Shown here: piece by piece, positions 1-64,000 of the stretch
Position numbering within the stretch: the stretch's first letter is position 1
How the letters are laid out: every line of letters begins with the position of its first letter
The notes under the pieces: generated by a model
Told to the model about the DNA's origin: nothing
Databases searched by the model: none
Seen by the model: only the letters and a program-made list of their open reading frames with translations
Translations under genes and position numbers: made by a program
Assembly (NCBI GenBank): GCA_958009085.1
Contig: OY253668.1
Span: 1,054,001-1,118,000 of the forward strand
From: Protoeuglena noctilucae
Lineage: Eukaryota
Reading direction: 5' to 3'
Length of the DNA stretch: 64,000 bases

Positions 1-672
1 ATTGGGCTTGGCCAGGCACCGGGCGCTGCGACACGGCCGCCAGGGCCAGCAGGGACGGCGACAGGCGCATCTTGCTCAGGCCCCACGTCGGCCCAAAGTA
101 CATCACGTCTGGCTCGTCTGGCTCGGTGCACAGCAGCGCCAGGCGCCCGTGGCCCGTCATGGCGATGTGCGCCGCCTGCGATCCGCCGTGGGCCCAGCAA
201 GCCAGGGGACCTGAGAAGCGGTCGGTCCCGAACTTGCTGACGTCGTGGACCGACATTCCCTCCCCCGCTCGGCAAGGCCGCACGCCGAACTCGGCCCAGG
301 CGCGGTGGGGCGACGACGGGTCCACGAGGCGGCGGAGATCCTCGTCCTCTGCCGTCACGAGGGCCTCCCGCACATTTGTCAGGTCCTCGAGCGGGAGCAT
401 CTTGATGATTTCACTTTGCACCGCTATGGGAAGCCCTGGAAGGGTCAAGGGTCGTCGTGATAACGTTTGTCAGAGCAATGGCACGCGGCGTCTGCGCAGA
501 AGAGCACTGCGCGGCGCATTGAAAACATCATGACGGTCGCATTCGCAGAAGGCTGCTTCATCATGTACGGGCTCTGTGCCGCACCTGGGAAATTGAAGTG
601 TGGGGGCTCGGTGGCGTCCTCCACGCCCGGGGAAGCCCCCATCGCCTCCTCGGAGAACTCGTGCAGTACCAT
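1..672 (-). CDS. F-box domain protein (3' end runs off the window)
   Basis: Exon 1 672-585, GT-AG intron 584-436, then an open frame to base 1. The spliced product reads FNFPGLPIAVQSEIIKMLPLEDLTNVREAL, which fits the F-box pattern LPxExxxxIxxxLxxxDL. Confidence 0.55.
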
Positions 673-1049
673 GCTAGTGTCTGTCTATGCGCAGCAGGAT
701 GCGGTGTCTCACGACTCTCGGGTGGCCGCGGTTCGGCGCGAAGCACAGTGGGACTGTGCTGCGCTCGCGCCCGGCGAATTGCGCCCCTCTGCGCGAACCA
801 GGTCGCTGCCGGTGTACTCATGACCACGTTTGCTAGCTGTCTCACCTGTACTCGTGGGGATTATTCGTCGGACGGCACGGAGGATCGCGGCAGATGTTTC
901 TGCATGCACCCTGACGCTCAGCGAACGCACTAGCGCCCAGCGTCTCGTATCGCGCACTGATTGTATATGTGGCAGACAGCTGCAGCGAAAGCTGGGCTCG
1001 AGTGCGCTCCGCCGGCCGAGCGTGCTGCGTTTCAAGCGCGGGCGCGTCA

Positions 1050-2798
1050 TCAAGATTGGGCCGCGTTCACAAAGTCCGCCGTGGCACCCAGCCCCGCGTC
1101 CCGGTAGCACTGCGCCACCTCCCCCGCCACGTCCGCCCACGCAACCCCCTCCTCGGCGGAAGCCTTGTCCAAAAGCATCCCAGCACGGTCCAGCGCCTCC
1201 TGCTCCGATGTCTGCGGCCGGGGAACCGAAAAAGGACCCTATTACACGCAACGTCGTGCGACGGCTGGCCCCGCGGGCGCAGCGCAGCGAGGCGAGCACA
1301 AACCTTAGGGTCCGGCAGCATCCCCCGTGCCTTTTTGGCCATGGCCTCCTGGTCGTGCATCCACGCGCGGATCTCGAGGGGCGAGCCCTAGGGGAAGCAG
1401 CCGCAGTGGGACAGATGAGGGCTCGGGAGGGCACTTGAAGTGCGCAGATCGCTCACCGCCCCCTCCGCACCTTGTCCGCCACCCCGGCCTCCTCCGCACA
1501 CGCGTGGAACCCCTCCCTCAGCGTCCACCACGGCATCCGCAGCGCCACGCGCATCGTGTCCCGTGCCTCCTCCCCGTGCCCTAGCCTGCGCACAGCGCGA
1601 GGTTGGCGCGTGCATGCCTCGCAATCGCACCGCCACGCAAGTCGCTCTGTGATCGTGACCCGCCCTGTCCAAGCGCGTGCTTCGTGCGCTCCTTTGCTCA
1701 CCGTGCTTTCAGCCTCGCGTTGAACTCGTAGGGCCTTCCCCAGCTGACGAACTTCCCGTTGCGCATGTACCACTCCCCCGCCACCAGCGACCCCGTCACG
1801 TCGCCCCGCTTGCGCTCGTGCGCCTCCGCCAGCGCCTCGCAGACGTCCACGAAGAACCCCACCTGGGGTGAGGCAGCAGATGCGAGAATGCCTGAACTGA
1901 CAATGGAGCTCACTGACTGAAGAGGTGGGCACTTCATGAATGCCACGCACCTTCTTCACCAGGTACACCTCCATCGACGGCAACCCGGACCTCGCGAACC
2001 CCCCGGGGATGTAGCCCAGGGCACGCCCGTCCGCGCCCACTGCCTCCCGCACCGCTGCGGCCACCAAGGGACCGGTGGTACTCCCTCACTCATTCGCATG
2101 ACCAGCCGGGCCAACACTTCCCTCGCCATGCACCCCAGCTCTCGGCGGGGATACATCCCAACCCCTGCTCCAGCGCCACGCCGCAGGCGCCGGCTGTGGG
2201 TGCCCGCTCACCTGCCTTCGTCCCCTCTGCCTCCTCCTCCACCAGCGCCCGGTGCAGGAACTCATCCACGCCCCTCGCCAGCAGCTCCATGTTGCCCGCC
2301 CCCACCTCCATCGACACCACGGGCACGGCCATGTCCCCGAAAGACCGGGCGTCCGTGGGCCACTTCAACAGGCCCACCACGGCGCCGCGGGGAGTGGAGG
2401 CCACTGCAAGGGGCGGGGAATGGGGCAGGCCTTGTAAGAGATGCCGCGGGGGTCTTGGCGAGCTTAGTCACCCAGCCAGCCAGCGCACCTGGCACGACCA
2501 GCGGGTGGAGCCCGTCCCTTTCGGTGGGCTTGAGCAGGCGCATGCCCTTGGCCTCGAGCGCCCGCGTGAAGGCGTCGAGACGTGGCGGCACGTCGATGCA
2601 GGCGACTTCCGAGAGGAAGCGGTCGAGCTCGCGAGTCGACGCGCTGGACGCCCACGCGCGTCCCGAGCGCCGCGGGACGGCGCTGTTGGAACGCGGGGAT
2701 TGTCGACACAAGCACCTGGAGGCAGGCGATCTCACGCCCGCCGACCAGCCGTGCGAGGCGGCCTCGGCCGCGCAGACGCGGGCCGCCGATCGCAGCAT
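1050..2798 (-). CDS. PAB: PROTEIN IN CHLOROPLAST ATPASE BIOGENESIS (PAB)-like, with N-terminal transit peptide; multi-exon
   Basis: Exons give GLHPLVVP, GLLKWPT, LLARGVDEFLHRALVEEE, EVYLVKK/VGFFVDV, WGRPYEF, ARDTMRVALRMPWWTL and EALDRAGMLLDKAS...AQCYRDAGL, collinear with Arabidopsis PAB motifs as I recall them. The N-terminus is Ser/Arg/Ala-rich. Stop TGA at 1052-1050. Confidence 0.85.
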
Positions 2799-3506
2799 GA
2801 GGCCCTGCACGGCGCCTTGAGGTGCGGCGTCAGTCGCGGCAACTAGCGGCAAGCGCCAACGAATAGGCGCAGCTAGAAGCTACTGTCGGGAACGACGAGC
2901 GCGCTGCGACGCGCTGCTGGGCTCACGCAGGCTGAGCGCACGCCTGGGTGAGCCCACCTGATGGAGCTCGGCACCCGACGAATGCGCCACGCTGCTGATG
3001 GCCAGCACTGGTGACAATCGCGCTAACGGCAAGGGCGATGCGGACACGCCCTCGCTCTGGGGGGAGGTGCAAATCTACCCAATTGCTGAGCCAAAAGTGA
3101 GCAAGGCAGGCTGAAGGAATACGAATTCAGCATTAAAAGCGGTATTTCTCTGGCCACTGCCGGCGTGACTCGGCGAGATATTCGGCGTTTCATGCCCGTC
3201 AGACCGGTTGCCCGAATTTGCCCCGCCTCCACATCGTGCGCGATGCCGGCACCCGAGATCGCAGTTAGTTGACACGAGGTGTCGTCAGCGCCTTCAGGCG
3301 AGGCCGTTTGCTGCCCCGTCCCCTGAGGGGGGCTCGTCTCGTCCCTGGCCCTCCTGGCGTCCAGCCTGAACGCGAAACTTTGCGTGGGATCCTCGCCACG
3401 GCTGGCCAGGGCGCTGGCCCGTCCCTGACCCGGCGCACCGGGTGGGAACGCTCGTCCCGCCGAGGGGCTCGCGTGGCCGAGGCCGTGCGCGCCCGCGCCG
3501 GGGACG

Positions 3507-6500
3507 ATGAGCGCCGCCCAGTTCATTGACCAGGCGCTGAAGCGCGTGTCGGAGCTGGTGGCAGGGCGGAAGGTGACTGGATTTCAGCGGCGCGCGGGCC
3601 CGGGCGGACACGGGCCGCAACTGTTCGGCCAGGGTCCGGCCCGGACTCCCCGCGCCTCGGATGGCGGCGCAGCGCCGTCTCGTCGCGTTCGTATCCCAGA
3701 AAAGCAGGAGCTACGTGTCGCGGCCGTCCACCGGCCCCCCCGGCCCTCCCGCGCAGAACCGCGACCTGACGTTAGACATCAAGAGCCTCCAGGGCTCCAC
3801 CGCCAGCCTCTTCCCCGCGAATGGTCCCGCGGATGAGAGGGTGAGCAGGCATGCTTCCCGCAAGGGCCGCGTCCCTGGCCGGAGCCCCGCGCGCCTCGCG
3901 GCCAGGGGTCGCGCGCGCTAAGCCACGCTCAGCCCGCGCCCGCGCGCCCGACGCCCCCGTGCCTGCCCCCCGCAGGGCGTCCGCGCGATCGTCGGCATCA
4001 TGGCCGGCGTGACGGCCACGCGTTCCCCGAAGGCCGTGGCTGTGGCCATCGACTGTCTGCAGAAGCTCGTGGCCTCGGGGGTGGTGCAAGGGGCCGTCAC
4101 GTCGCTGCCCGCGCTGCCCGACAGCCTCCCCGCCGCCAAGCGTGGCGGCCCCGGGGCTCCGTCGCCGCAGTCTGTGGCCGTGGCTGCCATCGTCTCGTGC
4201 TACAACATGGGCCAAGAGGAGACGGAGCTGCAGGTCCTGAAGGCCCTGGTGAGTGGGGGAGACAAAGGGCCAAGGTTGCCAAATGGACACATTTCTATGC
4301 ATAAAGCATGGTTTGGACAGACAGCGTGGTGGGGAAGGATTACCTCGCCCTGGCAGGACACGCACAAAGCCTCTCTCCGCCCGCTCCGCCCCCACGTCAC
4401 CCCCGCCTCACCCCTCCCCCCCAGCTCTCCCTCTCCGGCTCCCACACCCTGCTGCTCCACAGCGAGGCCCTCCTCGCCGTCGTCCGCGTCTGCTTCGAGA
4501 TCGCGGTGGGCACGCGGTCCCCCACCAGCCAGGGCACGGCGCGGGCGGCCCTGGTGCAGCTCGTCACCGTGGCGTTCCGGCGCATGGAGAGCAACTCCCC
4601 GGACGTGCCCCTGGCGCCCGTCTCCGTGCGGGACCCCCTGGCCGGGGTGCAGGCGGTGCTCGACAAGGGCCCGCCGGAGGACGCGTCCGGCAACGCGCAG
4701 ATCTTCGGGTGGCTCATCAACCAGGAGCTCAAAGTCCCGCCCCTCGCGCTCGAAAACCTCCGCGCCGCCCTCGCGGCCGCGAAGGACGACGACGGCGCCC
4801 CGGCCGCGGACGACGCCCGCCCGCGGCTCGACCGGTCCCTGTCCGTCGCGCCGGCCATGGGAGCGGCGGCGGCAGCAGCTGCCGTGGCGGCGGCCCCGGG
4901 CGACCGGCCTCTGAGCCCGGCGCGCGAGGCGGAGGCCCTGGGGAGCGCGAGCCCTCCCGTGACACCGCCCGTGAGCCCGCCCGTGAGCCCGCCCCCTGCC
5001 ATGGCGGACCCCGCTGCTGCGGCTGAGGAGGAGCCCTCGCCCGCTGCCGACGATGCCGAGGCGAGCGGCGAGGAGGCTGCGGCCGAGGAGGGGGCTGCCG
5101 TGGGGGTGGAGGCCAAAGCGGAGGGGGAGGCGACTGCGACGCCCGTGGCAGCTGAGGTGGAGGGCGAGCAAGATGGGGCCGAGGGCGCAGCGGCGGAGGG
5201 AGGAGATGCGGAAGGAGAGGGCGCAGCGGAGGGAGAGACGCGAGAGGGCGATGATGAGGAGGGCGGTGGCGAAGGGGCGGAGGACGTCGATGGCAGCAGC
5301 CCTGGCCAGGACGCCCCGGGCCCCGCCGACGACGCCGCAGCCGACGCGGAGGTCGTCGCGCCGTCCTCTCCCTCCCCCGCCTCCCCCGCGCCCCTCCCCG
5401 AGCGCAGCGCCACCCCCGCCACCGAGGTGGGGGACGCGGACGGCCGCCCGTACCCCCCCGCGTCCGCCCCCGCGCGGAGCGTCTTCTGGCGCGACGCGCA
5501 CATGCTCTTCCGCGCCCTCTGCCGCCTCTCGTCCCGCCCCGTGGAGCCCGCGGGCTCGTCGACTCTCGAGGCCGCTGCCATGCGCGCCAAGGTGCTCAGC
5601 CTGGAGCTGGTGGCGCTGGTGCTGGACAACGCGCGGGCGGCGCTGCTGGGGGACGAGGCGTTTGTCGAGGCCATCAAGCAAGTGCTGCTGCTGTCCTTGG
5701 TGAGAGAGGGGGTGTGGGCGGGGGCGATGGGGTGGGTATTGATGGCGACTCGGGGCTCTCAGCAGAACGACAAAGAGCACACCAAACACAAACGCACCCT
5801 CTTTTGGTAGTACTGTAACTCACCCCTCACCTCACCACCCTCACCCCCACCCTCTGCAGCTCAAGAACTGCACCAGTGCGGTGCCCGAGGCCGTGCGCCT
5901 CTCCTGCGGCATCTTCCTGACGCTCGTGCTCCACTTCCGACGGGCGCTCAAGGCGGAGATCGGCATCTTCTACCCTATGGTGCTCCTGCGGGTCATCGAG
6001 GGCGCGGCGGGGCCCGCGGGGGTGTCCCAGGCACAGGCGAGGAGACGAGGGATGGGGGGCATGTGGCATGTGGGTGGTATGCGTGTGGTGCTGTGAATGG
6101 GCGTGGGGAGGGGAGTAAGTGCGACAGCACTGCTGCCTGCCCTCCGCCCTCGCTGTCCCTGTGTCGCAACCGCACCCTGCCACTCTGCCACCCCATCACC
6201 CCGCCACCCTCTCGCCTCTCCCCCAGGGCGCGTCCGGCACGATGTCCTTCAACCACCTGGCCGTGGCGCTGCGTTGCCTGAAGCTGGTGTGCGAGGACGG
6301 GCAGCTGCTGGTGGACCTCTTCGCCAACTACGACTGCGACTTGAACGGGTCCAACCTGTTTGAACGGTCCATCAAGGCACTGGTGAGCGCTAACAGCGAA
6401 TGAGAGGTTGGCCTGTTCGAGAGGTCCATCAAGGCACTGATGAGTGAGGGTCAATTGCAGCGAACGAGAGAGGTCCAGACCTCCATTGAGGGTCACATGA

Positions 6501-9500
6501 GCCCCGACACGCCTCACTCCCACTCCTCGACTCCCTCACCACATCTTCCACTCCCTCACCACACCCCCCACCCCAACCCCCAGGTGTCCCTCGCCTCCGG
6601 CACCACCCAGTCCCCCGGCCCCGCCACCGCCGGCCACCTCACGCCCCAGCAAGAGGCGCACGTGCGGGTGGAGTCCCTGCAGTGCCTTGTGCACGTGCAG
6701 GAGAGCCTGCTGCACTGGCACGCGGACGCGTCGGGGTTCCTGGCCGCGCCGGCCTCGCCCAAGCGCAGGGAGGGGAGCCAAGGTGAGGAGGGGTGGGGGG
6801 CACGGAGGGGACGCACAAACACCAGTGGGGGTGGGTGGTCAGGGCGTAGATGGGGGTGGGTTGGTGAGACTTGAATGCAGTGGAGGGGTGCATACGACCG
6901 CCATATGTGCTCACCTCGCTGTCACATCGCCCCGTTGCTCCCCTCTTCACCCCCCACTGCTCCCACCTCCACCCCGTCAGCTCACCCCTCCCCACCGCAC
7001 TCCCCCACCCCAACTCCACCCCCCGCAGACGACGCGGCTGACGATTCCGCCGCCAGCGACGCCGCCCCCTCCGCCTCCGCCTCCACGTCGCACCTCCCAG
7101 ACGCAGCCAATGCCAATGGCAGCACCAGCACCAACCCCAACCCCAACGGCCCCACCACCGCCGCCGCCAACGGCGCCCCGCCCCTCGCGGCCCGGCGCGC
7201 CGCCAAGGAGACGTTTGTGGAGTGCGTGGCGCTGTTCAACAAGGGCAAGACGAAGCGGGCGGTGGCGACGCTGCAGGAGGCGGGGCTGGTGGGCCCGGCC
7301 CCCGCGGACGTCGCTGCCTTCTTCAAGAGCACTCCCTCTCTCGACAAGACGGAGGTGGGCAACTACATGGGGGAGCTGGACGACCGCTGCATCGCGGCCA
7401 TGCACGCGTACGTCGACTCGTTCGACTTCGCGGGGCTGGCGTTCGACGCGGCCATCCGGGAGCTGCTGGCGGGGTTCCGGCTGCCCGGCGAGGCGCAGAA
7501 GATCGACCGAATCATGGAGAAGTTCGCGGAGCGGTACACGGTGTGCAACCCCGGGACGTTCCCGTCGGCCGACACGGCGTACGTGCTGGCGTTCAGCGTG
7601 ATCATGCTCAACACGGACGCGCACAACCCCATGGTGAAGAAGAAGATGACCAGGGAGGCGTTCATTCGGTGAGGGGGCGTGCACGGCACGCACGGTTGCC
7701 TAGCAAGGGCAAGCTTCCCCACCTGTTAGCCACCCTCCCCACCCTCACCTCTCGCGCCACCCTCCCCACCCTCCCCCTCATTCCACCCCCACCCTCACCC
7801 CCACCCTCACCCTCACTCACCTCACTCACCCCCACCCCCACCCCCAGCAACAACCGCGGCATCAGCGACGGCGCGGACCTCCCCGAGGCCTTCCTGTCCG
7901 ACATCTTCACGCGCATCACCACCGACGAGATTCGCATGAGGGGCGACGCGCCGCCCCCGCTCCCGCCGGACGCCAAGGGCGGGAAGGGGAAGGGGGCACC
8001 CGCACCCGCACCCGCCGCCGCCGACCCCTTCGCCGCCCTCATGCTCGCCAAGTCAGGCGAGTGCGGCTGGGGTGGGGGGGGGTTGTGAGGTGTTGCTATG
8101 CAAGATGGGGACAAGCATGGAACCAACACTGACTCGCCCACTTACACCCTGCTACCATCCTGACCCTCACCCTCACCTTCACCCTCACCCCCATACCCCA
8201 CCATCCCCCCAGGCCCGACGGAGGCGGAGGACGCGGAGGTGGACCGCTTCCACGCCGCCCTCCGCGAGCAGGCCCGCTCCTCCGCCTTCCAGGACGTGAC
8301 CGACCCCGACGCGGTTCGGCCGATGGTGGCGGCCGTGTGGGAGCCGCAGCTGGAGGCATTGGCGGGGACCTTCAAGGCACACGACGCCGTGGCGGTGGTG
8401 GACCTGTGTTTGACCGGGCTGCGGCTCATGGCCATGCTGGCGTGCCAGACGGCGCTGCCCGCCGTGCGCGTGCGGGTGGTGGTGGTCGTGGCGCAGCTCA
8501 CCAGCCTGGTGAGGGCGTGGGGTGGGGTGGGGTGTCAGTGGTCGGGTGCAAGTGCGCAGCATGGCGGACTGTCTCACTCCCAATGTCACTCTCACTCTTA
8601 CTCTCACCCACACTCCCACTCTCCCCCCCACTCTCACTCTCCCCCCCACTCTCACCTCCACCCCTCTTTCCCCCCCCAGGACGACCCCCCCAAGATCCAG
8701 GCCAACACTCTCTCACTCTCACCCCCACCCTCCCCTCCCCCCCAGGACGACCCCCCCAAGATCCAGGCCAAGTCGACGGCGGCCATCCGCGTCCTCCTCC
8801 GCATCGCCGAGGACAACGGCAGCTTCCTCGAAGAAGACTCCTGGTCCATCATCCTGCAGTGCGTCTCACGACTCGAGGCACTGCTGCAGGTCGTGCAGGG
8901 GCTGCCCACCGACGCGGCGCTGTTCGGCGAGGGGGACGCGCCAACGCAGAAGGCCCAGCCGCAGGCGGCGAGGCTCGCGCGCAGCCGCACCGCGCAGCCC
9001 GCCCGGGGCACCCCGGACCGGGGGGGCGCGGGGACGCCCGCGGGCGGCGCGGCTGGCACCGGCACCAGCACAGGCACCCCCGGGTCGGCCCGTCGCGGGT
9101 GGGACCACCTGGACGCGGTCTCCCAGGCGCAGCAGAACCACCCGGAGCGCCGGCTGGTGCGGGCGGCGAGCAACGAGGTGTCGAGCTCCGGGCAGAGCCG
9201 CGCGCTGTCCCCCCGCCCCAGCGTGGCCGTCGGGGGTCCCCTGTCGGTGGGCAACGCCTCGTTTGTGGTGCCGGACGCCAAGGACCTGTCCGCGCCCACC
9301 CAGATGGCGCTGCAGGTGAGGGGAAGGGGTGGGTGGGGGTATGTGGGGGCGGAGTGTTGCAGCGGAGTCGCTCTCACTGCCTCTTTCTTTATGTGTGCGC
9401 CCTCGCTCTTCCTGTTATCGCCCTCACTGCCACCCCCACTGCCACCCTCACCCTCACCACTGCCCTCACTACCTCCCTCACCCTCACCCCCACTACTACC

Positions 9501-12500
9501 AACCCCACCCCCACCCTCACCCTCACCGTCACCCCGCCCTCACCCCACCACCCCACCCCCAGGCCATGGACCCGACCGAACCTGACCGCCTGTTCGTGTC
9601 CACGTCCAACCTCAACAGCGAGGCCATCGTCAACTTCGTCAAGGCCCTCTGCGCCGTGGCACAGTCCGAGCTCGCCTCGCCCCGCTCCCCCCGCGTCTAC
9701 TCCACCGCCAAGATCGTGGAGGTGGCGCACCACAACATGGGGCGCATCCGACTGGTGTGGACGCGCATCTGGGCCGTGCTGGGGGAGTACTTCGCCTGGG
9801 TCGGGTGCCACCCGAGGGTCAACGTGGCGCTCTACGCCGTCGATGCCCTACGGCAGCTCAGGTGCGGATGCGGTGTGGGGGAGGGGAGCGGTAGGGGTGC
9901 GGCAGCTCAGGTGGGGTGCAGGGAGGGGGTGTGGACTGGTGTGGTGGCTCTGCGGCTGCTCAGGTGGGGTGCAGCAGGAGTGCGTGGGTGGGTGCGAGCC
10001 TCGTTTGTACTCTCTGCACCATTGCCATCCATCTCCGTCTCTCTCTCCCTTGTTGCCCACATCAACACCCCCCCCCCCGCATGCGTCCCTGCACCTTCAT
10101 GGTACTGCATGCATGGTATTACGTGCACCACCCACGTCACCCCACACGCCCCTCCCCTCACCCAAACCCGCAGCATGAAGTTCTTGGAGCGCGACGAGCT
10201 GGGCAACTTCAGCTTCCAGAACGACTTCCTCCGCCCCTTCGTGGCCGTCATGCGCCAGGCAGACCTGGTGGAGACGCGGGAGATGGTCGTGCGGTGCATG
10301 GCGCAGATGGTGCAGGCCAGGGTGGGCAACATCAAGTCGGGGTGGAAGCCCATGTTCATGGTGTTCACGGCCGCCGCGCGCGACCGGCAGCAGCAGATCG
10401 TGCGGATGGGGTTTGACACGATCGAGCGCGTGGTGCGCGAGCACTTCGACCACATCACGGGTGAGAGAGGGGTGGGTGGTGGATGGTGCATACGAGTGAG
10501 GGGGTGGTAGATGAGGGAGCACTTCGACCACATCACGGGTAGCAAGAGAGGGTGGAGAAACATGCGTGGTCGGCAGCTGCATTCCCACTTGTTCACACGC
10601 ACGTCGCAGTCACCACCCCACAGATGAAGACCATCAAACAACCCATCCTTCCCACCCCCTCCCCCTTATCCCCCCAGAAACCGAGGAGGCGGTCTTCACC
10701 GATTGCGTCAACTGCCTCCTGGCCTTCGCCAACAACCAGTACGACACGGACGTGGCCCTCAACGCCATCGCCTTCCTGCGCTTCTGCGCCGTGCAGCTCG
10801 CTGAGGGGACCCTGTCCCGCCGCATCGCCAAGGCGCGGGACCCCGCCGACCCCGCCGCATCCCCCGTGCGCCCCGGGGCCGTCCGCTCCCGCGCCCGCGC
10901 CCCTGACGGCGCCGCGCCCGACCGCGACCGCGACGCCTCGCTGCTCTACTGGTACCCCCTGCTGGCCGGCCTGTCCGAGCTGGCCTTCGACCCGCAGCAG
11001 GTCATCCGCCGCAGCGCCCTGGAGATGCTCTTCGACACGCTCAAGTTCCACGGCGGCGCCTTCGCCCCGGACTTCTGGGCCCGCGTGTTCGAGTCCGTGG
11101 TGCTGCCCATGTTCGACGAGGCGCGCACCGCCGACGACGCCCGCGCGGACGCCTGGCTGCACGAGACGTGCGCCCAGTGCCTGGGGTACATACTGGACCT
11201 CGTGCGGCAGTTTTACGAGGATCTCGCGCCCCAGGCGCCCCGGGTGGCAGCGCTCCTGCTGGGACTCCTCGACCGGCCCCACGAGCCCCTGGCGATGCTG
11301 GGACTGGAGCGGTTCCTGCAGATGCTCGAGGCCCTCGGGCCGCGCTTCACGCCGCAGATGTGGGTGGGGTACGTCGAGGACATGTGCGCGGCCGTGGAGG
11401 CGGGGGTGCCGGACATACGGGGGGTGATTGAGGGGACGGGTGAGGAGCGGGGGGACTTTTGAGGATGGGTGGGGTGGTGGGAGCAGAGCTGTGTTGCCTA
11501 GGTTGCATGCTTGATATATGCGCACTCTTCACGCACCACTACCACTGCTGCCCACGCACCCGCCTCCCGTCAGCCCCACTGACGGCCCCCGCCCTATGCG
11601 CTCCCCGCAGCCGCCCCCTCCGAGCCCCCCACCCCCTCCACCCCCTCCCCACGCCGCGGCCCGGCCCCCGCCCCCGACCTCCGCCGGCTGCGACTCCGCG
11701 CCTCCATCTCCCGCAAGGCCGTCAAGCACATGGCGGAGCTCTACGCGCAGCAGCGCGCGTCGCTGCCCGAGGAGGCCATCGAGCGGCTGCTGGCGGGGCT
11801 GCGGCGCGTGGCCGACCACGCCCGGGGGTGCAACCGGGACAGGGAGCTGCGGGCCGCGCTGCAGAGGCGACAGGCGGAGGCCAGGCTCGCGGCGGACGAG
11901 ACGCTGCGGTGCGTTTCAGCAGTTGCGCGGGGATGCCTCGCCTGGCTGCGCGATGGCCGTGTGATGCGACATCTGATGTCATGCACAGTGTCACACCCAC
12001 GCCTTCCCCCACGCCCACGCCTCGTCACCCCTCTCCTCTCGTCCTCCCCGCAGCGACCCCCCCCTGCTGAACCTGGAGGTCGAGTGCCTGCGGCAGTCCA
12101 CGGCCGTCCTGGCCGACCTCCACAAGGGGGGCGCCAAGCACGCGCCGCCCGCCGCGGACGTCGAGGGGCGGCTCGTGGCGCACCTGCTGAACGTGCTGCA
12201 GGACTACGCCAGGCTGGGAGGGGTGCCGGTCGAGAGCCGGCAGCGGGGGGCGGCGGAGACGGGGGCCGGGGCGGACGCGGCGGCGGGCGCTGCGATGGTC
12301 CCGGGGCTGGGCCTGGGGGCGGCGGGCGGCCCTCCGCGCGGCGACTCGGCGGCGCGGGAGGCGGCGGCGGTGGGTCCCTCGCGGATGCCCCCCGGGGTGG
12401 TGCCTCCCGAGGTGGAGATGACGCAGCGGGCGGGGCTGGCCGTGGAGACGATGCGGGTGCTGGGGGGGCTGGAACCCAAGGCCTTCCGCAAGCAGGTGCG

Positions 12501-12816
12501 CGGGGGTGGGGTGTGCATGGCTGTGGTGGCGGGGGCGGGCGTGGATTGCTGAGGGAGGGGTGGGTCGTGGTTCGCATGTCGAGCGGAAGCGGTTTGCATC
12601 GGTGTCGATGTGTTTGCTGCTTTTCGACATCGACAGTCTTGTAAGGGCAGTGGCCGCGCTCACACCGAACGGCCACGCCCGTCGCGTGCAATGCAGACCC
12701 AGGCGCTGTTCCCGACGCTGACGTCGCTGGTGGCCGTGGAGGTCTGTCCCGGGGACGTCCGCGTGGCGCTGGCGGACCTGCTGGATGCGCAGGTGGGCCC
12801 GATGCTGGCCCCGTGA
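3507..12816 (+). CDS. BIG/Sec7-family large ARF guanine nucleotide exchange factor (DCB-HUS-Sec7-HDS); about 18 exons
   Basis: DCB (AIDCLQKLV, ELQVLKAL), HUS box (DLFANYDCDLNGSNLFER), Sec7 catalytic motif [21 protein letters not shown] and AYVLAFSVIMLNTDAHNP, and HDS motifs (KIVEVAHHNMGRIRLVW, MKFLERDELGNFSFQNDFLRPF, NIKSGWK, ALNAIAFLRFCA). Confidence 0.95.
8572..8660 (+). repeat. Intronic degenerate (CTCTCA/CACT) low-complexity repeat
   Basis: Runs such as cactctcactcttactctcacccacactcccactctcccccccactctcactct inside a BIG intron. Confidence 0.6.
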
Positions 12817-13093
12817 GGGGAGAGGGACGGGGCAAAGGGAGGGGAACGAGGGAAGCTTACAACAGGTTGCGCCGTGGGCGGCCATTGGCCATTAATGCAC
12901 GTGTTTTGAATACCTCAGCGAGCCTTTGCGGAGGGAATGGAGCTGACACGGTGCCAAGCAGCGGCCCGAGTCGGGACATTTCAGGAATGGACATGGCTAC
13001 CATCTGCCAAAAGAGGCACGAGGGCTTGGCGAGCTGTCTCCTAATATGCTGTTGGGAAGCGCCTTCTCATGCCCATCAACAGACACCCCACCG

Positions 13094-14051
13094 TCAGTGC
13101 CACGGCCGGTCCTCCCGACCCTCCCGGGACAGAGCCCCCGAGTCCTGCATGCGCCTCTCCTGCAGACACGGTCCTGACATGCGATATAGCCCACTGCACT
13201 GACTTGTCACAGCCCTTCCATCACAATGCAAATGCACGCAGCCCCTCACCAGCGCCGCCCACGGATCCTCCACCATTGAAGGGTGGAAGTAGGAACGCCC
13301 ACCCCTACCGCCCCCACCGCCCCCGCCACCCCCGCCACCCCCGCCACCCCCACCATCCCAGCGCCCACGCCGGCCACCCCCTCGCCCACCCCAGCCCCTG
13401 CCTCCCCGTCCGCCCTCGGTCCGCCGCGCCTTGTTGGGCGGACCCTCCATCTGCCACCCCCAGGCCGCGCCACTGCCTGCGCATCGCGAGGCATGGACCG
13501 CTCAGTGGGGAGCAGGCGTGCCAATGACGTGGATGTGACGATGGAGCGAAAAACACTCACCCGGCGGGAATGGTTGTGGCGGGCCAGGCGGCGGTCCCGG
13601 CGGCGGGCCGGGCAGCCCCGAGCCGGGTGGGGGCGGGAAGGGTGCGTGGAAAGCAGGCATGCTGCCTGGCCCGGGCCCGGCTGGCTGGTGCACGTTCGCG
13701 AAAGCAGCCATGGGATTCCGAGGCGCCGCGTCGGGCATCCCGCGCTTGTATGAGGCGGCGGGGTCGCTGAAAAAGCTGAAAGTGCTCGACGCGCCGGGGG
13801 CGGGACCCGGGGCAGGGTCGTCCGCGAGTGGGTTGGCCAGGAGTCCTGCGAGACACGACAAGAGTCGCTTCTGATTGCCGATCCCGAGTAGAAGCGCCGC
13901 GCCGGGAAAACACAGGGAGAAGAAGCGCACACGCACCGGTAGGACGGGGCAGCGAAGACGCGGGCGGGGCCGAGGCGCTCGCGGCCTGCGCCTCCGCAGC
14001 ACGGGCCTTGAGAGCTAGCAGGCGCGCACGCCTAGCCTCGGCTTCCTCCAT
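13094..14051 (-). CDS. SICKLE/MPLKIP(TTDN1)-like proline- and RGG-rich protein; about 4 exons
   Basis: N-terminal MEEAEARRARLLALK, LANPLAD and FSFFSDPAASY, a Pro-rich middle, a Gly/RGG tract and a C-terminal YFHPSMVEDPWAAL (MPLKIP motif YFxxSMxEDPW). This is the same motif order as plant SICKLE. Confidence 0.75.
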
Positions 14052-14336
14052 CCCCGGCGGCGAATAACGCGAGCCGTGTCTGGAACTGCACCGCGAACGT
14101 TCCTAGGACACAAAGGGACACCCCACAAGCCCGGCCCGCACGGACGCCCGCTCCTCGACTGCCGCAGCGTCGGGAGGGTTCGTTCGTCGAGGGTTGCTGC
14201 CACACTCGATTCGGGCGTCTTGTCAGAACGGGACCTTCCGGCAGCGGCGTCTTGGGCGCCCCCTGCCCTCGGAGCACGCGCACGTATGCAGCCATCGGGG
14301 GTGTGACGTCGCGGCCGGCGGCAGCGGGTGGCCAGG

Positions 14337-15691
14337 ATGTCACTTCGGAGGCTCAGCGCCCTTCGCGGGGCCCTGTCGGGCCACCTGTTCCGGGGAACAG
14401 GTCAGCCGCGCCCCGCCCCTTCCCACATCTACGTTCCTGTCCCGGGCCTCGGCCGGAGGGGCCTAGCCCCGCCCGGGTCCCCTGCCCTGCCCTGCTGACG
14501 CGATCCGGGGCTCGGATGCGCTTCCAGAGGGTCACCGATCGCTTTTCCTCCCGCACTCTGTCGCTGGACGCGGCCGGCAGGGCCCTCGCGTGACCCCGGC
14601 CGCGTTCAAGACCGAGGGCGGGAGCGCCGGTGCCCTTTTGGCACCCCCGCGACGGCAGTCCCATCTCTTAGCTCGAGCTTTGTCGCGCGGGCGCCTCCTG
14701 GCGGCAGGGCCCGCCGGCGGTCTCGGGCAGGTGCTCCCAGCAGGCTTGACGGGAACCCGGCCTCCCTGCGCGCAGGCGAGGGGGCTGCGCCCGCGGTGGC
14801 TGGTTTCCACAGCTCTCCGTCGACATCGGCCAAGGATAAGGCGTCCTTGGCGGAGGCCTCGAGCATCATTCAGCAGAAAATTGCCCAGCTGGGTTCGGGG
14901 GCCAAGCTCGCCGAAGTGGGCAGGTGCGACGCCCGGAGCGGGGTCCTATGCTTCCCACGACGCCGTCTGCGCCGCGCTCCGCGACCGGGCCGGCCCCCGC
15001 GCGCGTCTGCCCCGCAACGGGCACGGGGTTGTCAGTTCCGCAGCCCGGCGCGCAGCTCGGGGGAGCGCCGGGATCCCGGGCGGCTCTTTGTACGCTAAAC
15101 TGCGCATCGGCCGGTGCACTCGGGGCCAGGGGCGGCCTGGGACGCCGGCAGGGGCCCGCGCACCCGAGTCCTTCTTCCCGCCCGATGCGCGCAGGGTGCT
15201 GACCATCGGCGATGGTATTGCGCGCATCTATGGCTTGTCGAAGGTGAAGGCCGGCGAGCTGGTCGAGTTCTCGGCGGGGGTCCAGGGCATGGCGCTGAAC
15301 CTGGAGGAGGACAACGTGGGTGTGGTGGTCTTCGGTTCGGACAGGCGAGCCGCGGACGCGCGCAGGGGTGCATCGGCGCTGCGGCAGCACCGCCCGGCGG
15401 CCCCGGCGAGCGCCGGCGTCCCGCGCCCGCAGGGAGATCAAGGAGGGCGACATCGTGAAGCGCACGCAGCGCATCGTGGACGTGCCCGTGGGCGAGGGCC
15501 TCCTCGGCCGCGTGGTGGATGGCCTCGGGCAGCCGATCGACGGCGCCGGCCCCATCCAGGCCAAGGAGCGCCGCCGGGTGGAGCTGAAGGCCCCGGGCAT
15601 CATCGCGCGCAAGTCCGTGCACGAGCCGCTCATGACGGGCCTCAAGTGCGTCGACTCGCTGGTGCCCATCGGCCGCGGGCAGCGTGAGCTC

Positions 15692-15726
<35 letters not shown>

Positions 15727-16894
15727 GGCGGTCGACACCATCCTCCACCAGAAGAACACGGACGTGTTCTGCATCTACGTCGCCGTCGGGCAGAAGCGCT
15801 CCACCGTCGCCAACCTCGTCCGCATTCTCCGCGAGAACGGCGCCGACAAGTACTCGATCATCGTGGCCGCCACCGCCTCCGACCCGGCCCCGCTGCAGTT
15901 CCTGGCCCCCTACTCCGGGTGCGCCATGGGCGAGTGGTTCCGCGACAACGGCAAGCACGCCCTCATCATCTACGACGACCTCTCCAAGCAGGCCGTCGCC
16001 TACCGCCAGATGTCCCTCCTCCTCCGCCGCCCCCCCGGCCGCGAGGCCTACCCCGGCGACGTCTTCTACCTCCACTCGCGCCTCCTCGAGCGCGCCGCCA
16101 AGGCGAGCCAGCAGCCGCGGGAGCCAGGGGCGTGGCGTGCGGTTCCACGCGCCGCTGTCGCTCCTTGCGTCCTTGCGCCCACCCCGCCGCCTATGTGTCC
16201 TCCGCGCCCCTGCCTGCCCCGGCCCCGCGCCCGTGCCGCTCTCCGCTTCGCCGACGACCCCGCCGCCCCTCCCTTCCGCCCCCCGCAGATGTCGGACGAG
16301 ATGGGCGCGGGCTCCCTGACGGCCCTGCCGGTGATCGAGACGCAGGCGGGTGACGTGTCCGCGTACATCCCCACCAACCTTATCTCCATCACGGACGGCC
16401 AGATCTTCCTCGAGACGGAGCTCTTCTACAAGGGCGTGCGCCCGGCCATCAACGTCGGCCTGAGCGTGTCGCGCGTGGGGTCGGCCGCGCAGGTCAAGGC
16501 CATGAAGCAGGTCGCGGGCACGATGAAGCTGGAGCTGGCGCAGTACCGTGAGGTGGCGGCGTTCGCGCAGTTCGGGTCCGACCTGGACGAGGCCACGCAG
16601 AAGCTGCTCAACCGCGGCGCGCGCCTGACCGAGGTGCTCAAGCAGGACCAGTACAGCCCCATGGCGATGGAGAGCATGGTCGTGCTGCTCTTCGGCGCCA
16701 CGCGGGGGTACCTCGACGGCCTTCCCGTCTCGGCCGTGCGCACGTTCGAGTCCAAGGTGATGGCTGACCCCGGCCTCAAGCCCCTCATGGAGACCATCAG
16801 CAAGGAGAAGGTCATCTCCCCCGCCACGGACAAGGCCCTGCACGAGCGCATGGCCGACATCGTGTCCCAGGTCAAGACCACCCTCAAGCTCTGA
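14337..16894 (+). CDS. ATP1: Mitochondrial F1-ATP synthase subunit alpha, nucleus-encoded, with targeting presequence; at least 5 exons
   Basis: Exon 1 (14337-14400) encodes the presequence [20 protein letters not shown]. Later exons give [12 protein letters not shown], the P-loop [52 protein letters not shown] and [25 protein letters not shown] and [11 protein letters not shown] are mitochondrial-type. Introns 15345-15432 and 16103-16288 are GC-AG. Confidence 0.96.
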
Positions 16895-17352
16895 GCTGTG
16901 AGAGGGAGTGGCAGTGCCAGTGGGGCTGCCCCGCCCTGTCCCTGCCGTGGCTAGCCCATCCCTTGGGGTTATTCGGGTAGAGGAGAGCCGGTGGGGGTAG
17001 GGGTGGGTGCGTGGCCGGTCGCTGGGGCGGCACAGCTGGGCAGGGAAGGGGTGTGGGTAGGGTGGGGTGGTCGGGGAGGGCCGCGTGCTGCCGGGCCGTG
17101 TCTCCGGTCGGCCGCGCCCGTGTCATGTCAGACTCCGGTGGAAGGGTCGGCGTCGGGCGCTCTGCCCGCGAGCGGCCGATGCGTTTTTGAAAGGCGAACC
17201 GTCTGTGTCAACTGAATCGGCCGCACCCGTCGCTGGAGTTTCAATCATGTCAGTCGCCAATCAGGGGGATGTGTGCCCCATAGTTTGCTGTCTGTCTCTA
17301 CAGCACGTGCGGACAGGGTGGGTTTCACAGCACCAGCATGTGTTTGTGTCCG

Positions 17353-19768
17353 TCACGGTAGGGTAGGGTACGGCACGCGGTCGTCGAACAGTGAGAAGTC
17401 CTCCCCCTCGGTGCGCATCAGCGCCACGAAGTCCCCCAGCCCGATGACCCCGTCCCGACCCTCCAGGACCTCGCGGATGGCACCCTCCGCGTCGTCGGGC
17501 GCCTCGCACGCGTCGTGGCAAATCACCTCCTGCACCTCCTCGCTAGACAGAAGGCCCGATTGGCTGCGGTTAAACTCGGCAAACACCTCCCGCACCCAAC
17601 CCTCCCACTGCGGGGCACGGCGGGGGCACAGTGGGGGCGTTGTGACGCGCACACCCCGCCCCTCACCCCACAGGCAACCCGCGCCTCGTACTTACAGACA
17701 CATTGGCTACCCTTGCATGAGCGCCGCAACCCACCATCCCACCGTCCCTCCCCAGCTCACCTCGGGCAGCTCCTGAACCCGCTTCCAGTCCACCACGGCC
17801 GCCATCCACTCGTCCCGGTCGACGAGGCCGTCCCTGAGCACGTCCACGCCCGCCAGCAGCTGCCGCACCTCCTCCTCCGACACAGCGAACCCAGACAAGA
17901 TGTGCGCGAAGTCGCGGTACGTCAGCCGGCCGCCGTGGGAGGGGTCGACGCGATCGGGGACCGACGCCAGGCTGACCAGGTCGGTCGTTTGGAAGGCCGG
18001 GTGGGAGGCATGAGACTGGGCGGGGGCGGCGAGGGTGGAGGGGTGCGTGGGCTGGCGTGAGGGAGAGTGAGGGGGCGGGGACGGTCACACAGAGACGCTC
18101 GGGGTGGTACGAGTAAGGGAGTCGAATGTCACCTGCACGATCCTCAACAGCGCCTCCTGCTTGATCTTCGGGAACGTCGCGAAGCACTGCAGCCGCTGCA
18201 CGATGCTGACGTCCAGGTCCAGCCCCGCAGCGCGGCCGTCGCCGTTGCCGGCGTGTCCCGGGGCGGGGCGCGCGGGGCGGCTGAGCCAGGGATGCGACAG
18301 CGCTTCCAGCGCCGACATGCGCTGGGCGGGGTCCCGCACCAGCAGACGCGACACGAAGTCACGCGCCTCTGCCGACTGCGGGGGACGTGCAGATGTGTGT
18401 GCACTGGTGGGGATGTAAGGGACGGAGGAACTCTGCACCGCTTTACGCAGACAGCCCACCACGCTCCCTCACTCGTGCACCCCACCTCCCCCATCCCTGC
18501 TCACCAACTCCCCCCAAGGCTCGCTTTCAAAGTCAAGGTCCGCATAGAGAATGGCCTTGAAGAGCTCCTTGGTCCCACGAAGCTTGCCGTCCTCCCCCAG
18601 GGCACTCGCCAGCTCCTCCGCGTAGGGACCGGTGAAGGGCTGCCGGCCAACGAGCATGCGGTAGGCAAGTATCCCGGCGCTCCACAGGTCCGATTCGATC
18701 CCATACGACTCCCGCACCACCTCGGGTGCCAGGTACGCGGGGCTGCCCGCCCGGTCGGTGCACCGCTGCCCGGGACGCACATACCACGCAATGCCAAAGT
18801 CAATGGCCTTGACGGGGCTGTCCAAGTCCCGGCTCAGCAGCATGAAGTTGCCCGGCTTGACGTCGCGCATGAGGATGTTCTTGGCGTGGCACTGCGCGAC
18901 CGCCTGCACCACTCCCCGTATCAACCGCCTCGCCTGCGTCTCTGGCACGGGCCCGCCTGACATGAAGTCGCCCAGGTCGCCCCCCTTGCAGTACTCAAGC
19001 ACCAGGTACACCATGCAGCGGTCCTCGTACGCGCCGTACAGGTACGCGACGTTCAGGGAGCGGCCTGCAGGAGAGGGTGGGGTGGGAGGATGCGCCGTCC
19101 ATGCGTGCTGGGACCGACCCCTGCAGGTGGCACTGGCGATGACCGGTGCTTACCCAGGGTGCGCAGCATGTCGACCTCGTGGTGCACACGGGCGGCGAAC
19201 TGGGTCTCCAACGACGCCTGGCCCTTCTGGCAGCGCTTGGTCATGATCTTCACGGCGAACGTCTCGCCTGTGGCGCGGTGCGTGCAGAGGCGCACCACGG
19301 CGAAGGACCCGCGGCCAAGCATCCCCCCCATCTCGAAATCACGATCGAAGTCCTTCTTGAGGCCTAGGTCCAGCACACGCGGGGTTGCCTCCGGGGGCCA
19401 CGAGCCCTCGTCATAGCCGGGGACGCTGCAGGCGACAAGGTTCGGAACTCGGCCTACTTCCGCGTGCCGTGACAGCTCGAGTGCACATGACTGACACGAA
19501 AAGAGCACTTGCGCTCGCAAAGGGGCCGGCTCGCGTGCCTTTCGCGCCACGCAAGCCCCAACAGACATGGGCCAGCTCACCTACACTGGACGTCGCACTC
19601 CAAGTGCCCCAGGTCATCCTGTCCCTGCTTGTAGCTAAGGGCGATTTTGCGCGCAGGCTCGGGCGCCCGAGGGTTGGATCTCCTTAGCCAGGGCGTGCCA
19701 CACGGACATTGCACCACAGACAATCTCCTCTGCCAGCCGTGGCAGGGACTGCGCGCGGCGACTGCCAT
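17353..19768 (-). CDS. Calcium-dependent protein kinase (CDPK)-like kinase with junction domain and degenerate EF-hands; multi-exon
   Basis: LGRGSFAVV, FAVK, LVLEYCKGG, MRDVKPGNF, AIDFG, GSPAYLAPE and SDLWSAG; junction SIVQRLQCFATFPKIKQEALL; four EF-like loops. The start codon is tentative. Confidence 0.9.
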
Positions 19769-20161
19769 CGCGTGGCTTAAACGCACATCAAGCGCGCCTC
19801 GATGGCTGCGCTGGCTGAGTCGAGAGGCCGTTTAGGAGGCTGGTCAGAACTGGATGCAACAGGAGAGCCGAGCGGTGCGGTGGTGGCGCTTATTTCAAAC
19901 ACATGAGTTCGTGAACGAGATTCCGCTGTGTTTGCTTCCGGTATCGAGGGATCCTGCGGTGTCAGGTCAGACGCCAGCGGTTTCGCTCTCTTCGCGCGCC
20001 TCGTGCAGCGCCCTGCTCAGAGATTGTCGAGCTGGGAGTGCAGTCACGCGCAGAGAAGCGGGCGAAGCGGTGCAGCGAAGTATCAGCACGCTACGGAGGG
20101 GAGACGCGCGTGCGACTGCCGCCCAGGTGGCTGAGGTCGCCCCGGGGGGGCTGGCGCCTGG

Positions 20162-21950
20162 ATGGAGATAGACTCGTTAGCGAGTGACCTGTCGGCGCGG
20201 GCGGGGAGGATCATCCTGCGACTGGATGATGGGTCCGTCATCACCAGTGCGGCGAGGGCCCGGGGGGAGCAGGTGAGCCGGGCCAGGCCTCAGCGGATGC
20301 AAGTATTGCACCGCGAGAAGGCAGCCAGCTGCTTGCACGCGGCGTCGGCGCGTCCGATGGCAGGGGCGCGGGCATCCAGTGCCGATGTGGCGGCCCAGCT
20401 TTTTCCCGCCCACCCGGGTCTCCCGCCGGGCGCGGTGCTCCTGACGGGACTCAAACGCACGCCTCCTTTCACATCGCTGCCCCGATGCTCGGCAAGACGC
20501 CTCGCGCGCGGTCGTAGTTTTGATGCTGCACTGCCGGGCCCGTCACACCTTCCCCGCGGCCGGCCCGCAGAAGAAGGGCGCAGTCAAGATCGCACCGGTG
20601 CAGGCCATGGAGCTCGGTTTGACGAAGCGCGAGCAGGTGCGCCCAGCTGCGCGCCGCACCTCGTGCTCGTGCTAACGGGATGCCTTTCGTGGAGCGCGGC
20701 GCTCCACGCGTCCCCCTCCGCTCGCGGCGCGCGCAGGTCGTGAATTTCAACCACATGGTCATGGTGATGAAGGAACTGGTGGCCATGCGCCGTCAGTCGG
20801 TCATGGACAAGTTGGCTCCCGTCGCGCCCGCCCAGCTGCGGCCCTCCGCGGCGGCCCTCGCCGCGCCCGCGACCGGCGACACGATCGCGACGGGCCGTCC
20901 GCCCCGCGCGGCCGCCGTCGCGGCGTCGATGGCCGTGGCGAACGGCCTCATGGCCCAGGCCCTCTCCGACAGCATGGGCGACGGGGACCAGGCGTGGCGC
21001 GAGCCCTGCCGCGTCATGCTCGAGGCGATGAAGAAGGAACTGGCCAAGCGCAACCTCCTCGGCGTCTTCGACCGTCCCGTCAACCCCGTTGAGCTCCCCA
21101 CCTACCACACCGGTGCGATGGGTGCTACATTGCCCGTCTATCCACCCCGCTGTTCCATTCCTGGTTAACTCCTGCCTCCGTTCCTACTCTCCTGCCCTCG
21201 CTCCCTTCGCTCCCCCTTCGCTCCCCCCACTCACCTTGCTTTCCCCGCTCAGTCACGCTCCCTCCACTCCCGCCCTCGCCTTCGCCCGACCGCCCACTCG
21301 CTCTCCCTCCACTCCCCTCCCCCCCACACCCCCCCGCAGTCATCAAGCGCCCCATGGACCTGGGCACGATCGAGGAGCGCCTGAACGGCACGGCAGACGG
21401 CGCCTACTCGGCCCCGCAGCAGTTCTGCGACGACGTTCAGCTGGTGTGGTCCAACGCCAAGCGCTTCAACCGGAGCGAGACGCTCTTCTACCATGTGGCG
21501 GACGAGATCGACCGCATGTTCACGCGCATGTGGCGCGACAGCGGCCTGGCGCAGGCGGCGGCGCGGGCCAGGAGGGCCAATGCGGGGGTGCCGGCGCGGC
21601 AGGTGTACGAGCTGCCGGCCGAGCCGGACACCCCGGGGGACACCCCGCGGCCCACGCGGAGCCGTGGGACGAGCGGGGGCGCCAAGCGCCGCAGGGACGC
21701 GGACGGCGACGCGTCGGCGGGGTCGGTGCGGCTGCACGCGGGCCGCGGCCAGATGTCGACCGACGACGTGGTGAGGGTGGCGGAGGAGCTGCAGGCGGCG
21801 TTTGCGAGCGAGGAGGACACGCCCGCGAAGGCGCTGATCCTGGAGGTGCTGAGCCGCGCCAACGCCATCCACGACGACGAGGTGGACTTTGAGCGCCTCG
21901 ACACCCGGAGCCTGTGGGAGCTGAGGGACATCTTGGACAAGTACGCGTGA
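20162..21950 (+). CDS. Bromodomain and extra-terminal (GTE/BET-like) protein; 3 exons
   Basis: Bromodomain FDRPVNPVELPTYHT/VIKRPMDLGTIEERL...FCDDVQLVWSNAKRFN, and a C-terminal ET-like segment EVDFERLDTRSLWEL. The 5' end is tentative. Confidence 0.85.
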
Positions 21951-22293
21951 GGCCGCCAGGGCGATCCCGCGAGGGCGGGGCGGGGGGTGGTTGAAGACGG
22001 AAGACGGAATTAAGAGGCATTAGTTAGACAGTCGCTGGCAGCAGAGGGCGGCGTAGCGATATGGCGAAGGGGATGGGGCACACAGCACGTCACTTGTCGC
22101 TCAAACGATCACATTCGACGACTTGTGGCTGGGGGGTTTCGTTCCATCTCTGGCAATGGGGTTTCAACAGTACTGAAAACGTGAGGTGCGACTCAGGCCA
22201 CCCAGCTGCTACCCCCAAACCCCTTATTTCCACCCTTAGACACTCCCACCTCCGCACCACCGCACCCATCGCTCCCAACGGGTCACCCCCGCG

Positions 22294-25200
22294 TCACCAC
22301 ACCCCCTCCATGCCCTCGTCGTTGTCGTCCCCGTCCCCCTCCGCGTCGTCCAGCACCTGCGCCACCACCACGCTCTTCCGCAGCCGCTTCTCCAGCGTCT
22401 CCATGCGCTGGTAGATCTGGTTCTTCTCGAAGGATCCGTAGCCGGTGTAGGGGCCGCTGATGCCGCGGCGCAGGGAGAAGGACGAGGACTCGGCCACTGG
22501 GAAGGCAGAGACAGGCAGGGCTGTGCGTGAAGGGGCGGGCGCAGGGCAGTGCACGGTGGGGGTGTTGGGTGACGCTGTGAGGGCGCCGTCGGGCTGCAGC
22601 GTGCGGACGCAACGGCAGGCGTGGCGCACTCACGAGTGACGCGCTTCCCCTCCTTCTTGCCCCCGCCCTGCCTCCCCTCGCCCTCCCCGTCCTCCGCCCG
22701 CGACTTGGTCGTGGTGCGGAGGGGCGACCCGGGGGAGGCGGGGGGGCGCGACGGGGCACGGGACACGGCGGCGACCGCGATGGCCACCGACACGGCCCGC
22801 GACCGCCCGCGGCTCTTCCCCCGCGTCCGCGACTTGGGCCGCGCGCGGCGGGCGCCCGTGGACCGCGAGGCGAGTGGCACAGGCACGTCCGGGACGCCCA
22901 TGGCCGCGAACTGCGAGCTCATCTCCGCGGCGGCGGCGTCCGCCATGCGCAGGCGGGCGGGGAGCGCCACCTTGCGCTCCGCGTGCTTGCCGGCTGCGGG
23001 GACGACGGCGGTGCGTTGAGACAGTGGAGGCTGCTGCAGGTCTTGCGACCACACACTGCGCAGTCACCCTGACAAATTCTCATCTCATCCCAGCACACGC
23101 CCCGACCCATCGCCCCTCACCGTTCCTGCGCTCGGCCTCAATGCGCTCGAACTCGGCGCGCCACTGGATCCACCGTTTGTCCCGCGTCCCCATGACCTTG
23201 CCGCGGTCCTCCTCGTCGCTCGCGTCCTCGTACGTCGTCGCGCCCACCAGCCTCTCCGCCACGTCCGCCGGGCCGGGGGACCCCGCGGCCCGCGCCCCTG
23301 CCGCGCCCTTCTTGCGCCGCACCAGCGTCCCGCTGGCCGTCAGCTTCGACTCCCGGGTGGACGTCGAGCTCACGGCAGGGACCGGGCCGCGGGGGCTGAC
23401 CTCGGGCTTGGCCACTGGGGCCTTGGCCGGGCTGACGGCGGGGGCTGGGGCGGGGGTCGCGGTGACCTGGGAACACAGGGGACGATGGGACGGTGGGTCG
23501 AGGATGCTGAGGTCATCGACGATAGTGCGAGATGGCTGAGGCTCGCAGAGAGTAACAGTCACGCTTGCATGGTCCCACCCGCACCGCCTATGCGTGGCGC
23601 AGCACAGTGCAGAGCCCCTCCCTCTCCGCACCTCTCCGCCCGCCTCGCTCTCGCCCTCCCGCGCCCTCTCCTCCTCCAGCGCCCCCAGCTGCGCTGCCAG
23701 CTGCCGGTCGCTCAGCAGGTGCTTCCGGCTGCCCCGCGGCCCCATCCCCGCCCTCGACTCCGCGCGCGACACCGCCCGGGAGCTCGCCCGCGACCCCGCC
23801 TCGGACATGCGGTGCTCCACGCCGTCCTCCGCGGCCTCCGAGTACCGCCGCCGCTGCGCCTGCACCAGAGAGTCCAGCACCCCGGGGCCCACCGCGCCCA
23901 CCACCTCCTCCGCCAGCGCCACGATGCGGTCCACCAAGTCGCGATTCTCCGCCGCCAGCTCCTCTCCGTCACCCCCGGGCACCGGCAGCCCCGCCCCCGC
24001 CTCCGCCTCCCCCTCCGCCCCGCTCCCGCCCCTCTGCGCCATGGCCAGCACCCGCCGCAGCTTGCCCTGCACCTGCGCCAGCCCGCCCTTGAGCGCCAGC
24101 ATGCGCGCCGTGAAGCCCGCCCACACGCGCTGGTGGAATTCGGACCGGCGCTCCGCCTGGCGCAGGCGATCAGCCACGGCGGCGTCGGGGGCGGGGCCAG
24201 GGGCGGACGCTCCCGGGGACGCGGGCGAGCCACTCGCCGCCCCGTCCGTGGCGTTGGCGGCCGCGTCCGTCTTGGCCACCAGCAGCATGCGCCGCATGAC
24301 GTTGAGCTGCGACTCGAGCCTCTCTCGCTTGGCCTCGGCCGCGGTCGCCACCTGTCGTGCGTGGCCCTCCCGGTGGGCGCGCAGCTGCAGGTAGGGAAGG
24401 CGAGACGGGGTTGCGCGGGGTTGCGCTAGGGTCGGCCAAGACAGGGGAGCGAGTGGTGCTAGGTAGGCAGAAACTGCGGTTGCATCAAACACCCCACCCG
24501 TAGGCCACCGCTACCCCCAGCACGCCCCGCGCCCCTCGCCTTCTCCACGATGTACTCCCCCAGCTCCTCCGGGTCGTGGATCCCCGTCCGCGTCCCCAGG
24601 TCCTCGAACGCCACATCCGCGCGTGCCGCCAGCCGCTTACGCTCCTTGGTCCCCGCGCTCTCGGGGCGCCGGTCCTGCAGCAGCCACTTCATCGTGGTCC
24701 GGTTGGTGTCCACCTTAGCGGGCGAGGGGTTCGCCTGGGGGGCCGCCCGGGGCGAAGGCGGCGCGGGGTCCATGAGGGCGGCCAGGGCGTGCATCTGCTC
24801 GTTGGGGAGCCGCAACAGCTCCTGCACGGCCTCGTCGCTGCGCAGGGCGCCCTCCGCCTCGCGCAACTGCCGGTCGTGCCCCTCCCGCGCCTCGCGGTTG
24901 CGCGCCTCCTGGTCCGCCAGGCTCCTCCGCATGTCCCGCGTCGCCAGCCGCGTGTTGCGCACCTCGTCATGCAGCCGCACGAGCTCTGGGGAGGCACAGA
25001 TGCGGCGTTGGTAAAATGCAAGGCCAAAGCACGTTCCAACACACATAGCGGCGCTGTCACCCATCGGCACCACCACTTCTACAAAAAACACTCACCCGAC
25101 TCGAGGGCGTGGACCTGCGCCTGCATGTCCCCGCCCTGCTTCTGCAGCTGCACGATCTCCCTGCCCGTGCGCTCCAGCAGCCTCTCCCACATGAAGTTCT

Positions 25201-25932
25201 TGAAGGCCACCTCCGTGTGGTGGTGCTCCACGGCCGCCAGCAGCGCGTGGATCTCGGCGTGCGAACGCGGCCGCGCCCCGGACTGAAACTCCCGGATCTG
25301 GCGCTCCAGCACCGCCGTGCTCATGCCGCCCGCGAGAGACGTCGCCGTCGCCTCCGCGGCCAGCGGCACCGTCACCGTCACCGTCACCCCCGAGGGCTCC
25401 TCCCCGGGGGCGAAGTAGGCCGCCGAAGCCTCCGGAGCCGGGGCCGGGCTCAGCTTGTCGCTGGCGGGGGCTTTGCCCGCCGGGGACGCGCCTCCGCCCG
25501 GGGAGGGGCTCGCGAACGCCGAGGGCGGGCCTTTGCGCGGCGAGGGGCTTCCCGCCACCCGGGCTGCCGCCGCGATTGCCCGCGACAGCTGCTTCTCCGC
25601 CTTGAGCGCCAGGTGCACGTCCCGCAGCTCCTCCCGCCGCTGCGCGTGCATCCGGTGCACCTCGTCGTACATCTTGGTCAGGCGCTGCAGCAGGCCCTCC
25701 TGGTTGCGCAAAATGACCTCCTGGTTGTCCGACGTGATGAGCTCCAGGTCCGCGGCGCTCACGGGAGCCTCGGTCCCGAAGACGCTGCGAGAGTCAATGG
25801 GGTGGAAGAATGAGGAGAGGCCGCAGGCAAGGGAGGGCCGGGGGCGGCGCGGTGGGCGCGCGGGCGGGGGTCACAGGCGCCAGCAGCGCACCGGATGGGT
25901 CCGTGGCCTCCGCGACGCGGGCTGCGGTTCAT
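22294..25932 (-). CDS. Coiled-coil protein of unknown function; multi-exon
   Basis: Exon phases are consistent from MNRSPRRGGHGPIR/VFGTEAP onward. Long E/R/Q/A-rich helical stretches (LHDEVRNTRLATRDMRRSLADQEARNRE, KRERLESQLNVMRRMLL). Last exon ends EGMEGVW*. No recognisable family; the start is uncertain. Confidence 0.7.
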
Positions 25933-26861
25933 GGCTCCCGAGGAGTGCTGTCCCGCATCAAAAGCGACGCCGCCCTCCTTGCCGGACGCGTGGCCGACCG
26001 CAGGGCCCGCGCCTGGCGACCCATGGTCCCCTGGGCCTGTGGGAACGACGATGCGCGTTGCTGTTGCGGTGCAGCATGCGATGAAACAAAAATGGCCGGT
26101 GGAGCCTGTCTCCGCCGCGAGAATGCGAGGCCTTAACGCGCGGGAGCCTCGGAAGGGACTCGGTCGCGCGCTTGGCTGCCGCTCGCTGGCGTGCTCGACA
26201 AACAAGCTTTCTATCTCGTCATTACCAACAAAAGCGTTGCACCGTGCGGCAGGAAAGCGCGATACCGGCCTCGGGACGCTAAGCGGGCTCCAGGGGTTCC
26301 CGAGCATGTGGCGGGAACTAGGTGTCCAAGCCGGGCGTCGACTCACCTGGCATCGCCGCTCCTCGACGCCTTCAGTCGATGAAAATTGCGTGACGGTGGC
26401 GAGCTGCCCTGAATGGCGACTCTGTGGAGCCCAAATGGGCAGGACAGTCGCTGACCTGCGCGCGCCACCTCGCCGCACCAGTCCATCCAGGCGTGGGGTT
26501 GACGAGGGAAACTGGGAACACTCAACACAAATCAGTCACAAAAGCGGCCGGGGGATCGACCGCGGGTCCCGCGAGCGCAAACCCCCGCAGCCAGGGTGCC
26601 CCTCGCAAGGTCCCCTCTCGCTCTGTCCACAACTGACCGGTCCAGCAGCCCCTATTTACGTCAAGGGGCGTGAACTACCGAACATACCGTCCCCCCGAGT
26701 TCTCTACCGGCCGTCTCCTCCTCTGGCAACCGCGCCAGAGCCCCGGTGCGCAGCCAAGGTGGCCTGGGCGCCCGGCACTCGCGACAGATGTGTCGGCTGT
26801 TCGCTGAGCACCGCGTGTGTCATCGGGCAGCCCCGAGCCGGTTGTTTGAGGGGATGGCAGG

Positions 26862-29800
26862 ATGGTGAAGAGTCACGTGAAGGTGTTTGTCCGCAAGCGG
26901 CCGACAAACTCTGCAATTCCCGGCCTCAAGTTCTCCTCGGGTGAGATGGCGACAGATGCGGTGGACTGGCGCCGGCTGCGCGGTCGCGGCCGCCTGGCCC
27001 GTTGTCCTGCTCCGCGGCGCGACATGTGGCCTCGTAGGCACCATTTCCCGCGCGGGAGACGGCGCAGGAACGGACCCCGTCAGCTTTGCGAAAGAATAAC
27101 ACGTTTGAGCTCGCCACAACGCAGCGAGAACCCCTCCGCTTTCACAGATGGCAAGTCATGCGTTATTACCACCAAGGCCTCGTCGGGGGTCGGAACCGTG
27201 GACCGCGACGCTGTCCACCAGTTCAAGTTTGATGGGATTCTCGAGGGCGCGTCACAGGCGAGGGGATTTGCGACGGGTCGCGCTGCATTTGCCTCGCACA
27301 CTGCGTCCCCGCCCGTCGCTCCCGTCTCCGCGGGGCTCGCGCGGGCCGGCGCATCCGCGCGGGTTGTAGCCGCCAAGCATGTTCTTTGCGCACCCGCAGG
27401 ACACGGTCTACGACCAGGTCGCGAGCGAGATTGTCGAGAACGTGATTGCCGGGTACAACGGCACGGTCTTCTGCTATGGCCAGACGGGCGCGGGCAAGAC
27501 GTACACGATGAGCGGCAGTCCATCCGCTTTCGTGCACCGCGGCATCATCCCGCGCGCCATCAGCCACGTCTTCCGCGAGGTCGACATGCGCGTCGAGAAG
27601 CAGTTCACCATCCGCATCTCCTACCTCGAGATTTACAACGACGCTCTCTACGATCTCCTGTCCGACTCGCCCCCCGGCACCGTGGCGCTGCACGTGGTGA
27701 CCGAGGGCGGCGTGACGACGGTGCGCGGCCTCACGCAGCACGAAGTCCGTGGGGAGGAGGACGCCCTGGCCGCCTTCTTCCGGGGGGAGGCGATGCGGTC
27801 CACGGCGGAGCACGTTCTCAACAAGGAGTCCTCGCGGTCGCACTGGTGAGCGGGCGGGGGTGTCACATGGCCAGCGCAACATCGCACCGCACCCATGCCA
27901 CCACACTCTACTCTACTCCACTCCACTGTCACTGTCTGCCCCGCCTGCAGTGTCTTCACGATCCACGTCGAGGCCACCAACGCGGGCGGGCACCAGGAGC
28001 GCGCCGTGCAGTCCAAGATCAACCTGGTGGACCTGGCGGGGTCCGAGCGGACCAAGAAGACGGGCGTGGGGGGACAGACGCTCGTGGAGGCGTCCTACAT
28101 CAACAAGTCCCTCACCTTCCTCGAACAGGTGAGATTGCGCGGGGGAGGGTTGCTCACTTGCACCTCCTGAGGTGCACACATCGCATCACGGCTGCAGCCG
28201 TCACATGCGCGTCGCCGTACAGACACACCTCACCCAGCTCCATGCAAACAAGTTCAAAGCTGCGACAGCTGCCTCTGGTATCCCAATCTCTCGCCACCCA
28301 CCTCCTCTCGCCACCCACCCCTCTCACGACCCACCCTCTCGCGACCCACCCTCACCCCCGCAGGTGGTACAAGCGCTGGTCAAGCGCAGCGCTCACGTCC
28401 CCTTCCGGCAGTCCAAGCTGACGGCCGTGCTGCGCGATGCCCTGGGCGGCAACAACAAGGCCGCGATGGTCGCCAACGTGTGGCCCGAGGTGGCCAACCT
28501 GGAGGAGACGCTGAGCACGCTTCGGTTCGCGTCGCGCGTGCGGCTGCTGGAGAACGACGCGGTGGTCAACGAGAGCTCGGACCCGGCCTTCGTGATCCGC
28601 AAGCAGGAGCGGGTCATCCGGGAGCTGCGGCAGGAGCTGGCCATGCGCGACACGCTGGCGGGGAGGGGCGTCGTGGCGTATGACGACATGTCCGATGCGG
28701 ACGTGGCGGAGCTGCAGGTGAGGGACACGGGGTGGTGGAGAGGATGTGTGGAATGGGGAGTGTCGTAGGCGGGGGTGGCAAGTACGTAGCGGGATTGATG
28801 GTCAGAGAGGCCCCCTGGGTGTCACTGGGGTGTCTTGACAGTGGCATGGATGGTCTGACGTAGGCGTTTGTCGCTCCTCCAATCACACACGCTCTCATCG
28901 TCGCGTTTCGTCGCAGGCCCTGGTGCGCCGCTTCCTGGAGGGCGACGCAGAGGAGTCGGACCTGCCCACCGACACGCTCAAGCGCATCAAGGAGTGTTAT
29001 CGGCAGTTCCGGAACGTCTTCATGTCCGTGCAGGGGGAGCTGGAGGCGCGGGTGCTGCAGGCGCAGAGGTCCGTGGCGGCCGTGGAGCTGGAGAGGAAGA
29101 GGACGGAGCACCCGGGGGGGCAGGCGGCAGCGGCGGTGAGCGGGGTGGCTCACCTGGGGAGGGCTAACAGTGTGGGGGCGGTGGGGGCGCAAGGGCACCC
29201 TTCCCTCTCCTCATCAACACACTCCCCCTTATGCCCTCATGCCATGCCTTTCTTGTGGCCATAGCCATAGCCCAACCCTTCACCGTCACCCTCTCCTGTT
29301 CTCATCCCCACCACCACCACCCCCACCCCTCACACCGCAGACTGGCACCGTGGGCGACGTGGACATGTCAGAGACCATGGGGTTCCACGTGGGAACGGCC
29401 CCGCTGCACGCGCGCCCGGCGACGCACGCCATGGAGACGCCCGGACGCGCGCGCACGGGGCAGTCGAGCCGGCCCCAGTCGGGACGTGGGGGTGGGTCCC
29501 CCGGGGCACGCACGGCGGTGTCCGGGGGTCGGCCGTCGGCGAACGAGGGGGACGACGCGGGCGCTGGGCGGGAGGAGGCCTTCTACCGTTTCAAGCACGA
29601 GGAGCCCGAGGGCATCGAGCTGCACGCCGCCGCGAGGTGAGGGGACAGCACATGGGGGCTCGGCTCATGTCATGGGGCCGGGACATGAGCCCTTTCGTTC
29701 CCTCATACACCCCTCATCATGCCCACCTCTAATAAACCCATCATGCCCACCCCTCATACACCCCTCATCGTGTCCACCCCTCGTCATGCCCGCCCGTCAT

Positions 29801-30390
29801 ACACCCCCCCTCATGCGCACCCCACCCCTCATGCCCGCCCCTCTGGTCCGTCCCCTAGGTCCGCCCAGGAGAGCTACGCCCGCGCGCGCGCCGAGCTGCG
29901 CCGCCTGGTTGCCGTGGTGAACGAGTGCAAGCGGGAGATGGACGCGGAGCAGGCTAAGGTGGCAGAGCGTCGCAGGGAGGGCGCCCCGGCGGACGTGGTG
30001 GATGAGGAGGAGTGGGCGGCGCTGGGGAGGGTGCGGGAGCTCAAGGGGCAGTACCGAGGCCTCTTCGCGGAGGTGAAGGAGGCCCGGGCGAGGGCGGAGG
30101 CGGCGGCGGAGAGTCTCGCGGCGGCGCGGCAGGCGCTGGTGGCGCGGTTCCAGGACTGGCATGCGGCGGGGGAGGGAGACGTGTCGCCCCGGGGGGGCTT
30201 CCTAGACGGTGCGGAGGACGGCGGGGAGGAGGGGGAGGAGGGGGACGGGGAGGGCACGGGGGCCTTCCGCACGGCGGCACGCCAGCTGCGGGTGGGGCGG
30301 GCGTCGCCGCGCAAGTACGGTGGGCCGCGGGCGGTGGCGGAGGCGACGCGCAAGCAGGAGCAGCAGATGCGGGCCATGGCCATCGCGTGA
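26862..30390 (+). CDS. KLP1: Kinesin-9 (KIF9 / Chlamydomonas KLP1-like flagellar central-pair kinesin); about 9 exons
   Basis: MVKSHVKVFVRKRPT, FKFDGILE, YGQTGAGKTYTMSG, HRGIIPRAISHVFREVDMR, switch I NKESSRSH, switch II LVDLAGSER and HVPFRQSKLT. The N-terminus closely resembles Chlamydomonas KLP1 as recalled. Confidence 0.92.
29690..29835 (+). repeat. Intronic degenerate tandem repeat (CCCCTCAT-containing units)
   Basis: ccctcatacacccctcatcatgcccacc recurs with variation several times in the last KLP1 intron. Confidence 0.6.
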
Positions 30391-30880
30391 GGCAGGCGGC
30401 GCGCATGGGCGGGGCGGCGGCGATGCTTGAAGGGTGCCGTTTGCGCAATGACACTTTGACAATGAGTCCCTGCCTGGTTTCAAACACGTCGATCCGAATG
30501 CGACCATCGCTGTCCTTGCTGCCGAAGCGACGGCCCGAATGCGACCCTGCGCCGCGCGCAAAGTGCCCACCCTCCCTCAGTCTAATGCCCGAGACATGAC
30601 AGTCGCGGCGCCCAGTGACGGGGCTAGGATCACCGGGCACCGCCACGGCCTGCCCTGCTGCCTAAATGAGGTCTATCCCTTGCCTCCGGCAAGTCCCGAC
30701 ACGCGACTGCACCAGCGCTGATGCATGAAAGCTCCCACCCTGTAGCAACAATCACCGCCCCCCACCACCCCCCTGTCCGTCAACCCCGCATCCATTAACC
30801 CCTCGTCTGTGCCTCCATGAGCCACCAGCCACTCGCTCCCATCCATCGACCGTCATTCCCTTGGCCCCATCCATGTCCCA

Positions 30881-33538
30881 TCACCCCTTGGTCCCCCGCC
30901 ACTTGCGGTCCTTCCGCTGCACCTCCTCCAGCTTGGTCTTCCACGCCGCAGCGCCCTTTAAGTCACCCCTGGGAGTGAAACGAAGGCGGATTGAGAATGG
31001 CACTGGCACAGGCGTGGCAGCGGACTGGCAGCAGGTGAAGGTGAATGGCGCAGCTGTTGTGCGTGTCGTTGCGAGCATCCACACTAACTAACTGACTCAA
31101 GAGACCCAGGCGAGCATCAGAGAGCATCTGTGCGTTTCCACCTCACTTGATGAAGCACTGAAGGTCCTCGCGGAATCGGCTGTCGCTGGGGAGGGGGTAC
31201 CGCGTGGGGATGGGGTACGACCTTGTGGTTTCCTTGAACTGGAAGTACTTGCGAGGGCCACCCCCGCTGGCCTTCAGCCACGTCAGGTGGTCGAGCCATG
31301 AGCCGCTGATGGCATCCACGGGGCGGCCGTTGAGCTGCAAAGGAGGGGCGGTGGGGCGATCTCATGGCAGGACGGCATCTGCAATCGTACTTGTAACTCT
31401 TTAAAGAGAGGTGGTGGGGCGATGAGATGGTGCTCCTCCCACCCCCCGCCTCGATGGACCCCACCACACAACACACATGTCCCATGCCACCACTCGCCTT
31501 GATCGACCCCACAACCATGTCTGGCCGCCACAGCGCCGCCTCCTCCCCCCGGGCCCTCCGCGGCCGGGGAGGGTCCACCTCCACCTCGCACGTGACCCCG
31601 TTCATTGGGTCCTGGAAGTGGAGCACGCCCCGGTACTGCGGGAGGAGGCGAGCGACATCGTGAGGACATCGCGTAGTACCAAGATGGGTCACACGCCCCA
31701 CGTCATGCACACCTCCCGAAGCTTTACATATTTCGCCCGTGCTCACCTTGAGGTGCATCTCCCCGAACATGACGTTGAGCACGAACAACTCCGGCAGCTC
31801 CCACGTCACCACGGCGCCGTCTGCGGGGGCGCGTGCCGAGCCAGTGTGACGGCATGGGAGGGAAACCGCATCGCTTCACATGCGAAGGTCTGACCAGCGA
31901 CGGCGTGCTGCGCTGTGACAGACGCCGAGCCGCTGGGCTCCCGACGCATGCCAAAGTGCACCCTAATGCAGGCACCCCAGCGCCGTCCTCACCCGACGCG
32001 AAGTGGAGTCGGTTCTCGCCCAGCTGCCTCGCCCGCACCGAGTTGGGCTTGGTGCTTGCCTCGTAGTTGGCAATGCCGTCGAACCGGTACCGCTGCCGGG
32101 CGTCCTCCATCTGCCACGCCGACACGGGGGGGTGGTGCGAGGCCTGCTCGATGAAGAGGGACGTGCCGTCGGGGTAGGTGCCTGAGTAGGGAAGAGACGG
32201 GTCGTGCATAGCAGACGCTGTCTGTGCGAGGTGGGGCGGCTGCGGTGAGGGCGGGTGGCGCGACGTGTCACGGGGAGAGGTCGTCGCTCGCGCGTCCGCG
32301 TGTCTCACCGGCGAAGGTCTCCCCCAGGATGGGGTTGAAGGGCTTGAAGGCGCTGACTTGGCAGCTGAGCCCCGCCAGCACCCACGCGACCACGCACCGC
32401 ATCCGCTCCACGGGGTCCGTGGCGTCCGCGGCGGCGCTGAGGAGGCCCATGTGCGCCCACGACTCGGTCAGGCGCTGCAGGAAGCTGCGGCCCTCGAAGA
32501 GCTCCACGGGCATCGATATCTGCGGGTATGAGAGTCCGAACGCATGCTTGATGCGACGCGCAGGGACCGTCGAGGGCCCGGGGCAGTCATCCCATGCGAT
32601 AAGTGTCATCCCAACGCAAGCCACTCTGCGGCACGCTGTTGTCGCTGGGTGCGACCCAGCGATGGCCATCGCTCTCGCCTTGGTCAGGTTCACGCCATCC
32701 TTGAACAGCGTCCCCCCGATGCTCCGCAGCCAACGCCACACCACCGCCCGCCGCGCGCGCATCTCTTCCAGGAGCTGCGGACACGAGCGCCCCGTCAGAT
32801 CGCGCCCGGTCGACTGCAGGGGGCGCTCATCCACACGCCCGCTGGCCCCGCACCTCAGGCGTGTTCCACCGGTAGCCTCCCTTCGTCTCCGCGCCCCCTT
32901 TGGCCACTACGATGTTGTCGGGGTCGGCGGGCGCATCGTCGCCGCCCAACAGCTCGCGCGGGCTTAACGGGACGTGGGTGTTGCGCTGCGTGCATGCGGG
33001 TGCGGCGTGTTGCCAACCTCGGGGCGCCGCGTCCCCCGGCAGCGCCGCGTAAGGAAGCGCGCGCCACCTGCGAAACTAGAGCTGCGGCTCGCGGGCCCGC
33101 GCGCACCTGGGGTCCCTCCTGCCAGCCCTTATTCATGGACCGTATGCTGAGTGATCCCCTGGATGGGCGGAAAGAAGGCGGCCTTTCCTGCCAGCGCTTG
33201 CCAGCGGACGCAGATCATCGGCTTACGTTGGCCTATGCCGACAGAGGGCGCCATGCGACGGGGCAGGGGATCGATGGCTGGCAAGGTCGCCTGGGCGTGT
33301 GGAATCGCAAGCCGTCCGCGTCGTACGACGTGCTGGAATCCTGATCTGCATGGTCAAGGAAATGGGAAGCAGGGATGGATGTCTCCGTCCCAGCCCCGGC
33401 GGCCTCGCGCCAAACGCCGGCCCCGCCAGGCGTGATCCACTGCTGCTGAGCCGGGTGGGCCAACAGACTGTCCGCGACACGAGCCCGTGTCCTGACAGCA
33501 GAACCAAAGCAAGCACGCACCCGGATCGCGAAATCCAT
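30881..33538 (-). CDS. Oxysterol-binding protein (OSBP/ORP family); multi-exon
   Basis: NLTK/ISMPVELFEGRSFLQRL, KPFNPILGETF, signature EQASHHPP, LPSDSRFREDL and KTKLEEVQRKDRKWR. The 5' exons and start codon are tentative. Confidence 0.92.
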
Positions 33539-33904
33539 TGCGGCCGGAGTGCCGCGTCCTGGACATGCAACAACCCATGATCGATCCCAAAACGTGAACT
33601 CGGCCCTGCTCGGCAGAGCCCAGAGGATGCTTTCGCGACAGAGTCTCCCGGAGCTGCCCCAGGACGCGGGAGCCAGACGGCGACACCGACTTCTGACGAC
33701 CTGAAAAGCGAACAGGGGCGATTGCCTCCGCGCCTGGATCCATTTCTCGAACGAGTTGTATGTAGAGAGGCACCGCTGCGTGCGCTCGGCATCATCCAGG
33801 CTTCCCAAGGTCCACAAAGCCAAGTGTCGCCTCTGGCGCCTCGTTCGCCCCGCTTCGGGGAGTCCTGGCCCATCAGCGTTTTGACATAGGCGGGGCACGT
33901 TGGA

Positions 33905-34692
33905 ATGACGTCGGAGGAGCCCCCGGCGCGGGCGAAGGGGCGCGCGGGGGCAACGGGGAAGGGCGGGAACACGACGGGGGTAGCTGCTGCAGGTCAGGGC
34001 GTGGGACGCCGCGCAGGTCGCTGAGGCCCGTAGAGGCGCTTTGTACTTCATCATCACGAGCCATCGCTACCATCCTTGGGTCAAACCACCCAGCTGGACG
34101 CGACCTGCGCCCCACGCATTCCGCAGAAGAGCCGGAGGACGTGCTGGCCATCAAGAATGCGCTCAAGGCCATGGGAGTCGCTGAGTACGAGCCTGGTGTC
34201 ATGCAGCTGCTCATGAACTACATGTACAGGTGACGGGAGGGAGTGGCAACGGGGGGTTTGAGCAGGAATTGGCTCCCTTCAGCACCCACGATGACTCAGC
34301 CATCGCCCTCGGCTGCAGGTGCGCGGCGGACGTGGTGCACGACGCGGAGAAGTACGTGCACCTGGCGGGGCAAGACCGGGTCACCTACGACGACGTCATG
34401 CTCGCCGTGCAGTCCATGCAAGTGCAGCTGCAGGGTCAGATCCCCACCCCGGACGACCTCCTCGGCCTCGCGAGGCAGAAGAACATCAAGCCGCTGCCGA
34501 AGCCGCTTGCTGAGGTGACGCGCACATCCGCATGGCGATTGTCTCGGACGATTGCGTGTGGGCGGCCCCTGACGGCCTCCCGACAGCACCTCGCAGGTGA
34601 CGATGAGCCTCCCCGTGTCCGAGAAGACGCAAACGACGCTCCAGCAGAACTATCGTGTTGTGGGCACCGAGCCGGCGGGAGGGAAGAGCTGA
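33905..34692 (+). CDS. TAF9: Transcription initiation factor TFIID subunit 9 (histone fold); 4 exons
   Basis: PEDVLAIKNALKAMGVAEYEPGVMQLLMNYMYR/CAADVVHDAEKYVHLAG...DDVMLAV, PTPDDLLGLARQKNIKPLP and a C-terminal LQQNY, all matching the TFIID-31kDa family pattern. Confidence 0.88.
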
Positions 34693-34997
34693 ATCGCGCG
34701 GTGGCCCCTAGCATATGTTTCTGGCATTGAAATTCGCCGCGTTGAAGGCCTCGTTCGCCCGCCTGGCCATCTCGTTTCTCGCGGGGGCGGAGTGGGCGCA
34801 TACTCACCGAGTGGCGTCGGCGTTTCGTCAGCAAGGGCACTAGCCGGGCGCACGATCGCTCACGTTGCCCTCTTTTGGGCGGGGGAGTGCACGCTGGATG
34901 ATGACGCTGCATGACATCAGTTCCAATCGCTGGCTTCTCTTCAGCGGTGAGACGTGGTTTGTCGAAGGCGCGGGCATTTCGCGCAGAGGAGCAGCGG

Positions 34998-37932
34998 ATG
35001 GAGGGTTTGATCCGTTCCTCACCTGATCGACGCACGACGTGGATGCCGTCCAACGCAGGCTTGGCTCTCCTTTGCATCTTCCTTGTGGTCTTCTTCCGGC
35101 GCATCGCTCTCCTCCTGGATGACTTGGTGAGTGGGCAGAGAAAAGGCTCGAAACGCTGAGCCCTTCCTCCGCGAAGCGCTGAGCGCCCGTCTTCCCGCGT
35201 CCTTCCAGATCTACATCCTGTTCGGGCGCTGGGGATCCGGGGTCCGCGGCCCATGGTATGAGGGCAACTTCGCCCCCATCGCGGGCGACACGGACCCCGT
35301 CGAGGTGAAGGTCGTCTCGGGGCAGCTGCCGAAGGACCTGGAGGGGTGCCTGATCCGCAACGGGCCGAACTCGCTCTACCAGCCCCGGGGCGGCTTCCAC
35401 TGGTTCGACGGCGACGGCATGCTCCACGCCTTGCGCCTCAAGGGCGGCCGGGCGTTCTACAGCCGCCAGCTCGTCGAGACGGACAAGGTCGCTTGCGAGC
35501 GCAAGTGGGGCCGGAGCCTCTTCCCCAGCTTCGACGACTTCCGCGGCCTGGGCGGCCTCCTCACCTTATGGATGGCCATCCTCAAGACGTGGCTGCGCAT
35601 CACCCCGACCCCCGGTGCGTGCGTCACTGTCACTGTCGCCACCGGCGATCCCAGCCAACCACAGCCCCTTCTGCTTCCATGCTCACGCTCGCTGGTGTGG
35701 CTGTCGCAGTGGCGGGCACGGCCAACACGGCCCTGGCCTACTCAGCGCAACGCCTGCTGGCCCTGAACGAGGGAATGCTGCCCACGACGGTCAAGCTCGT
35801 CTGCGAGGGACTGGCGAGGGACTTCCGCGTTTTGTCCGAGCTCAAGGGCGCGGGATGGGCAGGGGCCTTCACGGGTGAGAGAGGTGGGGGTGTGAGGGAC
35901 GTGAAAGGTATGAGGCCCGGAGGGGCGAGGGGTGGGTCGTGAGAGCGGGGCGGTGTCAGTCGTTGTCGGGCATGCGATGGGCGGGGTCTCGGGTGCTCTA
36001 TGGGGAGGGACGCACGACGCGCAACGCATGCCCTGCTCTTTCACCAACTCGCAGCCCACCCGAAGTTGGACCCTGAGACGGGCGAGCTCTTCTTCTTCGG
36101 CTACGGCATGCACAACAAGCCCCACTTCGACTACGGTGTGCTGGACAAGGTGAGGCTTGGCTGCTCGGTCGACATGGTTCGCTAACCCTGAGCATCGCAG
36201 ATGAGACCGCATGCGTCACGCATCCTGTGCTATCGTCTGTCGCAGTCGGGGAACCTGGTGCGGAAGTTCGAGGTTCCTATTCCCGAGAACGTCATGGCCC
36301 ACGACATGGCCCTCACCCAGGACTACGCCCTGCTGTTCGACGTGCCCCTCGCCTTTGACTTCGAGCACGCCATCAAGGTGCGTGGCGCACCATGGGTGGT
36401 GGCCTAGGATGCGGAAGGTATTGTGCGAATGCCATCCATCGCATGGGCCTCTCGGTGCTTTGGGGTGCGTGGCTATGGCATAGTTGCACCCCTAATATCC
36501 ATGCCTCCTCGCTCCCCGCAGAAGGGCACCCTCCCCGTGGTGGCGAAGAAGCGCCCCCTGCGCATCGGCGTTCTGCCGCGCATGGCCCACGACGCATCGG
36601 GTGACACCCAGCATGTGTGCACGTCTGCCAACTGCCCCACGCGAACGCACCTGCCAGCTGCGTCAGCCCTGATGGCCCGACCGTCGGCACGTGTTGACCT
36701 CATCCTTGTCCTCCTTATGCTACGCAGAGATCGTGTGGTTCGAGACGGAGCCGTGGGTGATGTTCCACACGATGTGCGCCTGGCAGGAGGGCCACACGGT
36801 CTTTGTGGTCATGTGCCCTCTCGTGGGCCACTTCGACCTCGGCTTGCCCGCGCGCCCCGGCAACAAGCCCGACCTGGAGCGCCTCACGACCCTTGTGGCC
36901 CTCGACATGTCGCCAAAGAGCGTCGAGGCGTACCGGTGAGGCCAGCTAGCGACTACGGGTCACGCCGCGATGATGATGATGATGAACTAAGTGAGGAGCA
37001 CCTGTGGGACTGTCAGACCCGTCTCCTTTCATCTCTCTCGCCGCTGCAGGGCGGGGCAGAAGCTCACCGCGCGCACCATGCACCTCCACGGTCCCGAGTA
37101 CGAGACCGACTTCCCCCGCATCCGGGAGGACTTCCACACCAAGTTGGTGAGAGAGAGGGACCGGCGATGGTGCGGCACTCCCAGCCTCGTCGTTGCGGGC
37201 GACGACACAGGCAGCCGATGACCAGCCACTGCGGCCCTGCATGCTCAGCCCCTCTCCACCCAGCTTGTCTGGTGCCGGTGTGAACCACTTTCGATCCCTT
37301 TCCACCCCCAGTGCAAGTACGGGTACATGGCGGCCACCAAGACGGCGGAGTTCGAGCGCATGGAGATCTTCCACGGCGTGCTGAAGATCGACCTGCAGGC
37401 AGCCGCGGCAGACATGACCCGGGCGATAAAGGCCGGCCAGGCGCCGACGCCGGCCGCGCGGGGGTACGTGAGGGGATTCGTCGAGCACGGCCGCCGGACG
37501 TTCGGGGGCGAGGCGGTCTTTGCGCCCCGCAAGGGATCCAGGGGCCCGGATGACGGCTACCTGGTCCTTTACGTGCACGACGAGGAGAAGAACAAGAGCT
37601 ACGGGGCGTTCTACGGTGAGGGCTTTGTGTCATGGGACGGGACACTGCCGCGGTGCTGTTGAGTAAGTGGGGCGATGAGGCCCGCAGCTGAGGTGTTATC
37701 TAGCCCATCGCCTCCAGCCCCATCGACACCTTGCCGCCAGCTGCCCACGTGCCACCCCTCCCCTGTCACCCACTCACCCACTGCACCTGTCCATCCCCGT
37801 CCTATCGCAGATGCCCGCTCCATGGCCTCCAAGCCCGTGGCCGTGGTGGAGATCCCCCAGCGCGTGCCGTACGGGTTCCACGCCATCTGGCTCACGGAGG
37901 AGCAGGTGCGGGAGCAGGTCGCCCGGCGCTGA
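34998..37932 (+). CDS. Carotenoid cleavage dioxygenase (CCD1/CCD4-like, RPE65 family); about 12 exons
   Basis: [23 protein letters not shown] and [10 protein letters not shown]. All four Fe-binding His are present ([27 protein letters not shown]), plus GGEAVFAP and DDGYLV. The start may lie further upstream, at 34911. Confidence 0.93.
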
Positions 37933-38588
37933 GCGGGCACCGCTCGGCGCCTGGCATGTCGCCATCTGGCGTTTCGTCATGGCCCCCGCAACAGGGCGGC
38001 CGCTGTGGTCGAAGCACGGGATCAGCGCTGTGTGTCCAGCAAGGCTGCGCCGCGTGTCTCTTTGCACTTGGCCCTCTCGCTTCCCTTTCCTCTGTTCTCT
38101 CTGCACTCCGCAGCCCAGCCTGACCTGCGCTTCCTCCACAGCCGCTCTCATTCGCTTCAACACAAGTCACTGCAGCTCTGCTTCGCTGCGACCACGGTCT
38201 CATCCGCTCGCATGACGGCATCGCGTTTGCTCGTCAGCTCAGCTACCGCCACTGACGTAGCGGCTCGCCACCTCCGGCAGGGACACCTGACAGTGCCGCT
38301 ACCCCTCTGGCTCCGTCGGCCGGTCGTCTCGACTCCCCGCAGCGTCGCTCTCGCGCTCATGTGCGCCTCGGTGGATGTCCGCCAAACTCTGCCGCCCATC
38401 CCCGCCCTCTCCCTCCGTACCTCTTTCCCTGCGAAGTGCAGCACCCATCAGCATGTGCAATCCACCCCACACCATTCCAACAGTTGACAGAACCCACGTG
38501 CTAAGGGATTCGAGCCTGTGTTGGAGAGCCGGGCCAAGTTGCCGCACGCACACTGTGTCCATCTCGCCTCCCTGGCCCCCACCCGCGC

Positions 38589-41500
38589 TCACCGGGACCC
38601 CACCTGCCCCTGAGGTGAGGGGTGGTGCGACGACCCCTCTCCCACCTCCCGGAACGCCTCGCCCTCTCCTCCCGACTCCTCGTTCACCCGCTTCAGCTGC
38701 CCCTGGGGCTGCTCTGACGACCCCCTTGGTGCCAGTTCCGTGTGGGACAGGCCGAACTGCACCGGCAGCACGTCCGCACGGTGCCGCGTGTCGTCCGAGC
38801 CCGTGTCGGGCCGCATCGACCGCCGCTGGAGGTCCCGGATGCGGTGCGCGAGGGTGTTCTGCTTGTCCTCCAGCAGCCGCACCTCTGGGGTTGGGTCAGG
38901 GCCAGGTGTGAGCGAGCGCTGTTGATGTCGATGTCATGCAACCGTGACACGAGGTCAGGCACAGGACTGCCAAGGACTGCCTCCAGCGCAGCCTGCCCCT
39001 GACGCTCACCGTTTTTGAACCGCGGGTCGACGGACACCTGATGCAGCAGGCTCTCCCGCACGCCCCTCAGCAGGTCGCTGTGGATGCGGTCGGACCTCTC
39101 AAGCAGCGGCCGCAGCGCCGACATCTGGAGCTCCCATAGCGCGCAGAGCTCCACGGCCCTGCAAGCCAACGCCGGTGCGCAGTTGTGGGCGCCCAAGCGA
39201 CAGGCAACCCCCACACTGCATGCGTGATGTCACGCCCACGCGCACCCACACCGCAGGCTGGCGGCTGTGACTCAGCCGCCTTTTCCATGTAAAGTTCTCT
39301 AAGCCAATATCGCGACGCGATCGTCTCACCTGAACCCCCTCGGCCGCTCCTTGTACAGGGACAGGCACTCGCCAAACACAGCCCCCTGGCTGAGCACGGC
39401 CGGCGCATGGATGATGCTCTCGAGTTTGTCGTGGAGGACCACCGCCACCGCCCCTTCCTCGAGGATGAACATCGACGACGCCTCCTCCCCTTGCACGCAG
39501 ATGTCCTGCCCGGGCGTGGCCGTCACGAGGTGCAGACGTGCTGCGATGGCCTCGAGGCCCCCGTCCGACAGGTACCTGCACAGCACGAAACGCGAGAAGC
39601 CATTTGAAGTGGCGGCATTCATCAACGGAGTTGCCTCGCAGGCACTGCTGTGTCACTACCACTTCCCAACACATGCACACTGGGGCGCCGTCAATGGTCA
39701 CATCACGTTCTCCAATCTCCGACACCCATGGCAAGCGCTCACTTGAACGACTTGATCTGCCGTAGCAGGCCCGTGGTGAGGTAGGCCACCACCTCGGTGC
39801 GGATGCCCTTGGGCAGGTCCTCGAGGATTCGTGCTTCGCTCTTCTCGCGGAACTCCCGCCCCCACACCTCGGAGTAGAAGGTGAGCGCCGTGTCGCGGAG
39901 GCCGGGAGGGAGGCTCTTGCGCTGGGCGAACCGGACGACCTGCTCCAGTTTCGACCGCCGCTCCTCCGCCCGCTGCCGCCCCTGGGAGCTCCGCATCAGC
40001 TCCTGGCCGAACAGCCCAAACACGAAGGCGAAGATGGCGATGCCGAGCGTCTCCACGATGATCAGCACCACGCGCTCTGCAAGGTTGGCGGGGACGATGT
40101 CCCCAAAGCCGACCGTCGCCACGGTCGTGATGGCCCTGCGTGCGGTCAAGTAGGGGTCAGGTAGGGTAGCATGGTCATCCGCGTTGGCCGTGACCGACGC
40201 TGTGCCTTCCAAACGTCACACTTCCAAATGCTATAGACGCACATGGGACAGACAGAGCCCTGGTAGCCCTGGTCGGTCATGGTTGCAGAGACGCTGCCCC
40301 CCTCTGCAACCCATCTCTGACGCCACACCGCACAGGCCAAGCGACATTCCATCCATCATCGCTCGCGCAGCCACTCGCCAGTACACGCTGGTCCAGTATT
40401 GGAAGAGGATGCTCTCGGTCTCCTCCCCCGCGTGGCAGACCCAATTGGCCCGGTCCGTGCACACCGCCTGGCCCGTGCGGTAGGCCTCGGGGTACTGGAG
40501 ACCCTCCCAGACGGCCACGATATGCAGGAACATGCCGAGGAAGTTGATGGTTAGGTATAGCATGTAGAGCACCTCGAGCACGAACAGCGTCGGCACCCCG
40601 ATGAAGCGGGCGAGGAAGAACCGAGGGGTCGAGCGGTAGCCCCCGGTGATGTGGTGGTAGAGCTCGCGCACGAACGATCCTGTGGGACAGGGCAGGGAGA
40701 TCCGGTGAGGGTCACGCAAGCAGGCCCGGCGCTGTGTGCATTGAAGCCAGCGCAGTGGCCTGGGAGGGGCCAGCTAAGCGAATGGCGTGGCAGCGGCAGC
40801 AGTCACGCACCCAGGCGGATGAGTCGCACGAGGCGGAGGATGTTGAATCCCTCAACGCCCATGTCCCCAATGGAGGCGCCCCCCAGCACCGCCATCTGGA
40901 TGGTCCAGGGGACCACGGAGACCAGGTCGACCCAGAAGCGGTGGTGAAGGACGTAGAAGCGAGCGATCTTGCCGCGAGACATGACCAGGGCCCGGCGCAT
41001 CTTGTACACCACGACGAACCCCTGCGAGCGAGGCACAGGGTCGCACTCCAGCTGCTGCCAGGCCAGACACCCTGGGCCGGCACGGTGCGCCTTGCGCCAG
41101 TCTCCTTTCCAGCTCACCACATTGAAGGAGATGACGAGGTCTGCAGCGTAGAAGGCCCCGCCGATGGCGTTGACGACCGCACCCCAGCCCTGCGTGCAGA
41201 GTGGTGCAGTGGGTGGCGCGACGCCATGGCATGACATCCCCAGACTCGGGCAACCAGCTGATATGCCTAGCCGGCTCACGTCAAACTCCGAGATGTTCAT
41301 TCCTGCCGTGACTGGGACCAGGAAGGCGGTGTAGGTGGCGTCGATGAAGATGACGATCATGGACCACATCACGTACCCGCGGCTCCGAGGGGACAGGACC
41401 GGGATCCGGGAGCGCTGCAGTGCTCCGCCAGCGGTGCTCGGCTCAATGGTGATCCTGCAGGGCATAGCGAGGTGAGGTGAGACACGGCCGTGCGGCGACG

Positions 41501-41935
41501 CCAAGGTTGCCGTGCAGGGCCGCTCGGACCTGGCCAGCGGGGTCTCTTGGGGCGCGTCGCCTTTCCAGTACTGCGATGAAGAAAGGTTTTAGATTGTGGC
41601 TACTCGGAGAGGCGCTGGGCTACACTGAGCCACCCATACCATCCGATGCGGCCGCAGCGTACCTCAAACGCCTGCTGCGTGTCCACGTGGTACACGCGGC
41701 GCAGTCCAGGAGTCATTGGCTTGTTTTGGGACCTCCCGTTTCGGTCGCTGCTCCCGCTGGGCATCATCTCGTCAAGATCCCTTGACGCCACCGCTCTGGA
41801 GCTATGAGAGGGCTCACGCTTGTCCAGGGTATCGAGAGGACTTTCATTTCCATGCTCGCGGCAGTCGGTCGTGCTGCCGCCGCTGGAGCGCTCGCCCTCG
41901 GTCCCCCGCTTGTCGCCGCGTTGTGGTTCAGCCAT
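38589..41935 (-). CDS. Voltage-gated K+ channel with cyclic-nucleotide-binding homology domain (EAG/HCN/plant Shaker-like); multi-exon
   Basis: S1 WSMIVIFIDATYTAFLVP, S4 NILRLVRLIRL, pore SVYW/AITTVATVGFGDIVP, C-linker ILEDLPKGIRTEV and CNBD PGQDICVQGEEASSMFILEEG...GAVFGE. Confidence 0.92.
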
Positions 41936-42330
41936 GGCGTCCTCTCCGCCCCGCCGCCCGAGCAGCAAGGGCACCACGCAAGATGAGACTCTCAGAAGCT
42001 GTCGAATTTTGACTATTCGAGCAAAGTCGCCCGCGCAGGATGCCGCGAGCTCGCGTTCAAACCTAGCAAGCACCAGCACCCGCTTCAGGGCCAAACCAGC
42101 GAGTCGGGCCGGTCGCGCTCTCGACGAGAGTACGCTGTGATGGGTGGAAGCATCACTACGGTCTTGCATTCACAATCGCGGGCGGGGGGCCACCCTTGAC
42201 AGTCTCTGGCGTGCCTGGTCCGGCTGGTGAAGTGCGCGCGAGGCTTGCAAGCCCGAGCCTGAGTGCTGAGGTTGTCCTGCAACTCTTGTAGAGACTCCGG
42301 GGACACCCGGCCAGAAGCGTGCGGGGCGGC

Positions 42331-43873
42331 ATGGGCAGCGTGGAGCTCCAGCACACGGCTCGGCTGGAAGTCGTGGACGAGAGGGATGCGCTGACGTCGG
42401 CGAAAGCGATTGCTACCCTGGAGCGCCTGCAGCAGCAGCAAGCGGAGCGGACGGCAGGTGCGCAGCTTTTGGTCACGAGCTGCCATCTGGATTGTCGGGA
42501 TGGGAACGCATCTCAATGTTCGCGACACGCTTTCCTCTCCAAGCCACCGTATGGCTCGCTCCTGCAGGCAAGGAGCGGCGCCAGCGCGAGCGGGAGGATG
42601 CAGAGGACCCGAATGAGTCCATTGCCCGCTTCCTGGAGGGTTTCTCGGCCTCCCGTGGGGAGATCGAGGCTAGCATTCGGAATCTGCAGGCGGAGGAGCA
42701 GCTTTCCGGAGCCGCGGCTGCCAGGGCGAGGTGCGGCCGCGAATAGAATGTCGTGCACGCTGCGCCCTCCCCCGTTCGCGTGCGCCGTCGTCCGCTGACG
42801 CGAGCCTCGTGACGCGCCCTCCGTGTATTCACCTTTGTCGCAGGGATGCGCTGTACCAATTGTCCCTCGCCATCAGCGGCTTGGAGGAGCAGGCTGCGCA
42901 GGCAGCGTACTTCCTCCCCCCATACGAGCAGCGCAGCTGCGCGGCCAGCATCCAGTCGCTGAGGAAGGCGCTGGAGGATTGCAAAAGCAAGGTGCGACGT
43001 CGCGACTGGCTGGTGTGCTGTGCTTTGGCAGAGCCTGGTTCAAATATGAAGCAATTTCGGCGCTTTGCAGGTGCTGCCGGCGAAGAAGTTTGCGTTCCGC
43101 GGCAACGTGACGCGCGTCCCGGCCAGCGCTCTCGCCAGCGAGCCCGGGCCTGCACCCGCGCGGCCGACGCTGCCAGCCCCGACCATCGCGTGGAGGGGCG
43201 AGGAGATTGGTGGGCGCCGCGGCGAGCGCATCGTCCGCGGGGGGGAGGAGCTCCGGGGCATGGACGTGAACGTGGTCGACCTGGAGGACTGCACGGTGGT
43301 CCTCACGGGCCAGCTGCGCGCTCTCCGGCTGCGAAACCTGCGTCGGTGCCGAGTCCTCGCCGCGGCCGTCGTCGGGTCGGTGTTCGTCGACTCGCTCGAG
43401 GACTGCCAGGCGTTCCTCGCCGCGAACCAGGCGAGGGGGGCAAGATTGCACAAGCACACCAGCTGCCCTGCTGCGCATCGCGGTTGGAGCGCGAAGGGGG
43501 GACCTCCCCGGCCGCAGATACGGATACACAGCTCCTCCAGTGTCGATTTCTACCTCCGCGTGAACTCCAAGCCCATCATCGAGCACACCAGCGCCGTGCG
43601 CTTCGCCCCGCTCCCGCCGCCGGACGCTTCCCTGCAAGCCCTCCTCGACGACGCGGGGCTAGGGCAGGAGAACGACCGGTGAGCTTGTTACGGTTGGCGG
43701 CGCCGCGGAGCCGCCGCGGTGTCTCCCGGGCGCCACGCGGGCTTCGTCACGGCCGACGCAGGTGGCGGGCCGTTGAGGACTTTGGGTGGATCAAGGCGGC
43801 GCAGAGTCCCCACTGGAGCGTGCTCCCCGACGACGAGAGGCGCGGAGACCTCTCCAGCTTGGGATTGGCATGA
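42331..43873 (+). CDS. TBCC: Tubulin-specific chaperone C (cofactor C); 6 exons
   Basis: N-terminal helical bundle with AAYFLPPYEQR and PAKKFAF. C-CAP domain DLEDCTV...GSVFVDSLEDC...ANQ/IRIHSS..DFYLRVNSKPIIEH, then WRAVEDFGWIK..SPHWSVLP. Confidence 0.93.
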
Positions 43874-44134
43874 GCGGGGAGGCGCTCTCGCGTTCCGGAG
43901 GTGGCGACGTGCTCCTGCCGAATCCATGCACCCGGCGCCCTTGCACGCTGCCAGGGCCCACGGATTGTTGAATTGTGTTCGACGGTGGGGCGCTGAGATC
44001 GGCCACGGTCCTCAACGCTCAGTCAGACCGTGCTGAGTCGGCAGCCTCGTCAATGCCTGCCCGACCGAACAAAGCGGCGAGAGCGGGCAGCCATGCCCAG
44101 AAGCTCCGAGCGCGATACGACGACCGTCGCAAAG

Positions 44135-45575
44135 ATGGCCCTCTCGTCGCTGTCGCGGGGCCTACGGGCTCTCGTCCCCTTCTCTCGCCTGGTACGCCGC
44201 ATCGCGCGTGTGCCGTGCACCGCCCGCGACCGATTCGACTTCATTATGCGACATACCTCCTCTCCGGCCCCCTCGCAGCTGCACTCGAGCCCGTATGGGC
44301 TCAAGGCCGTGCCCGAGCAGGCGCAGCAGGATATGCGCGTGGGCTCGACCGCGCCGGTCTCCGAGCTGCTCCTGTCGAAGGTACGTTTCGATGACGCGCA
44401 GAGTCAGCGCTCTTGGGCCCAAAGATTGGCTCCCAGCGCGCGGCCGGGCGCCCTAACCCTCCCCCCCTGGGTCCCCCGGGGCGCCCCAACCGCGGCCGCG
44501 CCTGACCCGCTGCCTGCAGAGGAATGTCGGTATGCACCTTTACGTGCACGACGACGCCACGATGATGGACGCGGTCCGCAAGGCGAGTCGGAGCCGGCCG
44601 GTCTCGAAGCCGGCCGGTCTTGCGGCTCGGGGGGCCCTTGTAGCCCCCGACGAGCGCTCATGCGGCAGCGATTGGGACTCGAAGCCTTGATTGTGGCGCG
44701 GTCGGCGCGCGGGGGACCGCACCGGCTTCGCTTGGCCGCGGATGGACGTAACGACCTTTCCAAACGCCGCCCGATGCGGCTGTGGGCGGCGCCTGTATTG
44801 CGCCGTGTCCGCATCCCGGGCGGAGAGCACGAGAGACCAGGCTCTCCCCCTGGGGACCCGCCCCGGGGCCGGGATAGGACACGCCTGGAGTTGCGAACAC
44901 GACCTCGCGCCTGCAAGCATCGGGCGTGTATCTCGGCCACTCTTGCAGTTGACCAGGACAGGTTCGGGCGCCCGCTGATTGTCGACCGCCCGACCGCGCC
45001 CCTCCCGCCCGCAGATGGCCGAGAACAAGGTTGGATGCCTGCTGGTCGTCAACCACCCGAACGGCCAGGCCTGGGACCAGGACGCCGGCGACATCGTGGG
45101 CATCGTGAGCGAGCGCGACTACCTGACCAAGGTGGCCCTGGTGGGGAGGAAGTCGGACACGACGCGCGTCGCGGAGATCATGACGCCGTCCAGCAAGGCG
45201 AGGCTGGGTGGCGTGGCGTGTGTCGAGATGCGGCGGGTGCTGGTCGCCTGACCGTGCGCGTCGTGACGATCATCGCAGATCAAGACCGTGTCGCCCCACC
45301 ACAACGTCGTGGACGCCATGGTGCTCATGACGTCGCACAACATCCGCCACCTCCCCGTCATCGACAAGGGCAACTACATGGGCATGGTGTCGATCCGGGA
45401 CGTCGTCGAGACGGTCGTCAAGAACGCCAAGGCGAGCGCGACGCCGCACTGGCTGCTCGAGCTGCAGATGGGCAATGGCAGGGAGAGCGCGGCCATCTCG
45501 CGTCGCCTGTCCTCCGTACCCTGCCCGCAGAGGGACGTGGAGAGCATGGCAGGCTACATTTCCGGATCGTATTAG
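44135..45575 (+). CDS. CBS-pair domain protein, CBSX3-like, probably mitochondrial; 6 exons
   Basis: Presequence MALSSLSRGLRALVPFSRL. CBS motifs DAVRK/MAENKVGCLLVV, GIVSERDYLTKV, VAEIMTP and LMTSHNIRHLPVID...GMVSIRDVV, ending YISGSY*. Confidence 0.9.
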
Positions 45576-46111
45576 AGTTGCTACCGCAGAGGCTCAACCT
45601 ACAGACTCAATCCATGCGACACCCTTTCTCTCGTCGTTGAGCAGACGCGCCGCTCTTAGAGTTTGTTGCCTCAGTTACTGCTTTTCCCACGTGAGCGTGC
45701 CGACCGAGATGGTCTTCGTGGCCGGGGCGATCTGTTTAACGCAAGGTAGTTCACAATGCACACCCAAAGCGGAGGTGCCGTGTCAGGTCCGCCAGTGCCC
45801 CATCAGCAGCCCGCGACTAAGTCGACCGCGCGCGGTTCGGATCTCCCCATGTCGTCGACTGGTCCCCGGTCGTGGTCTCGCCGCGGCCGGAGAGAAGTCG
45901 CTTTTACCCATGCAGCAGCAAGGGGGACTGGTAGGAGGCGCATCCTTCGCTCCAATCATCTAGGAGGCACGGGGGGTTTTTTAAAGCAGTATGCGCTGAC
46001 CGTTTAGGGTTATTATCCAGCATGCGGAGGGGTGGGCCCACTCTCCCGCGCTACCGCGTGCCTGCGACAGTCCCCGCGACGAGGCAACCGAAGAACCTCC
46101 TCGCCGCGCTC

Positions 46112-49100
46112 ATGCTAGCGTGAGTGGATTGTATCGCTTGCATCGGCGCTGCCGAATCTGAGTTTCGCTGCTCAGATGCAGGACGCCCCGTCCCCAACGC
46201 GTCTCGCCTCCTCTCCGCAGCGTTGGTGCGCTGGTGACCCTTCTGCTGCTGATGCAAGGTAGGTTCGTCGAACTCACGCACTCCCATGGCGCTGGTAAGG
46301 CGCGGGTCCTGCCAGGGATGGCCGGCACGCACGGCGTCCGCGAGGCCATCCTTGATTATCACTTCCCCGACGGCGACAGCGACGGTGAGTCGCGGCATCA
46401 CGCTGTCTGACATGTCGCACGCGCGGCAGGGATGCCAACGACGCGAGTCTTCCACCGATGCAGTGGCGGGCCCCTTCCTGGGCAAGCACGTCGTCTCGCT
46501 GGGGTCCTTTCCCGGCCACGTGGGCGCGCTCGGCGTCGCGGTGCTTCCGGGAGAGGGCACCGGGATGGATTTGATGGCCGTATGGGCCGCGCCCGCCACG
46601 ACTGATGCTGCCGCTCCCATGCCCGTGCCCGCCTCGCGCCATCTCTCCGGCGACCAAGGCGATGACTTCTACCCCGCCTCCTCCGGCATCGTGCCCGTGC
46701 CCGCGGAGTCCCTGGAGGCGACGGTCCGCGGGGCCCCGGGGCCGATGCTCGTGGAGTTCTTCCACCCGCAATGCCCCCACTGCGTCGCCTTCCGCGATGA
46801 CTTCCAGAGCGTCGCGCGGGAGCTGCGGGGATCCGTGCGCGTCGCGTCCGTCGACTGCATGGCGGGCGGCCCCGCCTGCTTGGAGCAGGGCATTCGGTCC
46901 TTCCCGACCCTGCGGTTGTACCGCCTGACGGGTGGCGATGGCGGGGCTGTGCAGCACGACACCTTCGAGGGGGCGCGGCAGGTGGACGGCATCGTGACGT
47001 GGGTGCGGTCTTTGCAAGCCGCTGGAGAGGCCGAGGCAGATGTGCCGACCCCGCCACGCCCACCCGAGGCCACCGGCACCGACATGACTGGCACTGACGC
47101 GACCGCGGCAGGGACGCTCGCTGCAGAGACGAAGGCTCCCGAGGACAGCGCGCAGGCCCCGGCGACGGCCCAGGCCACCGAGGTGGCAGTCGTCCCTCTC
47201 GTGGACCCCACCGTCGCCTCCACTCCCACGGCAGGTGACAGGCCGGCGTCCTGACGCTGTTCCGTCGAGCCGCGCCGCTGGTCTGCTCTGAGGCCAGCAC
47301 CGCCCTCGCAGCTTGCTCCGTCAGAGTCTTAGCAGCGAGTGGCTGACCATCACAGGTGTGATGCTGAGCTGCGCACTGCTTTCTCTGCACGCAGCACCCG
47401 ATGGCCCGGAGAACTGCGGCATGGGGCGGTCTTCGTACGACGGCCCCACGTCGCTGTCGTGGGCGACTTACCGGGACGGGAGGTGGCTGGTGAAGGACGG
47501 CCCCGTGCCGGGTCTGGGGGAGGAGGGCGCAACGCTGCGGTCAGAGACGCCCGTCCTCTGCAGCAACGCGACGGCCGACGACCCCTTCGTCAGCATGATG
47601 TTTGCGGTCACGCGGGTGGGGCCCCAGGGACCCCAAGTCGTCGCCATCGCGGCGCAGGTGTACCACCCGGGGAGCAAGGCGAGCCACGCTGCGGTTGGAA
47701 TGCTTGCTGCTGAGGTTGCTCGCTGTTTGGGTTGCTCTTTGCTTGGGCCACTGGCTGCTTGGGTCGCTGGCTGTTTGGGTCGCTTGCTGCTTGGGTCGCT
47801 GGCTGCTTGGGCTGAGCTGGCAGGGCGGCGATGTGATGAGGTGTACAACTGAGCCGGTGGTGGTCGGCCATTGCAGACGTGGTCGCTTCCCAAAATCGCC
47901 TTCGGGTCGTTACGCCGCAAGGCCGAGGACATGGGTGTGCGCGTCAGCAGCTGCATGTGGGAGTTGAGCGACCGCATGGTGGCGTTTGGTGCGGCCACGC
48001 TGACACAGGGTGCGGTGTTGCGTCTGTGCCCTGCCAGGTGCCCGTTCAATTGCAGATGTGTTTCAAATACCCCCCCCCCTGCAGTGGGCAAGGTGGACGA
48101 CTGTATCACGTGCTACGACGAGGTCGCCCAGCCCAGCCCCACACCCTGCGATGCGGCAGAGGGGTGCGCTGGGTCGCCCACGCCAATGGCGACGAGTCGA
48201 CCGACCCCCGACACTTCCAAGATCGTCGTCAGCTACGCCCCCATCGCACGGGCCAAGCAAGACGGCGCGCGGGACGCCGAGGTGACGCCTGCACGACCAT
48301 CGTCCGCGCCCATTACCAGTGGTCATGGCTCGTAACCTGCCCGCCTCGACTGCTGCCGTCGGTGACAGAGCACTCCACACGTACCATCGAGCCTCTCTTC
48401 TCCTCAGACGATCGCGCGGGGCCTCAGTTTCCGTCGGGAGGCCGTGTATGTGGGAAAGGCCGCGGTGGAGAACCCCGTGACGATGCCTTACTCCGCGATG
48501 CTAGGGGGACACGGAGGGGGCGCGGGGCCGCTGTGGGCGTCGCTGCTGGCCAGCCGCGCCGAGGCGGGCAATGCGGACTTCAGCGCCCGGCCCGTCGAGG
48601 AGAGCGGGAGCTGCTTTACGTGGCTCTTCCGGCCGTCCCCGGACAGCAGCGGTGAGTATCTTGGCAGATGTAGTGACACTTGCTGCAATACCATCTACGT
48701 TGCTGCCTGCGCCACCGCTCGCCGCTCGTCGTCACCGCCACTCTTGTCCTATCTCAATGCAGAGGAGCCGGGTTCGGCCCAGGTGGACCTCGGCTGCCCC
48801 AGCCGCATCCTCGCTGGCCTGCTCACCAACCGCCACAACGTGATTGCCGCCTACCTGCACCCGCACAGGCGAGTCGCGTCCCACAGCCAGTGCATGTTTT
48901 GCATGCCACTCGTCGCTGCGTCGCTTCTAGCCAATGCTTATCTTCCGACTGGTACCGTGTTTGCCCCCGCAGGGCCCAGCAGGTTCACGTGGCGGCGCTG
49001 GACAGGGAGCGCGCCAACGCGGAGCACTGCAAGAAGGTCAGCGACCGGTGGTGCTACAACTGGCTGCGCACCAACAACCTGGCGCAACTGGAGGTGAGTC

Positions 49101-49650
49101 AACAGCGGTGCGATGCGCATGCGACTAGGTGAGAGTAGTGAGGTGGGTAACCAAAGCCATCTACCAACCACGCTACCACTTTGCCGTTCCCACGACCAAT
49201 CAGCCACACAATTAGTTCCTCTCCCTACTTGCAGGAACTGCAGAAGCGATTGGAGGAGGAGGCCAAGGTGGAGGGGCAGCAGTTTGCGGGGAACCAGGTG
49301 CTGGGCCTGGCGCTGGGGCGCGCGCTGAGCCGGTACGGGGTGCGGGACTGGGTGGAGGACGCGGTGGTGTTGGAGGAGTGGACGCAGGACAGCACGCCGC
49401 AGGTGGGCGGGGATGAAGGCGTGTCGGGGTGTCACGACTTGTCGCGACTCCCTGCGATCGACACGGCTGCGACGAGAGAGGCATTCGATGGTGGGAGCAA
49501 CAACGCCACGCTCTTCCCTCTCTGTGCTCGCAGTTGGGGCGGCCTGCGGTTGCGGTGGACACCGTCGGCGTTGTCCATGCCACGTACCTAGCCAGCGTGT
49601 ACGGTCGGTGGGAGCTGCGCCATGCAGTAGCCTACGACCCTCAGCTCTGA
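46112..49650 (+). CDS. Predicted secreted protein with one PDI-like thioredoxin domain (CPHC) and a long unrecognised C-terminal region; about 10 exons
   Basis: Hydrophobic N-terminal segment VGALVTLLLLMQG. Thioredoxin motifs MLVEFFHPQCPHC, VASVDC and GIRSFPTLRLY, followed by a Thr/Ala/Pro linker. Downstream exons join in phase (for example intron 48282-48407) through to AYDPQL*. Confidence 0.65.
47700..47815 (+). repeat. Intronic minisatellite, about 16-nt unit GCTGCTTGGGTCGCTG, about 5 degenerate copies
   Basis: ctggctgcttgggtcgctggctgtttgggtcgcttgctgcttgggtcgctggctgcttgggctg inside GC-AG intron 47679-47876. Confidence 0.75.
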
Positions 49651-50083
49651 GATACCTGTGCACCTAGGCAGTCTATGAGTTGCTGCGACGCTATGGGCGC
49701 CCTGCGGTTGTCAGCTGACTTGCTTGAAACGGATGTGGCTGTCCTGGCACGGAGCGCGATTGGAAGAAGCACCCATAGAGAAACGCCAGAGAGAGTCCGG
49801 GCAGTGGCGACATTCGCGAAGGTCTAATTATGGGGGGCAACGTCACAGGGCAGAGTCAGAGCAGAGTCGAACGGAGGGCTGCGCCAGGGATTGCAGCGCG
49901 CCAGGCCGCTATGCTGTGGGCAGGGACTCTCAAGAGCCCACGCTGACGACGGCACCGATGGACACAGAAAGCGCAGCGACAGACCCCGCGCGCACAACCC
50001 AAGAGGCGCCAGCATGCGGCGAGGACGCCCGACGCTACAAAATGCATATGGAAGTATTGTAGTGGACATATTCATTCATTCCG

Positions 50084-53000
50084 TCAACCAAGCAGGGAGC
50101 GCAGCTCGTGCACGTCAGGCCTCTCCCCGGGGCTCTCTCTGGCGCAGCGGGCGAGGAAGGAAGCGAGCGTGGGTCCCTGGTACCCAGGGTGCGCGCCCGC
50201 CACGGCGTTCAGGGCCGCGCTAAGCGCCCACATCTCCGCCGCCACGCTCCCACCCGCCTCGTCGACGGCGTCGAAAGGCCCAGCAAGGGAGTCCGGGAGC
50301 GATGAGACGTGCAAGCGACTCTGCGGTGCGGGGGCAGCGCCGCGGGGCCCGTGGGTCGCTGTTGCCATCTCGCGCGGTGGCACGGCGGGTGCCACGCCGG
50401 CCCCGACCAGGCACTCCAGAGAGGCGATGGCCTCGGGGGCCAGGCCGTCGACGCGGACGCCACCGAACGACACGAAGAGCTCGCATGCGGGCAGGGCAGA
50501 GCCCAAGGGGAGGAGGCGGACGGCGGCCACGGTGCCCGCCTGGGCGAAGGCACGGGGGTCTCCCTCCCAGGGCAGACCCTCGAAGCTGCGGTGCGAGGAC
50601 AGGGCGCACGTGCTGGCGGGGCCGGTCGGGGAGCCTGCGCCGTCACTGGGGCTCTTGCCCTGCGTTGATGTTTGAGGAATGGCCGGGTCGCCGCGGTCGG
50701 CGCTGTGCCGCGAGGTGGCGGGGGAGCGAGAGAGGGCGGGGGTGTCTGGGAATACCGCCACGCAGCTCAGGGGGCACGACGCGAGTGACGCGGCCACGTG
50801 GGGTGTCCCATGGGACCTGCAGGGTGGGAGAGGGAGAGCCAGTGAGTGCCAACTGGTCAGCAGGTAGGCAAGGTGAAGAGCGAGCTGTATATCAAAGCCA
50901 AGCGTTGCTTTCCCTCCAAACAGTGCGCATGCTCACGTGATGCGCGAGTGGTGGTAGAGGACCCGGTTGGCGAGCTGCACGGCCATGCTTTGCAGGAAAG
51001 CGTCCGAGGCGGCCGTGGAAGTCGACAGGACTGCCTCCGCCAGCTCTTCGACGGTGAAGGGCACCGCCTCGGTGACGAGCGCGACGCCCCTGACACCGCA
51101 TGCTGACAGCGGGCAGACGCCGTGGCAGCGGACCAAGCCAAGGTCACTGCGAGGGACAGCGAGATCTGCTCTTGCACCAGTCCAGACGGCTGGCACCCTC
51201 CCATGCCTCCAAAGCACCCTCCTGCATCCCTCGCTGCCTATCGCAGGCGCGGCGTGCATGCCGGCCCCACCTGTGGCTCTGCTCCGCGAGACGGGCGCAG
51301 GCGGCCAGGGCCGCGGCCTCCGCTGCCCGGAACTCCGCGGTCCGCGCGGCGCCGGAGATGCCGACCAGGGCGATCGACACGGGCTCCTGATCAATGTCGC
51401 GCCCGGGCCAGGTGAGTCGCCCGTCCAACAGCTGCGTGGCGACACAAGAGGGGCAGATGGTGGCACGGAGCGCAGTTGCGCGAAGAGCGGGTGAAAGCAA
51501 CCCCAGCTGGCCCAGCGCCTTACCAGGAATGCCCCGCACTCCCTCGGTGCCCGTCCGCTTGCAGAGACTTGAAGCGTGCCCCCAGGAATGCGCATGCCTG
51601 CAGAAAGAGGGAGAGAGATGCCCTGAGCGTGCTGTTCGGTCCAATCAGCGCTGTGCATACTTCGCCCGCCAGCCCCACAGACAGACAGCGACACTCACGC
51701 AGGACGAGTGACCGTGCGTCTGGGTCCAGCTGAGTCAGGTCCACGGCGTCCCACGCCGACTCTGGCGTCTCTGGCGAAGCCTTGGCCACCGGGCTGAGCA
51801 TATCGTTGCCTGCCCCTGCCTCCCTCAGCGCCATCTCGGCCATCCTAGGAGCATGGCAAGGGGCTTTACGCTCTTATCACCACCACGCTGCTACGAAGAG
51901 AATGCATTGGCACTACACGCAGGCATCCTCACCGGTCTTGCACGAACTTGAGGGCCATGAGGTTGGCGCGGAGGGACGCCAGCCGTCGCAGCGACGGCTG
52001 CCGCGACGGCCCCCGCAGCGCCTGGGCGGCAAACGCGTCGCGAGCGTCGTCGTCACGCATCGGCCACGCGCCCTTCTCGTCGTCCTCCGACTCTGTCAAG
52101 AGCGCGTGGCCAGACGGCAGGGCCGTCTCATACGCCTCGGCTCCCTGGTCGTCCCATCTCACGGCCTCGGACATGGACATGTGGAGGTCCTCAAAGACAG
52201 CGCCACGCAGCATCAACTGCTGCTGCGAGGCGGTCGCGCCGAGCCTCCCCCGGCTGATGCCCCTGCAGGCGCGGAGAACACACACGCGTGTGTGTGAAGC
52301 GTGCGCGCCATGGGTGCCCGCATGGCAGATCAAACGCCACCCTCGCCTGTGCACGGGCGCCCGGGCTGCGGCGGTGCCCGTCTCCGCACGCCCCGACACG
52401 CTGGCCACCAGCGGGGGCCTCGTGAACGCCTGGGCGGCATTGCCCGTGCCAGCCTCCGAGCTGCTGGGACCCATGGGCGCCTGCCTCGTGCCCGGCCGCG
52501 ACACCTCCTCCGCGTCGCCCGAGAGCGCAAGGCCCGTCAGCGCAGGCGCCACGGCGCCCAGCGAAGTGTCGGCCGATGCTTCGCTGTCCGACAGCTCCGG
52601 CACCCACCCCTGCCCCCGCTGCATGCCGCGAGACACGAAGAGAGTGAAGCCCCGGGTCCCGGCGGCCGCCAGGTAGCCCCGGCCGCTGCCGTCCTCCGAG
52701 CACCCCAGCTCCCGCACGCCACCCATGTCCCACGCGCCCTCCGCCGACCCACTCCACCCGCTCGACCCCGATCCCCGAGGCAGCGCCCCCTCGCCCTCCC
52801 CGCTCCCCTCCCGCGGCGCACCCTCGCCCGCGACCCGCCTGCGCTGCGACCGGTCCACCCCCTGCCCCGCCCCAGCCCCGCGCTCCAGCCGCCCCGCCTT
52901 GCGCGCCCCAGGAGGGGAGATCGTGTGCTCCGTCCCCGACCCGGCAGACGAGTCCACGCTCGGCCGGCTCGGCATGCTCGACAGCGCACCGCCGGACCGC

Positions 53001-55301
53001 CCCGGCCGGTCCACCACGACCCTCCAGCAGGGGGCGGGCGGCAGCCCCGCCGCCGTCTGCACGAGGCTGCGGTAGAAGGGCTGGGCGACGCGGGGCAGCG
53101 GGCGACGGAGTGCAGGTCGAGCGCGGGGAGGGGATACCCCGGGAGGCCACAGAACTCGTGGGTGGCGTCCCAGGCCCCGTCCGCTGGGGGATCCAGGAGG
53201 TCGGAGACGGTGGCGTCGGGGACGGGCTTGGGGCGCGCGGCGGCGTCGGGGGTCGCGGGGTCGGCGGGGCGCTGCGGGGCGACGGGCTCGCCCGGGGTGA
53301 GGCGGGAGGCGGCGGCGGAGGCGACGAGGTGCTGGTGGAGGGAGAGGAGCTCGAGGTGGAGGCGGTAGGCGTGGGGGCCGACGGCGCCGTTGTCGAGCTG
53401 GCGGGCTGCCTGGAATCGCGAGAGGAGGATGGCGCGGAGGGACGCCGCTGCCTCGGCTGCCGTGGGGCGGGCGTCCGGATGGAGCGAGAGGCACTGCCGG
53501 ATGAGGTCGCGCTGCGGGCACTGGGGAGGTTTCGGTTCAATGCCTGGCAACGCCTGCGAGTTGAGAGTCGCAGGGAGCGGGTCGGGCAGGCGAACGAGTA
53601 AGGGACGGGGTGAGACACGGATGTTCTCACCAGTTCCGGCGACCCTGCGTCCTCTGGCACTGCCGGGGCATACCCCTTGCGGAGCATGACTGCGATGGCC
53701 TGGCACCACTTGTGGTACGACCCCACGCGGCGGAGGGAGTGCCAGGGCACTTGCCCGGTGGCCATCTCCAGCAGACAGCACCCCAGGGCCCAGACGTCAG
53801 CCTTGGGACCGACGGGGGCAAGTCGGGACTTGGGGTCGATCTGCTCGATGGGCATGTACACGGGGGTGCCGGCGCCGGGGCTCACGACGTTGTCCGCGAA
53901 GTGCGCGTGCGACTCGGCGATCGCTATCATGGCCCCTGCGGCGAGGGCAGCGGCGCGGAAGATGCTTGCATCAAAGCGATGTGAGCGAAGCCGTCCGATG
54001 GACACGCACGGGTGCCTTGTAAGCGCGTCAGCAGCTCACCGAAGTCCGCGAGGACGGCGAAAGGGAACGAAGAGTAGTGGTTGAGGAGGAGGTTCTGGGG
54101 CTTGACGTCCCTGCGGTGCATGGGAAGCAACCATAAGCCGTAAGCAGCAACCAGCGGGCGTGCGACGTGCAGGCTTTCAATCGTGTCATTGGAGTGTTAA
54201 ATGCCAGTGTCGGTGCGCACCGGTGGACGTGGCCGTGGACGTCGTGGAGCTCCGCGAGGGCGAGGGCAAGGCCCACACCAATGGCGAGGGTCCACGTCTC
54301 GGGGATGCCCTCGAGTGGCCGGGGGAGGCGCTTCTGCGGGTGCGACCGGATCCAGGCAGATCAGCTGCACTCCCTCAGACATGCGGCTAGACAGATACGC
54401 TTGCGTATGCCACATATGCATATGGGCACTCGCCAGGAGGCCGCCGAGGGAGTCGGGGAGCAGCTCCATCACGATGGCCGGGTGCAGCGTTACGTCTCCG
54501 TTCGCGTCGACCTGCGAGGGGCGCAGGGGGCGAGCGTGACTCTCCATGCATGCGCCGTGGCTGTGGGGACCGCAGTTGGGTGCCATGCCCCACAAGCGCC
54601 TCACCTGGGGCAACAGACTCCAGCCGACCACCTCGCAGACCCGCTGCCCCGAGTCGGCGCGCCCCACGAGCAGGCTGACCTCGAACTCGCGCTGCAAGGC
54701 TTTGGCGGTGGCCTGGTTCCCCGACGGGCTTGCGAAGATTTTCACCGCGACGGGCACCTCTTCCAGCGTTTCCGACGCTGTGCTGGGAATTGTAGAGACG
54801 AGACACTCCGGCGGGACGCGTCGCCATGTGGCTCTTCACACAGCTTGACTCAGACCGCCCAGGCCAATGAGTTCGCCCAGGGTTATGGAGCTGGGCTCGA
54901 TGAACGCCTCCATCTCAGAGTCGGTGGGGTTGAAGCCGAGTATCTCTGCAATGAGAGTGAATGTGCGAGCTGAAGCGAGCGTCGCATGCGTTGCCAAGCA
55001 GGAACGCACTTGACACATCTCCCGCAGCCTCTGCACCCTAGCCGAGCAGCTCAGAGCCCGCGAGACCAACCGCACCTGTCAGCCTCTCGTCCTCTGCAGA
55101 GGAGCGGGCCGAATGCACGGCCCCGCGGGCGTGGTGACGATCAACAGGCATGGTGCGCAGAGTTGTGTCCGTCCCACGCGTGCCGACGTGCGCGAGAAGC
55201 CCCGCGGGAGGTGGTGCGTCTCTCGCATGGTCTTGAACTCCGCGGACAGACGTACCCGGGACCGCCGTCCCGGCATTGCGGGACTGGTTTGGCGCGTCCA
55301 T
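50084..55301 (-). CDS. Ser/Thr (TKL/MAP3K-like) kinase fused through a long linker to a C-terminal pseudokinase; multi-exon, one apparent frame break near 53100
   Basis: Kinase 1: IGLGGLS, VAVK, REFE, IVMEL, HRDVKPQN, LADFG, GTPVYMPIE, ADVWALG and CLSLHPDARP. Intron 51932-51845 joins ...FVQDR to MAEMAL in frame. Second domain: VGLAGEV, LVRCHGVC, LVTE, AVQLANRVLYHH, LAPE, AEMWAL and CARESPGERP. Confidence 0.75.
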
Positions 55302-55460
55302 CCGCGGGGCGACAAGGTTAGCGCGCAATCGCCTCTGCCCGCGTTTACCGACCGCCCTCCCCGCGGTCTATAAGCGGACTTGTCGTGACGCATTCGGTTC
55401 GCTGTGGTTTGAATTTGTTTTTGCCAGCAAACGCTGTCAGACTACTGCCTGCGCTCGTCC

Positions 55461-58400
55461 CTACAGCCGCTGGCCTAGCAAGGACTCGGGCGACAGCGCC
55501 TGGGAGATGCTGCGGCTCATGCGCCACGTGATTTGCCTGCGGGTGAGGGTCCCAGCGTTTGGTGAAGTCGCCTTGCTTTGGCCTGGCCACAGAGCTGCGT
55601 TTGTGCTGGGAGAGGCCGCCAGCGCCACACGCACCACAAGTCGCGTCCGCTGGCGTCACGCCATCCTGGCTTCAGGATCCCCTTGGACGACAGCACCAGC
55701 AGGAGGTTGCGCAGGATGTCGGGCACGGCACCTGTGGACAGTCGACGGATATCGACTCAGTCAGTCACTGCCACAAGAGCAAAACCAGCACGGTCAGCCA
55801 CTGATACGGATGCAAAGCCAGCACGGTCCGTTGCCACCACCTCCACCATCACCGCCACCACGTCGGCATTGCCCATTGCCCATCGTCTGTCCCTCACCGG
55901 CCAGTTCCGCAGAGTCGAGGGACATGCACGACTCCAGGACCGTCAGGGCCTGCTGCCAGACCTGCGCCACGTCCACGTCCTGCAGGATGGCGCGGGACAT
56001 GGCGCCCAGGCCCAGCACGAGCGTCTTGTCGCCCTCCGGGAAGGCCGGGCGCCCCACCAGGCCCAGGAGCTTCTCTAAGAGGGGCACGATGCCCGACTCG
56101 CCGGACAGGGCCTCCGCCCACAGGGCGCGGCCCAGCGGGAGACCCTCGGAGCGGGTCAGGAAGCGCTGCAGCGAGGAGAGCGCCGCGTTGCGCACCGCCG
56201 CGTGCGGGGCAATGCCCATCCGCACGCACGTCGCCACGTACACGCGCCAGGCGCCCCTGCGTGCGTGCCATGGGGTGGAATCGCTCTCACATTGCGCGGC
56301 ACGCCCTGTCCAGCCCAACGCCTCGCCCCAGGGCCCACCGCTGCCGCCCCGCCTAGCGCCCCGCACCTGAGCAGGTCTGCGCGCTGCTGCTGCGTCATGC
56401 CCGGGTACCCCTCCCCGATCTCCGCGTGTTGCCTCCCCGACGCACAGAGCCACGTCCCCGCGTCCTCCAGCACTACCAGGATGTGCTTGGCGCTCCCCAG
56501 CTGCCCCTGCTCCTCCCTCGCCTCGAATGCCTTGACGAGGAGCGAAATGAGGTACTCGAAGTTCGCCAGGGTGACGGTCGGGGGCTGGGCCTTGAATGCC
56601 GTGACGAGGATGTCCAGCACGACCGGGGAGGCCTGGGCGTGGAGGCAGCACATGCTGAGGATGTGCGTGAGGGGCTTCCAGGCCTGGGGCTGCATGATGC
56701 GCGCGGCGTTGAACAGCAGGAGGCGCCTGCGGGCGAGGGCGAGCGCCGGGGGTGAGTGAGGGCGTGTCGCTGTGCCTGGCGAGGCGACGAGGCGCTCTAG
56801 GTAACCACAGCTGGCGGGGCAGTGCAATCGGAAGCGCAACCAGTGAGGCCGGAAACCTCCCGCGCACCTGAGCTCGTCTGCCAGGAACACGGCCAGCTCC
56901 CACATGACGGAGGTGTCGGTGCGGACGATGAGCTGCAGCGTAGACTGCACGCACGCCTCGAAGCCGGAAGGTTCGTGGGACACGCGGCGGCACAGAAGCA
57001 TCTGCGAAGGGAGACGAGAGGGGAGTTAAGGTGATGAGAGATGACGACCATTGTGTCCCACGCCACCCCCACCCTCGGTACCGTCATTGCGAGGTCTCAT
57101 CTCTGGCACTCGAGCAACTCACCACGGCGTGCACGGCGCGCTGCACCAGCCCCACGACGCTCTCCCGGGACGCGAGGAGCTTGGCGAGGGGCGCCCCGGC
57201 GGGCAGGATGCTCTGCAGGGCGGACTTGAGCGAGGGCCAGAGCACGGCGACGCGGTCCTTGTTGCGGATGGCCACGCCTGCGACCAGGTTGAGGCCCATG
57301 ATGAGGTGGTTGAGGCGCGCCTGCTCGCTGAGGCCGTGGAACCGCTGCCGCGTCTCTGACAGCGTGGCCGTGTCGAGCCCCGTGGCCGACATGAGCGCCT
57401 CCACGAACGCCACCAGCGACTCCTCGGCGTAATACTTGGAGTCGGACCACAGGTCGCCGATGCGGCACTGCGCGACGGCCTCCCGCGCCGCCGCCACCTT
57501 CTCCTCCTCCCCGGGGGTCCGGGGCTTCTCCTCTTTCTTGGCCTGCGAGCGACAACCAAAGCACGGCATGCGTGGGCGAGCATCAAAGCACAGGTGCCCA
57601 ACCGGCGGCGCAAGATGCATGACCGGGCTCAGCAAGCAAAGCCATCCCAGTGCCCATCCACTCACCGTCCCCCACAGCCAGTCCATCATGGTCCCCTGTC
57701 GCTGCGGCTGCCCCGTGTCCCGGTCCCCATCGCCCGGCCCCGGGAGGGGCGCAGCGGTCCCTGCCTCATCGCCATTCTCCAGGTCATTGGCGCGCTCTTC
57801 CTTCTCCATCAGCTGCGGCGACGACAGCGCTGGTGCAAGTGTCGATCCGAATCACACCAATCGCTCTCTGTGCCAGGGCCATGCCAAGGACCAACCGCTG
57901 GCGCAGCGTCCACTGCCACCAGCCAGTTCCAGTGCTCTCAGCTCGACCCCCGTCTCTCTCTGACACATGTTTCTTGTCACCCAAACCCCTCTCTCTCATC
58001 CCTCACCTCTTTCATGTCCTTGTCCAGCTCGACCAGCCCGATCTGCCACAGCCGCACCACCAGGTCCACCACCTGTCGCCAGGCAGAGGACAGGTGTTCC
58101 TGGTACTTGTGCACGGCGTCGAAGATGAACTGGATCACCACTTGCAGGCCCACGTCGCGGCCGAGCTCCACCAGCACATCCTTGGTCCCCGCGTTGAGGG
58201 ACTGGGTCATGCGGCACTGCGAAAGGGGACACAGGGGGAGCTGCCTTGGACAATGCATAGGGGCTGCTATGGTTGCAGGCGGCGAGTCGCGGGCATGCTG
58301 CGTGTGAGAGAGCCGCGCTGGTGCTCCCCAGAGCCAGGGCAGGCCGCGTGCACACACTGATGACATCGATACCAGCACAGCACTCGTTTCACATGCCGTG

Positions 58401-61400
58401 GTGCCGTGCAACGTGCTCAGTGTCTCACCACAGCGAGTACGACCGAGTCGATGACCTCGGACATTCGGAAGTGCGATGCGACGCTGAGCAGCGACTGGAG
58501 GCCCGCGAGTGCCCTGGCAGACGTGGGGGCGTCGTGGGCCGTCTCCAGGATCACCAGCAGCGCCGAGGCGGCCGGTCCCCACATAAAGGACAGCATGAGG
58601 TCGATGAAGGGGCAGTCGGCGGGGCTGAGGCGCAGGGTCTGCCCCCGCAGGTGCCGCGAGTCCTGGCGTATGTGCAGCAGCTGGGCGTAGGTCAGGCCGT
58701 CCACGTCCTCCGACATCCTCATCTCGTTTGAGCGGATGTTGTGGTAGATGCGCTTGAGCATGTCCACGGGGAGGTCCTCGCCCTTGTCCTTGTCGTTCTC
58801 CTTGTTTATGCCCCTCAGGTTCCTCACGAACATGTCCTCCGTCATGCGCTTGTGGTCGGCCACTTGCGACGAGTGCTGGTCCGTGTGGAGCATGATCATC
58901 GCGTAGGTGAACACCTGGATCACGTCCGTGTGCTTGGCCCAGGACGACAGCGAACAGCTCTCGTAGTACCACTGGGCAAACGCCTCGGTCATGCGAAGGA
59001 TCTTCTGGGACTCTCCGGGGATGCGGAAGTTGTCCAACAAGAGTCGCAGAGCGTCGTCCACCTGCATGTCCGTGAAGTCCAGCGTCCGGATGAAGTCCCT
59101 GCGAGGAGCGGCGTGTCCGTGGCGGGTTGCAGGTGTGACTACGCTCGGGGTGAGCCAGCTGCAACACGCGCGGCACAGGGCGGGGTGCTGAGGGCGCCGG
59201 TGCGGTAACAGCAGGACGCCTCATGTTGCCAGTGGGGCGCTGGACATTTTCAGGTGCCTCCCAGGTGCCTCCCAGCTACCCAAGCGCTGCCACGGTGCAG
59301 TGGCCTCGCTCGCACGCTCTCTCACTTGAGCACCACCTGGTTGAAGTCCGAGTGGTCCCCCAGGATCTCCCCCTTGGCACTCGAGAAGAGGCCGGGGCTG
59401 TGCCGCAGGAACATGGCGACGGCCTTGGTGTCGAGAGGAGTGGGGAGCAGGCCCAGGCCCTGAAGGTACTCGTAGGCCTTGGATGGCGTCTGCATAGCAC
59501 GATAGATACGCAGGGCAGTCAGTGCAGTTGGGGCAGTGAGGGCATCACGCTGCATCACAGAAAGCGCCAGCCCCCTCCACGATGCCATGAGCGGGGTGTG
59601 TGCACTCTCAGGCAAGAGCACCATCGGACACCCAGCGCGCCAAAGGCCGGCCACCGGTCGCAAGTGCTTGCAGGGGGCGCCTCGCCGCACCCAACGCGCG
59701 CGATCCGTGCCCATCTCCCGCACCTTGTTGAAGTACTCGGCCGCCACTTGCAGAATCTGCTTGCACGTCTTCTCCAAAAGGCATCCCATCGCCAGGTTTG
59801 CCTGGCGAGACCCCTGGTCCAACGATGGATCCACCAATGCCACGTTGGTCCACCCGCGCCCCTCCAGCTGACTCCATATGTCCACGTAAGACACCCGCCC
59901 CTCGCCCGCGGCCGCGTCCAGCGCAGCGCCCGCCAGAGCCGCCGCGATCGTGCCGTTCGCCCCGTCGCCCGCCTCCCCGTTCCCCGCGGCGCCCTGCCCG
60001 CCCTGCCCGTCCCGCCCCTGCCCCGGCGCCTTGGGCAGCCCGCTCCCGGCAGCCTGGAGGAGTCGCCGCAGGGCGGGCATGCGTGCCGCGTACTCGAACG
60101 ACGGCCGCGCCCCCGCCGTGCAAGCCGCGTCCAGGACCTGCAGCATGTTGGCGAAGGCCTCCATGCACAGGCGCTGGACGTTGGTCACGGCCTCGAACTT
60201 GCCGCGCTTCTGCACCACGCGGGACAGCAGGCTGCAGATCTCCTCGAACAGGTTGGACCTCTCGATGCGGCAGTCCAGCGACGCGTAGATGTCTGCGGGA
60301 GGCGCTTGGGTTCCGATCATTCGCAGCGCTTAGCACGGATCGTAGCCCTCCCAAAGCACGCTGTGCCGTGTGTGCAGCACGACACTTGCACGATGCATGC
60401 ACACTAGCCACAAGCACCAGCTTGCCTGTGAGGAACTGCGGCTGGAAGATGAAGTCGAGGAGTCCCTCGAGCGCCGCCTCCTGCGCCTCCCTGGGCAGCT
60501 CCGGGTCCCTGCCCTCCCCTAGCCGCAGAAGGAACTCCCGCACAAACGCGTCCAGCTGGAGCAGCATGAAGCGGCCCATCTGGCTGTACAGAGTGAGCAT
60601 CAAGTTGGTCACGAAGGGCAGGAAGACGTACCCGGGCCACGCAGCCACCTGCGCGCAGGGTCGTGCAGGGGTTGGCCGGAAATGTAGGGGCATGCACATG
60701 GGCGTTGCATGGCAGGGAGGGCGCGGGACGCCTCAACATGCGAACATGCGTGCATCGCTCTCGCCTCGAGGAGCCGGTGGAAGAGGACCCCCGTGACCCA
60801 CTCGATGATGTTGAGGGACCGCGCCAGCACTGACCCCCCGACCTTGAGAGCGGTGTCCAGAAGTTCCAGCACCAGGCGCACCTTGTCGGTGCTGCTGGCC
60901 GCCTGCTGGTCCACTGCGGGGAGGGACGAGGGCGGTGAGCCGTCAGCCACCCCCTCGGCTTCCCCGGAGCCCGGCCCATGCGAGCATGCGCGTGCTTCCG
61001 GCACCCACCGGGCAAGAGGTCCAAGAGGGACTCCAGGACCGCCAGGGCCGTGCCCAGGGCGTCTTCCGCGGACGCGCCGGCCCCCTCCGACGACGCGGCG
61101 GCCTGCGCGATGCGCGTGAAGACGGTGTGGATGGTGGCCGACATCATCGACGCGGACACATGCCGCAGAAGGGCGCTCGACTCGGTGCCACCGCTGTCGG
61201 ACGCCTTCTCCCCGACCAGGTACGCCAGCTGGATGATGTGAGCGATTCTCTCGCTGCTCAGGAAGCTCCCCGCGCGGCACTGGATGCACGCTCCCAGCGC
61301 CTGCGTGCGCCGGGTCGGTTTGCGAGGGTCCAGTCCGGTGTCCCACCCATGCACGGAGAAACGTGCCAAAGACCGACTGGAGCATTGATGCAGAGGCCCT

Positions 61401-61959
61401 CCAGCACGCGTGGCATGCCGTAATGCGCAGTGCACCCACGCACCTCCAGGATCTGCGCCGTCACCCTGTCGTTCTCCTCAGCCCCCGCGGGCACGAAGCG
61501 CGTCCACATGACGCACTGCGCGACGTGGTTGATCACGTCCGGGGCCTGCTCGCTGGCGGGGTCGATGAAACCCAGCGTCAACAGGCGGTGCACTGCCTGC
61601 ACCGCCGCAGCGGTGATCAGCCCGCTGACGTCCTTGGCCCGAGCGACGTTCAGGAACGGCTCAAAGCACTGAAGCGGCTGCTGGTAGCACACGCTCGGCT
61701 GCGGGAGGGGAAGGCGGGCGGGGAGGTGCGGGCGAGCTCAGCGCACCGCACCGACACCACGCTGCCTCCGCTCCCGGCGCGCGTGGCGCACCTCCTGGAA
61801 CACCATTCGCCGCAGCTCGCTCAGGGATATTATCAGTGGGTCCTGGGTGTCCTGTCGGCGCTGGAAGCGCTGGTTCTTTCGCATCTCGGCAATGACCACC
61901 GCGACCTCCCCCGCCACGACCAGCGGCATGGCCGCCTGGGAGATCTCCGCCGCTGCCAT
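55461..61959 (-). CDS. GBF1/GNOM-type large Sec7 ARF guanine nucleotide exchange factor; about 20 exons
   Basis: N-terminal GEVAVVIAEMRKN and EPFLNVARAKDVSGLIT, HUS box DIYASLDCRIERSNLFEE, Sec7 FRIPGESQKILRMTEAFA and YAMIMLHTDQH, C-terminal VRNAALSSLQR and EVPDILRNLLLVLSSKGIL..LWQITW. Confidence 0.93.
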
Positions 61960-62781
61960 CGCTCCACCGCCCCTTCTCAACCGATCCTGCGCGTCGTGGA
62001 GCGCACAGACTGGGTCGCGGGGAGGAACAAAATGCATTCAGAGGCGCAAGGCCTTGGGCAGCAGCACAGCTTGCCGCCTCGCACCCCTCAGGTCAAGCCC
62101 ACGGTTCCTTAGAGGGCCATGGAATCAGACTCCACAATAAAGCAGGCTCGCTGCCCGGCCTGGCCGTGCACAGGCTCGGGATCAGCAGACGCGCTGCGTC
62201 CCGGCCCACCCAGCTTAGGAGCGAAGCGCTTCCAAGCCCCAAGTCTCAGGCGTTCGGCCAGAGAGTGTCGATATGATGCCGTCAGCGGAATGACGCGGCT
62301 ATCAATCCAGCAGGCTGAGACCAGGCCCCAACGATGCCTTGCGGTACCGCCCTGCGCGTGTGATGGTCGCTTTGGGGACCCCAAACCGCCAGGCCCAAGC
62401 ACACGATTCAGAGAGGCATCATGATAAGGCATCCGCGCTGAAAATGATTCCTTTTCCCCCAGTCAGACCCCCTTGTCGGACGGGCCTGGCAGCCGGGCGC
62501 CGCGGTCGCATGAAGCCTTCGGCACGTTTCCCGATCGACTATTTCACACCGCGTCCAGCGGACATCTACTCATCCCACGAGTCACGCACGGCGCGCCAGG
62601 GCTGTCCCAGGCCGTCCGCCGGAGCCGATGAGGTGACCCGCTGGTCCAGATTCTATCCCCAGTTGCCTGCCTTCTCGTCTGCCACAGCCAGTGCCCCGGG
62701 GAGGCTCCTGGGTTCAGGTCCAGCGCCTCCGCGCTGGGCTCGCGCTGCTCACGCACCGCGTTGACAACGTCTCGTGATCAG

Positions 62782-64000
62782 AGTCCGGCCTCGTGCGGGC
62801 GCACGGGCTGGCAGGGGTCGGGCCTGGAGCTTTGAGCGCTGCGCGTGCTGGTCCCCCGCCTCTTGGGGCTGGGGGCTGGACTTGCACCGGGAACAACAGC
62901 AACAGCCGGACATTGCTTGATCCCGTGTCTCTGGAGGGTGCTTGGGGCATCCCGCGCCGCCCCGGCGTAGCAGCGGCAGACAACGTGGGTGGGACCCTCT
63001 GGGGCGCCCGCGTCCCACGGCCGGACTCGCCGCCTTGCATCGCAGTTTCAGGAAGGGGACGAGCCCCTTTCATGGACCTCGGGCTCCGGGAGGGCAGCCG
63101 TGCGAACGCCAGCTCAAGGTGATGGAGACTGGAGCACCGCGCCTGCCGCTGCGTCCCCGATGGCTGGCGTCTGACCATCTCCTCGTATTTCGTTGGTCGT
63201 GCAGGCGTGAGGGACGGCGGGGGAACGTGCGGGGGTCCCTGGACGTCTGTGGAAGCGTCGCGGAGGATCCGTCCCTCGCGGCAAGCCCCGCCGCGTCCCT
63301 GGGCTCCGTCTCGACGGTGCAACAGGGCATCGACTGGGTTTCTCTTGGGAAGGTGCTGATTGCGGACGAGGACGGGGGCCTTTCGGACAGCAGCGTCCAG
63401 CAAGTGCTGCAACTTTTGGACGGACACACTGCGGATGAGATTGAGGCAGGCGAGGGGCCGCGCGATATGTCGCAAATGCGCCAAACTACACTCCACTGGC
63501 GTCCGCACCGCTCGGCGCCGCGATCGCGCCCCAGGACGGGGCACGACGGGAGCTGGGGGGCCGCTGCTGCCGCGACGTGCCCGCGCGCCCGCCTCGTCCC
63601 GCAGCCACGTGTATGGCGCTGGAGTACGCGCGGCGTGAGGAAGACTTGCGTTCGGGCAGGTCTGAGATGCCCCGCGCGGCATCGTCGGGCGTGAAGGACG
63701 CCGCGGGGCGGCCTCCCCTGTCGCCCTACGGGGCACAGGACGCGGGGCCCGTCCAGGGAGGCGGCGGGGGCGCGGCCGGCACGCCCGGAGGGGCCACGAA
63801 AGACGCGCAGCAGCGCCGCGCGGGCGGCTGGGTGATTGGCCCCCCGCGGCCCGTGTCGGACGGGGTGTCGGTCACGGCCGACGGCAGCATGCGCCACGAG
63901 GTGACCGGCGGCGGTGCCGCTGCCCCCGCGCGGCCGTCTGAGCGCCGGCGGTGGCTCACTCTGACTCCATGCCGCGCCCGCAGGTGACCCCGCCCCGGGA
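62782..64000 (+). CDS. Hypothetical protein (partial, multi-exon, divergent from the GBF gene)
   Basis: In-phase exons at about 62782-63118, 63205-63449 and from 63605 (QVLQLLDGHTADEIEA/ATCMALEYARREEDLR). No recognisable domain; both ends are uncertain. Confidence 0.4.

Follow-up and report, generated by a model that had tools for sequence, protein, structure and literature searches.

Outside position +2, the GC-AG introns of animals and plants follow the donor consensus more closely than their GT counterparts, and in other organisms the GC donor is usually GCAAG. The share of GC-AG introns in plants and animals is given as 0.3–2% (bioRxiv 10.1101/2024.10.30.620910), and the same preprint gives 14–17% for the pelagophyte Aureococcus anophagefferens. 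The Pelagomonas genome paper reports about 14% for Pelagomonas calceolata, and the figure for Aureoumbra, a low-GC relative of these pelagophytes, is 0.32%. In Emiliania huxleyi, which has a genome of 65.7% GC, GC donors amount to 56–64% according to Feldmesser et al. 2014 (PMC4028052), where 68 loci held 535 introns, and to about 55% in the PhycoCosm paper (PMC7779022). The authors of the pelagophyte and E. huxleyi studies likewise put the frequent GC donors down to the GC richness of the genome. The novelty implied by the original prediction is not borne out, since high GC-AG use has already been published for E. huxleyi and the pelagophytes; a search of the literature on green algae and haptophytes found no further algal case.

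The stretch of DNA analysed here (the window, 64 kb) is 68% GC and holds ~130 predicted introns in ~18 predicted genes, ~7 per gene. The high frequency of GC-AG introns in it is real, confirming the earlier observation. With the pelagophytes, as described in the cited sources, the window shares a high-GC marine algal setting and a nearly equal GC-AG share, but those algae have 0.1–1.5 introns per gene, with some introner elements. With animals and plants it shares the compensation rule (an otherwise perfect U1 match), U2-type introns and the AG acceptor; the frequency here is, however, 10–20 times higher, and position +3 is G (GCGAG), following the window's own GTGAG consensus. With E. huxleyi it shares a marine, GC-rich setting, many short introns, GC donors far above the usual 1% and a constant AG acceptor. 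The pattern could simply be the published E. huxleyi case, and intron density and tandem repeats within introns point the same way. We consider this unlikely, because GC is the majority donor there and a minority here, at 17–24% of predicted introns and 5 of the 15 RNA joints listed, against 56–64%. No named E. huxleyi protein occurs among the 120 matches listed for the mitochondrial ATP synthase alpha protein (ATP1), which is weak evidence; the nearest named one among them is from a pedinophyte green alga, at 89%. Prasinoderma coloniale, at 69.8% GC and one gene per 3.5 kb, was rejected as the source because its genes have 2.2 exons each. A GC-rich haptophyte (the published genomes of that group span 58.7–73.3% GC) or an alga of the green lineage may be the source.

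All 19 of the donors originally flagged begin with GCGAG, as had been claimed, although this uniformity is partly circular, the list having been compiled by motif search. They are preceded by AG at 17 sites and by TG at 2 (40378 and 54433, both on the minus strand), again as described. Each donor reads GCGAG plus any base, CAG forms the 3' end of all 19 modelled introns, and none carries the ATCCTT-like donor that marks U12-type introns. The heptamer AGGCGAG occurs 37 times on both strands, compared with 16.9 ± 4.5 in 100 dinucleotide shuffles, none of which reached 37. By strongest evidence, 5 of the 19 introns are supported by RNA contigs, 2 by transcript-derived proteins, 3 by gapless homology, 2 by family motifs and 7 by ab initio gene prediction only.

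Removal from mature RNA was observed for seven introns, five of them in RNA contigs from three runs and two through transcript-derived proteins from two sources. The contigs were from marine metatranscriptomes (runs X1, X3 and X4), mapped to a stretch chosen as rich in flagged donors. Of its 42 joints 15 are listed, and GC donors account for 5 of these 15, each resolving to a single GC..AG cut:

44583..45014, plus strand: GC-AG intron in a CBS-domain gene; joint 44580/45013 in X1, X3 and X4, GC..AG the sole cut
45198..45278, plus strand: GC-AG intron in the CBS-domain gene; joint 45195/45277 in X1, X3 and X4, GC..AG the sole cut
45432..45530, plus strand: GC-AG intron near the 3' end of the CBS-domain gene; joint 45429/45529 in X1, X3 and X4, GC..AG the sole cut
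47679..47876, plus strand: GC-AG intron in a thioredoxin-domain gene; joint 47676/47875 in X1, X3 and X4, GC..AG the sole cut
48869..48972, plus strand: GC-AG intron in the thioredoxin-domain gene; joint 48865/48970 in X1, X3 and X4, GC..AG the sole cut

The reading frame is preserved across both introns of the thioredoxin-domain gene. Introns 40378, 43431, 52346 and 54433 lie inside the mapped stretch and outside the 15 joints. A DNA run (X5) matched in 13 pieces of ~24 nt and gave no usable cover. Two further features were seen in this region: one X3 contig (44647–45042) is unspliced across the acceptor of intron 44583..45014, and a 16-nt tandem repeat occupies 47701–47812 within intron 47679..47876.

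Seven introns are supported by proteins, homologues or family motifs (a slash marks the junction):

15345..15432, plus strand: GC-AG intron in the mitochondrial ATP synthase alpha gene (..FGSD/R/EIKEGD..), absent from proteins P0005 and P0122
16103..16288, plus strand: GC-AG intron in the ATP synthase alpha gene (..LLERAAK/MSDEMG..), absent from P0005 and P0122
43431..43517, plus strand: GC-AG intron in a TBCC gene (..AANQ/IRIH..), from Pfam TBCC exon boundaries and the ab initio model
31335..31497, minus strand: GC-AG intron in an oxysterol-binding protein (OSBP) gene (..VVGSIK/LNGRPV..), gapless in homologue alignment
32520..32678, minus strand: GC-AG intron in the oxysterol-binding protein gene (..GVNLTK/ISMPVE..), gapless in 9 of 9 homologues
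27258..27399, plus strand: probable GC-AG intron in a KIF9-type kinesin gene (..FKFDGILEGASQ/DTVYDQ..), motif-level
40136..40378, minus strand: probable GC-AG intron (ctg/GCGAGT) in a cyclic-nucleotide-binding K+ channel gene, motif-level and ab initio

Aligned to the ATP synthase alpha chain structure PDB 6tmh_A, the transcript-derived ATP1 proteins P0005 (Logan, 1806-nt contig) and P0122 (JGI/IMG) show no gap at either junction, 15345 or 16103, and positions 154 and 159 of Pfam ATP-synt_ab fall on either side of intron 16103. That intron is in frame and without a stop, and a contiguous ORF, P0006, runs through it. Metagenome contigs searched for loci related to P0005 yielded relatives at 57–75% identity only, none of them close. 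In the TBCC gene, one Pfam TBCC match (3–58) runs to the very end of the upstream exon, and the next (59–110) starts exactly where the downstream exon does. At intron 31497 a 10-sequence alignment shows no gap against the closest homologue, P0126, nor against P0199, P0209 and P0139, and at intron 32678 position 17 of Pfam Oxysterol_BP is the first residue of the downstream exon. The junctions that the original prediction regarded as fixed by protein motifs in ATP1 (ERAAK/MSD and GSDR/EIK), OSBP (LTK/ISMP) and TBCC (ANQ/IRIH) were thus exact to the residue.

The kinesin exon upstream of 27258 terminates in the F-x-F-D..SQ motif of the family. Alignment of the downstream exon with KIF9-type motors starts at the first residues of that exon, and Pfam Kinesin is matched from position 54. 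A PDB search with the upstream exon found no kinesin, and the ab initio model did not call this intron. Intron 40378 falls within the channel pore region (..SVYW/AITTVATVGFGD); the claimed SVYW/AITT junction agrees with a Pfam Ion_trans_2 match (32–78) whose start coincides with that of the downstream exon, although its support is at the level of motifs.

The seven remaining flagged introns, and one candidate outside the flagged list, come from the ab initio model:

6037..6226, plus strand: predicted GC-AG intron (cag/GCGAGG..CCCCAG) in a BIG-like ARF-GEF gene, ab initio only
8057..8212, plus strand: predicted GC-AG intron (cag/GCGAGT) in the BIG-like ARF-GEF gene, ab initio only
63450..63604, plus strand: predicted GC-AG intron in an unnamed gene, ab initio only, upstream exon with weak coding signal
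24385..24539, minus strand: predicted GC-AG intron in a coiled-coil gene, ab initio only
52263..52346, minus strand: predicted GC-AG intron of 84 nt, in frame and without a stop, in a kinase-like gene, ab initio only
54334..54433, minus strand: predicted GC-AG intron (ctg/GCGAGT) in the kinase-like gene, ab initio only
60649..60764, minus strand: predicted GC-AG intron in a second Sec7-family gene, ab initio only
60293..60425, minus strand: candidate GC-AG intron (cag/GCAAGC) outside the flagged list, ab initio only

If retained, introns 6037, 8057 and 24539 would bring an in-frame stop after 57, 29 and 78 nt, respectively. The exons flanking 6037 match Pfam HUS at 73–120 and 122–161 but leave 15 residues at the junction unaligned, and so do not pin down the donor exactly. 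Intron 52346 has a strongly negative in-frame coding score (−0.24 per nt), and the contiguous ORFs P0001 and P0123 run through it; P0001 was the single hit of a homologue search with the exon 52349–53065 and is uninformative on splicing. A homologue search with the Sec7 exon 58429–59097 gave no match at E <= 1e-20. The donor at 60425, if true, would be an exception to the fixed GCGAG rule.

Frequency was estimated with a gene finder neutral to T or C at +2, in which one donor matrix is common to GT and GC. Applied ab initio to the whole window, it predicted 130 introns, 104 with GT and 26 with GC donors, or 131 with 27 GC after addition of 27258. Across priors on C from 0.1 to 0.9, the GC count ranged over 22–31 of 130 (17–24%). 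When only GT was allowed, 7 of the 15 RNA-proven introns were missed. A flat donor model gave too many introns (206), recovered 4 of the 15 RNA introns and was dropped. The GC-AG share reached the mid-teens (19–27 of 131), and the claimed 19 of about 140 introns was of the right order. We place GC-AG introns at about 15–20% of introns in this single 64-kb window, a figure in which most of the GT set and 7 of the 19 flagged GC introns are predictions. The claimed excess over the usual level stands, as the introns are real and far more frequent than the 0.3–2% of plants and animals.

The occurrence of C at +2 depends on the rest of the donor. In the predicted set, AG/GYGAG donors comprised 17 GC and 14 GT. 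Outside this context GT donors numbered 90 and GC donors no more than 10, the majority of these 10 being doubtful. Among donors with GAG at +3 to +5, those with AG upstream were 17 GC and 14 GT and those without it 2 GC and 40 GT (Fisher p = 1.5e-6), and GCG at these positions was found with 1 GC donor (GCGCG) versus 29 GT donors (GTGCG); these contrasts are inflated to an unknown degree, because a matrix-scoring predictor accepts sites by total score and a spurious negative association may result. The 15 RNA joints listed are the only sample free of such predictor-induced association between donor positions, and in them AG upstream combined with GAG downstream at 5 of 5 GC donors versus 1 of 10 GT donors (Fisher p = 0.002). 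Beyond the earlier claim, therefore, AG at −2/−1 is also required for C at +2. GT donors allow one mismatch, at −2, +4 or +5, and GC donors allow no further mismatch. The 19 GC donors matched the consensus at 5–6 of 6 positions and GT donors mostly at 4, a comparison that is partly circular.

The original prediction held that GT donors vary while GC donors are fixed. Positions +3 to +5 of GT donors are indeed diverse (GAG 54, GCG 29, GAC 8, ACG 4, GGG 3, other 6), and C at +2 occurs essentially only with GAG; the candidates GCAAG (60425) and GCACG (1330) depart from strict fixity. They are among 8 predicted GC donors in other contexts, and both could be real. Of the others, 50365 was refuted by a contiguous RNA contig, and 8701 and 43840 look like model artefacts.

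Taken together, these are probably ordinary U2-type GC-AG introns, made common by strong GC pressure combined with a pairing threshold at the donor. The change from T to C at +2 would remove one of the base pairs formed with the U1 snRNA 5' end and would be tolerated only if all other donor positions pair (AG/GCGAG). GT donors would instead use their single tolerated mismatch at −2, at +4 (GTGCG) or at +5 (GTGAC), so that donor recognition would amount to a pairing threshold. Strong genomic GC pressure (68% GC), perhaps driven by GC-biased mutation or gene conversion, would then make C about as common as T in the AG/GCGAG context, with C absent from weaker contexts. Within introns C/(C+T) is 0.64, and 17 of the 31 full-context donors (55%) have C at +2; the closeness of the two values suggests that C is nearly unselected there. 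A stronger form of this reading would have selection almost indifferent to C at +2 in donors whose seven other positions all pair with U1, and in no other donors; it is tentative and less likely than not. A change in U1, U6 or U1C particular to this lineage may also have made C at +2 less costly.

A changed reader of the 5' splice site, in the U1 5' end, the U6 ACAGAGA box or U1C, might accept or pair with C at +2 and make GC a second canonical class. It would account for GC donors 10–20 times above the level of plants and animals and for C being as common as T in the full context. A reader that paired with C should, however, allow GC donors the mismatches that GT donors have, and GCGCG and GC donors lacking AG upstream are both rare beside their GT counterparts. 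Moreover, AG/GCGAG lies unused inside 5 predicted sense exons (the one at 56521 being covered by a contiguous RNA contig), while AG/GTGAG does so in none. The stricter context of GC than of GT donors is what one would expect if C at +2 were still a mismatch to U1, and not if U1 had come to pair with C; we regard a changed reader as improbable. An Rfam search of the window returned no match, and no snRNA gene, within its 64 kb. Among the mechanisms originally offered, the one most compatible with this stricter context is GC-biased substitution under an unchanged spliceosome, and an altered snRNA is not needed to explain the pattern.

That the GC donors are misplaced, with a nearby GT used, or that their C is an assembly error, is very improbable: although seven sites come from prediction only and each of the 19 has GT dinucleotides no more than 45 nt away, those GTs lack a donor consensus, and the five RNA joints permit no GT..AG cut. 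With the residue-exact ATP1, TBCC and OSBP junctions, misplacement is refuted at 10 sites. At donors 16103 and 52346 the C itself also appears in read-through ORFs, from 15 and 16 contigs respectively.

In practice, annotation of such genomes goes wrong when the gene predictor or ORF caller assumes GT donors; the database ORFs P0006 and P0001 cross GC-AG introns. The finding opens no new question, and it offers a small, clean example of 5' splice-site compensation under GC pressure. If C at +2 is indeed almost neutral in the fully paired context, each donor would be exactly one mismatch from perfect (−2, +2, +4 or +5), and the genome would constitute a natural titration of the pairing threshold between U1 and the 5' splice site. 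The window adds to the algae with high GC-AG use an intron-rich organism whose GC-AG share is intermediate between those of the pelagophytes and E. huxleyi.

To determine whether GC-AG introns are genuinely frequent in this window, we began with the donors themselves. The original prediction had named 19 introns, 12 on the plus strand and 7 on the minus strand, as starting with GCGAG, and this motif was found at all 19 positions, preceded by AG at 17 and by TG at 2. G+C content is 68% across the whole window. There are 37 copies of the heptamer AGGCGAG over the two strands, compared with 16.9 ± 4.5 expected from dinucleotide-preserving shuffles, none of 100 reaching 37; the excess is due to the 17 AG-type sites. 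The motif by itself is insufficient for donor use. AG/GCGAG (the slash marking the exon-intron border) is present within five predicted sense exons and AG/GTGAG within none. One of the five, a full motif at 56517-56523 on the minus strand (56521), is spanned unbroken by an RNA contig (56366-56725) covering its exon.

RNA evidence for splicing was sought by querying sequencing runs with window positions 42001-52000. Four runs, all marine metatranscriptomes of a single study, contained 49-59% of the sampled words, the value expected if exons were present and introns absent. Contigs of three RNA runs (X1, X3 and X4), together with those of X5, a run intended as DNA control, were aligned to window positions 40301-60300. 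X5 was matched by 24-nt scraps only and gave no control. In the respective RNA runs, 13/14, 21/22 and 17/17 contigs were at least 99% alike to the window. We found 42 splice joints, and the results rest on the 15 of these that were listed. GT..AG borders were observed at 10 of the 15. The other five read AG..GC or CA..CG in raw form, with 2-4 ambiguous letters; each allows a single GY..AG cut (Y being C or T), which is GC..AG, at precisely the donor positions originally predicted:

GC-AG donors resolved by RNA joints
44583, plus strand, CBS-domain gene
45198, plus strand, CBS-domain gene
45432, plus strand, CBS-domain gene
47679, plus strand, thioredoxin-domain gene
48869, plus strand, thioredoxin-domain gene

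All five joints were found in every RNA run, and in the thioredoxin-domain gene the reading frame is maintained over six consecutive introns, two of them GC-AG. One X3 contig (44647-45042) is unspliced from within the 432-nt GC-AG intron at 44583 through its acceptor, with a word depth of 9 versus 31.9 for the spliced contig; it is a retained intron or pre-mRNA. After 43770, towards the 3' end of TBCC, X1 and X5 contigs both depart from the window and share the next 30 letters, which may reflect a paralogue or structural variant. Another X3 contig, linking 40942 to 59926 with 20 foreign letters between, is probably a chimeric assembly.

Protein homology supports further junctions. Searching proteins with the large exon of the ATP synthase alpha gene yielded P0005, a 500-residue protein from a 1806-nt Logan contig with 100% identity to the exon, and its near-twin P0122 from JGI/IMG contigs. 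Placed on the window, P0005 exactly omits the GC introns 15345-15432 and 16103-16288, as well as the GT intron at 14924, and its alignment with the solved chain 6tmh_A has no gap at the 15345 or 16103 junction. The latter is flanked by positions 154 and 159 of Pfam ATP-synt_ab, and the spliced form of this intron is proven. Among the matches listed, the nearest named ATP1 is from a pedinophyte, a green alga (89% across the exon, 82.5% across 492 residues). The GC-AG introns 16103-16288 and 52263-52346 (the latter predicted, in a kinase-like gene) are in frame and stop-free, and are read through by contiguous public ORF calls: P0006 (479 aa, 15 contigs) and P0001/P0123 (361 aa, 16 contigs), respectively.

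A Pfam search with 127 predicted exons gave profile matches at several other GC junctions. At 43431, TBCC positions 3-58 finish at the last upstream residue and 59-110 begin at the first downstream residue. For 32678 (OSBP) and 40378 (Ion_trans_2), the match in the next exon opens with that exon's first residue; for 27258 (kinesin) it opens no more than a few residues past the junction. In an alignment of 10 OSBP sequences, with homologues taken from a representative search, the 32678 junction is ungapped in 9/9 homologues, and the 31497 junction is ungapped against four of them, including the closest. Downstream of 27258, the exon matches KIF9-type motors right from its start and scores highest against chain 7n61_0X; the upstream exon holds only a short F-x-F-D..SQ motif and gave no kinesin in a PDB search, so support for 27258 is at motif level. 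The window also carries two large Sec7-family ARF-GEF genes, at 3507-12816 (plus strand) and 55461-61959 (minus strand), one BIG-like (DCB, HUS, Sec7 and HDS domains) and the other with Sec7 and a weak HUS match.

For a census, a small hidden-Markov gene finder was written, using codon-position Markov chains and a single donor matrix for GT and GC with equal priors for T and C at +2, and trained first on RNA- and homology-proven exons, then on its own output. It predicted 130 introns (104 GT, 26 GC) spread over about 18 genes, recovering 13/15 RNA-proven introns and 18/19 of the named donors, 27258 being missed. The GC count moved from 22 to 31 as the prior on C went from 0.1 to 0.9, and a GT-only model recovered 8/15 RNA introns. 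GCGAG accounts for 18 of the 26 predicted GC donors. Among the other eight, 50365 (45-nt intron 50321-50365) is refuted by an unbroken RNA contig (49762-50814), and 8701 (45-nt intron 8701-8745) lies inside a 66-nt tandem duplication; both introns are best taken as gene-finder artefacts. Donor 43840 fuses two genes; around 43770 the gene finder wrongly joined TBCC to the CBS-domain gene. Predicted donors 60425 (GCAAG) and 1330 (GCACG) could be real. With 27258 added to the predicted set, the GC share is 19/131 to 27/131, close to the one in eight first estimated. Separately, 9 of 13 tandem-repeat loci lie wholly within predicted introns; the repeats are mostly C/A-rich on the sense strand, with units of 6-30 nt, and one is within the GC-AG intron at 47679.

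Tandem repeats within predicted introns
6530-6571
7764-7846
8572-8771
9421-9561
12495-12551
28288-28351
29700-29843
47701-47812 (in the GC-AG intron at 47679)
55760-55828

In the predicted set, positions +3 to +5 of GT donors read GAG (54), GCG (29), GAC (8), ACG (4), GGG (3) or other (6), and the choice between C and T at +2 varied with context.

GC and GT donors by context, predicted introns
AG upstream and GAG downstream: GC 17, GT 14
GAG downstream, AG absent upstream: GC 2, GT 40
GCG downstream: GC 1, GT 29

Among GAG donors, the GC share differs with and without AG upstream (Fisher p = 1.5e-6). From these counts, C at +2 occurs essentially only where -2, -1, +3, +4 and +5 all fit. In the full context AG/GYGAG, C is as common as T (55% C), close to the value within introns, where C/(C+T) is 0.64. 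GT donors mostly carry one mismatch elsewhere, with the full consensus in only 14/104. The named donors were found by motif search, so their uniformity is partly built in, and a matrix-scoring predictor can itself generate trade-offs among donor positions; in the only sample free of both biases, the 15 listed RNA joints (of 42), the full context is present in 5/5 GC versus 1/10 GT donors (p = 0.002). The proposed rule that C is tolerated when GAG follows holds in sharper form, AG at -2/-1 being needed as well.

In standard pairing of the U1 snRNA 5' end with the 5' splice site, U at +2 pairs with A, and C there is a mismatch. We propose that recognition would act as a pairing threshold tolerating about one mismatch, and that mutation or gene-conversion pressure to G+C would convert T to C where the site can bear the change. 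Two causes had been put forward, GC-biased substitution and an altered snRNA or U1C accepting C at +2. The latter is improbable: with a U1 that pairs with C, GC donors would be expected to bear mismatches elsewhere no less readily than GT donors do, and they bear them less readily. This favours a normal, unchanged spliceosome under GC pressure, which is probably the cause of the GC-AG abundance. An Rfam search found no snRNA genes in the window.

High GC-AG shares are known in other algae. In Emiliania huxleyi, GC donors make up 56-64%, verified by RT-PCR and ascribed to a 65% GC genome (PMC4028052), or about 55% (PMC7779022); with 19/131 to 27/131 in the window, this ratio speaks against E. 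huxleyi as the source. A pelagophyte preprint (bioRxiv 10.1101/2024.10.30.620910) likewise credits GC content: GC-AG introns reach 14-17% in Aureococcus and Pelagomonas has about 14%, whereas low-GC Aureoumbra has 0.32%; the range given for plants and animals is 0.3-2%. The Pelagomonas paper describes GC donors at introner elements. Intron density speaks against pelagophytes as the source of the window, with its 130 introns in about 18 genes, and 2.2 exons per gene speak against Prasinoderma coloniale. A GC-rich haptophyte (58.7-73.3% GC) may be the source. Among the paper texts searched, none was found to state the AG/GCGAG restriction, and we do not claim that it is unpublished. Given the E. 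huxleyi and pelagophyte cases, this kind of phenomenon is already in print; the GC-AG observation here is real and a further instance of it. The finding is useful for annotation and otherwise of modest interest.
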